From positions 1,824,001-1,888,000 of the forward strand of contig CAWGMQ010000004.1 in the NCBI GenBank assembly GCA_963823665.1: a DNA stretch of 64,000 bases, read 5' to 3'. Origin of the DNA: an uncultured Planctomycetota bacterium (GTDB taxonomy: Bacteria > Planctomycetota > Planctomycetia > Isosphaerales > Isosphaeraceae). The notes beneath the pieces are model-generated. The model saw nothing but the letters and a program-made list of their open reading frames with translations. It searched no databases and was not told the origin of the DNA. The stretch's first letter is position 1. Each line of letters opens with the position of its first letter. Below, piece by piece: positions 1 through 64,000 of this stretch. A program made the translations under genes and the position numbers.

Positions 1-2
1 TT

Positions 3-548
3 CGGCCGGTATCCGAGCTGGTGTCCGCGCAAGGGGTATTTGGGGGCGGATGCCAGGTTGAGGCCGCCGGGCAGACCGGCGCGGCGGCGGCCGAGCCGAA
101 GCTCCCGGAGGAGCCGGCCCACGCCGAAGAGAACCCCGCGCTCGTCATTGCCGATCACCGCCAAGACCGGCGGTCCCTTGGCGGCGGCTGATGTTTGAAT
201 GCGGTATCCTTCCTTCTCGTTCCCGGTGGTCAAGCCCGGAAGCTGTTCCTTCAATTCGCGCGGGAATGTGTCGAAGAGCCGGGCCGGGCCGATGGCGATC
301 ACCGGCACGTCAGCTTTGGGCCAACGGAGTGAAACATTCCACTCGAGCCCCGAGCGATTGCGCACCTCCTCGACCAGGAGCCGCGTCGCCTTGTTCTCGG
401 GGCCGGAGAGTCCGTCGGGCACCACGATGACGGCTTTGCTCAAGTCGATCGGCTCGCCAGGCGCTTCACGGCCACGAACGAGCGAGGAGGCGAGGACCAA
501 GGGCAAAAAAATAATCCAGCCTCTGGAGAATGATCGAGGTCTGATCAT
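3..548 (-). CDS. Secreted protein, partial (runs off the window); N-terminal domain like GH20/GH67-type glycosidases
   Basis: Manual translation from ATG 548: MIRPRSFSRGWIIFLPLVLASSLVRG (signal-like) ... EGYRIQT ... VIGNDERGVLFGVGRLLR ... PKYPLRGHQLGYRP; open to the window edge. Confidence 0.6.
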   Translation of the reverse strand, partial: MIRPRSFSRGWIIFLPLVLASSLVRGREAPGEPIDLSKAVIVVPDGLSGPENKATRLLVEEVRNRSGLEWNVSLRWPKADVPVIAIGPARLFDTFPRELKEQLPGLTTGNEKEGYRIQTSAAAKGPPVLAVIGNDERGVLFGVGRLLRELRLGRRRAGLPGGLNLASAPKYPLRGHQLGYRP

Positions 549-678
549 CAACCGGTCCTTATACGCGGGCGGTCAGTCGGTCAGCCGAATTCACGACCAA
601 CCAAGAATGTCACCCGCCGGGCCGGTCAAATCAAGCGCGATGCGGGCGCGTGCTCACGCGCCCGTGGGTTCCTCGCTA

Positions 679-820
679 CTTTCGCGGAGCGAAAGGCGAC
701 ATTGGGTATCGCCAGCGGGGCGGCGAACGGGAAATCCCTTCGCGGAGCGAAGGGCGACAATGGGGTGAGTAATGACGCTCACGGAGGTCCGGGGCTACTT
801 TCGCGGAGCGAAAGGCCACA
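679..820 (+). repeat. Three REP-like palindromic units C(T/C)TTCGCGGAGCGAA(A/G)GGC(G/C)ACA at ~60-bp spacing
   Basis: Copies at ~679, 737 and 798; the same family occurs at ~11451, ~19995, ~60406 and ~60457 (the last three on the minus strand). Confidence 0.85.
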
Positions 821-1108
821 ATCGGGCAAGCGCCCGGCCTCACGTGGGTCCGGCACTCGTGCCGGACTTGCCGGCGTCACGGCGCCTTCGGTGCCTCGAC
901 TTCGGGTGCGGGCGTGACCGTGAATGACCCGCGGATCTCGATCGGTCTGGACCCGGTTCCGATTGTGAACTGGAAGGAAACTGTTTTGCCGCCCGCGCTG
1001 GCGTTCGGCTTTTTTGCCTCCTGGGGTGTTGCTGCCGTGGGGGTAGGCGGCAAAGGAGGTAGGTCAATGGCCGGGCCGAGGGCCACCGGCGGGGGGACGA
1101 GCTGCGGT

Positions 1109-3103
1109 TCAACCGACGTGCGCCTCACACCGCCGTCCTGCGTCTTCCTGGTGCGCGCGGCTCATGTCGAGCTGGGTTAGAGCCCGCAGATCGGAAACGT
1201 CTGGGCTTGTGAGCACCCTTGGCCCCTCCGCAACTTCAATGTGCTCATAGTCGAGGAGCGTTCCCTTGGCTTCCTCGAGCGCCACGATCGAAATGTTATA
1301 AGTCGACTTGTACTGGGCTTCGTAAGAAACCACGGTGGCCCATTGGCTGACGGCATCGAGGAATCGGTCGATGGTGATCCGGCCTTCCTCGTAATAAGCC
1401 CGCTGTGCGTCGAGTCGTTGTGCAGCGGCCGCCCGATTGCGGTGGGCTGTCTGGAACTGCTTAAAGTTGGAGTCAATCTCCAGGAAGAATCGAGCGAGTG
1501 AGTGGGTGGTCTGGTGGGTGAGCTGCTTCAGATATGCGTTCTGCCGTTCGACTCGGGCCGGATCCGGTCCCGACCCATCGGACTCCGCCCGCTTCATCGA
1601 CGATCTTTGCCGGACGATATCCGGCTGCTTCTCCAGCATGACCGCCAGAGATGTGTTCCAGTCGGGTTCCAGCCGAGCCTCGATGGGAGTTGTCACCGGA
1701 ATGATCTGCCGGTTGTCCGCCGGCGGCAGGCCCAGTATGTTGCGAAGCTGCCGTTCCGTCGTGATCACGTCCGACGTCTTCGTCACCAGGTCGAGATTGA
1801 ATTGTTCGAGCCTCTGCTCAGCCTCGGAAATGTTCGCCGCGTTTGATCTGCCGGCATTCATTTCTGCCCGCTCGCGCGTGAGAATCGCTTTCCCTAGCTC
1901 GACGGCCCGATCCGCTGCCCAGAGTTGCACATGAGCCTGAGAGAGGTTCCAGTAACACTGTTCGACCGAGCGAAGATGGGCCATGAGCTCGGACTTGAAC
2001 CGCTCGGGATCAGTGCCGCCCTGGAGCGGCGCGATCTTGTTCGTTTTTTCGGTTCGGGCGATGACGCGAACGATCTCGGAGTTATCCAGGCCGATGTTGA
2101 GCGCTTCGTGCAGAGTGAGTGACCATCGTTCTTGTGCGTCGTTTAACCCGTGGGGGGTCGTCCGGTGTTGCTCGACGAGGGCGCTTCGAGGCCCCTCGCT
2201 CGACGCCTGGTCGCCTGTCTTCTTCGAATCATCCGCCACACTCCAGGCCACCGCCCCGGCACCCGCCGTGAGAAACACCACCGCGAAGAACGCGGCCGCA
2301 GTCATCCTTAACTTGCCGATGATCATGGTCCTGAGCACTCCTTTGATCAGAATCCGCACCGACGCCGAGACCTCCCCGGCCGTCATCCATTCAGACAGAG
2401 CCCGTGTCGCGTCGCGAACAATTCCCTCGGGCACCGCGGCGTGAGCGCCACCAGAAGCGATCGTCGCCGCCAGCGCGGCCGATGGCGCCAGGCCGAGCCG
2501 GATCAGCCGTTCTCGCAGCCGCTGGCGGCCGCGAAACCGCCAGCTCTTCACCGTTCCCACCGGGCAGCCCATCCGCCGCGCAGCTTCTTCGCAAGAGCAG
2601 GCTTCGAGGTCGCAGAGCACGATCGGAATGCGATAGCAGTTGGGTAGCCGGTTGATCTCCTCGTGGAGCACACGCTCCAGCTCGGAGCCGGCTCGGTCTT
2701 CGTGCATCACCATGTTCGCCGCGTTTTGCGCCGCGCGATCTTCGTGCCTCCGTCGGCGGGCGGCATTCGCCCGTGCGCAGGCCGCGGTGCGGAATGCCAC
2801 CTGATGCAGCCACGGGCCCAGTGAATCCCGGACCCACAGGCCGCGGGCCTTCTTGACCAGGATCAGGAACGTGGCTTGAAACGCATCCTGCGTGTCGTGC
2901 GGGTTTGCGAGCTGGGCACTGCACACGCGCAGCACCATTGCCCCGTGCCGCTCGACCAGCGCCTCGAAAGCCAGCTCGGCGGCCTCGCCCTCATCGGTCG
3001 AGAATCGCTCGAGCAATTGCCCATCCGTCAGCTCCCGGATCGCTCCGACGTTGAAGAGCGTGCTCAATTGACGTCGGACGGCTCCATGCCTGTTGGTCTT
3101 CAC
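1109..3103 (-). CDS. ECF sigma-70 factor with TM helix and C-terminal TolC/OEP-like helical domain; 3' end probably frameshifted, extending to ~840-877
   Basis: GTG 3103 with GGAGG upstream; sigma2 (FEALVERHGAMVLRVC..DAFQATFLIL), sigma4 (RLPNCYRIPIVLCDLE..GCPVGTVKSW), TM (AAAFFAVVFLTAGAGAVAW), OEP-like helices (SVEQCYWNL, ERQLRNILGL, YYEEGRITIDRFLDA). Confidence 0.85.
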   Translation of the reverse strand: MKTNRHGAVRRQLSTLFNVGAIRELTDGQLLERFSTDEGEAAELAFEALVERHGAMVLRVCSAQLANPHDTQDAFQATFLILVKKARGLWVRDSLGPWLHQVAFRTAACARANAARRRRHEDRAAQNAANMVMHEDRAGSELERVLHEEINRLPNCYRIPIVLCDLEACSCEEAARRMGCPVGTVKSWRFRGRQRLRERLIRLGLAPSAALAATIASGGAHAAVPEGIVRDATRALSEWMTAGEVSASVRILIKGVLRTMIIGKLRMTAAAFFAVVFLTAGAGAVAWSVADDSKKTGDQASSEGPRSALVEQHRTTPHGLNDAQERWSLTLHEALNIGLDNSEIVRVIARTEKTNKIAPLQGGTDPERFKSELMAHLRSVEQCYWNLSQAHVQLWAADRAVELGKAILTRERAEMNAGRSNAANISEAEQRLEQFNLDLVTKTSDVITTERQLRNILGLPPADNRQIIPVTTPIEARLEPDWNTSLAVMLEKQPDIVRQRSSMKRAESDGSGPDPARVERQNAYLKQLTHQTTHSLARFFLEIDSNFKQFQTAHRNRAAAAQRLDAQRAYYEEGRITIDRFLDAVSQWATVVSYEAQYKSTYNISIVALEEAKGTLLDYEHIEVAEGPRVLTSPDVSDLRALTQLDMSRAHQEDAGRRCEAHVG

Positions 3104-3354
3104 CGCTTCAGATCCTCCGCGGCTCGTGATCCTTCGACTTCCTGTGAGTAATGTGACGAAGAGCCGCGCTGGTTGCAACGATCTGGAAAAAGATTGGGAG
3201 GTTCTCATCGTGCGAGCGGGCTTATCGCCGGCCGCCTGAGAGATTAAGATACGGGCTCTGGAATAAAGGACGGACTTGGGGTATCGCGAGTCGTGCGCAC
3301 GAGACACCACCTCGGCGCCCCACCAGAAGTCCAGAATCGCCCGGGGTCATTCCC

Positions 3355-3536
3355 ATGAGCATTCTCGAAGTCGACCGGCCGGAAGCGAAGGTGCTCGTTC
3401 TCGGCCCTGGACTGGCCGGCACGCTCATGACTCCCGCAGTACGTACACAACGCCGCATCTTCCCGGTTTTGAGTTGTCGGTTGGCCGCTTGTTCGAAGTC
3501 GCCGACCGCTGGCGCCAGAGTAAGGAACAACCGTGA
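3355..3536 (+). pseudogene. Internally deleted Uma2-family endonuclease relic
   Basis: N-terminus MSILEVDRPEAKVLVLGPGLAGTLMTP joined out of frame at ~3438 to a Uma2-like C-terminus YTTPHLPGFELSVGRLFEVADRW; catalytic core absent. Confidence 0.55.
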
Positions 3537-3564
3537 CAGCTTGTGACGGTGGCCGCCGGAATGC

Positions 3565-3598
3565 ACCCCCCCTAACCCCCCCTTCTAAAGGGGGGGAA
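3565..3598. repeat. C-run/G-run hairpin REP-like element (CCCCCTAACCCCCCCTT..AAGGGGGG)
   Basis: Related copies at ~31777-31806, 57187-57217 and 57277-57311; a CCCTCACCCC..CTCTCCC..GGGAGAGGG variant at ~11040, 37166 and 37231. Confidence 0.7.
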
Positions 3599-3803
3599 GC
3601 TTCGCGCAGAGTACGCGGCGGGGCATTACCGCTTCATGGCGCGCGAGTTTTCAATAGCCGAGAGCCCCCTCCAACAGAAGGACTGCGACATGCCCCTTTG
3701 CGTAGGAACCGGCTCCGTCCGGCGATCCGAGATGCGGCAGCACCAACGATCCGGGGACGGAGCCCCCTCCAACAGGAACAACTTCGGCGTGCCCATATGT
3801 CTC

Positions 3804-4625
3804 ATGCCGGCCCTGCTTTTTTGGACGTTCGCAATTTGCTTCGCGTTTATCGAGTCACCAGCCGCGCGGCGCAAGAATCAAAACTGAAGAAGCGAGTCGA
3901 CCTGCTCGTGATGGATGCCGACATCGCCACAAAGGCAGCAGTCTGCCGCTGGACGACCGAGCCGCCCGTGCTCGACGGGAAACTCGACGATCCTTGCTGG
4001 CAGCATGCCGCGGTGATTGACAAATTCGCCAGCTTCTGGATGGAGCCGCCCAAATCCAGGCCCGGCACGAAGGCCTATCTCATCTGGGACGACGATGCTC
4101 TTTACTACGCCGGATCGATGACCGACGCCGAATTGCGGTCCTTCGGCACCAAGCGAAATGACCACCTCTGGAATGGCGACGTCTTCGAGCTGTTCTTGAA
4201 GCCGAGGCTCGGAGCGGCCCGAGTATTACGAATTCCAGGCCAACCCTCGCGGCGTGATTTTTGAGGCACCCTTTCCCAAACGCGGGCATGACTTCGGGGG
4301 CTCCTTCGCGAATGCGCCGGTCCTGGGCAGCAAGGCCGCGGTTTCGCTGGTCGGAACGCTCGACCAGCCCGGCGATCGGGATGAGCGCTGGAGCGTCGAG
4401 GGGCGCATTCCCTGGACGGCGTTTGCACCCACCGGAGGCAAGCCCAAACCGGGCGATGAGCGGCGCTTCGCGATCTGCCGGTATGACTACGGCAAGGAGG
4501 GGACCGCGCCCATCACCATGAGCTCGGCCCCGCTTACCAAGTCGAGCTTCCACCGCTATGAAGATTACGGCAAGCTGCGATTTGAGGGTCCAGGATCCGC
4601 GGGGCGGCCCAAGCGAGAGCGGTGA
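3804..4625 (+). CDS. Secreted carbohydrate-binding family 9-like (CBM9/DOMON-like) protein, two frameshifts (~3870, ~4210)
   Basis: Signal-like MPALLFWTFAICFAF; PPVLDGKLDDPCW, WDDDALY, LWNGDVFELFL, YYEFQANP, WSVEGRIPW, FAICRYDY motifs joined across frames. Confidence 0.75.
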
Positions 4626-4634
4626 CACCTTTTA

Positions 4635-4772
4635 TCAATCGGCGTCGAACACCGCGGCGACCGGGATCGAAAAGCCGGGCAGCACCACCGACGCCGCCAA
4701 TTCCCCGCGGCGATAGATGCCTGCTTCTTCGTAGGCATCGCCGCGCAAACGCAGAACGCTGATCGTTTCCCT
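4635..4772 (-). pseudogene. Uma2-family endonuclease C-terminal fragment
   Basis: Manual translation RETISVLRLRGDAYEEAGIYRRGELAASVVLPGFSIPVAAVFDAD*; no 5' part upstream. Confidence 0.55.
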
Positions 4773-4903
4773 GCGTCGCTGGCGGCAGGAATGGTCCGAG
4801 CGGCGGCAACGAAATCCGGTCCACGGTCTTTCAATACCGTCAGGCGCGATGGTTCCGGCCGGCTACGTTGTGATGCAGCACGCCGTGCGCCTTGACCGGC
4901 CAG

Positions 4904-5262
4904 TCAAGGCCTATGATCGCTGGATGGCCCGCATTCCGGCCGTCTACAGAGCCAACGACCCTGGGCGTCGGCGCCAGCTATGGCGGCGTCAATCCGGCCG
5001 GCGAGCCGTTCGGCATCCGGGACGTAAGTGCAGACGACGATCCCCACGTGGGGCATTCCCGCGTTGTGAAGGCGGATAAAGTCACGGCGGTCCTGAGTAA
5101 GAAGGATGCGGTCCGCCGCTGTCGCATCAGCCAGCACAACGTCGTCAGCGATACCTTGGCCTGCGCCCCGGCATCTTGGGCTGTCAGGACGTCGTGGCCC
5201 AACCGGCGCAGGACCGCGGTGACCGGGTATCGGAAGTTTTCGTCGGCGTAGAAACGGGCCAA
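4904..5262 (-). CDS. DUF5615 PIN-like toxin (VapC45-like), frameshift ~5165
   Basis: ARFYADENF..LRRLGHDVLTAQDAG joined to DDVVLADA..DRILLTQDRRDF..HVGIVV. Confidence 0.8.
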
Positions 5263-5265
5263 GGT

Positions 5266-5745
5266 TCAGGCGACCTCGTTCTCGTGAATCTCCGCCAAGA
5301 TCTCGTCCGCGGTGGGACTTGGCGTAGGACCAAGCATTGACAAGGTCCTGAGCTCGCAGGGAGGGGTAGTCGAGCAGGAGTTGAGCTTCAGTCACACCGA
5401 GGTCACGTGCCTCGACGAGCTGCCAGACTGGATCCGGGTGCCGGCGATCTTAGCCGACCCGCCGCAGACACCCGTGACCTTTTCGATCCCGGATCCCTCG
5501 CACGCTGTGCCGGTCGATCTCGCAGACGATCGCTGGACGGCGGCGAGGCCGCGGGCCGCGTACTGTGCCTCAAGCGATTTAACGTCAGCTTTCGGAATTC
5601 CGACAATCTGGGAAACGAATGACGGCGAGTGGCCCGCGGCCAAGAGCAGCAGGGCTTGGGCGCGCTGGCGGCGAGTCGTTCGGGGCTTCCGAGTCACGAA
5701 GCGTTCGAGAAACTGGCGGTCGGCCTGGCTCAATTCAATCGGCAT
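5266..5745 (-). CDS. DUF433 antitoxin with extra N-terminal HTH domain, frameshifted
   Basis: IEKVTGVCGGSAKIAGTRI joined to LLLDYPSLRAQDLVNAWSY; immediately upstream of the DUF5615 gene. Confidence 0.8.
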
Positions 5746-5835
5746 CGTATCAGGACCCCTAACAGGAATTATCGGGCCTCGCGCGTGAACCGGTCAATCC
5801 CGTCCGGCATGCGGGGGCGGCACGATGTCCCCCCG

Positions 5836-5950
5836 ATCGCTATCGTGAATGCCTTGGGCGGCGAGTTGGAAGTCTCAGGAAGGTTCCCTGCCGGGACCGT
5901 GAAGATCGAGCCGTTCAATGAAGCGGGCGGCGGCAAAGCGGTCTCGCCGT
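5836..5950 (+). pseudogene. C-terminal fragment of an XRE/HigA-like regulator
   Basis: IVNALGGELEVSGRFPAGTVKI resembles the typical XRE antitoxin C-terminus; HTH part missing. Confidence 0.4.
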
Positions 5951-6179
5951 GGATTCGGCGTGGGTTCGGAAATGATCAGGTAGGGGCGCGTACGATTCCG
6001 GCTGTTGGCCCGGCGTTGCTTTGGCGGACGGGATTGGTTGCTCGCAGGGCTTCAATGCAAGGTTTGGCGTTCGAGATGATGCTCCTTTGCGGAGCTTTTT
6101 GGCGCGAGGACACCGTCCCGATTGTAGTCGTGAACTACGTATGGTTTCGCCGGAGCCCCCACCAATGGATCACCTGTTT

Positions 6180-6233
6180 TACCAATACCGGACCTGACCC
6201 CGTTTCTACCAATACCGGACCTGACCCCGTTTC
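6180..6233 (+). repeat. Perfect tandem duplication of 27 bp TACCAATACCGGACCTGACCCCGTTTC
   Basis: Two exact copies, 6180-6206 and 6207-6233. Confidence 0.9.
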
Positions 6234-6235
6234 TC

Positions 6236-7021
6236 TCAGATGGCGATGGTGGTCTTTTGGGGCAAGAAATTGTGTAGTGACGGTCCAGCCTCGCTCGCCT
6301 TCTTGTGAACCAGCTCGCTGGCCATCATCGCACGAACGAGGACGGACGGCTTGATGGCATCGCCTTCGGGAAGGCGCCCGAAACCGAGCTGGGTCCGGAT
6401 CACTTGGACGAACGTCTTCATCAGCCCTTGGTGCTGGAGGACGTCGGTCAGGCGGGCGGGGTCGGTCGTAGCACGGCCGACCTGGGTGAGAGGGCGCCTG
6501 CCTCGTCGAACGCCAGTGCCAGGAGGGCCGAGCCGAGCGCGTCCAGGTCGAGCAACCACGTGCCGCTTGGGAACACGCGGTCCCACTGTTCAACAAGGCG
6601 GTGGGCGGTCGGGCCGGTGAGCAAAGCGGCGACTTGCGGCCTTGGAAGGTTGTGTTTGTCGGCGAGGATGTCGACGAGCGACTTTTGTACCTTGCGCCCG
6701 ATGAGCTCGAGGTCTTCATACCAGGATGGCTCACGGCGCTCGCCGGACTGATATACGATCCACTTCCTGTCGTTGGACCAGAGGAGCCCGTCGGCCTCGA
6801 GCTGGTACTTGATCTCGACCCGAACGGCCAGGGCGTTTGTCGCCCCGGGATGCGGGGTAAGCGTCCAGCCATGCGCGCTCGCTGCGGGCTCTCAGCGGGT
6901 GCTCGAGTGCGCCGTCCTTGTCGTACCAGATGACCAGACCCTTGTCGTCCAGCAGCGGCCGGAGCAGGTCGACCAGGTACGTCACGAGATCGTTCGAGCA
7001 ATCGACGGTTGGCTGGGTCAT
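6236..7021 (-). pseudogene. pglZ: Truncated BREX PglZ-like gene (N-terminal ~260 codons only, frameshifted)
   Basis: LLDDKGLVIWYDKDG resembles the PglZ N-terminal 'VFWYD' motif; follows the pglX relic in BREX gene order; phosphatase domain absent. Confidence 0.5.
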
Positions 7022-7233
7022 CGTAAACCGATGTTACACGGGAAGCCGAAAGTTCGCACCAGGGTTGGACTTATCGAGTTGCCTTAAAGCCGGCCATATC
7101 GGCAACGCGGGATTCGGGAGTATCGAGCCGCGGGCCGACCTCCTTGCTTTTCAGGAACCAGGAGATACATTTTAAATGGCGTTATTGGCGAAAACTTGCA
7201 AAAAGTCGCCTCATTTTGTTCTGAGCCATAAAC

Positions 7234-8559
7234 ATGCTCGTCGAATTCCGCCTCCGCAACTTCTGCTCGTACGCCGCTGAGAAGAAATTCAGCATGGTGG
7301 CGGCGAGCGGGAAGGAGCTTCCGGGCAACACGATGACGGTCGAAGGGTTTGAGCGCCATCCGTTACTGCGGAGCGCCGCGATTTACGGTGCCAATGCGTC
7401 CGGAAAAAGCAACTTGGTCCAGGCCTTCAGTTTCTTTCAAGACTTTGTGCTTCATTCCCCGGAGAGCGGCTTTGACGGTGAAGAAATCCCGGCTCAGCCC
7501 TTCTTGCTTGACCTCAAGCTTCGTGAGAAGCCCAGCGAATTCGAGATCACCTTCATACTTGACGGGGTGCGTCATCAATATGGCTTCATCGTATCTCGGC
7601 AGCGGGTCTTCGAGGAGTGGCTAACGGTCTACCCCAAGGGTAAGGCGCAGGAGTGGTTTCACCGAGAGGTTGGCGCATCGACGAAGTCAAGGTGGTCGTT
7701 CAGTCGTACGCACATGCGGGGTGACAAGATGCAACTGGCGGATCGGACGAGGGAGGACGCCCTCTTTCTCTCCGTCGCCGCGCAATGGAACCACCCTCAG
7801 ATCAAGGGCATTTACGCTTGGTTCCAGAATGGGATTCGTGTATTGCCCAGGCAGATTAGCGCGATGCCCGATACCCGAATGCAACTGCTCAAGGATGCCC
7901 GGTTTTGCGATTGGACTGCCGGGATCCTCCGTGCTGCCGACATTGGCATCAGCGGCGTCACCGCGAAAAAAAGGGAGATGAGGAAGGAGGATCTGCGGTT
8001 TCCGCGCGACATGCCGGCCGAGCGGCGGGAGCTCCTCACGCGGGATTACCTCAAGAACCTCTATGTTGACGTTCGCATTCGCCGGCAGATTCCTGGCTCC
8101 GACGCTGGGGTCGAATGGGATCTCGCGCAAGAATCGGATGGGACGCAGCGAATGCTCGAGCTCCTCGGGCCAATTCGGGACGTTCTCGAAAAGGGAGCCG
8201 TTCTGATCATGGACGAATTGGACACGAGCCTTCACGCGTTCATCACGCGGGCGCTGGTTCACCTCTTCAACGACCCGGTCACAAATCCCAGGGGAGCACA
8301 GCTTGTATTCACCACCCACGATACGAGCCTTCTCGACCTGACGATCTTCCGGCGGGATCAGATCTGGTTCACGGAGAAAGACCAGTCCGGAGCCACTGAT
8401 CTGTACTCTCTTCAGGACTACAGCCCCCGGAAGGGCGAGGCGATCCAAAAGGGTTACTTGCTCGGTCGATATGGTGCCATTCCGTTCGTCGAGCCGTTCG
8501 AGTTTCACCCACCGCCATTGACACGGGGTGGGTTGGAGACAGCGCCGTCCGAGGGCTAG
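7234..8559 (+). CDS. AAA_21/AbiEii-type ATPase (RloA-like)
   Basis: Walker A GANASGKS, ESDGT signature, Walker B LIMDELD, QLVFTTHD, RRDQIWF, YLLGRYGAIP. Confidence 0.9.
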   Translation: MLVEFRLRNFCSYAAEKKFSMVAASGKELPGNTMTVEGFERHPLLRSAAIYGANASGKSNLVQAFSFFQDFVLHSPESGFDGEEIPAQPFLLDLKLREKPSEFEITFILDGVRHQYGFIVSRQRVFEEWLTVYPKGKAQEWFHREVGASTKSRWSFSRTHMRGDKMQLADRTREDALFLSVAAQWNHPQIKGIYAWFQNGIRVLPRQISAMPDTRMQLLKDARFCDWTAGILRAADIGISGVTAKKREMRKEDLRFPRDMPAERRELLTRDYLKNLYVDVRIRRQIPGSDAGVEWDLAQESDGTQRMLELLGPIRDVLEKGAVLIMDELDTSLHAFITRALVHLFNDPVTNPRGAQLVFTTHDTSLLDLTIFRRDQIWFTEKDQSGATDLYSLQDYSPRKGEAIQKGYLLGRYGAIPFVEPFEFHPPPLTRGGLETAPSEG

Positions 8560-8618
8560 CCCGCAAGAGCCCCATTGTTCTGGACTCGTTCGACAGGTCG
8601 ATATTCGAAAGCTGGCGT

Positions 8619-9350
8619 ATGGGTGGGCGAAGCCGCAAAAGAACCGAGGCTGCACTTGCGCGCGGAAAATCCAGCCGGCGGCCTCGTGAATGCATCCTGA
8701 TTGTTTGCGAGGGGGCGGAAACTGAGCCGAATTATTTCAACTCGCTCTGGCGTCACATTCGTTTGAGAACCGTTGACGTGAGAGTCGTGGGGCAAGGTGC
8801 AGAAATCCGCGGGGTAGTTGACGCCGCGATTCGGTTGAGGGAGGAACGTGACCACGAGGCAAGAGAGAGCGTTCAAACGGCACCATTCGACGAGGTCTGG
8901 TGTGTGGTGGATACGGAATGTCGGAACGACAATCCGAGTTGGGAGCCCGGAGTCGATCAAGCAAGGTCAAACGATCTGAGACTCGCCTGGTCGAATCCTT
9001 GCTTCGAGTACTGGATTTTGCTCCATTTCGATCGGGTGGGGCGGAGCTTTAATGGGTATGAGGCCATCAAGTCGCATGTAAGGAAGCACATCCCGAATTA
9101 CGACAAGACGTCGGACTACTTCGCGATACTGGCCCCGCGAATTCCCCAGGCAATCGAAAACTCAAAGAGCATCCATCGAACTCAATGGCAGCACACGCCA
9201 AGGTCGATCGACTGCAATCCCGCGACGACGGTTCACGAGCTCGTCGAACGACTGATCGAGGTCGCCGGAATGACGGTTGAGAAGTACCGAGAACGGAATC
9301 CCGTGCCCGAGCAGACGGAAGCAAGAGGCAAACGTACCAAGCGGTCGTAG
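8619..9350 (+). CDS. rloB: RloB-family protein
   Basis: LIVCEGAETEPNYF, EVWCVVD, AWSNPCFEYWILLHF, NPATTVHELVE motifs; follows the ATPase. Confidence 0.9.
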   Translation: MGGRSRKRTEAALARGKSSRRPRECILIVCEGAETEPNYFNSLWRHIRLRTVDVRVVGQGAEIRGVVDAAIRLREERDHEARESVQTAPFDEVWCVVDTECRNDNPSWEPGVDQARSNDLRLAWSNPCFEYWILLHFDRVGRSFNGYEAIKSHVRKHIPNYDKTSDYFAILAPRIPQAIENSKSIHRTQWQHTPRSIDCNPATTVHELVERLIEVAGMTVEKYRERNPVPEQTEARGKRTKRS

Positions 9351-9386
9351 GACGATCTCGGCCCGGTCGGTTTATTAGAAGCGACG

Positions 9387-10440
9387 TCACTCAATCCGAT
9401 CGGCCGCGCGAGGCAAGACGCCGGCGACCTTCAGGGGCTCGATGTTGACGCGGACGCCGTAATCGAGCATGGGGAGCCAGCCACGACCGTAGGCCGGACC
9501 GCCGGTCACCTCGGCGACCTACTGCTTGAGCCAGGGGGCGTCCGGGCCAGGGGCTGGCGTGACCGGACGCGCGCCGGTGTCGAGATCCTGGATTCGACGG
9601 CGGAATTCGATTAGCTCTCGGTACTGTAAGTCGGCGGATTGGAACGAACGTTGTGCATCAGTAATCTCGCGGCGCCTGGCGCCGCGCTGCTGAAGCCCTT
9701 CGAGGACCGTCTTCGTCGCGTTGAACTGAGCGTTTGCGGTTTCGATGACGTCGACGAGATAATGTGCGACGATGTCCTGAAGCGTATTCGCTCGGAGTCT
9801 ATGGTAATGCAGGACGCAGGAGAATGCGCCGGGGAGCGTCCCTCGTGGTCGGCAGCCGGCGCTGGTTATTTGCCAGAAAATTGGGCGTCGGCGATACGTG
9901 TTGACGTGAAACTCAAAGAAGTCCTGGGCGAGCCATTATTCGGTGGGCTTCCCGAGGAACTCGGCCGCCTCGGCCCATGTGGCTTCTACCGTCTCGGGAC
10001 CGAACCAATCAGATATTTGGCCCTCAACGAGTCGGGCCAGACTCGATCTCCGCCCTAGAGTCTGGATCGGGACGATCCCGTCGGGGTCGCGCTCTACGAC
10101 CACCTTGATCGCATAGGATAGGAGACGAGCGACTTCCTCCTTAATGAACGCAGTAGTCCCGACTTGCGCTTGAGGCGCATCGGAACAGCCAATCCTAGCT
10201 TCGGTCGCGTGTTCTTCGGCCGAAGTTTCTTCCGATACGGCCTCGCGTGGTCTGTCGTCCTGCGAACCGGATTCAGCTTCGTCCCCTGTATCGCACTCCT
10301 CATCTGCGTCGTCGTCAAGCGCGGGGAGGCACTGCCGGAAAGAGATCTCCTCAGCGAAGTGTCTGCGATCATGGGGTGCGATACCCATAAGATCATAGAC
10401 TTGCTCGTCGATACCGGCTGCGACCGATGCAATCTCTTTC
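9387..10440 (-). pseudogene. pglX: C-terminal third of BREX-1 adenine methyltransferase PglX with two in-frame stops
   Basis: One frame reads IDEQVYDLMGI..LLSYAIKVVVERDPDGIVP..*WLAQDFFEFHVNTYRRRPIFWQ..LHYHRL..*..DYGVRVNIEPLKVAGVL; TAA at 9936-9938, TAG at 9519-9521. Confidence 0.75.
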
Positions 10441-10764
10441 TCGGTTGAGCGCCAGAATTAGCAGGAGTTGGGCTTTTGCGCTCGTCGGCACCCTTTTTTC
10501 AGCGGCGAGGAAGCGTGTGACGGCAGCAGGACAATGGAGCGGGGGCGGCGCGTCGAATACTCGCCGCTCGACGGCTCGCAAGAGCTTCGAGATCCGGGAC
10601 TGGCTTCCTTTGCCGAGCAGGTTTTCCTTCAGCGCCTTCGATTTCACCTGATTCCAGTCTCTGGTCGAGCAGTACTCGGCGCAGAGAGCGATCGAGTCGT
10701 CGACGGCCAAACCGGATTCGGTCAATCGTGCTTGGTATTTCGCCGGGCTTGAGGCATCGTTCAT
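10441..10764 (-). pseudogene. brxA: BREX BrxA (DUF1819-like) N-terminal half, joined to the pglX relic
   Basis: KYQARLTESGL..DWNQVKSKALKENLLGKGSQSRISKLLRAVERR pattern; stops abruptly at the pglX junction. Confidence 0.65.
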
Positions 10765-12184
10765 CGGGACCAACCGCGTAGGACTATCGATGGCGCGAGC
10801 GCCGCGCTTGGCTCGCTCGTGCAAGTTTTGTCGCAAGTGTACCAGCTTCAGCCGGATGAGGAACGAACCGATTGCTGAGGATTTCCAAACCAGGTGTGGC
10901 TGGGCGCGGGAACGCGGAGGCGTCGACATTTCGGTGGATCGTGTTATGCGCGGAGCAGCGGCGTCTGTCCTCGGTCAGTGCTAGGAGTGAGGCTCATCAG
11001 TTTTTCGTGGACGGTGGGAAGCGATGGGTAGCCCAGAGGCCCTCACCCCGACACTCTCCCAGAGGGAGAGGGAGAGGGCGCGGTTGGTCGTCGCCGGATT
11101 CCTCAACAAGGCCTGGATTTTTCGGTACGTTGGATGCGCAGACACGCTCTCAGGAATTTCGCCGGTCTCGCCTCATTTGATTCGCCATCGCGTACTCCTC
11201 CGCAAGATCGAATCCAATGTCGGCGGTTGGATCGATGATCTTGAACGCCGCGTACATGAGGCAGACCACAGTTCGCTTGACGGCGGTCTGTAGGTCCATA
11301 TTGGCATTATCCGCGGGGCACGGGGTTTTTCCCAGGCGGGGCTATCAACGGAGCAGGCTTACGCCGCTTTCACTGGGATCGTGCAATGTCGTCTCGGCGG
11401 GTCATGCTCGCAGCCATCGTCGGCCGCGATTAATCAGCGAACGGGAATGCCCCTTCGCGGAGAGCGAAGGGCGACAATGTTCTCGGCCGGCGCGTTGAGC
11501 AGAGGTGTCACTGGATGGCCTCACTCGTGGCGGCGCGGCAGGGCCCGTTGGCACCCGTCTGCGCCTTGAGTGCATGGCGCCGACGGAGCCGGGGGCGCGT
11601 GGACCGAACGGACCAACTGGATGCGGGAATCGTGCCGGGCGTCTTTGCCGACTCTTTAGCCGCATTGCGCAAACCGGGGTTGCGATCGAGTTCGTCGTTG
11701 CATCCGTTGCAAGCCGGATAAAAATCCCAGGTTTTCTGGTCGACGAAATGGCCGAATCGCGAAAGTGAGCCCATAATTTACATAGCTCAGTCTCGATCGC
11801 TGACACTGGAGTCGGCGCGGGGCATCACACCACCCATGTCTCTGGAACCGGGAATGACTGCTTCGTTTGCTCGAGCGCGTGCTCGAGGATCTCAGCTCTG
11901 CCTGACCACGCCTGTGCCGTGGGCAAAATGGGGCCGGACTGCCCTTGGGAACTGGGCTCGGTGCACGACGAAATCGCCCCGAGTTTTGAGCTGTGCCGAG
12001 CGTGGGACGGGTGTGGGCCACGGAGAGGGTGAGTCTTCACCGGGTGGGCCGAGGGATCACGAAGCGCGGCTGGTGGCGTTATCCTCTTTGGCTCTCAGCA
12101 TTTCCGTGCTGCTTCAGGGTGTTCGGGCCAGCGATCGGACGGGGTTCACGTCAGCGAGCAAAATGGGACTTTTTTGGGGTCAAT

Positions 12185-12212
12185 CGTCTCATTTCGTCTC
12201 ATTTTGTCTCAT
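12185..12212 (+). repeat. 10-bp-periodic triad (C/T)GTCTCAT, iteron-like
   Basis: Copies at 12185, 12195 and 12205, preceded by a T-tract. Confidence 0.8.
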
Positions 12213-12285
12213 CCACTTCTACTTAATTGGAGCGTGCGAGACATGTCTGGAGAGCGTAGCCACGGAATGCAGCAAGGGCAGTTAG

Positions 12286-13790
12286 CTCACGCAAAGGCGC
12301 AACGGCGCAAAGAAGAGGGGCTGCCCGAAAGAAAACAAGCGACAACCGGACACTCCCGGGCACGCTGAGGGCGATGACCGGCGTTCCCTTAATGCTTACG
12401 GGCTAAAGAGCATCGTCAAGTCTACAAAACGAACTCTGCGGCGAAGCAGGGGAGGCGGGCTAGTGAAATCGAACATGAAGATGGGCTCACGCAAAGGCGC
12501 AAAGGCGCAAAGAAGAGGGCCGCCGTAAAAGAAATGAAACGGCCAAGGCGGGATTCTGATATCGAAGACGAAGATGAGTTCACGCAAAGGCGCAAAGGCG
12601 CAAAGAAGAGAGGCTGCGCGAAAGAAAACAGCGACACGCGGACACTCCCAGGCACGCTGACGGCGATGACCGGCGTTCCCTTAATGCTTACAGGCAAAAG
12701 AGCATCGTCAAATCTACAAAACGAACTCTGCGGCGAAGCAGGGGAGGCGGGGTAGTGAGATCGAGTATGAAGATGAGCTCACGCGAAGGCGCAACGGCGC
12801 AAAGGAAATGGGGGGCGTCCATGAACAGAACCGGCACGTGGACACTCCCAGGCACGCTGACGGCGATGGCCGGCGTTCCCTTACTGCTTGCAGGCAAAAG
12901 AGCACCGTCAAATCTACAAAACGAACTTTGCAGAGAAGCAGCGGAGGCGGGCTAGTGAGATGGAACATGAAGATGAGGTCACGCAAAGGCGCAAGGGCGC
13001 AAAGAAGAGGGGCGCCGTAAAAGAAATGAAACGGCCAAGGCGGAATTCTGAGAATCGTAGACGAAGATGAGTTCACGCAAAGGCGCAAAGGAAATCACAT
13101 GCATCAATGAAAAGAACTGGCACGCGGAGACGCCCAGGCACGCCGACGGCGATGGCCGGCGTTCCCTTACTGCTTGCAGGCAAAAGAGCACCGTCAAATC
13201 TACAAAACGAACTTTGCAGAGAAGCAGCGGAGGCGGGCTAGTGAGATGGAACATGAAGATGAGGTCACGCAAAGGCGCAAGGGCGCAAAGAAGAGGGGCG
13301 CCGCTCAGGGAATCACTCGGCCGAGCCGGACTTCTGAGATGGAAGACGAAGACGAGTTCGCGCAAAGGCGCGAAGGAAATCGGGTGCGTCCATGAACAGA
13401 ACCGGCACGTGGACGCTCCCAGGCACGCTGACAGCAATGACCCGCGTTCCCTTACTGCTTACAGGCAAAAGAGTATCGTCAAATCTACAAAACGAACTCT
13501 GCGGCGAAGCAGCGGAGGCGGACTAGTGAGATCGAGCATGAAGATGAGCTCACGCAAAGGCGCAAAGAAGAGGGGCACCGCTAAAGGAATCACTCGGCCG
13601 AGCCGGACTTCTGAGATGGAAGACGAAGACGAGTTCACGCAAAGGCGCAAAGCGCAAAGAAGATCAGGTGCCTCAATGAAAAGAATCGGCACGCGGACAC
13701 GCCCGGGCACGCTGATGGCGATGACTGGCGTTCCCTTACTGCTTACAGGCAAAAGCGCATCGTCAAATCTACAAAACGAAATCTGGGGAT
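12286..13790 (+). repeat. Composite tandem array of 10 units headed by TCACGCAAAGGCGCAA.., long (A, 192-200 bp) and short (B, 85-94 bp) modules in the order ABAABABABA
   Basis: Unit heads at 12287, 12487, 12580, 12779, 12979, 13073, 13265, 13358, 13550 and 13635; no continuous ORF. Confidence 0.92.
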
Positions 13791-14017
13791 AAGCAGGGGA
13801 CGCGGGCTTCCTCGAGGACCAGGCGCGCGGCCTTGGCCTGGGCTGAGGTTCGCGTATGCAGCCGTCATTGCTGAGTCCGTGGCCGGCAGCGAGCGGAAGT
13901 CGATCAGTCGTGTGCGTTCAGTTGTTCCGGACGAAACATGCACGATTCAACACTGAGTAACTACTTTTTGCTCATTAATTGATTTTGGGATGATCAAGTG
14001 GTACAAGTAGCGATTCT

Positions 14018-14135
14018 TCCTGCGCCACACGTATCGAGAAGGCCAGCATCGAGTTGCGTCTAAGTCGTGCGCGCCCGATTATTCCTGCGCCACACCTAAA
14101 CCCAAGCGCCGTAAGGCTGTGGCGCATGTGGCGCA
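14018..14135. repeat. Inverted arrangement of 9-mers: TGCGCCACA x2, then TGTGGCGCA x2 in tandem
   Basis: Copies at 14021, 14086, 14118 and 14127, downstream of an AT-rich stretch (~13945-14010). Confidence 0.75.
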
Positions 14136-14211
14136 GAAAATGGGGGGCCGCAAAAGTTTTTCGAACGCCCGCTGCCGCGGGCGATTGGGCGGAGGACGGA
14201 AGGCCGGACTA

Positions 14212-14272
14212 AGAGTACGAGTACGAGCACGAGTACGAGCAGGAGTAAGAGCAAGAGCGAGAGTACGCGAGT
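14212..14272 (+). repeat. Degenerate hexamer repeat GAG(T/C)A(C/G/A)
   Basis: GAGTACGAGTACGAGCACGAGTACGAGCAGGAGTAAGAGCAAGAG; a similar tract in reverse at ~57353-57386. Confidence 0.8.
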
Positions 14273-14343
14273 GCGTTCCCGTAGTCCTTGTGGTGTAAGG
14301 ACGCGCGACGAATGTACAAAACGAACTCGGGCGCGACGCGACC

Positions 14344-15525
14344 TTACCGAGATGGGGCGTTTGTGCGCACGGATTCAGGTGCCTTCGCGGGCTCGCCGGA
14401 TTCAAGGTCGAGCGGCGTCCACGCGGGATCACCGCTGACCGGATTCGAACGCGCGATCTGGCCGCCGGGGAATTGCACTGAGTAGTCGGAGAAACGCAGG
14501 TCGGGTACGGCGTAATCGGTACTGATGAACTGCGCTCCGCTCGAGAACGCCTTCTCCCGTTGACTGACGTCATTCTTGCGCGATTGAACCGTATCAGCGT
14601 CGGCTCGCGTTCGGACCATAAAGCCCTCTTTCACCAGCTTCTTGATGCGATCGTGATCCTTGATCGGGTCGTTGATCTTGAACCAGGCAGCGGCGGCATT
14701 CTCCGGCGCAACCGTGGCAAACATCACCCGATCGCGGAGCGCGGGATGACCGTCGAGGTAGCCGTTTCGTACCGAGCCTTCGTTGTCCAGTGCGAACATG
14801 ACGAGCCCGCGCACGTCCTCGAGCTTGGGCCAGCCCTTGGACTTGATGGCCTCGGGCAAGCTGGCGAATGTTCCGCGGACCCTGTCGGGCGTCAAGATCT
14901 CGGCCATCTGGAAGACAGTCAGGATTTCGGCGTCCACCGAATCGATTTCTTCTTTCCCAAACGGAACGGGGCGCGCGGGCAAGCCGGGGAGAGCATCGCC
15001 CTTGAGCTCAACCAGGATCAAGATCGGCACGTGCCGACGATTGGCCTGCGACCATGCGCGAATCTGTTTCAGTGCGTTCACAAAGGTCGGGGCGGTCGTG
15101 CGGAAGTCGATGTCGGGCACGTGCAGGATCTTCAGGCCAGGCTGCCGGAGCGCACCGCGGGCGTCAGGGTCTTCACCCGGATCTTTTCCGAGTGTACGCA
15201 CCATCGCCCGGGCCACCGGCGAGGCGAAAAGACCCCCCTTGGGGTCGGCGTAGACGTCGAGCTCAACCTGCCTGATTCCCTGTTTCGAGAATTGCTCGCC
15301 CAGTGGCGGATGGGAGTAGTCCAGAGCCTGCGCTCGTTGAGGATTGCGTGCAACGAGCATATCCGTGATCGCAGGAGAGGGCGCGACGTGGTACGAGTTG
15401 TGCGAGCCAATCACTTGAATCTGGTTGAGTCTCGGCTCTTCGGCCCAGGCAAGAGCGCCGGCATGAAGCGAAGCAATCAGGCAACCCAACCCGCCGGACC
15501 ATTGATTCATTCCACGGAATCTCAT
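14344..15525 (-). CDS. Ca2+-dependent phosphoinositide-specific phospholipase C-like protein, secreted
   Basis: [53 protein letters not shown]; signal peptide. Confidence 0.85.
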
Positions 15526-15781
15526 GCGAAGTGCTCCCCGAGTTCAAACGCTCATGGGCCAGCTATGCTCGATGACGCTGCCTGCGGAAAACCGGCTCGG
15601 CTGGAGCGTGCGTGGCGAGGCTGGCGCCGGTTGCCGACTTCCGCAAGGTTCGAGTGTCACCCCAAGCTTGACAGCCATGCGACCGCCGGTCCATATTGCG
15701 CTCGTAACGTGTCCAACGAGAGACATCGAGCGAACCTCGATTCATTCCATGCTGCGCGGCGACCAAGAGCCAGGACAACCC

Positions 15782-16174
15782 ATGACCGCCGTGCCCTCGG
15801 GATCGAAACCGGTCGACGACCCGAGGGTCTATCTGGCTGCCGAGCGCACGTTTCTCGCGTGGATTCGCACGTCGATCTCGCTCATGGGATTCGGGTTTCT
15901 GATCGCGAGGTTCGCCCTTTTTCTCCGTGCATATGGCCTTTCGAGCGGCGGGCCTGCCGCAACCAATCCAGGTCTCTCGAACACAGTCGGAGTCGGAATG
16001 GTCGGCGTGGGGGTTGCGGTCTGCGTACTCGCGGCTGTGCGTCACCGGGCATACATCGAGGCCCTCAAGAGGGGCGTCGGAAACCCTCCCCTGGATGTCG
16101 GAAAGTCGCTCGTGATCGCGGCTGTTCTAGCATTTGTTGGACTGGCCATCGCCATACACCTTGTCATGCTTTGA
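15782..16174 (+). CDS. YidH/DUF202 membrane protein
   Basis: [26 protein letters not shown]; three TM segments. Confidence 0.9.
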
Positions 16175-16187
16175 ATACGAGGCACCA

Positions 16188-17202
16188 ATGCAGCTCGGAA
16201 TGATCGGTCTGGGGCGGATGGGGTCGAACATGGTTCGGCGGCTCGAGCGAGCCGGGCAGGAATGCGTCGTTTACGACGTGCATACCGCGGCGACTAAACC
16301 GCTTGAAGGGGAGGGGGCCATACCCGCGACGACTCTGGACGAGCTGGTGAAGAAGCTCACCCCTCCGCGCGCCATCTGGCTGATGGTACCCGCAGCGAGT
16401 CGTCGATCAGACGATCGAGCAGCTCGTGGGCAAGCTCGAGAAGGGAGACATCCTGATCGACGGCGGCAATTCCTACTATCACGATGACATCCGCCGCGCG
16501 GCCGCACTCAAGCCAAAGGGAATTCACTACGTCGATGTGGGCACCAGCGGGGGCGTGTGGGGCCTCGAGCGTGGGTATTGCCTGATGATCGGCGGCGAGA
16601 CCGAGGTCGTGCAGCGGCTCGATCCTGTCTTCGCCGCACTGGCTCCCGGGCGTGGGAATCTGCCGCGCACGCCGGGCAGAGAAAAGGTCGGAGGCACTGC
16701 CGAGAACGGCTACCTTCACTGCGGGCCGAGCGGGGCAGGGCACTTCGTCAAGATGGTTCACAATGGGATCGAGTATGGCCTGATGGCCGCGTATGCGGAG
16801 GGGTTCAACATATTGCATCACGCCTCGGTCGGCAAGAAGTCTCAGGAAGTGGACGCTGAGACGACTCCGCTGCGAAACCCCGAGCTTTATCAATATGACT
16901 TGAATCTCGCCGACGTTGCCGAAGTCTGGCGACGCGGCAGCGTGATCGCGTCGTGGCTGCTCGATCTGGGCGCGCAGGCCTTGCTCAAGAGCCCGCAGCT
17001 TGGCGAGTTCTCGGGCCGCGTTTCCGATTCGGGAGAGGGCCGCTGGACAATCGATGCGGCCATCGACGAGGGCGTGCCTGCTCCCGTCTTGAGCGCGGCC
17101 CTGTTCGCGCGGTTCAGCTCGCGCGGCAACGATGACTTCGCCGATAAGGTCCTCTCAGCGATGCGTTTCGCCTTCGGCGGCCACATCGAGAAAAAGTCAT
17201 AA
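16188..17202 (+). CDS. gnd: 6-phosphogluconate dehydrogenase (decarboxylating, short YqeC type), frameshift ~16397
   Basis: [53 protein letters not shown]. Confidence 0.95.
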
Positions 17203-17219
17203 AATCCGGAGTGATCTCC

Positions 17220-18596
17220 ATGTCCAGGACCGCGATCCCGTCAGACGCCCTGGTCTTCTTCGGCGCTACCGGAGACCTGGCCTACAAGAAAATCTTCCCC
17301 GCCATTCAAAACCTCATCCAGCATGGCCACCTGGACGTGCCGATCGTCGGTGTTGCCAAGTCAGGTTGGGGGCTGGAAGACCTGGTCACCCGGGCGCGCG
17401 ACAGCCTGGAGAATCATGGCGGGATCGACGAGGCCGCATTCGCCACGCTTGTGGAGCGGCTTCGATACGTCGACGGCGATTACAACGACCCCGCGACCTT
17501 CGAGCAACTCAAAGAGGCGCTGGGCAGCGCCAGGCGGCCGCTGCACTACATGGCGATTCCGCCCAGTCTCTTCGGCCCGGTTGCGGAACATCTTGCCCAA
17601 TCCGGTTGCGTTGAGGACGCGCGGGTTGTGATCGAGAAGCCGTTCGGCCGCGACCTGACTTCGGCCCGCAAGCTGAACGACATCCTTCACGAAACCTTTG
17701 AAGAATCACGGATCTTTCGCATTGACCACTATGTCGGCAAGGAGCCGGTGCTGAACATCCTGAGCTTCCGGTTCGCCAACCTGTTCCTCGAGCCCATCTG
17801 GAATCGTAATTGCATCGACTGCATCCAGATCACGATGGCCGAGAACTTTGACGTGCAGGGCCGCGGCTCCTTCTACGAAGAGGCCGGGGCCATTCGTGAC
17901 GTCGTCCAGAACCACATGCTTCAGGTGGTCTCGATCCTGATGATGGAGCCGCCCGGAAGCAATGCACCTGATGGCATCCGCGACGAAAAAGTCAAGGTGC
18001 TCAGGGCCATTCGTCCGCTCGGGCCGGGCAGCCTGGTCCGCGGACAGTACCGCGGCTATCGCCAGGAAAAGGGAGTGGCCGATGAAAGCCAGGTCGAGAC
18101 ATTCGCGGCGGTGCGGCTCGAAGTGGATTCCTGGCGCTGGTCCAAGGTGCCGGTGCTCATCCGCGCCGGCAAGTCCCTCGCCAAAACCGCCACCGAGGTG
18201 ATGGTGAGCTTCCACTCTCCACCCCAGGAGACCGTGGCCCGGATGTCGATGGACCATTCTCACAATTATATTCGGATTCGATTCAACCCCGAAGAAATCA
18301 TTGCAATCGGCGCGGCAGTACGGAAAGAGGGTGAGACCGAGGAATTGATGCCGGTGGAAATGACGGCGAGCCGCAAGGCGGCCGACGAGGTGCCCCCCTA
18401 CGCCAGGCTGCTCCAATCGGCGATGTCCGGCGATTCGAGCCTCTTCGCTCGGGCAGACCTGATCGAAGCGCAGTGGGAAATCGTCGAGCCGGTGCTCGGG
18501 AATGTCACACCGCTCTTCTTCTACGAGCCGGGAAGCTGGGGTCCTCGCGAAGCCGACCGGCTGCTGCCTAGCGGCGAAGAGTGGCATAACCCTTGA
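17220..18596 (+). CDS. zwf: Glucose-6-phosphate 1-dehydrogenase
   Basis: GATGDLA, EKPFG, RIDHYVGKE, RDVVQNH. Confidence 0.97.
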   Translation: MSRTAIPSDALVFFGATGDLAYKKIFPAIQNLIQHGHLDVPIVGVAKSGWGLEDLVTRARDSLENHGGIDEAAFATLVERLRYVDGDYNDPATFEQLKEALGSARRPLHYMAIPPSLFGPVAEHLAQSGCVEDARVVIEKPFGRDLTSARKLNDILHETFEESRIFRIDHYVGKEPVLNILSFRFANLFLEPIWNRNCIDCIQITMAENFDVQGRGSFYEEAGAIRDVVQNHMLQVVSILMMEPPGSNAPDGIRDEKVKVLRAIRPLGPGSLVRGQYRGYRQEKGVADESQVETFAAVRLEVDSWRWSKVPVLIRAGKSLAKTATEVMVSFHSPPQETVARMSMDHSHNYIRIRFNPEEIIAIGAAVRKEGETEELMPVEMTASRKAADEVPPYARLLQSAMSGDSSLFARADLIEAQWEIVEPVLGNVTPLFFYEPGSWGPREADRLLPSGEEWHNP

Positions 18597-19942
18597 ACCC
18601 CTCCAGCAAGAATGCCGGCATGGGCGATACAAAACGATCACCGCACGTGGTGATCGTCGGTTCGGGGTTCGGCGGCATGGCAGCGGCGCATGGGCTGCGG
18701 CGAGCATCCGTGCGGGTGACGATCGTTGATCGTTCGAATCATCACCTCTTTCAACCGCTTCTGTACCAGGTGGCGACCGCTGCGCTCAGCCCGGCCGACA
18801 TTGCGGCGCCCATCCGCCGCGTTTTTCGCCATCAGTCGAACGTGAGCGTGCTGCTCGCCGATGCGACCGCTGTGGACCTCGGGCAAGAAAGGCTGATCCT
18901 GGCCGACGGCGTGCTGGATTACGATATTCTCATCCTGGCGACAGGCGTCACGCACGGTTACTTTGGCCATGACGAATGGGCGAAGTTTGCTCCGGGCTTG
19001 AAGACCCTCAAAGATGCGCTCACGATCCGGCAGCGGGTGCTGATGGCGTTTGAAATTGCCGAGCGCGAGCCCGACGACGAACGGCGCCGGGCGTGGCTGA
19101 CATTTGTGATCGTGGGTGCCGGCCCGACCGGGGTCGAGCTGGCAGGCACGCTCGCGGAGGTGTCGCGGCAGACGCTCGCGCGGGATTTTCGGCAGATCAA
19201 CACGGCCTCGGCGCGCGTGATCCTGGTCGAAGCCGCCCCACGGGTTCTCGGCGGCTACACGGAAGAGCTTTCGGAATCGGCCCGGTTGCAGCTTGAGAAG
19301 CTGGGGGTTGCAGTCTGGACTGGGATGAATGTCACGGGCATCGACGAGGAAGGCGTCACCATTGCTCGGGATCGGATTCATGCGAAGACAGTCCTGTGGG
19401 CTGCCGGAGTGGCAGCCTCGCCGCTGGCCGGCACGCTTGGTGTGCCACTCGACCGGGCGGGCCGCGTTCTCGTGCAGCCCGATCTGACGATCCCGGGGCA
19501 TGACAACGTCTATGCGATCGGTGACCTGGCTCACATCGAGCTTGACGGAGTGGTGGTGCCGGGCGTCGCGCCAGCGGCCATGCAGACCGGCTGGCACGCC
19601 GCCGAGAATGTCGCTCGCACGTTGCGCGGGCAATCGCGATTGCCCTTTCGCTATCGTGACAAGGGAATGCTGGCGACCATCGGGCGGGGATCTGCTGTCG
19701 CCAGGGTCGGCTCGATCAAGGCGACTGGGTTCCTTGCCTGGCTGCTCTGGCTGTTCGTGCACATCTTCTTCCTAATCGGTTTTCGCAACCGGCTGATCGT
19801 CATGATTCACTGGGCGTGGTCGTACTTCACGTTTGACCGAGGCGCGCGGCTGATCACCGAGCCCCTGCGGGAGCCGCTGCTGCGATCAACCTCGCACAGC
19901 ACGGAGAGTCACAGAGAGTCGAAATCGGGCGCTGCGAAATGA
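18593..19942 (+). CDS. ndh: Type II NADH dehydrogenase-like FAD oxidoreductase
   Basis: GSGFGG, HLFQPLLYQVAT, GAGPTGVELAG, YRDKGMLATIGR. Confidence 0.9.
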   Translation: MNPSSKNAGMGDTKRSPHVVIVGSGFGGMAAAHGLRRASVRVTIVDRSNHHLFQPLLYQVATAALSPADIAAPIRRVFRHQSNVSVLLADATAVDLGQERLILADGVLDYDILILATGVTHGYFGHDEWAKFAPGLKTLKDALTIRQRVLMAFEIAEREPDDERRRAWLTFVIVGAGPTGVELAGTLAEVSRQTLARDFRQINTASARVILVEAAPRVLGGYTEELSESARLQLEKLGVAVWTGMNVTGIDEEGVTIARDRIHAKTVLWAAGVAASPLAGTLGVPLDRAGRVLVQPDLTIPGHDNVYAIGDLAHIELDGVVVPGVAPAAMQTGWHAAENVARTLRGQSRLPFRYRDKGMLATIGRGSAVARVGSIKATGFLAWLLWLFVHIFFLIGFRNRLIVMIHWAWSYFTFDRGARLITEPLREPLLRSTSHSTESHRESKSGAAK

Positions 19943-20154
19943 GTACACTCGAGCATCCGCTGGTCTGTCGCCTTGGTGTTCGCGGACGCCCAGTGTCGGC
20001 CTTCGCTCCGCGACGGGACCTCCCAATCTCTGTCGCCTTGGTGTTCGTCGCGCCGGGGTGTAGACTGAAACCCGAGACCGAATGTCCTTTGGCCTTTTCG
20101 TGACCGCGAGCTCACCGCGGCTTGATCTTGCATCGTGCCGGAAGCGAGGGAGGA

Positions 20155-20586
20155 ATGGAAATCTTGGGAATCGGCACCGATATCATCGAATGCCCGCGCA
20201 TCGGCAAAATGATCGAGCATCACGGTGAGCTATTCTTGCGCCGGGTTTATACCGAACGCGAGATCCGTTATTGCCAGGCGAGGAAGCACGCCATCGAGCA
20301 CTTCGCCGGACGCTGGGCCGCCAAGGAGGCCATCCTGAAAGCGATGGGTACGGGCCGAAGCCATGGCATCTCGTGGACGAACGTCGAAATCCGCAACGGG
20401 CAGGATGGCCGTCCCCAGGTGCTGGTCTGCGGCGCCGCGCGGGAGACTGCCATCGCGCGCGGCATCGGCGATATCCTCATTTCGATTTCGCATTGCCGCA
20501 CCTATGCCACTGCATACGCCCTGGCACTGGGCCGGCCCGCGTGCCCGCCGAAGCCCTCGAGCGCAACGCTGCCGACGACGTCGTGA
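20155..20586 (+). CDS. acpS: Holo-[acyl-carrier-protein] synthase
   Basis: GIGTDIIE, AGRWAAKEAILKA, ISISH; GGAGG RBS. Confidence 0.95.
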   Translation: MEILGIGTDIIECPRIGKMIEHHGELFLRRVYTEREIRYCQARKHAIEHFAGRWAAKEAILKAMGTGRSHGISWTNVEIRNGQDGRPQVLVCGAARETAIARGIGDILISISHCRTYATAYALALGRPACPPKPSSATLPTTS

Positions 20587-20618
20587 AAACGACGCAGAGC
20601 TGTTCTCAAACGTGTGGT

Positions 20619-23244
20619 TCACACCTTGATCAACTCATTAATCTTCGCGAGCGTCGCCTCGCCCGGCTGCTTGGTTCCCTTGCACTGTGGATATTGGGCA
20701 CACCCGAGGAAAAACCCGCGGCGGCTCCGTCGAACCAGCATGGGGCCTCCGCAGTCTTCGCACGTTTCCTCCACGGGTACCGATTTCAAGTCGTTGGCAG
20801 GTGATGCTTTGGCCGGGCTTGGCTGTGCGGCTATCTGGTCCTTCAGGTCGTCGGGCACCGGTGAAGTCCCGCGGCATTTGGGATACTTGAGACAACCGAG
20901 GAATGGACCACGGCGACCGGTCCGCACGGCCATTGTCCCACCGCACTTGGGACAGGCCACTTCGACCTTCACGGGTGGAACCGGACGCCCCTGGTCGTCG
21001 ACCGGCAGCACATTCCGGCACTTGGGGTAGCCTGTGCACCCGATGAAGGCACCGCGGCGCCCTTGCCGCATGACCATGGGCTTGCCGCATTTCTCGCAGA
21101 CGTGTTCTGTCTCGACCACAGCGCGGCACGGGCTTGCCGTCGGGATCGATGTTGAACGACTCCTTGCACTCCGGAAATCCCGAGCACGAATAGAACTTTT
21201 CACCGCGCTTGTTCTCGCGGATCATCAAGGGCTTGGAGCACTTGGGGCAGGTGTGCTCGCTGGCAATCGCTTCCGCGCGGGGCTGGCCCCCCAGCGGCCG
21301 GGTTGCCTTGCACTCGGGATACTTGGAGCAGCCCAGGAACTGGCCGGTCTTGCCGAACTTGAGCACCATGGGAGCACTGCAAACATGACATGTCTCGCTC
21401 GTGGGAATCTGCACACGCTCCATGTGCGATTCCGCCGCCCGCAATTCCTCCTGGAATGGATAGTAGAATTCGTCAAGCACCTTCACCATGTCGGCCTTGG
21501 CCGTGGCAATCTCGTCGAGTTTGCCCTCCATGTGGGCGGTGAACTTCAAGTCGAGGATCTTCGGAAATTGTTCGACAAGCAGGTCGTTGACGGTCATTCC
21601 CAGAAGCGTGGCGTGAAACCGCCGCTCTTTTTGCTCAACGTAGCCGCGATCCTGAATCGTCTGGATGATCGGCGCGTAGGTGCTCGGGCGCCCGATTGCC
21701 TCCTTTTCCAGCGCCTTGATCAGGGTCGCCTCGCTGTACCGCGGGGGAGGCTGGGTGAAGTGCTGTGTGGCGTCAAGCTGGTGAAGGTCCAGTGTCTGCC
21801 CGACGGCGAGCGCCGGCAGCAGCTCGTCATCGTGTTTTCCATGTTGTGGCCAGATCCGGCGATGGCCGTCGAATTTCTGCACTTTCCCCTGCGCCTTGAA
21901 CAAGCCGGCCCCGGCTTTGATTCCGACGTCGGTGACCATGTAGACGGCAGGCGCCATCTGGCTTGCCACGAAACGGTTGTAGATGAGCTGATAGAGTCGA
22001 AACTGATCGTGCGTCAAATGCTGCTTGATCTTCTCCGGCGTGTGGTGCAGCTCGGTGGGGCGGATCGCTTCGTGCGCTTCCTGCGCCAGCTTACCGGCAG
22101 CGTAGCGAATCGGTTTCGCAGGCAGGTACTTTTCGCCGAAGTCGGCCTTGATCTGATCGCGGACGGCACTCACGGCCTCCTCCGAGACGCGAAGGCTGTC
22201 GGTACGCATATAGGTGATCAAGCCGACCGGCCCCGATCCGTCCACGTCGATGCCTTCGTACAGCTCCTGGGCGACCCGCATCGTTTTCTTGCCGGGGAAG
22301 CGCAGCCTGATCACGCCCTGCTGCTGGAGGCTGCTGGTCTTGAACGGAGGCTCGGCCCGATCAAGCTTCTCGGTCGCGTCGACCTTCGAGACACGATAGG
22401 ACGCCGCCTGCAAGGCGTCGCGAATTGCATGAGCATCGGCTTCGGTTTTCGCGTCGAACTTGGCGCCGTTAAATTCGGCGAGGGCCGCTTTGAAACGCTC
22501 GCCGGCCTCGCTCGATCCCTGCGGGCTCACAATGGCGGCGATTTTCCAGTATTCCTCTGTGACGAAATTGTTGATGTCACGCTCACGGTCGGCAATGAGC
22601 CGCACCGCGACCGATTGCACACGCCCGGCACTCAAGTTCCTCGCCCCGATTTTTTTCCAGAGCAGCGGGCTCAACTGGTAGCCCACCACGCGGTCGAGAA
22701 ACCGCCGCGCCTGCTGGGCGTTGACCATGTCCATGTTGATCGGGCCGGACTTGGAAAATGCTTCCTTGACAGCCCGGTCGGTGATTTCGTGGAAGGAAAC
22801 CCGCCGGATGCGGTCTTCATCCAGGCCGAGGGCTTGCTGCAAATGCCAGGCGATTGCTTCGCCTTCCCGGTCGGGGTCGGTCGCCAGATACACCAGCCCG
22901 GAGCGGGCCGCGGTGCGCTTCAGATCGCCGATCGTCTCCTTCTTCGCCGGCACGACCTCGTAAGAAGGCTTGTACCCTTGAGCGACCTCAATGCCCAGCT
23001 TCCGCTTCGGCAGATCGCGCACATGCCCCATGCTCGCCTTGACGACGAACGACGCGCCGAGGAACTTGCCGATCGATCTCGCCTTCTTGGGGCTCTCGAC
23101 AATCACGAGGCCGGGCAGATCACCGTTCCCCTCCGCGCCGGTCATCTGGTCCGATTTCTTGCGAGAGGGGGTGCGCCGGCTCGAGCCTCTCGCCGGTGGA
23201 GGAGGCCCGCTTGCGGACCGATTCCTTGGGCGCCGCACTGCCAT
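20619..23244 (-). CDS. topA: DNA topoisomerase I with five C-terminal C4 zinc ribbons, frameshift ~21125
   Basis: VIVESPKKA, ATDPDREGEAI, SAGRVQS, ITYMRTDS, GIGRPST-like AIGRPSTY; repeated CxxC..GCxxYPxC. Confidence 0.96.
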
Positions 23245-23549
23245 CCGTACTGGGCTTTTGAGGGGTCTTTCGAGCCACGGTGTTTCCTGCCTATCCTGAT
23301 TCCAGATCGCTGCTTCGGTCGAAAAGCCACCGCACGGAGCAGTGGGGTTGACCGATTGATTGAGATTGTTCCGGCGTCAATTCCTGCTACGATAGTACAT
23401 ACGCTGTGAAGGCTCCGGCTCCGAAACCACTCCCCTAAGCGACATAAGCTAGGGTATTGGTGCCTGTCAAGGGCGCCTCTCTGAAACCGTGTACGAAAGG
23501 CCATACATTTCCAGTCAGACCGAGATTAATTTGAAACCCGAGGAAGTCG

Positions 23550-25448
23550 ATGTCTCTTGAGGTCTTTCGCCGTCATCAGAAGAAGCTCCTGGCCGTCTTC
23601 GCCATCCTCGCGATGTTCGGCTTCGTCGTCTCGGACAGCTTGCCCAAGCTGCTTAGCTCGAATTCGGCAATGCGCGATCAGCCCGTTGTCACTCTTTACG
23701 GCAAGACAATCTATCGCAGCGCACTCAATGAGATGCACGATAGACGGAATAATGCGAACATTTTTATGGCCGAGATCAATCCGTTTTCACCTGACGGCCG
23801 GAACCAGTTCGGGGGGGTGAAGGATCGTGATCTCGTTGACGCATTGATCCTCGAGCACGAAGCAGACAGTCTCGGGCTTCCGACCGGGCCCGATGTCGGT
23901 CGTGACTTTCTGAAGAAGATCACCCGGAACCAGATGACCAGCGAAATCTTCGACTCATATGTCGAGCGGATGAACAACCGGGTGAACGGCGAGCAGATCT
24001 TGACGCTCATCGGCGACCAGGTTCGCTTGCTGAAGGTTCGATTTTTGCCGGGCACGGCGCTCGTCACACCGTACGATATCTTCCGCACCTACCGCGATCA
24101 GAACGAGCGGGTCTCGGCCAAGGCCGTCGAGATCCCCGTCGAGAAATTCCTGGCCAAGGTGCCAGAGCCGTCTCCGGCCGAAATCGAGGCGCTGTACGAA
24201 AAATACAAGGACGTCCTGCCTGACGCGACCCGTGAGACTCCGGGTTTCAAGGTCCCCCGGCAAATCCAGGTCGAGATTCTGTCCATCGACGGAAACTCAC
24301 TGGCGCGAGGGATCATGGATACGCTCTCGGAGCAAGACTTGCGGACAGCCTACGAAAACCGCAAGAAGGAATTCCCGGCACGGTCCGAGCTGCCCGTCGA
24401 TCTCTTCGCCGGCCAGCCCGACCTGACTCCGCCGATCCTCAGAACATTTGACGACGTCCGCCCCGAACTCGCTGTGAAGCTGGCCGAGGACCGGGCGGCC
24501 GCGCAGATTTCGGATTCCTTCGCGAAGATCAAGACCGAAGTCCTCGAACCGTTCTACGACCAGTACGGCACGGCGCTCGACGACCTCGAGGAAGCCAGAA
24601 AGAAAGACCCGAAGGCAACCAGAGTCTTGCCAGAAGCGACTGACCTCAAAGAGGTCGCCGAGCGTGAACATCTCAACTACGAGGTCACCAGGTTGCTCTC
24701 ACTAGAGGAAGCCGACCAGTACGGCACGATTTCCAGCGCCCAGGTTGGAACGGTTCCGCTCTCCGGCGGCCACAAGTTCGCCGCCGAGTTCTTCGACACG
24801 AGGAAAGCACTCTACGAACCCGAAGAGCTTGTTGACCTGGGGCGAACCCGATACCTCGCCCGAAAAATCAAGGATGTCGCGCCACACGTTCCGCCTCTCG
24901 ACGAAGTGCGCTCCGATGTGGTTCTCGCGTACAAGACGATGCAAGCACGTGTCATGGCCGAGAAAGCCGCCGCCGAGCTCGCTGCAAAACTCGAGAAGCA
25001 GGGAGGTTCTATCAAGGAATCCATTGTTGATGGATATCGTGTTCTTTCCCTTCCTCCCATTTCGCGAAAACAACCCCAGAGCCGAATTGCCAATCCCTTC
25101 GAGGAGCCCCCGCCCCCGGAAGATACCGTCATCCCGGACGTTGCCCATGCCGGCGACGCGTTTCGAGACGCGTACTTCGCGTTGCGGCCCGGCTCCATCG
25201 CCACGACCGCTAACCAGCCCCGCACCGTCTTCTATGTGCTGGCGCTCGACAAGCGTGAGCCGGCGACCTTCGCAGCGCTTTATGCCCCATACAGTGACTC
25301 CGGAAGCTATGAAAGAACGGCCAGAAAACGTGCCATCGAGGAGCTCGGCGACGATTGGATGAAATGGCTGCGACAAAAGGCAGGGCTATCGAGCGACTGG
25401 ATCCCGCCGGACGAGGTCAAAGGCCGCTCCGGGTCCGACGAAGCGTAG
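23550..25448 (+). CDS. Membrane-anchored periplasmic protein, PpiD/SurA-N-like chaperone
   Basis: FRRHQKK plus N-terminal TM; VTPYDIFRTYRDQNERVS and PSPAEIEALYEKYK resemble PpiD architecture. Confidence 0.6.
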   Translation: MSLEVFRRHQKKLLAVFAILAMFGFVVSDSLPKLLSSNSAMRDQPVVTLYGKTIYRSALNEMHDRRNNANIFMAEINPFSPDGRNQFGGVKDRDLVDALILEHEADSLGLPTGPDVGRDFLKKITRNQMTSEIFDSYVERMNNRVNGEQILTLIGDQVRLLKVRFLPGTALVTPYDIFRTYRDQNERVSAKAVEIPVEKFLAKVPEPSPAEIEALYEKYKDVLPDATRETPGFKVPRQIQVEILSIDGNSLARGIMDTLSEQDLRTAYENRKKEFPARSELPVDLFAGQPDLTPPILRTFDDVRPELAVKLAEDRAAAQISDSFAKIKTEVLEPFYDQYGTALDDLEEARKKDPKATRVLPEATDLKEVAEREHLNYEVTRLLSLEEADQYGTISSAQVGTVPLSGGHKFAAEFFDTRKALYEPEELVDLGRTRYLARKIKDVAPHVPPLDEVRSDVVLAYKTMQARVMAEKAAAELAAKLEKQGGSIKESIVDGYRVLSLPPISRKQPQSRIANPFEEPPPPEDTVIPDVAHAGDAFRDAYFALRPGSIATTANQPRTVFYVLALDKREPATFAALYAPYSDSGSYERTARKRAIEELGDDWMKWLRQKAGLSSDWIPPDEVKGRSGSDEA

Positions 25449-25488
25449 CTTCTCCGCTGCGCTTTAGCGACCCTCTGTCGTCCCGTTG

Positions 25489-26100
25489 CTAATGCATCGA
25501 CTTTCCCAGGAAAATCAGGCAGATCCACGCGAGTGGCCAGGTCAGAAGTAGCGCGATTGCAGCGCTGTGCGTCCAGCCGCGCACGATCCCTGCGCCCCGC
25601 GGGGTCGCCGGCCCGAGCATTCGCAAGCCGATCGCCACCACAAGGGGCGCCAGTCCGAATCGCACCACATCACCGAGCTTGAACTCGTGCAGCCGCTGCG
25701 GAATGACAAAAATGCCGAGCACGATCCAGTACGCTCCGATCAACAGCCACGCACGCTCGGCCCAGGTGGTTCGCGCGTCTCTCGCTGACACATCTCGCCC
25801 GCCGCTCCCGCCGCTTGGCGACAGCAGCCGCCGCGACGAATCCAGGGTGCTTTCCGAATCCAGATCCAAAGGCGCCGGCGCCCGCCGGGAGAGCCGGCGC
25901 CGCAGCATGATGATCGGCCCACTCATCGCCAGGCCCAGCCAGAGATAAAGCACGGCGCTGGGAAACCCCAGCGCCGACCAAGGCGGGCTGGCGGGCCAGA
26001 ACGCACGGAAAAGCACCGCGGCCATTCCGTACCCAACAACGAGCGCCAAGATGTCTTGAAGCTCGACCTGAACCCGGGCCCCTTCAGACGGTGCAAGCAT
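25489..26100 (-). CDS. Hypothetical membrane protein (~5 TM)
   Basis: Hydrophobic segments; starts 8 bp after the upstream paralog-like gene. Confidence 0.7.
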   Translation of the reverse strand: MLAPSEGARVQVELQDILALVVGYGMAAVLFRAFWPASPPWSALGFPSAVLYLWLGLAMSGPIIMLRRRLSRRAPAPLDLDSESTLDSSRRLLSPSGGSGGRDVSARDARTTWAERAWLLIGAYWIVLGIFVIPQRLHEFKLGDVVRFGLAPLVVAIGLRMLGPATPRGAGIVRGWTHSAAIALLLTWPLAWICLIFLGKSMH

Positions 26101-26108
26101 TGGCTCAC

Positions 26109-26630
26109 TCAGCTCAAGACTACCATTCCGAGTCCCCACTGAATCGGCCACGCAATCGACAAAATCAGGCCAACGCGGTTGGTCCACGGAGCCGCGTCAA
26201 CGGCCGCGGCTTTGTCAGGAGGAACCATCACCCAGGTGCCCCAAACAACAATGAGTGCAATGAGACATACTACCCCCAGACCCACAACCAACGTAGTTGA
26301 GAACAGAGGATTGTGCCGTGGTTCTGTGCCCGGTGTAGCCGACTGGAGAACTGCGGTCACACACCACGGAAGGCCGAGCAAGCCCCAGAGCCGGTCACCG
26401 ATCTTCGGATAATTCGGCAGGCGTCTGACGAATCTACGGCCCAGGTAAAAGAATGGACCAGCAGCAGTCGTCGCGACACAGCAGAACGTGAGAGCAATCA
26501 TGATCCATCCAGGCCCAGACAGATCGACACGCCGAATCCCGAGCACGTGGACGGATGCGATCGCTGCCCCCACAACTAGCGCAGCCCCGTCCAGAACACT
26601 GAATCCGCCGCCGTGGTCAATTCGCTCCAT
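26109..26630 (-). CDS. Hypothetical membrane protein (~5 TM)
   Basis: MERIDHGGGFSVLDGAALV; hydrophobic segments; divergent from der. Confidence 0.7.
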   Translation of the reverse strand: MERIDHGGGFSVLDGAALVVGAAIASVHVLGIRRVDLSGPGWIMIALTFCCVATTAAGPFFYLGRRFVRRLPNYPKIGDRLWGLLGLPWCVTAVLQSATPGTEPRHNPLFSTTLVVGLGVVCLIALIVVWGTWVMVPPDKAAAVDAAPWTNRVGLILSIAWPIQWGLGMVVLS

Positions 26631-26801
26631 CTCGCCCAAGCCTCTTGGTTTCCTTCTACGAAGGATTTCACGACCCGGAGCTGTTGTATCGATTGCCATC
26701 GAGCTGTTTGCGCGGTCGACATTCGCGCATATTTGCCGCACACGCGGCAGACGGCGTATAATTAACTTTCATCCTACCTTATTTCCCTCTCGGTGATCGA
26801 C

Positions 26802-28328
26802 ATGGCACTTCCCAAGGTCGTGATCGTGGGCCGGCCCAACGTCGGCAAGTCGTCGGTCTTCAACTGGCTCGCGGGGCGAAGGATCGCGATCGTTGACGCA
26901 ATGGCCGGTGTCACCAGGGATCGTGTCGGCTCGTTGGTGCAAATCGGCGACGACGTGAACCCGAGGTTCATCGAGCTTTTCGATACCGGTGGCGTCGGAA
27001 TCGTTGACCGCGATGATCTGGGTGAAGACGTGGAGCGCCAGATCGACACGGCCATGAACGAAGCCGACTTGATTCTCTTCGTCGTCGACATTCGCGACGA
27101 GCTCATGCCGCTGGATCTCGAGGTGGCCCACCGCCTCCGCTATTTGAAGACGCCGGTGATCCTCGTGATGAACAAGTCCGACGTTCCCCAGCTCGACCAT
27201 CGAGGCGCCGAGTTTTACAAGCTGGGGCGCGGCAAGCCGATCGCGGTGTCGGTCCATCAGGACCGCAATCGAAACCAGTTGCTCAACTTGATTGAAGAGA
27301 TGCTTCCCCCCTCCGACGCCGAGAAGCCGGCTGACACGGAGATGAAGATCGCCGTCGTGGGCAGGCCGAATACAGGTAAGTCCACGTTGATCAACACCCT
27401 GGCAAGAGCGGAGCGCATGATCGTTTCCGAGCGGCCGGGGACGACCCGAGACTCCGTTGACGTCCATTTCGAGCTCGACAACCTGCCGTTTCTGGCGATC
27501 GATACCGCGGGCATCAAGCGCAGCTCCAAGATCCGCGACAACCTCGACTTTTACTCCTTCCATCGCGCCCAGCGCTCGATTCGCCGGGCCGACGTCGTCC
27601 TCCTCTTCATTGATCCGACCCAGGGGATCACCCGGCTGGACAAGCAGCTCGCCGACTATATCAGCCAGGAACACAAGCCCTGCATTTTCACGATCAATAA
27701 GTGGGACCTGATGCAGAAAGACGCGGCCGACCCGTCGATGGGGAACATGGCGCGCTATGCCAACCTCGTCCAGTATTCGTTCCGCTCGATGAGCTACATG
27801 CCGATGGCGTTCATCACCGCACAGACCGGAAAGAACGTGAAAGCGCTCGTCAACCTCGCGCAGTCCCTCTTCAAACAGTCTCGACTTCGAGTGAGCACCG
27901 GCACTCTGAACCGTGTATTGCGCGAGGCCGTCGACGCCCATCCGCCGGCGTCGCGCGAGAATCGAGCTGCGCGCATCTATTACGCCACCCAGGTCGGAGT
28001 GACTCCCCCCACCGTGGTCCTGTTCGTCAACAGTACGCAGCTCTTCGACGCGACTTATCAGCGCTACCTCTTGAACGTCTTCCGCGAACGATTGCCGTTT
28101 CGCGACATCCCCATCAAGCTCTACATGCGATCGCGCCGCCAGGCGACGGAAACCTCCCACGCTACGACCGAGAAATGGGAAGAGAACTCCGACGAGATCA
28201 CCCCGGAAAGCCCCAAGAAGCACCAGGAGCACGCCCTCCCCGTCGCCCATCGCCAGGCCCATTTCGATATCGCCAGCCGCTTCTTGAACCGCGAGGTGAA
28301 CGAGTTGCTCTCCGATCTGGACGGCTAA
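26802..28328 (+). CDS. der: Ribosome biogenesis GTPase Der (EngA)
   Basis: Two GTPase domains (GRPNVGKS/DTGG/NKSD and GRPNTGKS/DTAG/NKWD) plus KH-like C-terminus. Confidence 0.97.
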   Translation: MALPKVVIVGRPNVGKSSVFNWLAGRRIAIVDAMAGVTRDRVGSLVQIGDDVNPRFIELFDTGGVGIVDRDDLGEDVERQIDTAMNEADLILFVVDIRDELMPLDLEVAHRLRYLKTPVILVMNKSDVPQLDHRGAEFYKLGRGKPIAVSVHQDRNRNQLLNLIEEMLPPSDAEKPADTEMKIAVVGRPNTGKSTLINTLARAERMIVSERPGTTRDSVDVHFELDNLPFLAIDTAGIKRSSKIRDNLDFYSFHRAQRSIRRADVVLLFIDPTQGITRLDKQLADYISQEHKPCIFTINKWDLMQKDAADPSMGNMARYANLVQYSFRSMSYMPMAFITAQTGKNVKALVNLAQSLFKQSRLRVSTGTLNRVLREAVDAHPPASRENRAARIYYATQVGVTPPTVVLFVNSTQLFDATYQRYLLNVFRERLPFRDIPIKLYMRSRRQATETSHATTEKWEENSDEITPESPKKHQEHALPVAHRQAHFDIASRFLNREVNELLSDLDG

Positions 28329-28526
28329 AAACCGACTCGATATGGGCTGCCTCGAGACTGGCCCGGTGAACTCTGAAGCGGTCATCGCGCGTCGTTGCCG
28401 GCCCGGTGCCGAGCGCGCCGCCTTGATTATCGCCAATGAGTCTGGTCGAATGGCTCTGGCCAGGTACGGGAGCTTGAAGCGGGCTGAAGCCGCTGGCACC
28501 GTTGACGGTCGCGGAGACGAGCGCGG

Positions 28527-29669
28527 ATGAAGGTTGGCGTACCCAAAGAGATCAAGTCGGACGAGTACCGGGTGGCGATGCTCCCCGTCGGCGCACTCGA
28601 GTTGTCGCAGGCCGGGCACACCGTCTTGATCGAGACAGGCGCCGGCCAGGGAAGCGGAATCGCCGACCTCGCCTATCGAGACTCCGGTGCCACGATCGTG
28701 AGCGATTCTGCGGAAATCTGGGCCGAGGCCGAGCTCATCGTCAAGGTGAAGGAGCCTCTGCCACCGGAGTGGCCTCGCCTCCGCGCTGGCCAGGTGGTTT
28801 TTACCTACTTCCACTTTGCCGCAGACGAAGCCCTCACCCGAGCGATCATCGACAGCGGCATCACGGCAATCGCCTACGAGACCCTGCGCGACTCCCGTGG
28901 AAGCCTGCCTCTCTTGACGCCGATGAGCGAGGTTGCAGGGCGCATGAGCATTCAGGAGGGAGCCAAGTTCCTGGAGCGCCCCCAGGAAGGCCGGGGAATC
29001 CTCCTCTCCGGCGTGCCCGGCGTCGCCCCCGCCGAGATCGCAATCCTGGGAGGAGGTGTCGTCGGGTCCAACGCCGCCAAGGTCGCCGCCGGCTTCGGCG
29101 CCAACGTTCGGATCCTCGATATCAACCTCGATCGCCTCCGTTACCTGGACGACATCATGCCGCCCAACGTCACCACACTCTATTCCGACCGCCATACGAT
29201 CATGGAATCGATCGAACGGGCAGACCTGGTGATCGGCGCGATCTTGATAACCGGCGCACGCGCGCCGCGCCTTCTCAAACGCGAAGACCTGAGCCGGATG
29301 AAGAACGGCGCGGTGATCGTCGATGTGGCCATCGATCAAGGCGGATGCGTTGCCACCAGCCGCCCCACGACTCATCGCCAGCCGACCTACCTGGTCGATG
29401 GAGTGGTCCATTACTGCGTGACCAACATGCCCGGGGCCGTCGGCCGCACCAGCACGTATGCCTTGTGCAACGTCACTCTCCCCTACGTGCTCCAGCTCGC
29501 CAACCACGGCTGGCATGAGGTCGCTGCGGCCGACCTGGGTGTTGCGACGGGAATTAACATCGACCGCGGCCGCGTCACCAACCAGGCAGTAGCTTCCACG
29601 TTCGGGCTCCCTTGCTCCGCGCTCGACGCCCGCCAGGAATCCGTAAATGTGCCAATCGGAGCAACATGA
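28527..29669 (+). CDS. ald: Alanine dehydrogenase
   Basis: GVPKEIK..EYRV, KVKEP, PMSEVAGR, GGGVVG, DVAIDQGGC, HYCVTNMPGAV. Confidence 0.97.
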   Translation: MKVGVPKEIKSDEYRVAMLPVGALELSQAGHTVLIETGAGQGSGIADLAYRDSGATIVSDSAEIWAEAELIVKVKEPLPPEWPRLRAGQVVFTYFHFAADEALTRAIIDSGITAIAYETLRDSRGSLPLLTPMSEVAGRMSIQEGAKFLERPQEGRGILLSGVPGVAPAEIAILGGGVVGSNAAKVAAGFGANVRILDINLDRLRYLDDIMPPNVTTLYSDRHTIMESIERADLVIGAILITGARAPRLLKREDLSRMKNGAVIVDVAIDQGGCVATSRPTTHRQPTYLVDGVVHYCVTNMPGAVGRTSTYALCNVTLPYVLQLANHGWHEVAAADLGVATGINIDRGRVTNQAVASTFGLPCSALDARQESVNVPIGAT

Positions 29670-29810
29670 TCTAATCATGACACGTTCACACCCTTTCTCG
29701 CCGTGGCAACAAAAAGCCGCACCCGCGTGCAATCCGCTGCGTCAACCAGAGCAGAGGCCTCTCCTTCGGCCCGCGGCTTACATTCCTCTCTTCTTCCAGG
29801 AGCCCAACCG

Positions 29811-30155
29811 ATGAGCGAAGACGATTATGGCAGCAAGAACGGCGGCACAGGCCCCGACGATGAAACCGATCTCGAAGAAAGCGAGGAAGCACTCGAAGAT
29901 GCACTCGAGCTCGATACCCAGAGCCAGATCTTTCTTGAGATGCGCCAGCAAAACCTCGACCTCCTGCGCATCGCAATCGAAGTAGCCGGCTACACCGGCC
30001 AGCACCCTGCGCTTAAAGGCGACGACGTGAAAAAGGCCCTGCACAACATCTGGGAAGTATTCTCGGAATTCTATTCGTGGATCGACCCGGAGGAGCTCGA
30101 GGGCGATGATGATGAAGAAGATGACGATGATCTGGACGAAGACGACGATGATTGA
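29811..30155 (+). CDS. Small acidic hypothetical protein
   Basis: AGGAG RBS; D/E-rich termini around a helical core. Confidence 0.7.
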   Translation: MSEDDYGSKNGGTGPDDETDLEESEEALEDALELDTQSQIFLEMRQQNLDLLRIAIEVAGYTGQHPALKGDDVKKALHNIWEVFSEFYSWIDPEELEGDDDEEDDDDLDEDDDD

Positions 30156-30245
30156 TCACCGCTTGCACTCAGGCAATATCGCTTGAAGCTCCCCAAGCTT
30201 CTCCGAAATCGTGAGCGCAGGCGCAGTTTGAATTCCCCTCTAGAG

Positions 30246-31322
30246 ATGTCGATGAGCGGCCAAATTGATGCGTTATCCACCCTCCGCTGGGTTGGCGATC
30301 CGGCGACCGGGTGCTTGAAGCTGGTTGACCAGACCCTGCTGCCGATCGAGCATATCGAGATCGATTGCCGCGACGTGCCCACGGTCTGGGAGGCGATTAA
30401 ATCCTTGCGAGTGCGCGGCGCGCCCGCGATCGGAGTCGCAGCAGCCTACGGGGCCGTGTTAGGCGCACGCTCCCGGGGAATAGAAGATGCGGCAACCGTG
30501 CGCCGCGCCCTTGCGGAGGCGACCAGGAGTCTTCGAACCAGCCGGCCCACGGCCGTCAACCTGTTCTGGGCACTTGACCGCATGGACCGCTGCCTGCCGC
30601 CTGATGGAGCAGAGAATGGCGCTGAGCTACTGGAATTGCTTCTCGCCGAGGCGCGCTCGATCGACGGTGAAGATCGCGCCATGTGCCGCGCCATCGGTCG
30701 CTTCGGAGCTCCTCTGGTCGGGCCCGGTGATGGAGTGCTCACGCACTGCAACGCCGGCGGCCTGGCAACCTCCGACTATGGAACCGCCCTCGCCGTGATC
30801 TTCGCCGCTCACGAGCACGGCACGCCCGTGCATGTCTTTGCCGACGAGACGCGCCCGCTCTTGCAAGGCGCTCGCTTGACGGCCTGGGAGCTCAAGGGAC
30901 GGGGCATTCCGGTCACGCTCATCTGCGACAACATGGCCGCGCAGGTCATGCGGGAAGGTAAGATCCAACTGGTGGTCGTGGGAGCCGATCGCATCGCCGC
31001 AAACGGCGACACCGCCAACAAGATCGGAACCTACGGCGTGGCCGTGCTCGCCCAGGCTCACGGGATCCCGTTCTACGTCGCCGCCCCATCGAACACCTTT
31101 GACCTGTCGATCTCCGACGGAGCCGCCATCCCCATCGAGCAGCGCGACCCGCGCGAAATTACCCACGGCTTCGGCCGCCAGACGGCGCCCGACGGCATCG
31201 ACGTGTACAACCCGGCCTTCGACGTCACTCCAGCCAAGCTCATCGCCGGTATCATCACCGAGAAAGGCGTGATCCGGCCAGTGAATCGAGAGACGATCCA
31301 TACTGTCCTGGCCCTCTCCTGA
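30246..31322 (+). CDS. mtnA: S-methyl-5-thioribose-1-phosphate isomerase
   Basis: VRGAPAIG, SRPTAVNL, THCNAGGLAT, ETRPLLQG, NGDTANKIG, NPAFDVTP. Confidence 0.96.
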   Translation: MSMSGQIDALSTLRWVGDPATGCLKLVDQTLLPIEHIEIDCRDVPTVWEAIKSLRVRGAPAIGVAAAYGAVLGARSRGIEDAATVRRALAEATRSLRTSRPTAVNLFWALDRMDRCLPPDGAENGAELLELLLAEARSIDGEDRAMCRAIGRFGAPLVGPGDGVLTHCNAGGLATSDYGTALAVIFAAHEHGTPVHVFADETRPLLQGARLTAWELKGRGIPVTLICDNMAAQVMREGKIQLVVVGADRIAANGDTANKIGTYGVAVLAQAHGIPFYVAAPSNTFDLSISDGAAIPIEQRDPREITHGFGRQTAPDGIDVYNPAFDVTPAKLIAGIITEKGVIRPVNRETIHTVLALS

Positions 31323-31349
31323 GTCGTCAAGAACCCACAACTCCGCCCA

Positions 31350-31688
31350 GTGAGCCGCCCCATGCTTTGCCACAATGTTTTCTTCTCGCTTCATGATCGC
31401 TCCGAGGCCGCGGTCGCAAAGATGCTGACCGCTTGCCGCAAATACCTGACCGGCCACCCTGGCACCCATTTCTTCGCCTGCGGAACCCCGAATCAGGAAC
31501 TGACTCGCCCGGTCAACGATCACGACTTCGACATCGCACTCCACATCGTCTTCGATTCCAAGGAAGCCCACGACGCATATCAGGAAGCACCAGCTCACGA
31601 GCAGTTCATCAAAGAAAACAAAGCTTCCTGGCGTCTCGTGCGCGTCTTTGACTCCGACGTCGAGCCAGCCCGCAACACAGCCCCGTGA
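31350..31688 (+). CDS. Dabb-family (stress-responsive alpha/beta barrel) protein
   Basis: HNVFFSL, DFDIALHIVF, HDAYQ..PAH, VRVFD. Confidence 0.85.
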   Translation: MSRPMLCHNVFFSLHDRSEAAVAKMLTACRKYLTGHPGTHFFACGTPNQELTRPVNDHDFDIALHIVFDSKEAHDAYQEAPAHEQFIKENKASWRLVRVFDSDVEPARNTAP

Positions 31689-31831
31689 TGTCACCTTAAC
31701 TCCCCTCGTTGCGAAGCAGGGCATGGTGGGCGAATGGCCCAACTCGCCAGTGATCCGATCAAACTACCCACATATTTTCCCCCCTTAAGAAGGGGGTAGG
31801 GGGGGTCGATCGCGAATGGCTCCCGTCCTCT

Positions 31832-33643
31832 TCAAACTGCAATGTGCCCGTGCGGCAGGATGTAACCCAACTCCAGAAGCTTGTCGATGATGTGGTTGAC
31901 ACACTCCTGCACCGAGAGCGTGCCGGTATCGAGAGTGACTTCGGGATTGCTCGGCGGCTCGTACGGATCGTCCACGCCGGTGAATCCCATCGGTCTGCCG
32001 TTGGACACCGCCGCCCGCGCCTTGGCATATATGCCCTTCACATCGCGTTTTTCGCAAACGTCGATCGGCGTCGAGCAGTAGATCTCGACGAAGTTCCCAC
32101 CCGACATCTGGCGAGCCTCGTCACGGATCGCCCGGTACGGGCTGATGACCGAGCAAAGCGTCGTGCCGCCGTGCTGCGCGACCAGACCGGCCACGTAGCC
32201 AACTCGGCGAATATTCGTGTCCCGGTCTTCCTTGCTGAAGCTCAGGCCCTTGGAAAGATGCGTGCGGATTTCGTCTCCGTCGAGCAGCGAGCAATTTCGC
32301 CCGAACTCCGCCAGCCGTTCGATCGTCGCGTGGGCAACCGTGCTCTTGCCCGAGCCCGAAAGTCCCGTGAACCATAGCGTGATCCCCTGGCGGAACTTGG
32401 GCGGATTGGCTTCATTCAGGATTTCAGCCACCGCCGGTCGGCTAAACCACTCCGGAAGCTGAACACCCTTCGCCAGATAGTTGTCGCGGATCTGCGTCTC
32501 CGAAATATCCGCCGTCTTCGTCCCCGCAGGCACTTCGTCCACGGCTGCATAGCAGTCTTTTTCAGGCAAGTACACGCTCTGCTTGATTTCGACCATCTCC
32601 ACGCCAAGCTCTTTCTCATGCGCGGCCATCGACTCTTGCGCCGCGCACGGATCGTAGAACGGCTTCCCCGCCGAATCGTCACCCGGCCCGGCATGATCGT
32701 GGCCGACGATGAAATGCGTGCATCCGTAATTCCGCCGGATAATCGCGTGCAACAGCACCTCCTTCGGCCCGGCCATTCGCATTGCCAGTGGCAGCAAGGA
32801 GAGCAACGCACTGCCGGAATCATAATAGTTGTCCACCAGTGCTCGGTAACTCCGCACCCGGGTGAAATGACCCACGTCGCCGGGCTTGGTCATGCCCACC
32901 ACCGGGTGGATCAACAGGCCCCCGCCGACCTGCCGGGCCGCTCGCTTCGTCAGCTCTTCGTGTGCCCGATGCAACGGGTTGTGCGTATGGAACGCGACGA
33001 TCTTGCTCCAGCCCAGCGTTTGAAAATGCTCCCGCAGTTCCGCCGGCGTGTGCCGCAATGATACAAAGTCGTAATGCGGCGGCACGCGGATCACCTCCAA
33101 GCGGCCCGAAGCATAATGGCCCGGCAGCCGGTTCAGATACGCAACGGACGGGTGCTTCTCATCCACCGATCCATAAGCACCCCGCGCTTCGTTGTCCTTG
33201 TCGTAGGCGTAGATCTCCTCGACGTGCAGGAACGCTAGCAAGTTGCCGTACACGTCCCGCAAGGCCAGCGCCTTCCCCTCGGCGATTCCATCTCCGGGCT
33301 TTACCGGCAACACAACCGGCAATGGCCACAGCGTCCCGTCGGCCAACCGTGATTCACCGACAACCCGCGCATAGTCCGCCTTGTTCATGAACGTCGAAAG
33401 TGGCGAAAAACCGCCGACCGCCAGCAGCTCCAGATCGCAAAGTGGCCGCTCTTCAAGCGTAATGCTGGCGAAGTCCTTCGCGGTCGCTTTCATCTCGGCC
33501 GCACGTTCTTGACCGACAACCAAGTCCACTAGCTTTCCGCCAAACGGCGAATTCAGCGCCCCGGCCCGCGATCCTGTGGTCCCAGCCGAGTTCTCCCTTG
33601 AGGTAGGTATTGCAACTCTCCTTCTTGATGCCGCAGCCGGCAT
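31832..33643 (-). CDS. sat/cysC: Sulfate adenylyltransferase / adenylylsulfate kinase fusion (Sat domain motifs altered); start uncertain
   Basis: GGFSPL, HRAHEEL, MRMAGPKE, RRNYGCTHFIVG; APS kinase WFTGLSGSGKST, LLDGD, FTGVDDPYE. Confidence 0.92.
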   Translation of the reverse strand: MPAAASRRRVAIPTSRENSAGTTGSRAGALNSPFGGKLVDLVVGQERAAEMKATAKDFASITLEERPLCDLELLAVGGFSPLSTFMNKADYARVVGESRLADGTLWPLPVVLPVKPGDGIAEGKALALRDVYGNLLAFLHVEEIYAYDKDNEARGAYGSVDEKHPSVAYLNRLPGHYASGRLEVIRVPPHYDFVSLRHTPAELREHFQTLGWSKIVAFHTHNPLHRAHEELTKRAARQVGGGLLIHPVVGMTKPGDVGHFTRVRSYRALVDNYYDSGSALLSLLPLAMRMAGPKEVLLHAIIRRNYGCTHFIVGHDHAGPGDDSAGKPFYDPCAAQESMAAHEKELGVEMVEIKQSVYLPEKDCYAAVDEVPAGTKTADISETQIRDNYLAKGVQLPEWFSRPAVAEILNEANPPKFRQGITLWFTGLSGSGKSTVAHATIERLAEFGRNCSLLDGDEIRTHLSKGLSFSKEDRDTNIRRVGYVAGLVAQHGGTTLCSVISPYRAIRDEARQMSGGNFVEIYCSTPIDVCEKRDVKGIYAKARAAVSNGRPMGFTGVDDPYEPPSNPEVTLDTGTLSVQECVNHIIDKLLELGYILPHGHIAV

Positions 33644-33730
33644 TGTCAGAAAAAATGAACCATAAACCGTCTCATAAATCGTTGAGACGCGCCTAGCCCT
33701 CGCGTGGGCCAGCTCCCACGCCAGCCTCGC

Positions 33731-34148
33731 TCAAATCACCCACTCACGCGGCGAACATCGCCCCGCAAGCTGCGCGACTGTCGTCCGCGCCAGCACCGCG
33801 CGCTCAGCCGCACGTACATCGTCCCACACCGATTCGAGAACCGAGCTGATCGAGTGCGGATCTCCCCCGGATTCGTCCCCCTGTGCACCCGCCGGATCGA
33901 TCGCCGAAAGAATCTCGGACAGCGAAATCGACTCCGGCTTGCGCCAGGCGATATCCGCCCGTCGCCCCCCGAGTGCTCACAACCAGCCCCGCTCCCTTCA
34001 ATTGAAGCAGGATCTGCACCAGATATCGCTCCGGAATGCAGTACGTCCCCGCAATATCTCGGATCCGAACCGGACCCGTTCCCGGCCCGTGCTGCGCCAG
34101 CGCCACCACGGCCAGACATGCATACTCTGACTTCGCTGTGATCTTCAT
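33731..34148 (-). CDS. Rrf2-family regulator (CymR-like), frameshifted near 33937
   Basis: MKITAKSEYACLAV, IPERYLVQILLQLKGAGLVVSTRGATGGYRLA; C-terminus VWDDVRAAERAVLARTTVAQLA in another frame. Confidence 0.88.
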
Positions 34149-34199
34149 TGAATTGAGCCGAAGCCCATTCTCGACCTCTCGAATGCTAATCGCTGTCGA

Positions 34200-34925
34200 T
34201 CAAAGTAGACTGCTGTCGAGCGAGTGCAACCCGCATTCGGTCTTCGCGTGCCCCGCCCAGCGGCCCGCACGCTCCGAGTCGCCGCCGGCTACTGCTCGTG
34301 TGCACGGCCAGCACCCGATCGACGGGTATCCCTGGTCGTGCAGCGAATTGTAAGGCACGTTGTTCGTGGCGATAAACGCCCAGACGTCTCGCCGCGACCA
34401 GTGGAGGAGTGGATTCACCTTCACCAGACCGAACTTGCGGTCCTTCCCCACCACGCTCGCAGCCCCGCGATGCGACGATTGATCGCCTCGAATCGCCGTG
34501 ATCCACGCGTCGTAGCCCACGAGCGCCCTCCGCAACGGCACGATCTTCCGGTCATAGCAACACTGGTCCGGATGCGCCAGATACACTGGCCCCCCGTGCT
34601 CTTTCTCGTACTCGCCCGTTGTCGTCTCGGGCCGCACCATCTCCACCTCGATCCCATAGCGATCGCGAATCTGGTCCCGCAGCGCCAGCGTCTCGGCAAA
34701 CTGATATCCCGTGTCCAGATTAAAGACACGCACCTTCGGGTCAATCTCTGCCAGAAGATGAATCAGCACACACCCTTCCGCACCAAACGCCGTCGCCATC
34801 GTCAGCCGAGATTGAAATCGCTCGATCGCCCACTCCAGAATCCCGCGCGGGGTCGATCCTATCAATTTTGAGTTGACGTCTGTCCACTCTTCTTCGGCCA
34901 CAGCTACGGACAACGAGGTCGCCAT
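34200..34925 (-). CDS. cysH: Adenylylsulfate/phosphoadenylylsulfate reductase (Fe-S type)
   Basis: LDTGYQF, CC motif (DQCCYDRK), GYPSIGCWPCT, KTECGLH. Confidence 0.95.
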   Translation of the reverse strand: MATSLSVAVAEEEWTDVNSKLIGSTPRGILEWAIERFQSRLTMATAFGAEGCVLIHLLAEIDPKVRVFNLDTGYQFAETLALRDQIRDRYGIEVEMVRPETTTGEYEKEHGGPVYLAHPDQCCYDRKIVPLRRALVGYDAWITAIRGDQSSHRGAASVVGKDRKFGLVKVNPLLHWSRRDVWAFIATNNVPYNSLHDQGYPSIGCWPCTRAVAGGDSERAGRWAGHAKTECGLHSLDSSLL

Positions 34926-34958
34926 CTTGTCCTCCTTCCCAAATCAATCATGCGAATC

Positions 34959-35675
34959 TTACATATCCCGACGATCTAAGTCAAGATTCGCGGTCGCAAC
35001 CCAGGCAGGCAGACGCTCCTCGTGCCGGGTGATGGCCTGGTCGTGGAGCATCGTTTCGCCGATCGAGTCCTGTCCATGCAGCAGCCTGTGGCGATGAGCT
35101 TCGGGAATGGTGAAATGAAAAAGGCTGTCCACCGGCTCGGACGAGGTGTCGATTTGCGAATGAAGCTTTACCGTCTGCTCACGAAGGTCGATCGTGACTT
35201 CAACTGAGCCCGGGCTCTGGCGTGCCGCCCCGGCGATCGTCTCCCACTCGGCGTCGTCCAGCTCGATGGGGAGCAAGCCGTTCTGAAATGCGTTTGATTC
35301 GAAGATATCGGCAAACCCGGTCTTACGCCCCCGCGCGATCACCGCTCGATAGCCCGCCTGCGCCACCGCCCATACCGCGTGCTCGCGGCTCGAGCCGCAC
35401 CCGAAATTGTGACCCACCACCAGAACCGTGGCCCCTTTGACCGCACTGTCGTTCAGCGGAAATTCGCCCAGCTCCACGCCGTGTTCATTCGGCCGTTCAG
35501 CCTCGGGCGCCCCGCCCGGAGCATACCGCTTGTCGGCGAAGAGCAGGGGACCGAACCCCGTTCGCTCGATCTTCTTCAGGTAACGCGCGGGAATGATCAA
35601 GTCGGTGTTGACGTCGGTCCAGTCCAGGAGCGCCACGCGACCGCGATGAGTGATGAAAGGTTCCAAGAGAAACAA
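34959..35675 (-). CDS. leuD: 3-isopropylmalate dehydratase small subunit
   Basis: NTDLIIPARYLK, NFGCGSSREHAVWA, FADIFESNAFQNGLLP. Confidence 0.93.
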   Translation of the reverse strand: MFLLEPFITHRGRVALLDWTDVNTDLIIPARYLKKIERTGFGPLLFADKRYAPGGAPEAERPNEHGVELGEFPLNDSAVKGATVLVVGHNFGCGSSREHAVWAVAQAGYRAVIARGRKTGFADIFESNAFQNGLLPIELDDAEWETIAGAARQSPGSVEVTIDLREQTVKLHSQIDTSSEPVDSLFHFTIPEAHRHRLLHGQDSIGETMLHDQAITRHEERLPAWVATANLDLDRRDM

Positions 35676-35684
35676 CTCCGGGGC

Positions 35685-37097
35685 TTAATGCGTCTGGGAT
35701 AACAGCCTGCGCACATCCGCGAATCGCCCGATCACCGCCGCCGCCGCTGCCATGGCTGGGCTGACCAGGTGGGTCCGCCCCCCCGGCCCTTGCCGGCCCT
35801 CAAAGTTGCGGTTGCTGGTGCTGGCAGATCGCTGGCCCGGCTGGAGCTTGTCGGGGTTCATCGCCAGGCACATGCTGCACCCCGCTTTGCGCCACTCGGC
35901 GCCCGCCTCCAGAAAAATCCGGTCGAGCCCCTCCGCCTCGGCTTGATGACGAACCGCCTCGCTGCCGGGCACGACCAGGGCCCGCACGCTCGCTGCCACC
36001 TTCCGGCCGCGCAGCACGCGCGCCGCGGTGCGCAGGTCCTCGATCCGCCCGTTGGTGCATGAGCCAATGAACACCACGTCAACCGGAATCTCCGTGACCG
36101 GCGTTCCCGGAACGAGCCCCATGTATTCGAGTGCGCGCCTCGCGTCCTCGGCTGACGCAAACGGTACGTCTTCCGGCTCCGGCACCAATCCGGTCACGTC
36201 CACCGTCATGCCGGGGTTCGTTCCCCACGTCACCTGGGGCACAAGCGCCGATGCGTCGATTGAGACCCGGCGGGCAAACGCTTCCTCCGTGTCCGTGCGC
36301 AGAGTCTTCCAGTCGGCGATCGCGGCTTCAAGAACAGCCCCGCGAGGGGCGAACGGGCGCTCGCCCTCCGTGATGTAATTGATCGTCACGTCGTCCGGCG
36401 CGATCAGTCCGGCACGCGCCCCCGCCTCGATCGACATGTTGCAGATTGTCATCCGCCCTTCCATCGACAGAGCCTCGATCGCCCTCCCGTAATATTCGAT
36501 CGCATGCCCCGTCGCGCCGCCGGTGCCAATCTTGCGGATGATCGCCAGAATGATGTCCTTCGGCTCGAGCCCGGGTCCGAGGCACCCGGTCACCTCGATT
36601 CCAAAGGATGCCGGCCGAAGTCCCTGCCAGAGCGTCTGCGTCGCCAGAACATGCTCCACCTCACTGGTGCCGATTCCAAACGCCAGCGCGCCGAAGGCCC
36701 CATGTGTGCTCGTGTGGCTGTCGCCGCAAACAACGGTCATTCCTGGAAGCGTCAGCCCCAGCTCCGGCCCGATCACGTGCACGATCCCCTGCCGCCCGCT
36801 CGCGATGTCATAAAGCGCGATCCCGAACTCCGGGCAGTTGGCCCGCATCGCCTCCACCTGCCGCCGCGACAGCGGGTCGGCAATCGCAATCTGCTCGTCT
36901 GTCGGAACGTTGTGATCGACCGTTGCGAATGTTAAGTCCGGCCTGCGCACCCGCCGCCCCGCTAGCCTCAATCCCTCGAACGCCTGCGGACTCGTCACCT
37001 CGTGCAACAGATGCCGGTCGATATACTGCAGCGTCGCCTCGTCCGTCTGCTCCACCACGTGCCGGTTCCATACCTTCTCAAATAACGTCTCACCCAT
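35685..37097 (-). CDS. leuC: 3-isopropylmalate dehydratase large subunit
   Basis: [52 protein letters not shown]. Confidence 0.96.
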
Positions 37098-37506
37098 CGT
37101 TCAAAAACCTTCGCCGTGAATTAAAACTTGAGGACTCAAACGCGACGCTTCAGTTGAATTCATGCTCCCTCTCCCCCCGGGAGAGGGCCGGGGTGAGGGG
37201 CCTTCGGTGCGAGATCGCAAGTTGATTCATGCCCCCTCTCCCCCCGGGAAAGGGCCGGAGTGAGGGTTTCCCCGCACGCCGACACTCCCCGCCCCATTCT
37301 GGTTCACAACCGTTCCACCATACCAAGATTGTCATCCTCGGCTCCCCCCACGACAAGGCTTCCCATTCATCACTACGCCGCTCCAGCCGTTCGTCGCCTC
37401 GCGCCCACCAACCAGATCGCATTCCCAGCTTAAGTTCCCTCAAGCACCCACCCTGGCACTCGTCCGACATTTGTGGTAGGATTCCCCCAAACTGACCCCA
37501 GCAACG

Positions 37507-37524
37507 GACAACTGACAACTGACA
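37507..37524 (+). repeat. Heptamer repeat (GACAACT)n
   Basis: GACAACTGACAACTGACAA; a longer tract at 60583-60610. Confidence 0.75.
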
Positions 37525-37532
37525 AAAATCAA

Positions 37533-39478
37533 ATGCCAATCCTCCGCCGTGAGCTGACACTCTCCGCCCGTCGCGGCCGCGTCCATGTCGACCGCGCCTG
37601 GTTCGCGGGTATCCTCCTCGTCATCGTGCTGGGTACGTTCATCTCCTGGTATTACGCCCTCAAGGGGGCATGGAGCGCCGACATGATGTCGGCGGTCGCC
37701 ACTCGGTCGTTTCTCTTTGTGGTGATCGCACACGCCATGTCGATCTTCATGCTCTCCACGATCGGGGCAGTCTCCATCGCCGGCGAGGTGGATCGAAAAA
37801 CCCTGGGATTCCTGCTCGCAACCCGCCTGGGAAACGCCGAGATCGTTCTCGGCAAGTTCGCGGCTTGTATGATTGGGTTCCTCAGCATTGTCGCCGCCGG
37901 CCTGCCGGTGATGCTTCTCTTGAACGTCTTGGGGGGCGTGCACCCGCAGTTGATCTTGCTGGCTTATGCGGGAATCCTCTCGACCGCGTTTTTCATCATC
38001 TCCTTGGCGCTCTGGGTCTCGAGCGGTGCTCCGGATGGCCGCCGCGCGACGAGCATCGCGGTGCTCGCCGTCATGGCTTGGCTTTTCGTTCCGATGCTCT
38101 TGGGAATGACCCCGCTTCTCTCGCGAATCGGCATCCGGCCGCCCGACGTCCTCGTCACGATCAACGCGTGGATTCTCTCCAGCAACCCCGTCAGCCTGCT
38201 CCCGCGGTTCATCGGCGGCGTCAACCCGCGAGCACTCTCCTCCGCAGTCTCCTGGATGTGCGGCCTCCAGCTCGCCTCGGGCGCCGTCTTCGTCGCCGCG
38301 TCGATATTCCGGCTCCGCAGCGCTTATCGCACCAATGTGGGCGGCGACGGACACGGCGTGATGCGCCGCCTCGCACTGCCCGCATGGCGCTTCCGGCCTC
38401 GCCCACCGGTGGGCGACGACCCGATCTTCTGGAGAGAGCGCTACACCTCCCGCTCCGGATTGATCGGTCAGCTCGTGGGCTTCTGCATCACAGTGGCGAT
38501 CTATTGCACGCTCGCCTACTTCACCTTTTTCTTCGCACGCCCGGCCTTCGTTGAGCTCTGGCATCACGGCTACACCGCCGCGACCGCATCCGCCCAGAAG
38601 CCCGAGCTCAACCTCCTCGTCCGATTGTTTATGGAGCAATCCGGCCCCGGCACTCCGATCGACGCAGCCAGGACCCAGTTCAACATTTTTCTCCGCTTCG
38701 TGACCGGCGCGGTCCTGTTCATGATCGCCCTCATTTCCACCGGAATTGCCCTCGAGGTGCTCAGCGCCGAGCGCACCAGGGAGACCTGGAACAGCCTGAT
38801 CGCCACGCCTCTCTCCGGCCGTGATATCCTGCTCGGCAAGTTCCGCGCCTGCCTCTGGCGGCTGGCGGAATCCTGGTAACGGTCCTGTCGCTCTGGACAC
38901 TCGGGCTCCTCTCGGGCGCGCTTCATCCGCTGGGTTTCCTCGCTGCTGTGCTCATCTTGGCCTCCTCGACCAGCCTGTTCCTGGTCTTCGGCCTCCGGGT
39001 CGCGTTGACAACTGCCGATCGGAACGCCGCCGCCGGTCGAACCGTAATTCCGATGCTCGTGCCGATGGTCTCGGTGGCCCTTCCTTTCCTGCTGCCGGCC
39101 CGCTTCAGCTCGGTCTTGTGGGGCGTGGCATCGATCCCGCTGCTCGCCTCGCTCTCGCTCGTCACCTATGGCGAGCTGCATCACTCGCTCCAGCACCCGC
39201 ACGGCCTCTACCTGGCTGCGGAGTGGATCGGCCTTCGCAGCGGTGATGCTCCAATCACCGCCGCGCTCACCTGCCTGATCGGGATCATCACCCCCGCACT
39301 CGCCGCCTGGTGGATCTGGAACCATTGCCTGGCAAACTTCGACCGCTGGGTCGGTCGCCCATGGTCGCCTCATCGGCTATACCAGGCAACCAATTTCTCT
39401 AGCTCGCCGCGCTCGGCCAGTGTCCGCATCGCAAAGCGAACGTGGGGCAACGCCAGCATCTGGTCACCCCCGAAATGA
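37533..39478 (+). CDS. ABC-2-type transporter permease with duplicated permease domain, frameshift ~38866; 3' end uncertain
   Basis: SIAGEVDRKTLGFLLATRLGNAEIVLGKF and SAERTRETWNSLIATPLSGRDILLGKF; many TM helices. Confidence 0.8.
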
Positions 39479-40632
39479 TCGTCAACAACCTGAATTGCTT
39501 GCTCCACCGCTTTGACCGGAGCCAGGCCGGTAAAAGCTCGTGAGAGCCACAAGATCATCGGCAGCGTGAGCACGAGCGATTCAAGGCCGGCCCACAGCGG
39601 CATGTTGAAGTTAGGCGGCCCGCAGAATTGCAGCGAATTCAGCTTGACCACATAGTACCGCTCCAGAGTCTCATCCACTTCTGCCGGCATCCCGCTGCTT
39701 TGTTCGACCTCGTCGAAGCTGATGGCTTCCGGCAGGAACTCGTTCACGCGCGGCACGCGGCCCCGGCCCCGGGCGAACCGCCACCCGTCGCGCACCCGGC
39801 TGAGCCCTCGCCGGATGCCCTTGGCCCGGTGTACGTCGCGTTCCCGTCGGGCAAAAATCGGCAGTAGCACGCGGAACAGCACCTTCCCGAGCATTCGGTC
39901 GGGCGGCGGCACGTCCGCTGCTTCGCGGAGCACGTCCGTATCCACCGCGGCGCGCACAACCTGCAAAAACTCACTCAGACCCTTGCCTTTCAGGCCGTCC
40001 AGCTTCGCCTTGCGGCAAACGCGAGCCACAGCCAGGCACTTGCGCAGCCTTCGTTCGACACGATCGCTCCGGTCTTGCACGATCTCCACCAGCACCTGCA
40101 CGACCCGGCATACATCCGCCCACGGAAGCTGCTGGCCGGCTTGCAGCAAAGGAGCCGGCGCACTGTCCGCCGACCGGCCTTCGTGTTTTTCCAGCAAGCG
40201 CAAAAGCGCGACCAGGTCTTTTTCCGCGCCGCCCACCGGGCGACCCGAATTCGCCGCGGCCGACGGGCAAGAGAAACGCATGCCAACCCGCCATTGATTG
40301 CCTGCTGGTATGAGCATGAACGGAAACAAACGGCATACGAACGGTTTAACCTCGGCCCCGAAACGCTCTTGAAGCCGGCAATGGTTGGCCGTCGTCAAGA
40401 AGACGCAACCCCCATCAGGCCGATGTTTCAGCGTCCACTTCTTGTTGCCCCGACCCACCAGGGGCGCAAACCACGGCTTGGGAGCAACCTCAGGATCATT
40501 TGCCAGGTCCAGCGCTTCGATGCGAGCCTTCTCTTCCTCCGTGATCACCCCCTCAAGCCGCCGGCAGCAATCGCCGCAGCTATGGCAGTCCCAGTTTTGC
40601 ATCACAGGCAGATTCTTCAACGGAAACGACAT
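39370..40632 (-). CDS. YkgJ-family cysteine-cluster protein (FliB-like)
   Basis: CHSCGDCC, CVFL..CRL..KPFVCRLFPF, SCP. Confidence 0.8.
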   Translation of the reverse strand: MSFPLKNLPVMQNWDCHSCGDCCRRLEGVITEEEKARIEALDLANDPEVAPKPWFAPLVGRGNKKWTLKHRPDGGCVFLTTANHCRLQERFGAEVKPFVCRLFPFMLIPAGNQWRVGMRFSCPSAAANSGRPVGGAEKDLVALLRLLEKHEGRSADSAPAPLLQAGQQLPWADVCRVVQVLVEIVQDRSDRVERRLRKCLAVARVCRKAKLDGLKGKGLSEFLQVVRAAVDTDVLREAADVPPPDRMLGKVLFRVLLPIFARRERDVHRAKGIRRGLSRVRDGWRFARGRGRVPRVNEFLPEAISFDEVEQSSGMPAEVDETLERYYVVKLNSLQFCGPPNFNMPLWAGLESLVLTLPMILWLSRAFTGLAPVKAVEQAIQVVDDHFGGDQMLALPHVRFAMRTLAERGELEKLVAWYSR

Positions 40633-40835
40633 GGATACAGTCCGCCTCTGAGCCCGCCAAACCCCGGTCACGCCACACCTTGCCTTGATGACGACATGCC
40701 CAGAACCTGGAACCCCGTCGTCGCACGACACGACCACTCACCCATCATAATATTCGCCGACTTCTTGTGCCCCACCATCGTTGCCCCGAGACTTGATCAT
40801 CTCACAAAAAACGCACGCCCAAGCGGGCAAAGAAA

Positions 40836-42953
40836 TTAACCGCTGTTTTCGCGTGGCACATTTACACAAAATGTCGAGCTCGGCCATTTCGCGGCCAAAG
40901 ATGCCGAGCTCGGCATTCCCGAACGCAGCGCCGCGCCCGAACTCGCCGACGAGCAATCCACATCTCGTCCCTCCGCACTTGGTGGCCCGAGGCCATCCGA
41001 AGCATCGCCATCGTCCCCCTGACCGAAGGCCTCCTCTCCCATCGTTCGGCGCGGGTCTCGGGCACCCGAAAGGTCACCGGCGTCCCCGTGCTCTACAGTT
41101 CGGCGCGGGTCTCGGGCACCCGATGGGTCGCCGCCGTCTCCCCGACCGCAGGTCTCCACTCCCCCACCACCCTCTCGTTCGCAACCACTCGCACCATCCC
41201 CACCAATCTCGTTTTGTATTTTCGTCGCTGGCCCTTTCTCCACAAGGCTTAAGGGAACAAGACCGCACGCCTCACCATTCCCGGTCTCCCCACGACCGAC
41301 GGTCTCCTCTCCGCCTTCTCCGCAAGTTCGACGCGGGTCTCGGGCACCCAAAGGGTCACCGGCGTCCCCTTGCTCTACAGTTCGGCGCGGGTCTCGGGCA
41401 CCCGATGGGTCGCCGCCGTCTCCCTGACCGACGGTCTCCTCTCCGCCTCCAACTTCCAGCTCGACACTGCTCCCACCACCCCCCTCAATTTCGTTTTGTA
41501 TTTTCGTCGCTGGCTCATTCCCCATAAGGCTTAAGGGAACAGAACCGTTGGGCTCAACAACCGCAGTTCCATGCCCCGAAAATGCCTCGTCCCTCGGCTT
41601 CATCCCACCATCAGCCACCACTCCGTGCACCCCATCTGCTCTCCGATCACCCGCAGCATTCCCACGCTCCCCAGCCACCCACCGCTCATAATCCGCAATG
41701 GCCCGCCGCCTGCGATCATCCTCCTCGCGCTGCGCATCGGTATACTCGAACGGCTGCTTCCCGTGCGTCGCCTCCCAGCGGGCCAGGCCCGCGTCGAGAT
41801 CGCCATCATAGCCCTGGGCATCGTGAATGGTCCCACGCTCGTCGATCACAAACCGCAGATCGGTCATCTGCCCGCGTCGTGCTTGCTCTTTCAGTTTCTC
41901 GCGTTCCCGCCGGGCCTTCCCCCACCCTTCCGCCTCATACCGTCGCTTCCTTTCAATCATCTCAATGTTCCGCACCACCAGTCGATTGGCTTTCTCCCGA
42001 TGGCGCTGAATCTGTGCCATCGTCTTGCTCTCCTCGTCGCTCGGGATATTGCACTGAACCTCCTCGAGGAAGGCGGCGACTTCTCCCCGCTCGGCTTGCA
42101 GCCTCAGCAGCCGGTCAATCGATTTGTCGACGATCTCCAGCAGCGCCTTCCGCCCGGCCGCGGTATCCGCCGGAGTGATTGCCTCCCACTCGTCTCGCCC
42201 GAGGTCGCCCTCATGCATCTCAACCTGATCATAGTGGATCTCGCACCGAAGCTCGTGAAAAGCCGTCGCAAAATTCGGACAAATGGCGTGGCTCGCGAGG
42301 AACACCATGGCCACCTCGGGATCACAAATGGCATCAAGCGGCTGCTTGCCCAGCAGGCGAATGGCCGTGAATTTCTGACACGAAAGCCAGCCCGATCCGT
42401 CCTCGCTCTCGTTCTCGATCGGCTTCCGCAGCTCGAACCACCGGTCCAGCAGCCAGCCGCAGCCCTCGGGGGTCGATTCAAGCTCGCGCACGATCACCAC
42501 CGGCTGATCAGGGTCAACAGGTTCCCCCGAATCCGAGGTCCGCGGCTGCTTGTTCTCATAGTCTCGCGACGGAAAAAGCTGCCAGGGCCCGCGGCGGTCA
42601 AACAACAAGCGACGCCCGAGCCCCGCGACATCCTTCCCCGCGCGAACCTTTTCGGCCTCCGTTCGCATCACAATATCGCGTGTCACCCTGTGGGCCTCGA
42701 TTCGATTGGCCCGCTTGAACTGCCAGCAAGCGATCGCCGCCATCTCCATCAGGTCTCCCTCGACCTCGTCTCTCGTCTGATACTTGGCCTTATAAGCATC
42801 AATCTTCGCCTGAAGCTCCGCCGGATCCTCGCCCGGCAAAACCGGCGTCTTGGCTGTCAGCCCATGCTTGAGCGCATTGAACCGCGACCCATTGCGAGTC
42901 GAGGCTCGCTGATCCTTCATCCCAACATTCACCGCACCCTGCTGCTCACTCAT
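40836..42953 (-). CDS. Hypothetical protein with N-terminal 'SRFNALKHGLTA' motif and a repeat-built C-terminus
   Basis: Long intact ORF; NALKHGLTAKTPVLPGED; low-complexity tail with 2x VPLSL..KIQNEI and 4x GARDPRRT. Confidence 0.8.
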   Translation of the reverse strand: MSEQQGAVNVGMKDQRASTRNGSRFNALKHGLTAKTPVLPGEDPAELQAKIDAYKAKYQTRDEVEGDLMEMAAIACWQFKRANRIEAHRVTRDIVMRTEAEKVRAGKDVAGLGRRLLFDRRGPWQLFPSRDYENKQPRTSDSGEPVDPDQPVVIVRELESTPEGCGWLLDRWFELRKPIENESEDGSGWLSCQKFTAIRLLGKQPLDAICDPEVAMVFLASHAICPNFATAFHELRCEIHYDQVEMHEGDLGRDEWEAITPADTAAGRKALLEIVDKSIDRLLRLQAERGEVAAFLEEVQCNIPSDEESKTMAQIQRHREKANRLVVRNIEMIERKRRYEAEGWGKARREREKLKEQARRGQMTDLRFVIDERGTIHDAQGYDGDLDAGLARWEATHGKQPFEYTDAQREEDDRRRRAIADYERWVAGERGNAAGDRRADGVHGVVADGGMKPRDEAFSGHGTAVVEPNGSVPLSLMGNEPATKIQNEIEGGGGSSVELEVGGGEETVGQGDGGDPSGARDPRRTVEQGDAGDPLGARDPRRTCGEGGEETVGRGETGNGEACGLVPLSLVEKGPATKIQNEIGGDGASGCEREGGGGVETCGRGDGGDPSGARDPRRTVEHGDAGDLSGARDPRRTMGEEAFGQGDDGDASDGLGPPSAEGRDVDCSSASSGAALRSGMPSSASLAAKWPSSTFCVNVPRENSG
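40990..41545 (-). repeat. In-frame ~282-bp tandem duplication containing the 51-bp module and pairs of REP-like GGTGCCCGAGACCCGCG(C/T)CGAAC units
   Basis: Module copies at 41208-41258 and 41490-41540; REP-like copies at ~41044, 41098, 41326 and 41380. Confidence 0.85.
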
Positions 42954-43168
42954 CGCATCACCATGACCCTCTCCGTCGCCCGAGCGTCCAGAAACCCCGC
43001 CCGCGTTCGACCACGTAGTTAAAGAACGAGAGATAAATATGTGCGGGCAGACCGTCGTCTTGGTCACCCCGGTGGCTCGCGCCGTTTTGCCGCCGGCCCA
43101 GCCCTGGACAATTCAAAAGCGCGAGTCGCGTCCGCGTGCTCATTCGCTGTTCTTCTGTTCTCTAGTCT

Positions 43169-43194
43169 TGGTACGAAATGGTACCCAGTGGTAC
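43169..43194 (-). repeat. 10-bp-periodic triad GTACCA upstream of the NALKHGL gene
   Basis: TGGTAC at 43169, 43179 and 43189, next to an A-tract. Confidence 0.8.
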
Positions 43195-43346
43195 GAAAAA
43201 CAAAAAACGCCTCGCGCGCTTGCCATCCCCGGCCCGCGCCCCGAGGCTATCCCCGATACGCAATCGCCGGTCGACGGAACCGCACGACCCGCGGCCTGGT
43301 TCAAACGTAGCAAGGCCACGATCACGCCCGCGGTGGTTCGCCACAC

Positions 43347-43367
43347 GTAGGGTGGGTGCAACCCACC
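43347..43367 (+). repeat. GTAG-type REP palindrome
   Basis: GTAG followed by the hairpin GGTGGGTGCAACCCACC. Confidence 0.7.
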
Positions 43368-44052
43368 GGCCGTACCAAAGAACCGGCATGGACCAGCCAT
43401 TGCAGCCCGCCACGACAGGGAATCGATGGACACTCCGTCGCCCCAGCACGAACAACCGTACTGGTGAACGCAAAATGCCCATTTTATCCCGTCAATTATA
43501 TATGGGACATGAATCTCCGGACTGCAAGAAAACTCCATTTTTTGGGACGATAATCCCGCATTAGATCCGGCCCAATCCTCGCGATCGCGTCAACCGTCAA
43601 ACCCGCCCGCAGAATCGCGCACGCGTCGCGCAGGCTGACCGTCCGCTTCAGCGCCGCCCTATTCATCTCGGCGGCCACGACAAAGCGCTGATGCATTGTT
43701 AAGATCATGATTTAATCATGTATTGTTATCTACATTCTTCTAGTTTTGCCGTCTATTCCGCGACCGGAGGCCGTCATCTCAAGCCGACGGAACCGGCCGG
43801 GCCCAAGAAAGAAACAGCGACAGCGCCAGTTTCAGTTTGGCGCTGCCTGGCTGTTGCAGAGCTTCAACCGAATACCGCAAGCGCCATCATGCCCGATCGC
43901 TTCCTGAGCAAACGATCGCTTCCTAACGAAACCGTGTGGATTCTTGGCGACACAACACCGGTTCGATCCCTTTCCATCATTGCAGTCGAATTACGAACGC
44001 ATTATCGTGAGTTTGGAGGCTCGTTATTCACCAACCGACGGAGGACCCATCG

Positions 44053-44700
44053 ATGACGAAGGCCGGTCGATCGACATTTGTCGTTGCGATTTCGATAATC
44101 CTACCGCTGTCATTCCCGCACTCGACCCGCGCACAACAACTGGTCGCTTACGGTACCTGGAATGGTTACGCGACCTACACGGAAACGGATTACGACCCGT
44201 ACGGCAACGTGATCAACCAATTTTCCCAGGACGGGAGTTCGCAGTTGGACCTGGATATCTATGCTACTACTGACCCTGACTACGCACCTTTTTACGCCAC
44301 CGTCACCGGGCCCCCCGGGTTCCTGAGCAACCTCGGGTACCTACAGCCCGTGCTCTATGGCGTATCATTCGGCCCCACGAGCGCATCCGGGTCTGGGTTC
44401 ACCGGCGCGCTTTTCGGCGTTCTGGGCGACTTCGATGTGAGTTACCTGGGTATCCTCCCGGATGGCCAGATCAATACTACGGGAGGTTTCGCGGTTGCGG
44501 ACATTTCGGGTCTCACATATCCTCCGGCTGGGCCCGCCGCCTACATCTCATTTTTCGCGTCGTTCCAGAGCGTACCAGAGCCAACAGCCATCGTCCCGAT
44601 GGCCATCGGCGCCATCGTGGTAGCTACCGCGGTCGCCATTCGCCGGCGTCGCGCTCGCAAGCCCCTTGCACGGGCAAGAGCGGCGGGCGGGCTGGAATAG
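44053..44700 (+). CDS. PEP-CTERM sorting domain protein
   Basis: Signal peptide; C-terminal VPEP + TM + RRRRAR; GGAGG RBS. Confidence 0.9.
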   Translation: MTKAGRSTFVVAISIILPLSFPHSTRAQQLVAYGTWNGYATYTETDYDPYGNVINQFSQDGSSQLDLDIYATTDPDYAPFYATVTGPPGFLSNLGYLQPVLYGVSFGPTSASGSGFTGALFGVLGDFDVSYLGILPDGQINTTGGFAVADISGLTYPPAGPAAYISFFASFQSVPEPTAIVPMAIGAIVVATAVAIRRRRARKPLARARAAGGLE

Positions 44701-44828
44701 GCACAGTCGTCTGAACGGGGCGTTCTTCCATCCCGCCGGCTTGGTTGATGGCACACGCGACGCTTGGGTCTCGCCAGACGGTAGCGGCCGATCCGTGTCG
44801 CGGGGTGCGGTCGTTCGCGGTGCGTGCT

Positions 44829-45428
44829 CTAGGCTCCCTCGACGTAGTACGTTCCCGTCGAGCTCGGCGGGATATTGACCGTGTTATTGCTGCCGGCTTC
44901 GATGATCTGGCCCGAGCCGAGAGCATTCTCGTTGAAGACATTCGCGCCCGAACCGCCGACGAGCCAATCAACTCCGCTCCCGGCGTCGAACGTGTTCGTG
45001 CCCGAACCGCCGAAAAAGTCGTCATTACCGGTGGTGCTGACGAAGAGATTCGGGCCAGAGCCACCCCACGCCACAGTGTGGAGGCCGGTTTCGTTTTCAA
45101 ATGTCTGGGCGCCCGAAACGCCGCTGCCCTCGTAATAGACAAACCCAACCGCGCTAATGCCGAAATAATTGTTAGCGCCGTTTAGGTTCACATCGAGTTT
45201 CATCGTCCCGTTAACGTTCTGGTACGACACAATGGCAACGTTGGCCCCGGTTGACGAGGGCGTGACCGTGACGAGTCCGCCCGTCAGGACAACGCTGCCC
45301 CCCGTCAACAGATTGCGGCACTCGAGTCGGTCGAACGCGACATCGAATCGTCGCGGCCGCGCCCTCTGCCTCCTCACAGGTTCTGCCAGTTCTGCACCTT
45401 GGATTTTCCTACCCAGAAATCGACGCAT
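44829..45428 (-). CDS. Small secreted protein with planctomycete export motif and RTX-like Gly-rich turns
   Basis: Arg-rich N-terminus + FDRLECRNLL; GGSGPNLF, GGSGTNTF, AGSGVDWL, GGSGANVF. Confidence 0.75.
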   Translation of the reverse strand: MRRFLGRKIQGAELAEPVRRQRARPRRFDVAFDRLECRNLLTGGSVVLTGGLVTVTPSSTGANVAIVSYQNVNGTMKLDVNLNGANNYFGISAVGFVYYEGSGVSGAQTFENETGLHTVAWGGSGPNLFVSTTGNDDFFGGSGTNTFDAGSGVDWLVGGSGANVFNENALGSGQIIEAGSNNTVNIPPSSTGTYYVEGA

Positions 45429-45649
45429 CGCAGAAATCTCCCGAGATTGGATGAGAGTGGAAGCGATCAACTGACGCTGGCGCTCGCCAACAGCGCGGCA
45501 ACCGCATGCCTCGAGCGGCACGCCATCGTGGCAACCCTAGAACACGCCCGAGGTCCAGCCCATTTTTTTGGGCTGGCGCTCCTTGACTCGATGTCGCGGG
45601 AAGGTCAGATTTCCGCCTCGTCGGCATAGGGGTCTCCCAGGGTCAGACC

Positions 45650-46038
45650 CGGTCCTCAAACAAGCGTTAGAAAAGAACGAATGCATTCTTAACAATATAT
45701 TAATTCTATGACGCAGGATCGTCGCCACGGGTCAACCGTTCCCCGTTTCCACTTCACAACTCTTCCGTTGCATCGGCTCGGCGCCTCTCTTTTGTTCGAT
45801 GGCCAATTCGGATCGGGGCATCCGCACCCCAACTTCAGGTCAACAACCCTGATACAGCCAAGCGACCTGCAGCCGCTCTACGAGCCGCAGGAACGTCGTC
45901 CGCCAGGGATTCCAGGACAGTGCCTCGGCGCCGTGATCGTACGAGGGTGCCATCAACGTCGAGGATCGCCTCGGTGAGAAGGGTCGAGGGCTGCTCTGCC
46001 CAGACCCGCAGTCGCGATTGGTTAATTGCGTCCATCAC
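45650..46038 (-). mobile_element. IS1380-family relic: internally deleted transposase plus probable right end
   Basis: AINQSRLRVWAEQP..AILDVDGTLV (first catalytic Asp region) joined at ~45930 to the C-terminal LSWNPWRTTFLRLVERL; candidate terminus CCGGTCCTCAAACAAGCG at ~45650. Confidence 0.6.
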
Positions 46039-46089
46039 ACCCCTGCGTGAGCCCCTCCTCGCTCATCGCTGCGCTTCTGATCAGCGCGA

Positions 46090-46217
46090 TCTCACGCAAA
46101 GGCACCAAGCCGCAAAGGCCAATTCAGAGAATGCAGCGATCTCGCTCACAACCCCCAGCCATCAATTCCCAGGTCGCCACACCGTCGGCATTCTCTTCTT
46201 TGCGCCGTTGCGTGAGA
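46090..46217. repeat. Inverted pair of the TCTCACGCAA..CGCAAAG motif enclosing a short spacer (REPIN/MITE-like)
   Basis: TCTCACGCAA 46090-46099 and TTGCGTGAGA 46208-46217; same motif that heads the 12.3-13.8 kb array units. Confidence 0.75.
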
Positions 46218-46455
46218 ACCCTCTTTCCTCTTTTCACGCCCCTCACGCTCCATGACGGCGCCCGCGCCGCTCGCTCGTGTTTTTCCACGCGCCAGGTGGT
46301 CGGCGGATTAACCGGAACGGTAGAACGTTGCACGCGGCTTTTCGCAGGATTAAGCTGATCGCCGATATCGGATTCACGCTCCCGGATCGGGTCCCTCCGG
46401 GAAAGAACGGTTCATCCAAGGCTCGCAGAACAGCCCCGACAACGGAGATGACGCT

Positions 46456-49400
46456 ATGTCCGCACGCCGCCGCGGCCGGTCGTCTAATTCCTTTTTCCAG
46501 AAGCAACTGCACGAGGCGTTCCGACGCCGCTCACGTCGCCGGCGGCGACGCCTGCCCCTGGCGCTCGAAGGGCTCGAGTGCCGGATCGCTCCGGCGGTTT
46601 TCGTTGTCACCAACATCAATGACACCGGCACCGGCTCCTTCCGCCAGGCGATCCTCAACTCGAATGCCAGCAACGTCGCCAACGTCATCCAGTTCGACAT
46701 TGCGGGCTCGGGCGTCGAGACCATCTCGCTCCACTCGGCATTGCCGGCCCTCGCCCAGGCAGTCACGATCCAGGGCAACTCGCAGCCCGGTTTCAACAAT
46801 TCCCCGCTGATCTGCTTGGACGGAACCAGTGCCGGCAGCGGTTCCGGCGGCCTCGATATCACCGCCGCCAACTGCACGGTAGAGTGGCTCATCGTCCAGC
46901 ATTTCTCCGGCGACGGCATCACGATCACCAGTGCGAACAACATGCTCGCCCACGATGTCGTCTCCGGCAACCAGGGCAACGGCATCACGATCACCAGCAC
47001 CAGTGCCAATTCCAACACCGTCGAGGCGAGCCTGATCGGCACCAACGTCGCCGGCACTGCGGCCCTAGCCAACCAGCAAGACGGCATCGATGTCGAGAAC
47101 GGCTCGCACAACCTGATCGGCACCAACACGATCTCGACCTCCTGGACCCTCGGCAACGTGATCTCCGGCAACGCCGGCGACGGCGTAGCCTTGGGCGGCA
47201 CGTCGGCAAGCTCCAATCAGGTAAGCGGCAATCGCATCGGCACCAATGCCGCCGGCGCCGCGGCCATCGCCAACGGCACGACCCAGGATTCCAGCGGCGA
47301 CTATGGCTCCGGCGTCAGCGTGACCGACGCCGTGAATACCTTCATCGGCGCCGACCTGGGTGCCGGCTCGAATAACATCATTTCCGGCAACAAGGGGTCG
47401 GGCATCGACATCACCGGCAAGGCAACCGGCACCATCGTCGGCGGCAACTACATCGGCACCGACTACACCGCCGCAGCGGCGCTGGCCAACGGCGATGCCG
47501 GCGTCACCATCGACGGCGCCACCGGCAACTCGATCGGCGGCGCCAAGGCGCTCGGCCTGGCCAACATTATCTCGGGCAACACCGGCGCCGGCATCGATCT
47601 CGAGAACGCGGCCAATAGCAACACGATTCAGGGCAACTTCATCGGCACCAATCCCACCGGAACCGCCGGCGTCGGCAACGGCGCCGACGGCATCAGCATC
47701 GAGGATAGCAGCTCCAACCAGATCGGCGGCGCCGGCTTCGCTGCCTTCGGAAACTTGATCTCCGCCAACCAGCAGAGCGGCATCGGCATCGAGAACAACT
47801 CGAGCAGTAACATCGTGCAGGGCAACTATATCGGAACCGACTTTACCGGCGCCAGGGCGATCGGGAACTGGGAGGATGGCGTCGGCATCAACGGGGATAG
47901 CAGCAATGGCACGGTCGGCTTCGAGCCCACCGATCAGCCCAAGGCCAATCTCATTGGCGGCGCCGGGACGAACATCCTCGGCCTGAGTGCTCCGACGCTG
48001 GGAACCGTCTCAGCCCTGGGCAACCTGATTTCCGGCAATTTCCGGGAAGGCGTCAGCATCCAGGACGCGGTCGGCAACTACGTCTACGGTAACGATATCG
48101 GTACCGACGTCACCGGCACGCGTGCTCTCGGCAACGGCTCCGATGGCGTCAATGTCGGCGCGATTTCGTCGGCAAATGTGATCGGCGCCAGCCGCAGCGG
48201 AGGCTTTGGCAACCTCATCTCTGCCAATCTCGGCAACGGCATTGCCATCGAGTCAGGCGCCACCCAGACCGTCGTGCAGGGGAACTTCATCGGCACGAGT
48301 GGTGCCGGCAACGCCGCGCTCGGCAACGGCACGCTGCAAAACCCCCTGACCGGCGACTATGGCAATGGCATCGGCATCGACGGCGCTTCCAACAACGTGA
48401 TCGGCGGCACCAGCCTGGACGTCGGCAACCTGATCTCCGGCAATGCCGGCAACGGCATCGGCATCGGACGCAATCCGATGGAGATGATCGCCGGCGTCCC
48501 CCAGTTCGGCCCAGCGGTCAATGACACCGTCATCGGCAACTATATCGGCACCGACTCAAGCGGCACCACGGCCATCGGCAACGGCTGGCAGCTCACCTTT
48601 GATGCCACAGGCCTGGGAAAATTTGGCGACGGTATCGCCATTGAAGGGGCGTTCAACATCACCATCGGCGGCAGCAGCAATGCCGGGCTCGGCAACTTGA
48701 TCTCCGGCAATGTCGGCAACGGTATTGGCATCGGTGCCGACCAGGGTGTCGCCGGCTTTCGGCTCGGCTGGGGCGTCCCTTCCGCCAGTGATTTCGTCTG
48801 GGGCAATCGCATCGGCACCACGGCCGACGGCAGCGGGCCCCTCGGCAACGGCTGGACGCAGGATCCCCAGGGCGGTTTTGGCAACGGCATCGCCATCGAG
48901 TACGGCGCTTCCAACATCCAGATCGGCGGACCCTTGGGAACAGGCCTCGGGAACCTGATTTCCGGCAACGCCGCCGACGGGGTCAGCATCGAAAAGAACG
49001 CGCTCTTCAACCGAGTGCAGGGCAACTTCATCGGCACCGACGCCTTTGGTGACTACGAGATCGGCAACGGAGCCGCCAATCCGGCGAATCCCGGCAATGG
49101 CGTCGGCATCAATGGCACCACGAGCAATCTGATCGGCGGCACCAGTGCCCAGGGCCTCGGCAACTTGATCTCCGGCAACGCCGGCGACGGCGTCGCCATC
49201 GAAAACGGCGGGCAGACCAATCAAGTGTTTGGCAACTTGATAGGCACGGATGTGACGGGCGAGTTTCCGGTCGCCAACGGCTGGCAGGTGAATTCGCAGG
49301 GCAACTTCGGCAACGGCGTCGGCATCAACGGCTCGAACAACAATCTGATCGGCGGCGACAGCACCCTGGGCCTCGGCAACGTGATCTCGGGTAACGCCGG

Positions 49401-52400
49401 CAACGGCGTCGGCATCGAAAACGGCTCCCAGACCAACTTCGTTCTGGGCAATTTTATCGGCACCGACGCGCTCGGCACCGGCTCCCTGGGCAACGGCGCG
49501 CCCGCCAATTCCCAGGGCGAGCATGGCAGCGGCGTCGAGATCAATGCCTCGAACAACAATACAATCGGCGACGGCCGCGGACTCATACCGGGTCCGACCG
49601 TCTGGCTCCTGCCCAGCATGGGCAACCTCATTTCCGCGAATAATGGCGACGGCGTGATCATCACCAACCAGGCCAACGAGAACGTTGTGCTGGGCAACTA
49701 CATCGGCACCGATATCTCCGGAGCAGCGGCCCTTGGCAACGACGAGAACGGGGTCCACACCAACCTTACCTCCAACAACAACACGATTGGCGGGAACCTG
49801 ATTTCGGGTAACCAAAGCAGTGGAGTTCTGATTCAAAACAAAGGCCTGGCGAACCAGATCGTGGCCAACCGGATCGGCTTCACCAATTCGACGGTGGCGC
49901 GGATAAAGCTCATCAACGGCGAATGGGGCGTGTGGGTCTCGAACGCTGACACCACCGTGATCGGAATGAACCTGGCCGAAATGAACAGGCTCGAGTTCGG
50001 GCTCGGCAACGTCATCTCCAGCAATGGCTTGGGGCCAGTCTGGGTGGATCCGAGCGACGAAGTTACCATCCTCGGCAACTCGATCGGGTCCAATGGCCCC
50101 GATGGGCAAGAGCCGGGGATCTTACTGACCGACGGATCGAACAACGACCAGCAGGCGCCCGATCTGACGTCGGTCGTCCTCCACGGGGTCAACCAGGTCA
50201 CGATCCAGGGGACTCTGGTCGGCACGCCAAGCACGATCTACCTGTTGCAGTTCTTCTCCAACCCGAGCAACGATCCGGAAGGACAGACTTTCATCGGTCA
50301 GGAAACGGTTGAGACAAATTCCAGTGGAAATGCCAGTTTCTCACCCTCGTTTGCTCCAGGACCACTCGACCAGACCGGTTACACCGCCACGGCGACCGAT
50401 TCCCTCGGGAACACCTCGGAGTTCTCGGCGCCCCAGCCGCTCTTGGTGGCGGTGGGATTCAAATCGACCGTAGCGCCGAATCCGCTCTATGCCGGCGAAT
50501 CGGCAACGCTGACCGTGACCGTCAGTAGCGCGGTTCCGGGGAACTGGCCGGCTCCGACAGGGACGGTCTCCTTCTACAATGGCACCACGCAGATCGGCAG
50601 CTCATCGGTAAGCAACGGCCAGGCCACTCTCGATGTGCCCGGACAACCGGCAGGGGGTCTTGGCATCACGATCCAGTACAGCGGCGACGACGTGTTCGCG
50701 CCGGCGACTGGATCGGCTGGCGTCGCTTGGAACCATATCCCGACGACACTCACGTTGTCCCCTCTCGAAGGTGTGGCCACGCCTGACAACGAAGACGACA
50801 TTGAGTTGACCGCAACTGTTACCGCGAGCGTGTCGGGGGATACGGAACCGACGGGAACCGTTGGTTTCGCCATGTATGCCTATGAGTACTGGCAAAACCA
50901 CTCGAATATCTGGGAACCAATTTGGTGGGGAACGACGACGCTATCGGGAAATGAGGCACAGATATCGGCGGATCTCACCTCACCCGACGACATTTTCACC
51001 CAAGGGTACGGTTATCTCGGCCCCTTCGTAGCCGAGGCGTTTTACGTCGGCGATGCTAACTATTCTGGGAGTTCCGACTCGGGTTTTGACGTTCCTCCGC
51101 CCCCTCCCCCGCCTCCGCCCCCGCCGCCCACCCCGCAAAACACCGGCATCAGCGTGACGAGCTCCTCGAACACCGCCCCTTACGGCCAGTCCGTCACCCT
51201 CACCGCGACGATGAACTACTCCGGCTACGTGCCCTTCGGCACGGTCACCTTCTACGACGGCTCGACCCCGATCGGAACGGCGGGCCTGAACTATGCGTCA
51301 GGCTACGACCAGGCCAGCTTCACGATTTCAAACCTTGCGGTCGGCAGTCACGACATCACCGCCGGGTACGGTGGCGATCCCGTCTGCAATCCGTCCACCT
51401 CCGACCCGATCACCCAGACGATCACCCTGGATGACGCAGTAGTCTCCATCACCGACGACGAGAGCCCGATCCAGGTTAACGACACTGTGACCTTCACCGC
51501 CACGATTGACAGCGCCCCCGGCAGTCCGCCGCCGACCGGGATCGTGTCCTTCTACGCGAGCGGGAAGCTCGCTGGCGCTTCCTATGTGGAACCAATCGGG
51601 GGCGGGGCCACGGCTTCGGTCACGATTTACGGGATCACCGGCGACGTCACCGATATCACCGCGGTTTATAGCGGCGACGATATATACAGCACGGGTACCG
51701 GCGATCTCCCAATTGACGTCGAACAGCTCACCCCAGAACTGACGATGACCTCCGATTTTGATCCCTCGGTGGCTGGGGAGTCGCTCTCGTTTCTGGTCAG
51801 CATGACCGGACCGGATGCTGGCGATCCAACGCCGACCGGTTCCGTCGATCTTTACGCCAACGGCCAGTTTATCGGCTCGGCGCCGCTCATCCCGACGAGC
51901 GCGAATGCAATGGCGAGCGTGCTGGTTCCAAGTCTGCCGGCCGGCTCGTACCTGATCACCGCCAGTTACAGCGGCGACTATAACTATGTTCCGGATACCG
52001 ACGACAGCGGGCCCTTGGTCCAGACGGTGCAGAATCTCGGCCTCGCGGATTCGACGACCGCCCTCACGATCACACCCAACCCGTCGTGGGCCGGAGAAAC
52101 CCTCGCGCTCACCGCGAACGTGACCGGTGCGGCGGCACTCCCCACGGGCACCGTCACCTTCTACGACGGTAGCACGACGCTCGGTTCCGCAACGCTCTCA
52201 AACGCGAGCGGCGTCGCCCAGGCAACGCTCGACACATCTGCATTCTTGCCCGGTGCCCACGTGATCACAGCCGTTTTTAACGGCAACACCGTCTACAACA
52301 CGAGCACGAGCACCGCCACCCAGACCATCACCGCGGCACACACTTCCCTCGCGCTATCATTGGCGTCCAACCCGTCCCCGGTCGGCCAGCCGATTACGAT

Positions 52401-55400
52401 CACCGCCAGCTTCGCGTCAACGATGCCGTCGGGCGGCCCGGCACCAAGCGGCACCTTCACCCTCTTGAACGGCAGCAACCAGGTTTCCTCGGTCGCGGCA
52501 TCGACTCTTTCAAACGGAAAGGTCACGTTCACCATCAACTACCTGTCCCCCGGCTCATACACGTTCACCGTCAACTACAGCGGAGACAGCAACTACCTGG
52601 CCGCATCGCAAACGATAGCGCAAACGGTGATCAAGGGTAATACGAACGTAACTCTTACGTCGTCAGGCAATCCGTTCCCTTCCGGCAAATCCCTCACGCT
52701 GACGGCGATCCTTACCTCGAGTTACCCCATTGCCCCGATGCCGGGCGGAACCGTCACCTTCTACGACGGCGGCACCTCGATCGGCACCGGCACTCTGCAG
52801 TAATAGCGCCGGCCAGGACGAGGCCTACCTGATTCTCTCAAGCCTCGCTGTCGGCGCTCACACGATCACCGCCTCCTATGCCGGCGACACAAACTATAAC
52901 TCGGCCGCCTCCGGGACGTTCTCCCAAACAATCCTCAATGGTGCGACCAACCTGTCCGTAACTTCGTCGCTGAACCCATCCGCTTACGGGCAAACCGTAA
53001 CCTTTAATGCGACCGTCAGCGCCGTGAACAACAGTGCGATTCCCACCGGTTCGGTCACCTTCTACGAGGGGTCCTATTCTCTCGGCAGCGTCGCGCTCAC
53101 CGGCACCCAAGGGCAGGCCCACGCAACTCTGTCGATCTCGACTCTGGCGGTCGGCAGCTACTCGATCACGGCCACTTATCCGGGTGACACTAACTACGAC
53201 GGTTCCAACTCGCCGACCCTGACCCAAACCGTCAATCTGGCGACCACAACCGTGGCGCTGTCGGCCACGCCCAATCCTGCGGTGCTTGAGAACACCGTCA
53301 CATTCACCGCTACCGTTACCGGAGCATCCGGCAGCGGCACACCGAGTGGGGAGGTCGCCTTCTACGACGGCAGCAATCTCCTTGGCGACGGTTATCTGAC
53401 CGGGTCCGCCTCCAGCGACCAGGCGACCTGGTCCGCCGGTGCGCTGACGGTGGGCAGCCATGCGATTCAGGCGGTTTACCTGGGCGACAGCACACACGGC
53501 ACCTCAAGCGCCAGCCTCACCGAAAGCATCGTCCAGGCGACGCCGGCCGTCACTCTGACATCTTCGTCTTCGAGCGCGGCCTTCGGCCAATCGGTGACCC
53601 TGACCGCCGCCGTCGTCCCACCCTCGATGTACGATCCCAACCCGACCGGCACCGTGGTGTTCTTCAACGGCACGACGTCGATCGGTTCCGTGACGCTGAG
53701 CGCCACGAGCGAAGACGTGACCTTGAGCGTTTCCACCCTCTCGGTGGGAACCCACCAGCTCACCGCAACGTACGAGGGCGATGGCAACTTCAATTCCGTC
53801 ACGACGTCCCCCTTGACGGAAACGATCACCAAGGCCAGCGCCAGCACGAGCATCGCTTCGTCCCTCAATCCGGCTTCCTTTGGGCAGCCGATCACCCTCA
53901 CCGCCACTGTCAGTGGCGTCTCCGGCGCCACCGCACCAACCGGCACCATAACCTTCAGCGACGCGGCCGGCACGCTGGGCACCGCATCGCTCAGCGGCAA
54001 CGCCACCAGCGATCAGGCGACGCTCGTCCTGACCAACCCCGCCGTCGGCAGCTATGCCATCACCGCCACCTACGCCGGCGACACCAACTACAGTGGCTCG
54101 TCTTCATCCGCCCTCAGCCAATCCGTGCATCAGGCAAACGCCAATGTTTCGATCACGTCGTCCGTTAATCCTTCGGTTGCCGGGCAGTCGGTCACCTTCA
54201 CCGTCACGGTCACCTCCTCGACAGGGGTCGGCACGCCGACGGGTACGATCACGCTCTACAACGGCCTCATGACCCAGCTCGGTCAGGCGACACTCTCGAG
54301 CGGACAGGCAACGTTCCACATTTCGACGCTCCCGGTCGGCACAAACAACATCACACCCTCCTACAGCGGCGATTCCAACTTCTACTCAAGCAGCACCTCG
54401 ATCCAGCAAACTGTCAATAAGGCCACGCCGAGCGTCGCGCTCAGCACCTCGGCCAGCTCCGCGGCGTTCGGACAGAGCGTGACCTTCACGGCCACCATCA
54501 CGCCGACCAGTCCGGAGCCGACCGGCACCGTCAACTTCATGAACGGCACCACCCAGCTCGGCTCGGTTTCCTTGAGCGGCACCAATCAGGTCACCTTCAC
54601 GACCAGCACCCTGACGCCCGGCACCTATACCATCACCGCCCAGTACCAGGGCGACACCAACTACACCGCCGCCACTTCGGCTTCGGTGACCGAGACGATC
54701 AGCTTTGGGAACACGAGCACCGTGTTGACCTCGTCGCAGAATCCGTCGACCATCAATTCTTCGGTAACGCTGACGGCCACGGTGACCCAGGCCGCCGGCA
54801 GCACCTTCCCCACGGGCACCGTGACCTTCTTTAGCGGCTCGAGCGCGATCGGCACCGCCACCCTCTCCTCCGAATATGGGACCGATCAGGCGAGCATCTC
54901 GGTATCGAACCTGCCGGCCGGCACGTCGAGCCTGACTGCCCAGTTTGGCGGCAACGCCGACTATAATGGTTCGACCTCGGCGACACTGACTCAGACGGTG
55001 AACAAGATCGCGTCGGCCGCCTCCCTCAGCGCCTCGCCCAACCCGGCGACGGCAGGCGCCTCGGTGACGCTGACGGCAACCGTCACGCCCGCATCCGGCA
55101 TCGGGACGGCGCCGACCGGCACGGTGACGTTCCTGAATAACGGCGTCTCGATCGGTACCGGCACGCTGAACATTTACGAGCAAGCATCTCTGACAGTAGC
55201 AGCCGGCTTCACGCCGGGCACCTTTAGCCTCACGGTGCAGTATGGTGGCGACGGCACCTACAACAGCACCACTTCCACGGTTGTCACCGAGACCGTCAAC
55301 AAGGCAACCCCAAGCGTCAGCGTGGCATCGTCGGCCAATCCGTCCAACTCCGGCCAGTCGGTCACCTTCACCGCAACCGTCACGCCGCCGTCGGGGAACA

Positions 55401-57088
55401 GCCTCAAGCCGAGCGGCACCGTCACCTTCTATGACGGCAGCACGTCGCTGGGCACCGGCACCGTGAGCAGCAGCGGACAGGCGACCTTCGCCACGTCGAC
55501 ACTCAGTGTCGGCACTAACAGCATCTCCGCCCAGTACGGCGGCGACGGCAACTTCAACACGGCCACGTCGTCAGTACTGACGCAGACGGTGAACGCTCCG
55601 GCGGCCGCCACGGTCGCGCTTGCCTCGTCGTCCAGCACGTCACAGGCAGGACAATCCGTGACGTTCACAGCCACCGTCAGCGGAAATCGCTCCACGACCC
55701 CGACCGGCACCGTCACTTTCTATAACGGCAGCACGTCGCTGGGCACCGGCACCTTGAGCAGCAGCGGACAGGCGACCTTCACCACGTCGACCCTATCGGT
55801 GGGCACCCACACGATCACGGCGGCGTACAGCGGCGACTCCACTTACCCGGCGGCCAGCTCCGCGACCTTGACGCAAACGGTGACCTTGGCCACCCCAAGC
55901 GTCAGCGTGGCATCGTCGGCCAATCCGTCCAATTCCGGCCAGTCGGTCACCTTCACCGCAACGGTCACGCCGCCGTCGGGGAACAGCCTCGAGCCGACCG
56001 GCACCGTCACCTTCTATGACGGCAGCACGTCGCTGGGCACCGGCACCGTGAGCAGCAGCGGACAGGCAACCTTCGCCACGTCGGCGCTCAGTGTCGGCAA
56101 TCAAAGCATCACCGCCCACTACGGCGGCGACGGCAACTTCAACACGGCCACGTCGTCAGTACTGACGCAGACGGTGAACGCTCCGGCGACCGCCACGGTC
56201 ACCCTGACCTCGTCGTCGAGCACGTCGGAGGCAGGACAAACCGTGACGTTCACAGCAACTGTCAGCGGAAATCGCTCCACGACCCCGACCGGCACCGTCA
56301 CCTTCTATAACGGCAGCACGTCGCTGGGCACCGGCACTGTCAACAGCAGCGGACAGGCGACCTTCACCACGTCGACCCTGTCGGTCGGCACCCACACGAT
56401 CACGGCGGCGTACAGCGGCGACTCCACTTACCCGGCGGCCAGCTCCGCGACCCTGACGCAAACAGTGACGGCCGACACGGTGAACTTGAGCCTCACCTCG
56501 AGCAACAACCCATCGCTGGTCGGCCAGTCGGTGACGTTCACGGCGGTGATCTCGCCGACGGTCTCCGGCACCCCCACGCCCAGCGGCTCGGTGACGTTCA
56601 TGAACGGCAGCACGGTGCTGGCAACGGTGGCCGTCACGAACGTGTCGGGCCAGTATATCGCCACCTTCACGACATCGTCTCTGACGTTGGGCTCGCACAC
56701 GATCACGGCCAGCTACAGCGATCCCAACTACTCTCCGGCTTCCGCGACGCTCACGCAGCAGGTCACGAACGACTCGATCAGCATCGTGGCTTCGCCTGGC
56801 AGCTCGGTGAGCTCGGGTACATCCGTAACGTTCACGGTTACCGTGACTCCAGCCTCCGGCACCGTCGCGCCGACCGGCACCATCACCTTCGAGGTGGATG
56901 GGACAACCGAAGTAACGGTGACCCTGGTGGCGCAAAGTAACGGTACATCAACGGCGACGTACACGACGTCGTCACTGAGTGTCGGCAGCCACACGATCGA
57001 GGCCGTCTACAGCGGCGATAGCACCTTTCTGGCGAATTCAACGTCGATGATCGAGACGGTGACGGGCAAGGGTAAACTCCCCGCATAG
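46456..57088 (+). CDS. Giant (~3540 aa) secreted protein: right-handed beta-helix repeats plus ~22 bacterial Ig-like (Big_3) domains; one frameshift ~52797
   Basis: LEGLECRIAPA export motif; repeated GNxIGT/GNLISGN; poly-Pro linker ~51093-51135; repeated SxNPS..GQSVTFTATV..PTGTVTF..YSGD; one Ig domain is split across the two ORFs. Confidence 0.9.
55303..56468 (+). repeat. Recent 585-bp tandem duplication (two Ig domains)
   Basis: CAAGCGTCAGCGTGGCATCG at 55311 and 55896; near-identical downstream sequence. Confidence 0.9.
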
Positions 57089-57128
57089 ACGACCACGGGA
57101 GGCTGACGCGGACAAGGGTTCCGGCGGG

Positions 57129-57311
57129 CTGTTGAAAATTTGCAGTATCAGGAGCGGAGATTTCCCTGCGCGAATGTTGCGCCAAGTTTCCCCCCTGTGG
57201 AAGGGGGGCCAGGGTGGCCTGTTGAAAACTTGGAGCATAAGGCTAGGAGATTTCCCATCGCGAATGTTGCGCCAAGTTTCCCCCCCTTTAGAAGGGGGGG
57301 CCAGGGGGGGT
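57129..57311 (+). repeat. Two imperfect 90-bp tandem units ending in a C/G-run hairpin; possible terminator
   Basis: CTGTTGAAAA at 57129 and 57219; shared GCGAATGTTGCGCCAAGTTTCCCCCC. Confidence 0.8.
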
Positions 57312-57579
57312 GCGTCCCGGCGGCCGTCTATGGAGAGTCGCTCGACCGCACCACTCCGACTCCTACTCGTTTTCCTGCTCGTACTCTTCCGCCCCCCGTC
57401 CTCCGCCGTCCGTAGGACAAGGGGGGTGCGTCCCGGCGGCGGCCATCACCAAACTGTCGCGCAACCGGAAACGCCGAATCGTGAACATGGAATGTCGCCA
57501 TTCCGGCCCGCTTTTCATCAGACCGGGGTTCCGGGGCCGGAGCGTGACGACTTCAATCTGATCCCCGGCGACTCGCATG

Positions 57580-57790
57580 ATGCCGCCGGGCTCTCGCGCG
57601 ACCTGCCGAGCCTGCATCTGGTCTCGCGGCAGCTCCAGATACACGGGGTGTTTGTACCTGACCGCCGCCCCGAGCAGCCGGTCGATGTCGCTGAAGTCTG
57701 TCTCCGGACGATCCAGCACCGCCCATGCACCCGTGATCTTCTGGAAGACCTCGAACTGCGCCTCAAACCCTTTGACCTTGTGATGCAACT
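57580..57790 (-). pseudogene. Internal fragment of a ThDP-dependent 2-oxoacid (indolepyruvate-type) decarboxylase
   Basis: LHHKVKGFEAQFEVFQKIT..IDRLLGAAVRYKHPVYLELPRD; no flanking parts of the gene. Confidence 0.65.
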
Positions 57791-57971
57791 CTCTAGTTTA
57801 CTAAAGCCGCTGTATGCTGCCGGAATGCCGAGACCAAGCTCGACCAGGTGAAGGATTGCACCTACCGGTGCTCCCAGAACAACCTGTGCCGCCAGCGGCC
57901 GAACAAAATGGTCGAATTGACAGCCGGGAATATTTCCCGATATCATGGATTCAGTGCTGGGGTGAACGACG

Positions 57972-58271
57972 ATGTTATACCGCCACGTCAACAAGACATT
58001 GAGAAGGATTGAGGCCGAGCCTGACTACAATGGCGGCTACAGCGGAGCCATCGTCGAGGCATTCCGGGAACGAATGCGGACCATCATAAGGGTCGCCAAT
58101 GAAAATGATCTGCGGGCGCTCAAGTCGCTGCACTTCGAGAAGCTCAAGGGGAAGCGTAAGGGCGAGTGCTCGATGCGGATCAACGATCAATTCCGCTTGA
58201 TCTTCCATATAAAGTCGACGGAGCATGGCAATCAACTCGTTATCACGGACATTGAGAAGCATTACGAGTGA
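57972..58271 (+). CDS. higB: HigB-type toxin (RelE/ParE superfamily)
   Basis: DLRALKSLHFEKLKGKRKGECSMRINDQFRLIF; toxin-first order. Confidence 0.9.
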   Translation: MLYRHVNKTLRRIEAEPDYNGGYSGAIVEAFRERMRTIIRVANENDLRALKSLHFEKLKGKRKGECSMRINDQFRLIFHIKSTEHGNQLVITDIEKHYE

Positions 58272-58288
58272 ATTCCGAGGAACAGACG

Positions 58289-58618
58289 ATGGGCGCCAGA
58301 TGGGCAGATATTATGGGGGCGTTCCCGCCGGGCAAGCTAATCCGAGAGGAGCTCGAAGCGAGGGGTTGGACACAAAAGGAGCTTGCCGACCGGATGGACG
58401 CACCTGTTCAGACAATCAGCATGATTGTGAACGGGCGAAAGGCAATCACGGCCGAGACGGCATTGCAGCTACAAGAGGTGTTCGGCGCGTCCGCGGGCAT
58501 GTGGATGGGGCTGGAAGCAGACTGGCAACTCTACAAGGAGGTTAAAAAGCAAAATGCAAGCAGTCGGAGAAAACTGGACCACGCGCCGTCCATGACCCGA
58601 AACGCGCGCGTGAAGTGA
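58289..58618 (+). CDS. higA: HigA-type antitoxin (XRE HTH)
   Basis: PPGKLIREELEARGWTQKELA..IVNGRKAITAETALQL..W. Confidence 0.9.
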   Translation: MGARWADIMGAFPPGKLIREELEARGWTQKELADRMDAPVQTISMIVNGRKAITAETALQLQEVFGASAGMWMGLEADWQLYKEVKKQNASSRRKLDHAPSMTRNARVK

Positions 58619-58881
58619 TCCATAGTCTAATCGCGTGAGACTCCCCCCGGGCGCAAATCAAAACGCCCCGCGACCGGTCCGCTTCCGGACCATCCCCGGG
58701 GCGTAGCTCAAGAATCCCTGTCGTCGTTCGTCTAGACTGACCGCGACCCAATCAGATGAAACCAGATCAACTCAACTCATCTGCATGCAGCAACGGACTC
58801 TCCAACCTGTGGCCTTCGCGAACGGAAAGCCCTCCACCGCATGCAATGTGTTGAACCGATCCACCCGCGATCCATCATCCA

Positions 58882-60194
58882 TCAGTTGCTGATAAACGAA
58901 TCCTGCTCCACCGGGAACTGCTTCAAATAAACCGGCAGCTTGCGCCCGCGGGCGTGATGATCTTCGAATACACCGTGCCGTCAATCGTATTCGAGATGAA
59001 CCGCACGGCCCCGTCGCAGAAGCCCATGTTGCAGCCGGCCGGGTGGCCGCTGTTGGAAAACGGATACGACCCCTCGAGAGTCAGCGACTTGCCGCCGTTG
59101 ATGTTCGAGTAGGTCGTCGCCTTGTTCGCCAGCCCCCAGCCCAGTCCGTCGATCTGCAACTGCACGTTAGGCGCCAGTTGGCCCGCCGTGCAATCGTTCG
59201 ACGCCGGCACTCCGCAGACATAAGACGACCCGATGAACGCCGTGAAGTTCGGCAGCGGGCACGACCAGTTCGTCTCACCGCCCAGGCCCGCCGGTGCATA
59301 AGGCGAGGTGCCGCCGATGCCCGCCAGCACGTTCTCGCTCAGCATGATCGTGCTTCCCGAGCCGTCCGTCACCCCCGCCATCGACGAACGCACGTTCCAC
59401 GGAATTCGATTCGTGATCCCCTGCGGGAACGTCGACTCGAGGAACATCACGCCCAGCTTCTGCGTGTTGGCCATATCCGCAACCCATTGCGGGGCTCCGG
59501 AGAGGGCAATACCCCATTTGAGCTGCGTGGGACCGCCCGTTCCATCCCCAAATTGCGTCCCATTGGCCAGCGGGTTCCACCCGGCCGGGATCACGTGCCA
59601 GAGCGCAAAACCGGTGTTCACCACGTAGCTCAGGTTTCCTTGCCCCACCTGCACCGTGTTGTCATCCGGGCATTGCAAAATCTTGAGGCCCGTCTGACCA
59701 ATCTTCAGATTGGTCAACTGGCCCGGCTGTATCCCTCCAGGCTGCGACGCCAGCACCGTGCCGGGGTCATAGTACGGAACCGGCAGCGAAATCGCCGAGC
59801 CCGACGGCGTGACCCACATCGACCATTGGTCCGACATGTCCGCCTGGTCAAGATAAGGCAGAATCGGCACCACCCAGCTATACATGGGCACGCCAACCGC
59901 GCCCGTGCCGCCCGGCAGCCACGACAAGACCGCCGAATTGGCCGGATTCGGAGCCGTCGGGATCACCTGCGTCGGATCCTCGCAGAACTCACCCGCCGGC
60001 GGAAACACGTTCCGCTGATTCACGTAACCAAGAATGCCCAGTGTAACGTTGTGCATGTTGCTCTGGCACTGCGCACGCCGGCCCGCCTCGCGGGCGGCAC
60101 CAATCGCGGGCAACAGCAGCCCGACGAGCACGCCGATGATGCTGATCACCACCAGCAGCTCGATCAAAGTAAAACCTCGACGACGACGGGTCAT
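58882..60194 (-). CDS. DUF1559 prepilin-type protein with H-X9-DG motif; frameshift near the 3' end (~58945)
   Basis: GFTLIELLVVISII..LLLPAI..AREAGRRAQCQSN; HPAGCNMGFCDGAVRF. Confidence 0.93.
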
Positions 60195-60609
60195 GAGCGG
60201 TTCCTTTCAGAAAAGGAAAGTGAAGCTAAGATCGATTTTAGCCGCGCCAGCGCTCCTCCGGCAAGCTCCAGCGGCGACTCGAAGGCCACGTTTGTTGTGA
60301 TTCACTCATCTACTCATACGCGATTGCCCGGTACTTGTCTCACCCGGTCTGGTCAATTGTCAGTTGCGGCACCCCACGAAGCACACCGCCCCAGTGCCGC
60401 TCAGTGTCGCCTTTCGCTCCGCGAAAGTGCCTCCCCATATCCCCACTCCACCCATTGTCGCCTTTCGCTCCGCGAAAGTACGTCCCTGTATCCCTCACTC
60501 CACTCCCCGCTCCACGAACGAGCCTTTCCCCTCGCGGCCTCATCCCTGCCCAATCACACGTAAGCTCGCTCCCAACGACCCCGACAACTGACAACTGACA
60601 ACTAACAAC

Positions 60610-63600
60610 TCACTGTATCCTATGCTTATAAACCAGCGTTTGCCGGAACCCCGTCGGCGACTGCGGGTTGAACCCCGTCAGCCGCAGCCGGTCAACCAGG
60701 TAGAACCCGCGATACCGCGTGCTCTTCCCATTGGCGGCCCCGATCTCCGGTCCCAGGATGTCGAACGCAGCCCGAGGGTCATACGCGATCATCCCCAGGT
60801 CTCCCTGCCGCTTCACCTCGAAGAACCCGATGGTCAGCCACACCGCGAATTGATGCGTCCGCGGCGTCGTCAAGTTCATCAGCCGCTGCATCTGCTCGCT
60901 CCGCCAGTACGGATGCTCCCGCATGTCCGCGGTCCCACCAGGATTTGTGGCGCTCGCCGTGCCGCCATTGTTACCGAGATGCGGGTTGGAGACCCCAGTC
61001 GGCAGCGGAACCGTCGTCGCCGCAGTGCCGGCCATGTCGCCGGAACATACGTGCTCGCGGCGTTTGCCCCGGGCCAGTATAGGTCCACATTACTCCGGGT
61101 CAGTGCCGCGTAAACCGACGGCGGCATGGACACAGAGTTCGTGTACAGCACCGGTGGCAGAGCGCCGGTAGGATAGTACGGCAACGTTCGTCGCATCGGC
61201 GCGGGGTTAACCGGCTCGTGTTGTTGAGATAAAGATCGCCCGAGCTGCTCGCGTTGCTCGCCCCGGTCGTCAGCGCCAAGCGTACCCGGCGTAGTGGCGC
61301 TGATTGTGCGCTCCCACCGAGGTCAGTATTCGACGTTCCACCTCGATAAGAATCGGCCACCTGGAATAGCCGCCGTACCGGAATCGGCGGCGGATACACC
61401 GGCTCATACGCCGTTCCCCACGGTGTCGTCCGCGTGCCGGTCGTTCCCACAGTGGTCGTCCCCGGCAGCGTGCCCGGATAGGTCGCCGTGGGGTATCCCA
61501 GGAACAGCGTCGGGTTCCTCACCCCGGGGTCGCCGGCGTAGTAGTTCGGCGGCTCACCGTGTTAGTCCGTCGCGCTCGTGTTGGCCACCGGGTTCGTGTA
61601 AGCCGAGGGCGGCAGCACGGCCGGCCGCATCATGCGTGTAATTGATGTCGGGATAAGACAGCGAATGGAACGGCCGCTCAGCCGGAATGCCCGTCGCCCA
61701 CTGATTGTTCGTCAGGGTGGACGGAATCCCTGCGGCGGAGTCCAGTTGGCGTCAACAGCCGAGTTCTGGCCAGTCGCTCCCAATCCATACCCGAACAAGT
61801 AACCCGAACCACCGTGCCGCAACGTCAGGAACTGCACCCACGCGGCTTTCAAGTTGTTGCTGTTTGGCCACGACGGACCCGTCAGCGTCATTGCCGTGGC
61901 CGGGTTGTTCACATTGAAGTACCCGCTCGAAATCGGGTCGAAGTCCGCCATTCCCGGCGACACGGATGCCGTCGTCGCGATCGGTGTCGCCGTCCCGGGA
62001 GTCCCGTTCGCCAGAGTCGACGTCACCACCAGCGGAACCGGGCTCGAAAACTGCGGAAGCATCCAGTTGGGATACGTCGGCGTGCTCCCCGCCGTGGGGA
62101 AGATGTAGTAGAGACTTCCCAGCGGCTGAATCTGGTTGAAATTCAGCAGGCTCTGCGTGAACTGGTTGCTCGCGTTCTGTGCGAGTGCCCGTGCTGTTGT
62201 AGAGTCTGCCCGTTCGTCTGGCTGATCGTCTGACCACCCGCAACGCTGAAGAACACCTCCTCGTCCATGATCAGGTTCAAATTGAGCTGCCCCGGCTTGA
62301 TGTCCTGCCGCATCCAGTCGAAGTTCGACCCGCTCGCCACCGGGCCGATCGCCCCCATCGCCTGGCTCGGCACCTCGAAGAACTCGAACATCTTGAACCA
62401 GCCGTCCGCCCCGTAGCCGCCTACCTGAAAACCCGTGTCGACGGTGATCGGCCCCGCCAAACCCCGAATAGAAGAACTCGTCGTTCAAGTACGGGTACGT
62501 GCGCGGCAGAACAGTCGACGCAGTCAACGTCGTGGACGCCGAATTGAAGTCGTACAGATAGCCGAACGGCAGCGAGCCCGTGTTGAACGCTTGAATCGAC
62601 GCGCTGGTCAACGTCGCCGTGGTCGTCGTCTGGTTGGTTCCCGTGCCAGTCGTCGTCTGCTGCGTCTGGGCCGCACCCACGATCGTCGAATTCGGCCCGT
62701 TGACCGGTGGAATCGACGTCGGGGTCACCGCGTTGAAGATCGCTGAGACAGTACCGCTACCCGGCGGCACGCTTTCCGTCGGCGCAAACTCGACAAACTG
62801 CTTCGTGAAAAGCCCCGGCGAGCAGCCCGGTACCAAGAGCAGCTCCGCTACGCTCGTGAAATCCCGATCGTTGAACGGGAAGTACTCCCACGGCTCAGAC
62901 AGACTGTTTCCCGAGCCCTGCTCGTACTCGTTGGCCCACCCCAGCGTGTGATAGATCGGCGGCGTGGCGAGGATCGAACCGCTACTGCCGCTATAGTAAA
63001 TACCCTGCGTACCCATGCTTTGCGAAGCAGTGCTGGGAACAACGATCTGTTCGGTGTAGCCGTACCGCGGGTCGACCGGAACACTCGTTGTCGACGTGCC
63101 GGTGTAGCTGGTGGATCCCGTCGGCGAGGGAACCGGCACGGCGTGCCCGCCCCGGAACGGCTGGTACCGCTGAACCGAATAAGGGTAGTTGGCGATCGTT
63201 TTCAGGGCAGTAGTCCCAGAACTATTACCAGTGATCGACGGGATCTGCGCAGGCGTAGCGCCCGCCGCATTAGCCACGAGCTTGCCGGTCCCATCGAGGT
63301 ACGGGAAGCGCATCGAATCAACCACCACCATCGGGTTCGAGAGCGAAACCGGCGCAAACAGGTTCGCCGGCCGCCGCAAGCAAACCCAGTAGTACCCAGA
63401 CGGACTCGTCACCGAGGTCGGCGAGATCGGCGCGAGCTGACCTGCCGAGGCGCTCATCGTCGGAATCTTCGTCTGGTAATTGGCCGGCAGCGTGTTCGTG
63501 ATCGCCGTCGTCGTCGTGCTCGTGTTCGTCAATCCAGGCAACACCCCCAGATACAAATTGATCGGCGATGTCGTCGAGTTCGCGCCCGTGAACGGATCGA

Positions 63601-64000
63601 GATTGGGCTTGATCGCCTGGATCATGCTGGCCGGGCTCGTCCCGCTTGGCGTCGCGTAGCCCTGCACCGTGTTATTGGCCGACCAGGTCGCGCCGGGTGC
63701 GGGCCCATTCCGCTCGTACGTCCCCGACCCCGACGCCAACGACGGAGCAGTATTCCCGATCACGTAGAAGTAATCGATGGCTAGAGGCGCCGTCCCACCC
63801 GTCGCCAGCGGCACGCCCGCCGCAATCGGATCCGGTATGGAAGTTGACCCACCTGTAAAATTGGTCGCCGTCGTGCCCGTCGCATAATTAGCAGAAGCAG
63901 GAGGGCCAGTAGGAACAGGAGGTGACGCGTAATAGCCCAGCGGCGTCAGCACAACGTCATAGCCGTCCGTCATCGTTCCCGGCGGCGTTCCCGCCGGCGG
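60610..64000 (-). CDS. Very large T/P/G-rich hypothetical protein upstream of the DUF1559 pilin; partial, several frameshifts
   Basis: Consecutive same-strand ORF pieces; FPFNDRDFTSVAELLLVP, PGQLNLN, C-terminal NLTTPRTHQFAVWLTIGFFEV..RYRGFYLVDR. Confidence 0.7.

Follow-up and report, generated by a model that had tools for sequence, protein, structure and literature searches.

A 51-bp module that occurs nine times in the window (the whole stretch of 64,000 nucleotides analysed here) is conserved as DNA and not only as protein. In the explanation that we prefer, to which we give slightly less than an even chance, it is a directional, non-coding box, likely a binding site, at the 3' end of selfish gene cassettes that likely spread by recombination into existing intergenic repeat islands. 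Both the binding and the mobility are inferred.

The module and its islands

All nine copies reported in the preliminary description were recovered, in the same places and on the same strands, with a constant N34 spacing (chance expectation of 0.01; Table 1). The two minus-strand copies were in frame within an open reading frame (ORF) at 40836-43067, and both quoted dyads, one in the solo copy and one in a gene copy, were present. The amino-acid reading V-P-x-x-L...QNE, claimed for all nine copies, held only in part, as the copies at 12383 (VPLMLTG*...) and 14275 (VPVVLVV*...) contain in-frame stops. In the source genome (G000), 149 copies were found with at most one mismatch, and none with a reversed-pattern control. 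The nine copies are thus 9 of 149, so that the 28-kb link between array and gene, which had been singled out, is not special.

Table 1. Features of the window, with position, strand and, where given, basis of assignment
Feature	Position	Strand	Basis
Repeated segments, also upstream of subfamily-A genes L063, L070 and L072	11038..11479	+	
Non-coding 'U' segment, 47 genome matches, co-oriented with modules	11601..12280	+	
Leader part of U, matching the promoter-like stretch ahead of subfamily-C NxRKHG genes (L058 73%, L060 73%)	11685..11855	+	
Tandem array, units of 292, 200, 286, 285 and 284 bp, one module each; ten CACGCAAAGGCGCAA repeats	12284..13794	+	
Module, array copy 1, QNE frame interrupted by a stop	12383..12433	+	
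Module, array copy 2	12675..12725	+	
Module, array copy 3	12875..12925	+	
Module, array copy 4	13161..13211	+	
Module, array copy 5	13446..13496	+	
Module, array copy 6	13730..13780	+	
Repeated segment with TGCGCCACA motifs, common to module islands L014 (87%), L003, L006 and L010	13889..14191	+	
GAGTAC-type short tandem repeat, common island component	14213..14260	+	
Module, solo copy, commonest gene-free subtype, in-frame stop	14275..14325	+	
Subfamily-A NAxKHG gene; helical core of ~400 aa and low-complexity tail of DNA repeats	40836..42953	-	paralogue alignment (start)
Tail duplication, two ~260-bp units, 83% alike, with both modules and REP-like GGAGACCCGCGCCGAAC repeats	41014..41547	-	
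Module, second in-gene copy	41208..41258	-	
Module, first in-gene copy, ~70 codons behind folded core	41490..41540	-	
Upstream leader, 86% alike in the copy on contig C12; GTACCATTTC-type 10-11-bp repeats	42960..43607	-	

The module was counted 149 and 86 times in two genomes of the genus, and 0-1 times in 39 other searched genomes. Its high copy number, lineage specificity and position in mosaic intergenic arrays are those of REP/BIME-type repeats. The profile analysis covered 137 hits, on fetched stretches of the source genome. The module has two direct and one inverted ACGAA-like boxes, arranged around phased TT/AA steps. The module edges were sharp, with conservation inside and flanks that differed between copies. 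The subtype of the window's array copies was also present at the gene-free sites L002, L013, L123 and L135, and differed from that of the copies in the window gene.

Neighbouring modules were co-oriented in 61 of 63 pairs, and 29 of 40 U pieces had a same-strand module within 2.5 kb (1 had an opposite-strand module). Among 9180 module pairs, flanks were shared on the left only in 264, on the right only in 93 and on both sides in 106, with different left and right flanks joined at the module. Sharing ended within 4 nt of the box in 185 of 204 left-only pairs, a short distance that arises partly by construction and is not proof. The islands were rich in REP-like hairpins and short tandem repeats. 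The array had been described as a gene-less derivative of the element: the window does contain a gene-less island, with a leader resembling the upstream region of subfamily C, but its descent from the gene 28 kb away was not upheld. Recombination into existing islands leaves the founding of new islands unexplained, which counts against our preferred explanation.

The sequencing runs listed as matching the window included no RNA dataset, only contigs with small shares, and the best of these runs may be the source of the window itself. These contigs had loose ends at 12674, 13780, 14267 and 14275, and a single contig carried a 14324-to-14275 joint, signals too weak to use. The commonest gene-free unit resembled, by eye, a decayed HTH gene, a likeness for which tblastn gave no confirmation; intact HTH-like genes received no firm family assignment.

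A DNA site in the coding tails of a gene family

The preliminary description had taken the QNE tail of the protein for a translated DNA site, and both the stops in gene-free copies and the rare codons in in-gene copies bear this out. A stop interrupted the QNE frame in 66 of 104 gene-free copies. Third codon positions were as fixed as the others (0.90, versus 0.80 for first and 0.91 for second positions). In-gene modules (n = 47) used CAA in 47 of 47 cases, TTA or GTA in 44 of 47 and AAC in 45 of 47, whereas the gene core used CAA for 36 of 218 Gln codons, TTA for 7 of 562 codons and GTA for 8 of 290; since the in-gene copies share a common ancestry, these codon counts are not independent. Four-fold sites, compared between in-gene copies and gene core, gave 0.75 versus 0.61. 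It might be argued that QNE is a protein repeat and that the gene-free copies are merely pseudogene debris, as all 47 in-gene copies are free of stops and 76 of 97 in-ORF sense boxes of distant homologues encode N-E. As the sole explanation, this reading, to which we assign almost no probability, is refuted by the gene-free stops and the codon use; moreover, the module is highly conserved amid unrelated flanks, and boxes of distant homologues also occur in other frames and on the other strand.

The ORF of the window gene extends back to a GTG at 43067, and its start was placed at the ATG at 42953 by paralogue alignment. The gene belongs to a family of 2,633 representatives at 50% identity, with 46-52 matches in the source genome, including a copy of the window gene (98.5% alike) on another contig. 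Its core is under purifying selection (median dN/dS 0.39; 130 of 136 pairs). Structure models predicted an all-helical protein that matched no known fold: Foldseek and VIA, run on both models, returned only generic helices (best Z 8.0 and 7.7), and the ESM Atlas only unnamed clusters or scores below 0.8. Small terminases, with their ring-forming oligomerisation fold, came up only at chance-level E-values among the matches to the helical models, none of which was significant. No useful match was obtained for the family protein in a PDB sequence search, nor for the window protein and long homologues in Pfam, NCBIfam and PHROGs; such blank searches do not demonstrate a new fold. No real match was found in cultured phages, and a few were found on planctomycete and other plasmids, including a homologue on the plasmid of a cultured member of the Isosphaeraceae. 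Scans for related loci with a single protein or a wide alignment found nothing, whereas closer alignments did find them. A literature search, with most subscription journals and supplements outside its reach, returned no paper on this element, and the motif strings NALKHG and HGGxSTG were absent from the searched literature.

The suggested association of the module with the 3' ends of these genes was supported, both genome-wide and across phyla. Of 18 fetched subfamily-A loci, 17 had the module within the gene or immediately after it, and the 3' box of the module matches an AAACGAA(C/G)C box found behind distant homologues in several phyla. Among 150 distant homologues, AAACGAA was present behind the core in 75 and on the other strand in 25 (6 expected). 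Of 166 boxes of distant homologues, 90 used a different frame, fell beyond the ORF or were antisense, the antisense boxes numbering 29. An excess of the box was detected in 30 of 36 gene-carrying genomes versus 9 of 25 in which the gene had no match, in a set where kin are not independent; these nine genomes, and the 6 of 36 gene-positive genomes without excess, are counter-cases.

Clean empty sites were not found. At five orthologous sites of the sister genome (G001; flanks 77-89% alike), the closest relative compared for filled and empty sites, we observed a replacement or a paralogue, never a joined empty site. The sister genome had no module at the sites of the window gene and L125, which also counts against the preferred explanation. 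At its L124 site, an HTH-like gene followed a stretch of leader that subfamily-A genes share (81-82% over 51-52 nt). The sister genome also harboured six gene copies that were 96-98% alike, one of which occupies the orthologous site of locus L066, whose gene in the source genome was only 70% alike to it. Gene copies are thus homogenised within a genome, even at an old site shared with the sister species. Recent copying alone would likewise yield alike repeats, a point against the preferred explanation. Aligned paralogue sets had ragged ends and no sharp termini; terminal inverted repeats and a fixed target duplication were not seen, and flanking repeats of 4-7 nt accompanied 48 of 137 modules (37 by shuffling), with no fixed length. 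An inverted TTTTGTAGATCRTC motif upstream of subfamily-B and -C genes was considered as terminal inverted repeats, but was not seen upstream of the examined subfamily-A genes.

Alternative explanations and proposed mechanism

Tyrosine-recombinase core sites are short inverted repeats around a 6-8 bp overlap, and the preliminary description had read the CCTT-N7-AAGG dyad as such a site, with crossover in the 7-bp spacer. The dyad is indeed near-perfect in the commonest gene-free subtype, and flanks reassort around the module. As a family feature, however, it did not persist, as only TT-N7-AA was fixed over 154 distinct modules, and covariation, spacer, crossover and neighbourhood all spoke against the proposal. 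Dyad covariation was absent from these modules (pairing versus independent expectation of 0.64/0.59, 0.79/0.80, 0.95/0.96 and 0.98/0.98), spacer positions differed in 49-67% of unrelated pairs, and positions 29-31, to the right of the spacer, travelled with the left flank (mismatch of 0.04-0.05 versus 0.36-0.59, in pairs that are not independent). The extended dyad accompanied none of 107 boxes in distant homologues; the NAxKHG protein had no invariant Tyr in wide alignments and no recombinase family match, and no recombinase was present among 97 neighbouring ORFs (17 loci). This model is largely refuted and, in our estimate, very improbable. TT-N7-AA was also likened to an IHF site, but did not match the consensus exactly. 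Another reading, also very unlikely, is that cassette transcripts carry the module as a functional 3'-terminal RNA element and that copies spread via an RNA intermediate. Homology between paralogues sets in ~140-350 bp ahead of the motif, close to promoter-like boxes, and the leaders share the orientation of the modules; on the other hand, upstream homology often includes the promoter itself, a folding signal was absent (median z of -0.33 sense and -0.08 antisense; 126 modules), Rfam gave no match, and the family box can be antisense, as counted above. We consider it unlikely, though less so, that the module is a passive passenger without a partner protein of its own, that is, a gene 3' end caught between REP hairpins and amplified, BIME-like, by REP-associated tyrosine transposases. 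REP-like hairpins and short tandem repeats fill the islands, each of the two genomes G000 and G001 has 11 Y1 transposase matches, and one Y1 locus of the latter (L417) contains a module amid dense copies of the island's GTAG-type REP; rayt 3' ends are reported to have been captured into BIMEs (PMC2817692). Against this, the module is sharp-edged and conserved amid differing flanks, its box recurs on either strand behind homologues of other phyla, modules are co-oriented rather than alternating, and three island probes and the module were absent within 1.5 kb of 19 of the 20 examined Y1 loci, among them all 11 of the source genome.

A 43-residue basic N-terminal motif is common to the NAxKHG family and phage small terminases (HHalign, 99.1 over 43 columns). 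Among 58 short family members, 16 and 4 matched two PHROG small-terminase families (best E of 1.4e-3 and 2.3e-4), and 28 of 33 viral motif carriers with a downstream ORF were located directly before a large terminase. Small terminases combine a DNA-binding N-terminus with a coiled-coil (PMC6854486). The gene could be imagined as a small-terminase derivative whose boxes are packaging-start decoys: its protein would guide the large terminase of a helper phage to chromosomal sites in their hundreds, and transduction would then carry cassettes together with flanking DNA, which would recombine in. The candidate site inside the gene resembles pac sites, which are often intragenic too; the module layout, with its ACGAA-like boxes and phased TT/AA steps, may recall that of lambda cosB; and the source genome has three large-terminase-like matches. 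Nevertheless, we regard this scenario as distinctly unlikely. Profile homology ends after the 43 columns, the viral set was chosen by motif and comes mostly from one phage clade, and the window protein, like subfamily A, has kept only the NAxKHG half of the terminase-type motif and lost the first half. No ACGAA box was found in 39 kb near the viral small-terminase loci that carry the motif, and the presence of the motif is thus not enough to predict the box, a point that also weighs against the preferred explanation. Terminases were absent among the 97 neighbour ORFs of 17 loci and the scanned window ORFs, and phrog_9231 had no match in the source genome.

Under the preferred explanation, a box at the 3' end of selfish cassettes, the NAxKHG protein or a paralogue would bind ACGAA boxes via its basic N-terminal motif and oligomerise through its long helices. 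As this protein would itself be no recombinase, strand exchange would be left to host recombination, maybe started by REP-associated HUH nucleases, with leader, module and REP sequences serving as homology. Unequal exchange between modules could generate the tandem arrays, and likewise the protein tails, which are variable and rich in repeats. The window array would then be a gene-less island, running from a leader through six amplified module units to a solo module. A bolder proposal, possible but doubtful, is that NAxKHG genes and ACGAA boxes form an undescribed, phylum-spanning selfish class: a one-gene, enzyme-free cassette whose protein, through a DNA-binding motif acquired from phage small terminases, would bind a box in its own coding tail. 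By this means it would attract host recombination or the packaging motor of a helper phage to chromosomal sites in their hundreds, and so build the repeat islands seen in soil planctomycetes and acidobacteria with very large genomes. A family without Pfam, NCBIfam or fold assignment now has a candidate DNA site, so that a direct binding test is feasible, and its odd N-E-P/Q-N-E protein tails are explained as translated DNA. If true, self-spread without a transposase would be a new way of multiplying bacterial genes and repeats, and would help to account for genome sizes of 13-16 Mb in these organisms and for their long, mosaic intergenic regions.

Comparison with known systems

Like att, dif and attC sites, the module has a short dyad around 7 bp, many copies and flanks that change at the module; unlike them, it has no arm covariation, constant spacer, spacer crossover or linked recombinase. 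Insertion sequences with MITE derivatives also combine a multi-copy gene with gene-less derivatives, and their ORF may run through a terminal motif, as the NAxKHG ORF runs through its own. The NAxKHG cassette differs from these in having no transposase family or fold, an old site that is homogenised, and ragged ends with neither terminal inverted repeats nor a fixed target duplication. As in small terminases with their pac or cos sites, a system compared here together with terminase-using satellites such as PICIs, a basic 43-residue motif is followed by long helices and the candidate site is within the gene; the homology nevertheless extends no further than the motif, neither a large terminase nor a capsid gene is adjacent, the module has dozens of solo chromosomal copies, and the viral genes have no box. 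With REP/BIME repeats (REPINs) and RAYTs (PMC2817692 and PMC3733652), the differences are that the module is not a hairpin, lacks a GTAG or CGTC head and is co-oriented, and that the cognate NAxKHG gene occurs in many copies and encodes an all-helical protein that is no HUH transposase and has no Pfam match. The likenesses to these repeats are the more than 100 short copies per genome, both extragenic and intragenic, the lineage specificity, the tandem mosaic islands and the entry of the cognate gene's 3' end into those islands.

Copies of the module in the window and in related genomes

A search with the pattern GTTCCC-N34-TACAAAACGAR returned nine matches within the window, versus 0.01 in shuffled sequences, which confirmed the nine copies and the fixed N34 spacing of the preliminary description. 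Both copies in the gene were in frame, as had been claimed; the QNE peptide was not uniform, its frame having a stop in copies 12383 and 14275. Across the 16.46 Mb genome (12 contigs), 149 copies were found at one mismatch (control: 0). Judging by how its homologues are labelled, the host is a planctomycete, probably of the Isosphaeraceae. The sole other genome of the genus (G001) contained 86 copies, and 39 further relatives contained 0 or 1 each.

Features of the window, with the array, the modules and neighbouring genes
Feature	Position	Description
Defence patch	7234-10929	Directly left of the repeat island
AAA_21 ATPase and RloB gene pair	7234-9350	Precedes the BREX remnants
PglX remnant	9936-10388	Weak match
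BrxA remnant	10393-10929	Match
Repeated segment	11038-11479	Also upstream of subfamily-A genes
Non-coding segment before the array	11601-12280	600-680 bp; 47 genome matches at 70-91% identity
Tandem array	12284-13794	Six modules, one per unit; spacings 292, 200, 286, 285 and 284 bp
Solo module	14275	
Two in-gene modules	41208-41540	Minus strand, in frame within ORF 40836-43067
Two tandem Ig-like (Big_3_5) repeat proteins	46456-57088	Very large: 2,115 and 1,452 aa

A profile scan of stretches picked around modules and genes, in which the shares of copy classes do not represent genome-wide rates, yielded 137 copies in the genome of the window (reversed control: 0) and 35 in G001. The former comprised 104 gene-free copies, 28 inside ORFs of the NAxKHG family and 5 immediately after these genes. 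The array copies are of a gene-free subtype that is also present at other sites, so that the 28 kb between array and gene, previously taken as a special link, is incidental.

Conservation of the module as DNA

The invariant bases were GTTCCC.TA...CTT.......AA......G.C.AA..TACAAAACGAA. In gene copies, TTC often directly preceded the module, giving an inverted TTCGTT/AACGAA pair that flanks an inner GACGAA. Third codon positions were as fixed as the first and second, indicating the DNA-level constraint that this check had been proposed to reveal. Among in-gene modules, which share ancestry, Gln was encoded by CAA in 47 out of 47 cases, versus 36 out of 218 in the gene core, and TTA or GTA occurred in 44 out of 47 (core: TTA 7/562, GTA 8/290). 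Likeness at four-fold sites was 0.75 in in-gene modules versus 0.61 in the core. The module is conserved as DNA, neither as protein nor as RNA.

A repeat maintained for its protein product is barely credible, as the QNE frame is interrupted by a stop in 66 of the 104 gene-free copies. The module had no Rfam match and no folding signal, and an RNA element appears very unlikely. The tyrosine-recombinase core site originally proposed is slightly less probable still, and we rejected it: over 154 distinct modules, pairing in the dyad was no better than the independent expectation, and the dyad is not a general feature; the 7-bp spacer is free to vary; and the bases right of it follow the left flank (156 left-shared pairs). 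Moreover, none of 107 boxes of distant homologues was accompanied by an extended dyad, and 97 neighbouring ORFs from 17 loci yielded no match to a recombinase, transposase or terminase at E 1e-12 (the other 19 of the 116 listed, probably antisense to the gene or distant from it, were excluded).

Association with the NAxKHG gene family

The genome contains 46-52 matches to the family, which divide into at least three subfamilies. The 51-mer is a feature of subfamily A, being in or just behind the gene at 17 of the 18 loci examined (the exception is L074); subfamilies B and C have different modules, also with ACGAA boxes. In a set of 150 distant homologues (Planctomycetota, Acidobacteriota and others; 14 closest-clade loci left out), 75 had AAACGAA behind the core in sense and 25 in antisense, for 6 expected. 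The suggested enrichment at 3' ends of family genes was borne out. Of the 166 boxes in these homologues, 76 were in frame as N-E and 21 in another frame; a further 40 lay outside the ORF, and the remaining 29 were antisense. A box excess was observed in 30 out of 36 genomes with the gene and 9 out of 25 without a gene match; kin among these 61 genomes are not independent, and 15 break the pattern.

Subfamily B and C genes (L051-L054, L058-L060) exhibited their own fixed-spacing tail modules, translating as TNEPK...QNEE...LRTNP and PNEANF...QTNPIFLETKP, and several had an upstream TTTTGTAGATCRTC motif mirroring the module 3' half. In G001, modules in gene tails at L142-L147 numbered 4-6, arranged as tandem repeat units (about 384, 459 and 510 bp) and producing open frames as long as 1,387 codons. 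One family member (L157, plasmid NZ_CP011274.1) adjoins plasmid parA and replication initiator genes.

The family comprises 2,633 representatives at 50% identity. Long helices were predicted for the core of the window protein (pLDDT 89) and for the short family form; family and fold searches of the protein gave no match. The gene core shows purifying selection (dN/dS 0.39). Short members weakly matched two PHROG small-terminase families (16/58 and 4/58). Profile homology extended over 43 columns only. Among 39 viral loci with the N-terminal motif, most of them from one clade, 33 had a downstream ORF, encoding a large terminase in 28 (PHROG identified 11, and BLAST against these the other 17). 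In a phage clade (L354-L386), small-terminase genes, mostly without Pfam match, had the STGP...NAxKHG motif with a cysteine-rich stretch after it.

Island structure, spread and comparison with known systems

The 5' part of the non-coding segment before the array resembles the upstream region of subfamily-C genes. Among 40 pieces of this segment, 29 had a module on the same strand no more than 2.5 kb away, and one had a module on the opposite strand; co-orientation was observed in 61 of 63 neighbouring module pairs. Flanks reassort at the module: out of 9180 pairs, 264 shared the left flank only, 93 the right only and 106 both. Flanking repeats of 4-7 nt, not fixed in length, were observed for 48 of 137 copies, versus 37 by shuffling. 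Three copies of the segment (L085, L089, L092) change at one point to a common alternative downstream sequence. In G001, a Y1 transposase gene, likely a RAYT, lies amid many GTAG-type REPs of the kind seen in the islands; its locus (L417) also has one module.

A copy of the window gene on another contig was 98.5% identical across 41098-43014, diverging some 60 bp before the start. Across the gene, six G001 copies were 96-98% alike; their leaders were less similar, and their 3' ends were ragged and lay within REP-like DNA; ragged ends were likewise seen in other genomes. Five orthologous sites were compared between the two genomes. In G001, the window gene site had other genes and no module; the array site was occupied by another island, whose two modules were co-oriented; the L125 site had unrelated genes; and at the L124 site, an HTH-like gene followed a leader piece common to subfamily-A genes. 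At L066, the NAxKHG gene was 70% like its G000 (window genome) counterpart and 96% like its own paralogues. Such a pattern is that of old sites undergoing replacement and homogenisation, and it does not explain the origin of new ones. Small HTH-like genes following 10-11-bp tandem repeats (L137:8709-9098, L391:1091-1570) occupy G001 sites of a G000 NAxKHG gene region or module island, and make up another, similarly built family of cassettes. At L139 (G001:C5:1081645-1082406), a second, partial copy of the 3' part of a phospholipase C gene lies across the G001 island from the full gene, at a distance of about 7 kb.

The module is a directional DNA-level box, tied to the gene 3' end and located at the junction of exchangeable segments. 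Somewhat short of an even chance is the reading in which the NAxKHG protein would bind the box, cassettes would spread by host recombination among islands, and unequal exchange would build the arrays and gene tails. That the module is a passive passenger of RAYT-driven BIMEs seems rather unlikely; Y1 genes are present in both genomes, one of those in G001 lying amid island REPs. A phage packaging decoy is more improbable: no boxes were found near the viral motif genes and subfamily A no longer has the motif's STGP half, both of which count against a simple pac mimic.

Our literature search returned no published description of this module system. Small terminases (PMC6854486) have one motif in common with the family but differ in gene context. 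The closest working likeness is the REP/BIME-RAYT pair (PMC2817692, PMC3733652), from which the module system nevertheless departs in hairpin, orientation and enzyme. It is best regarded as a dispersed repeat that has a cognate gene; that it represents an enzyme-free selfish element of a new class is doubtful.
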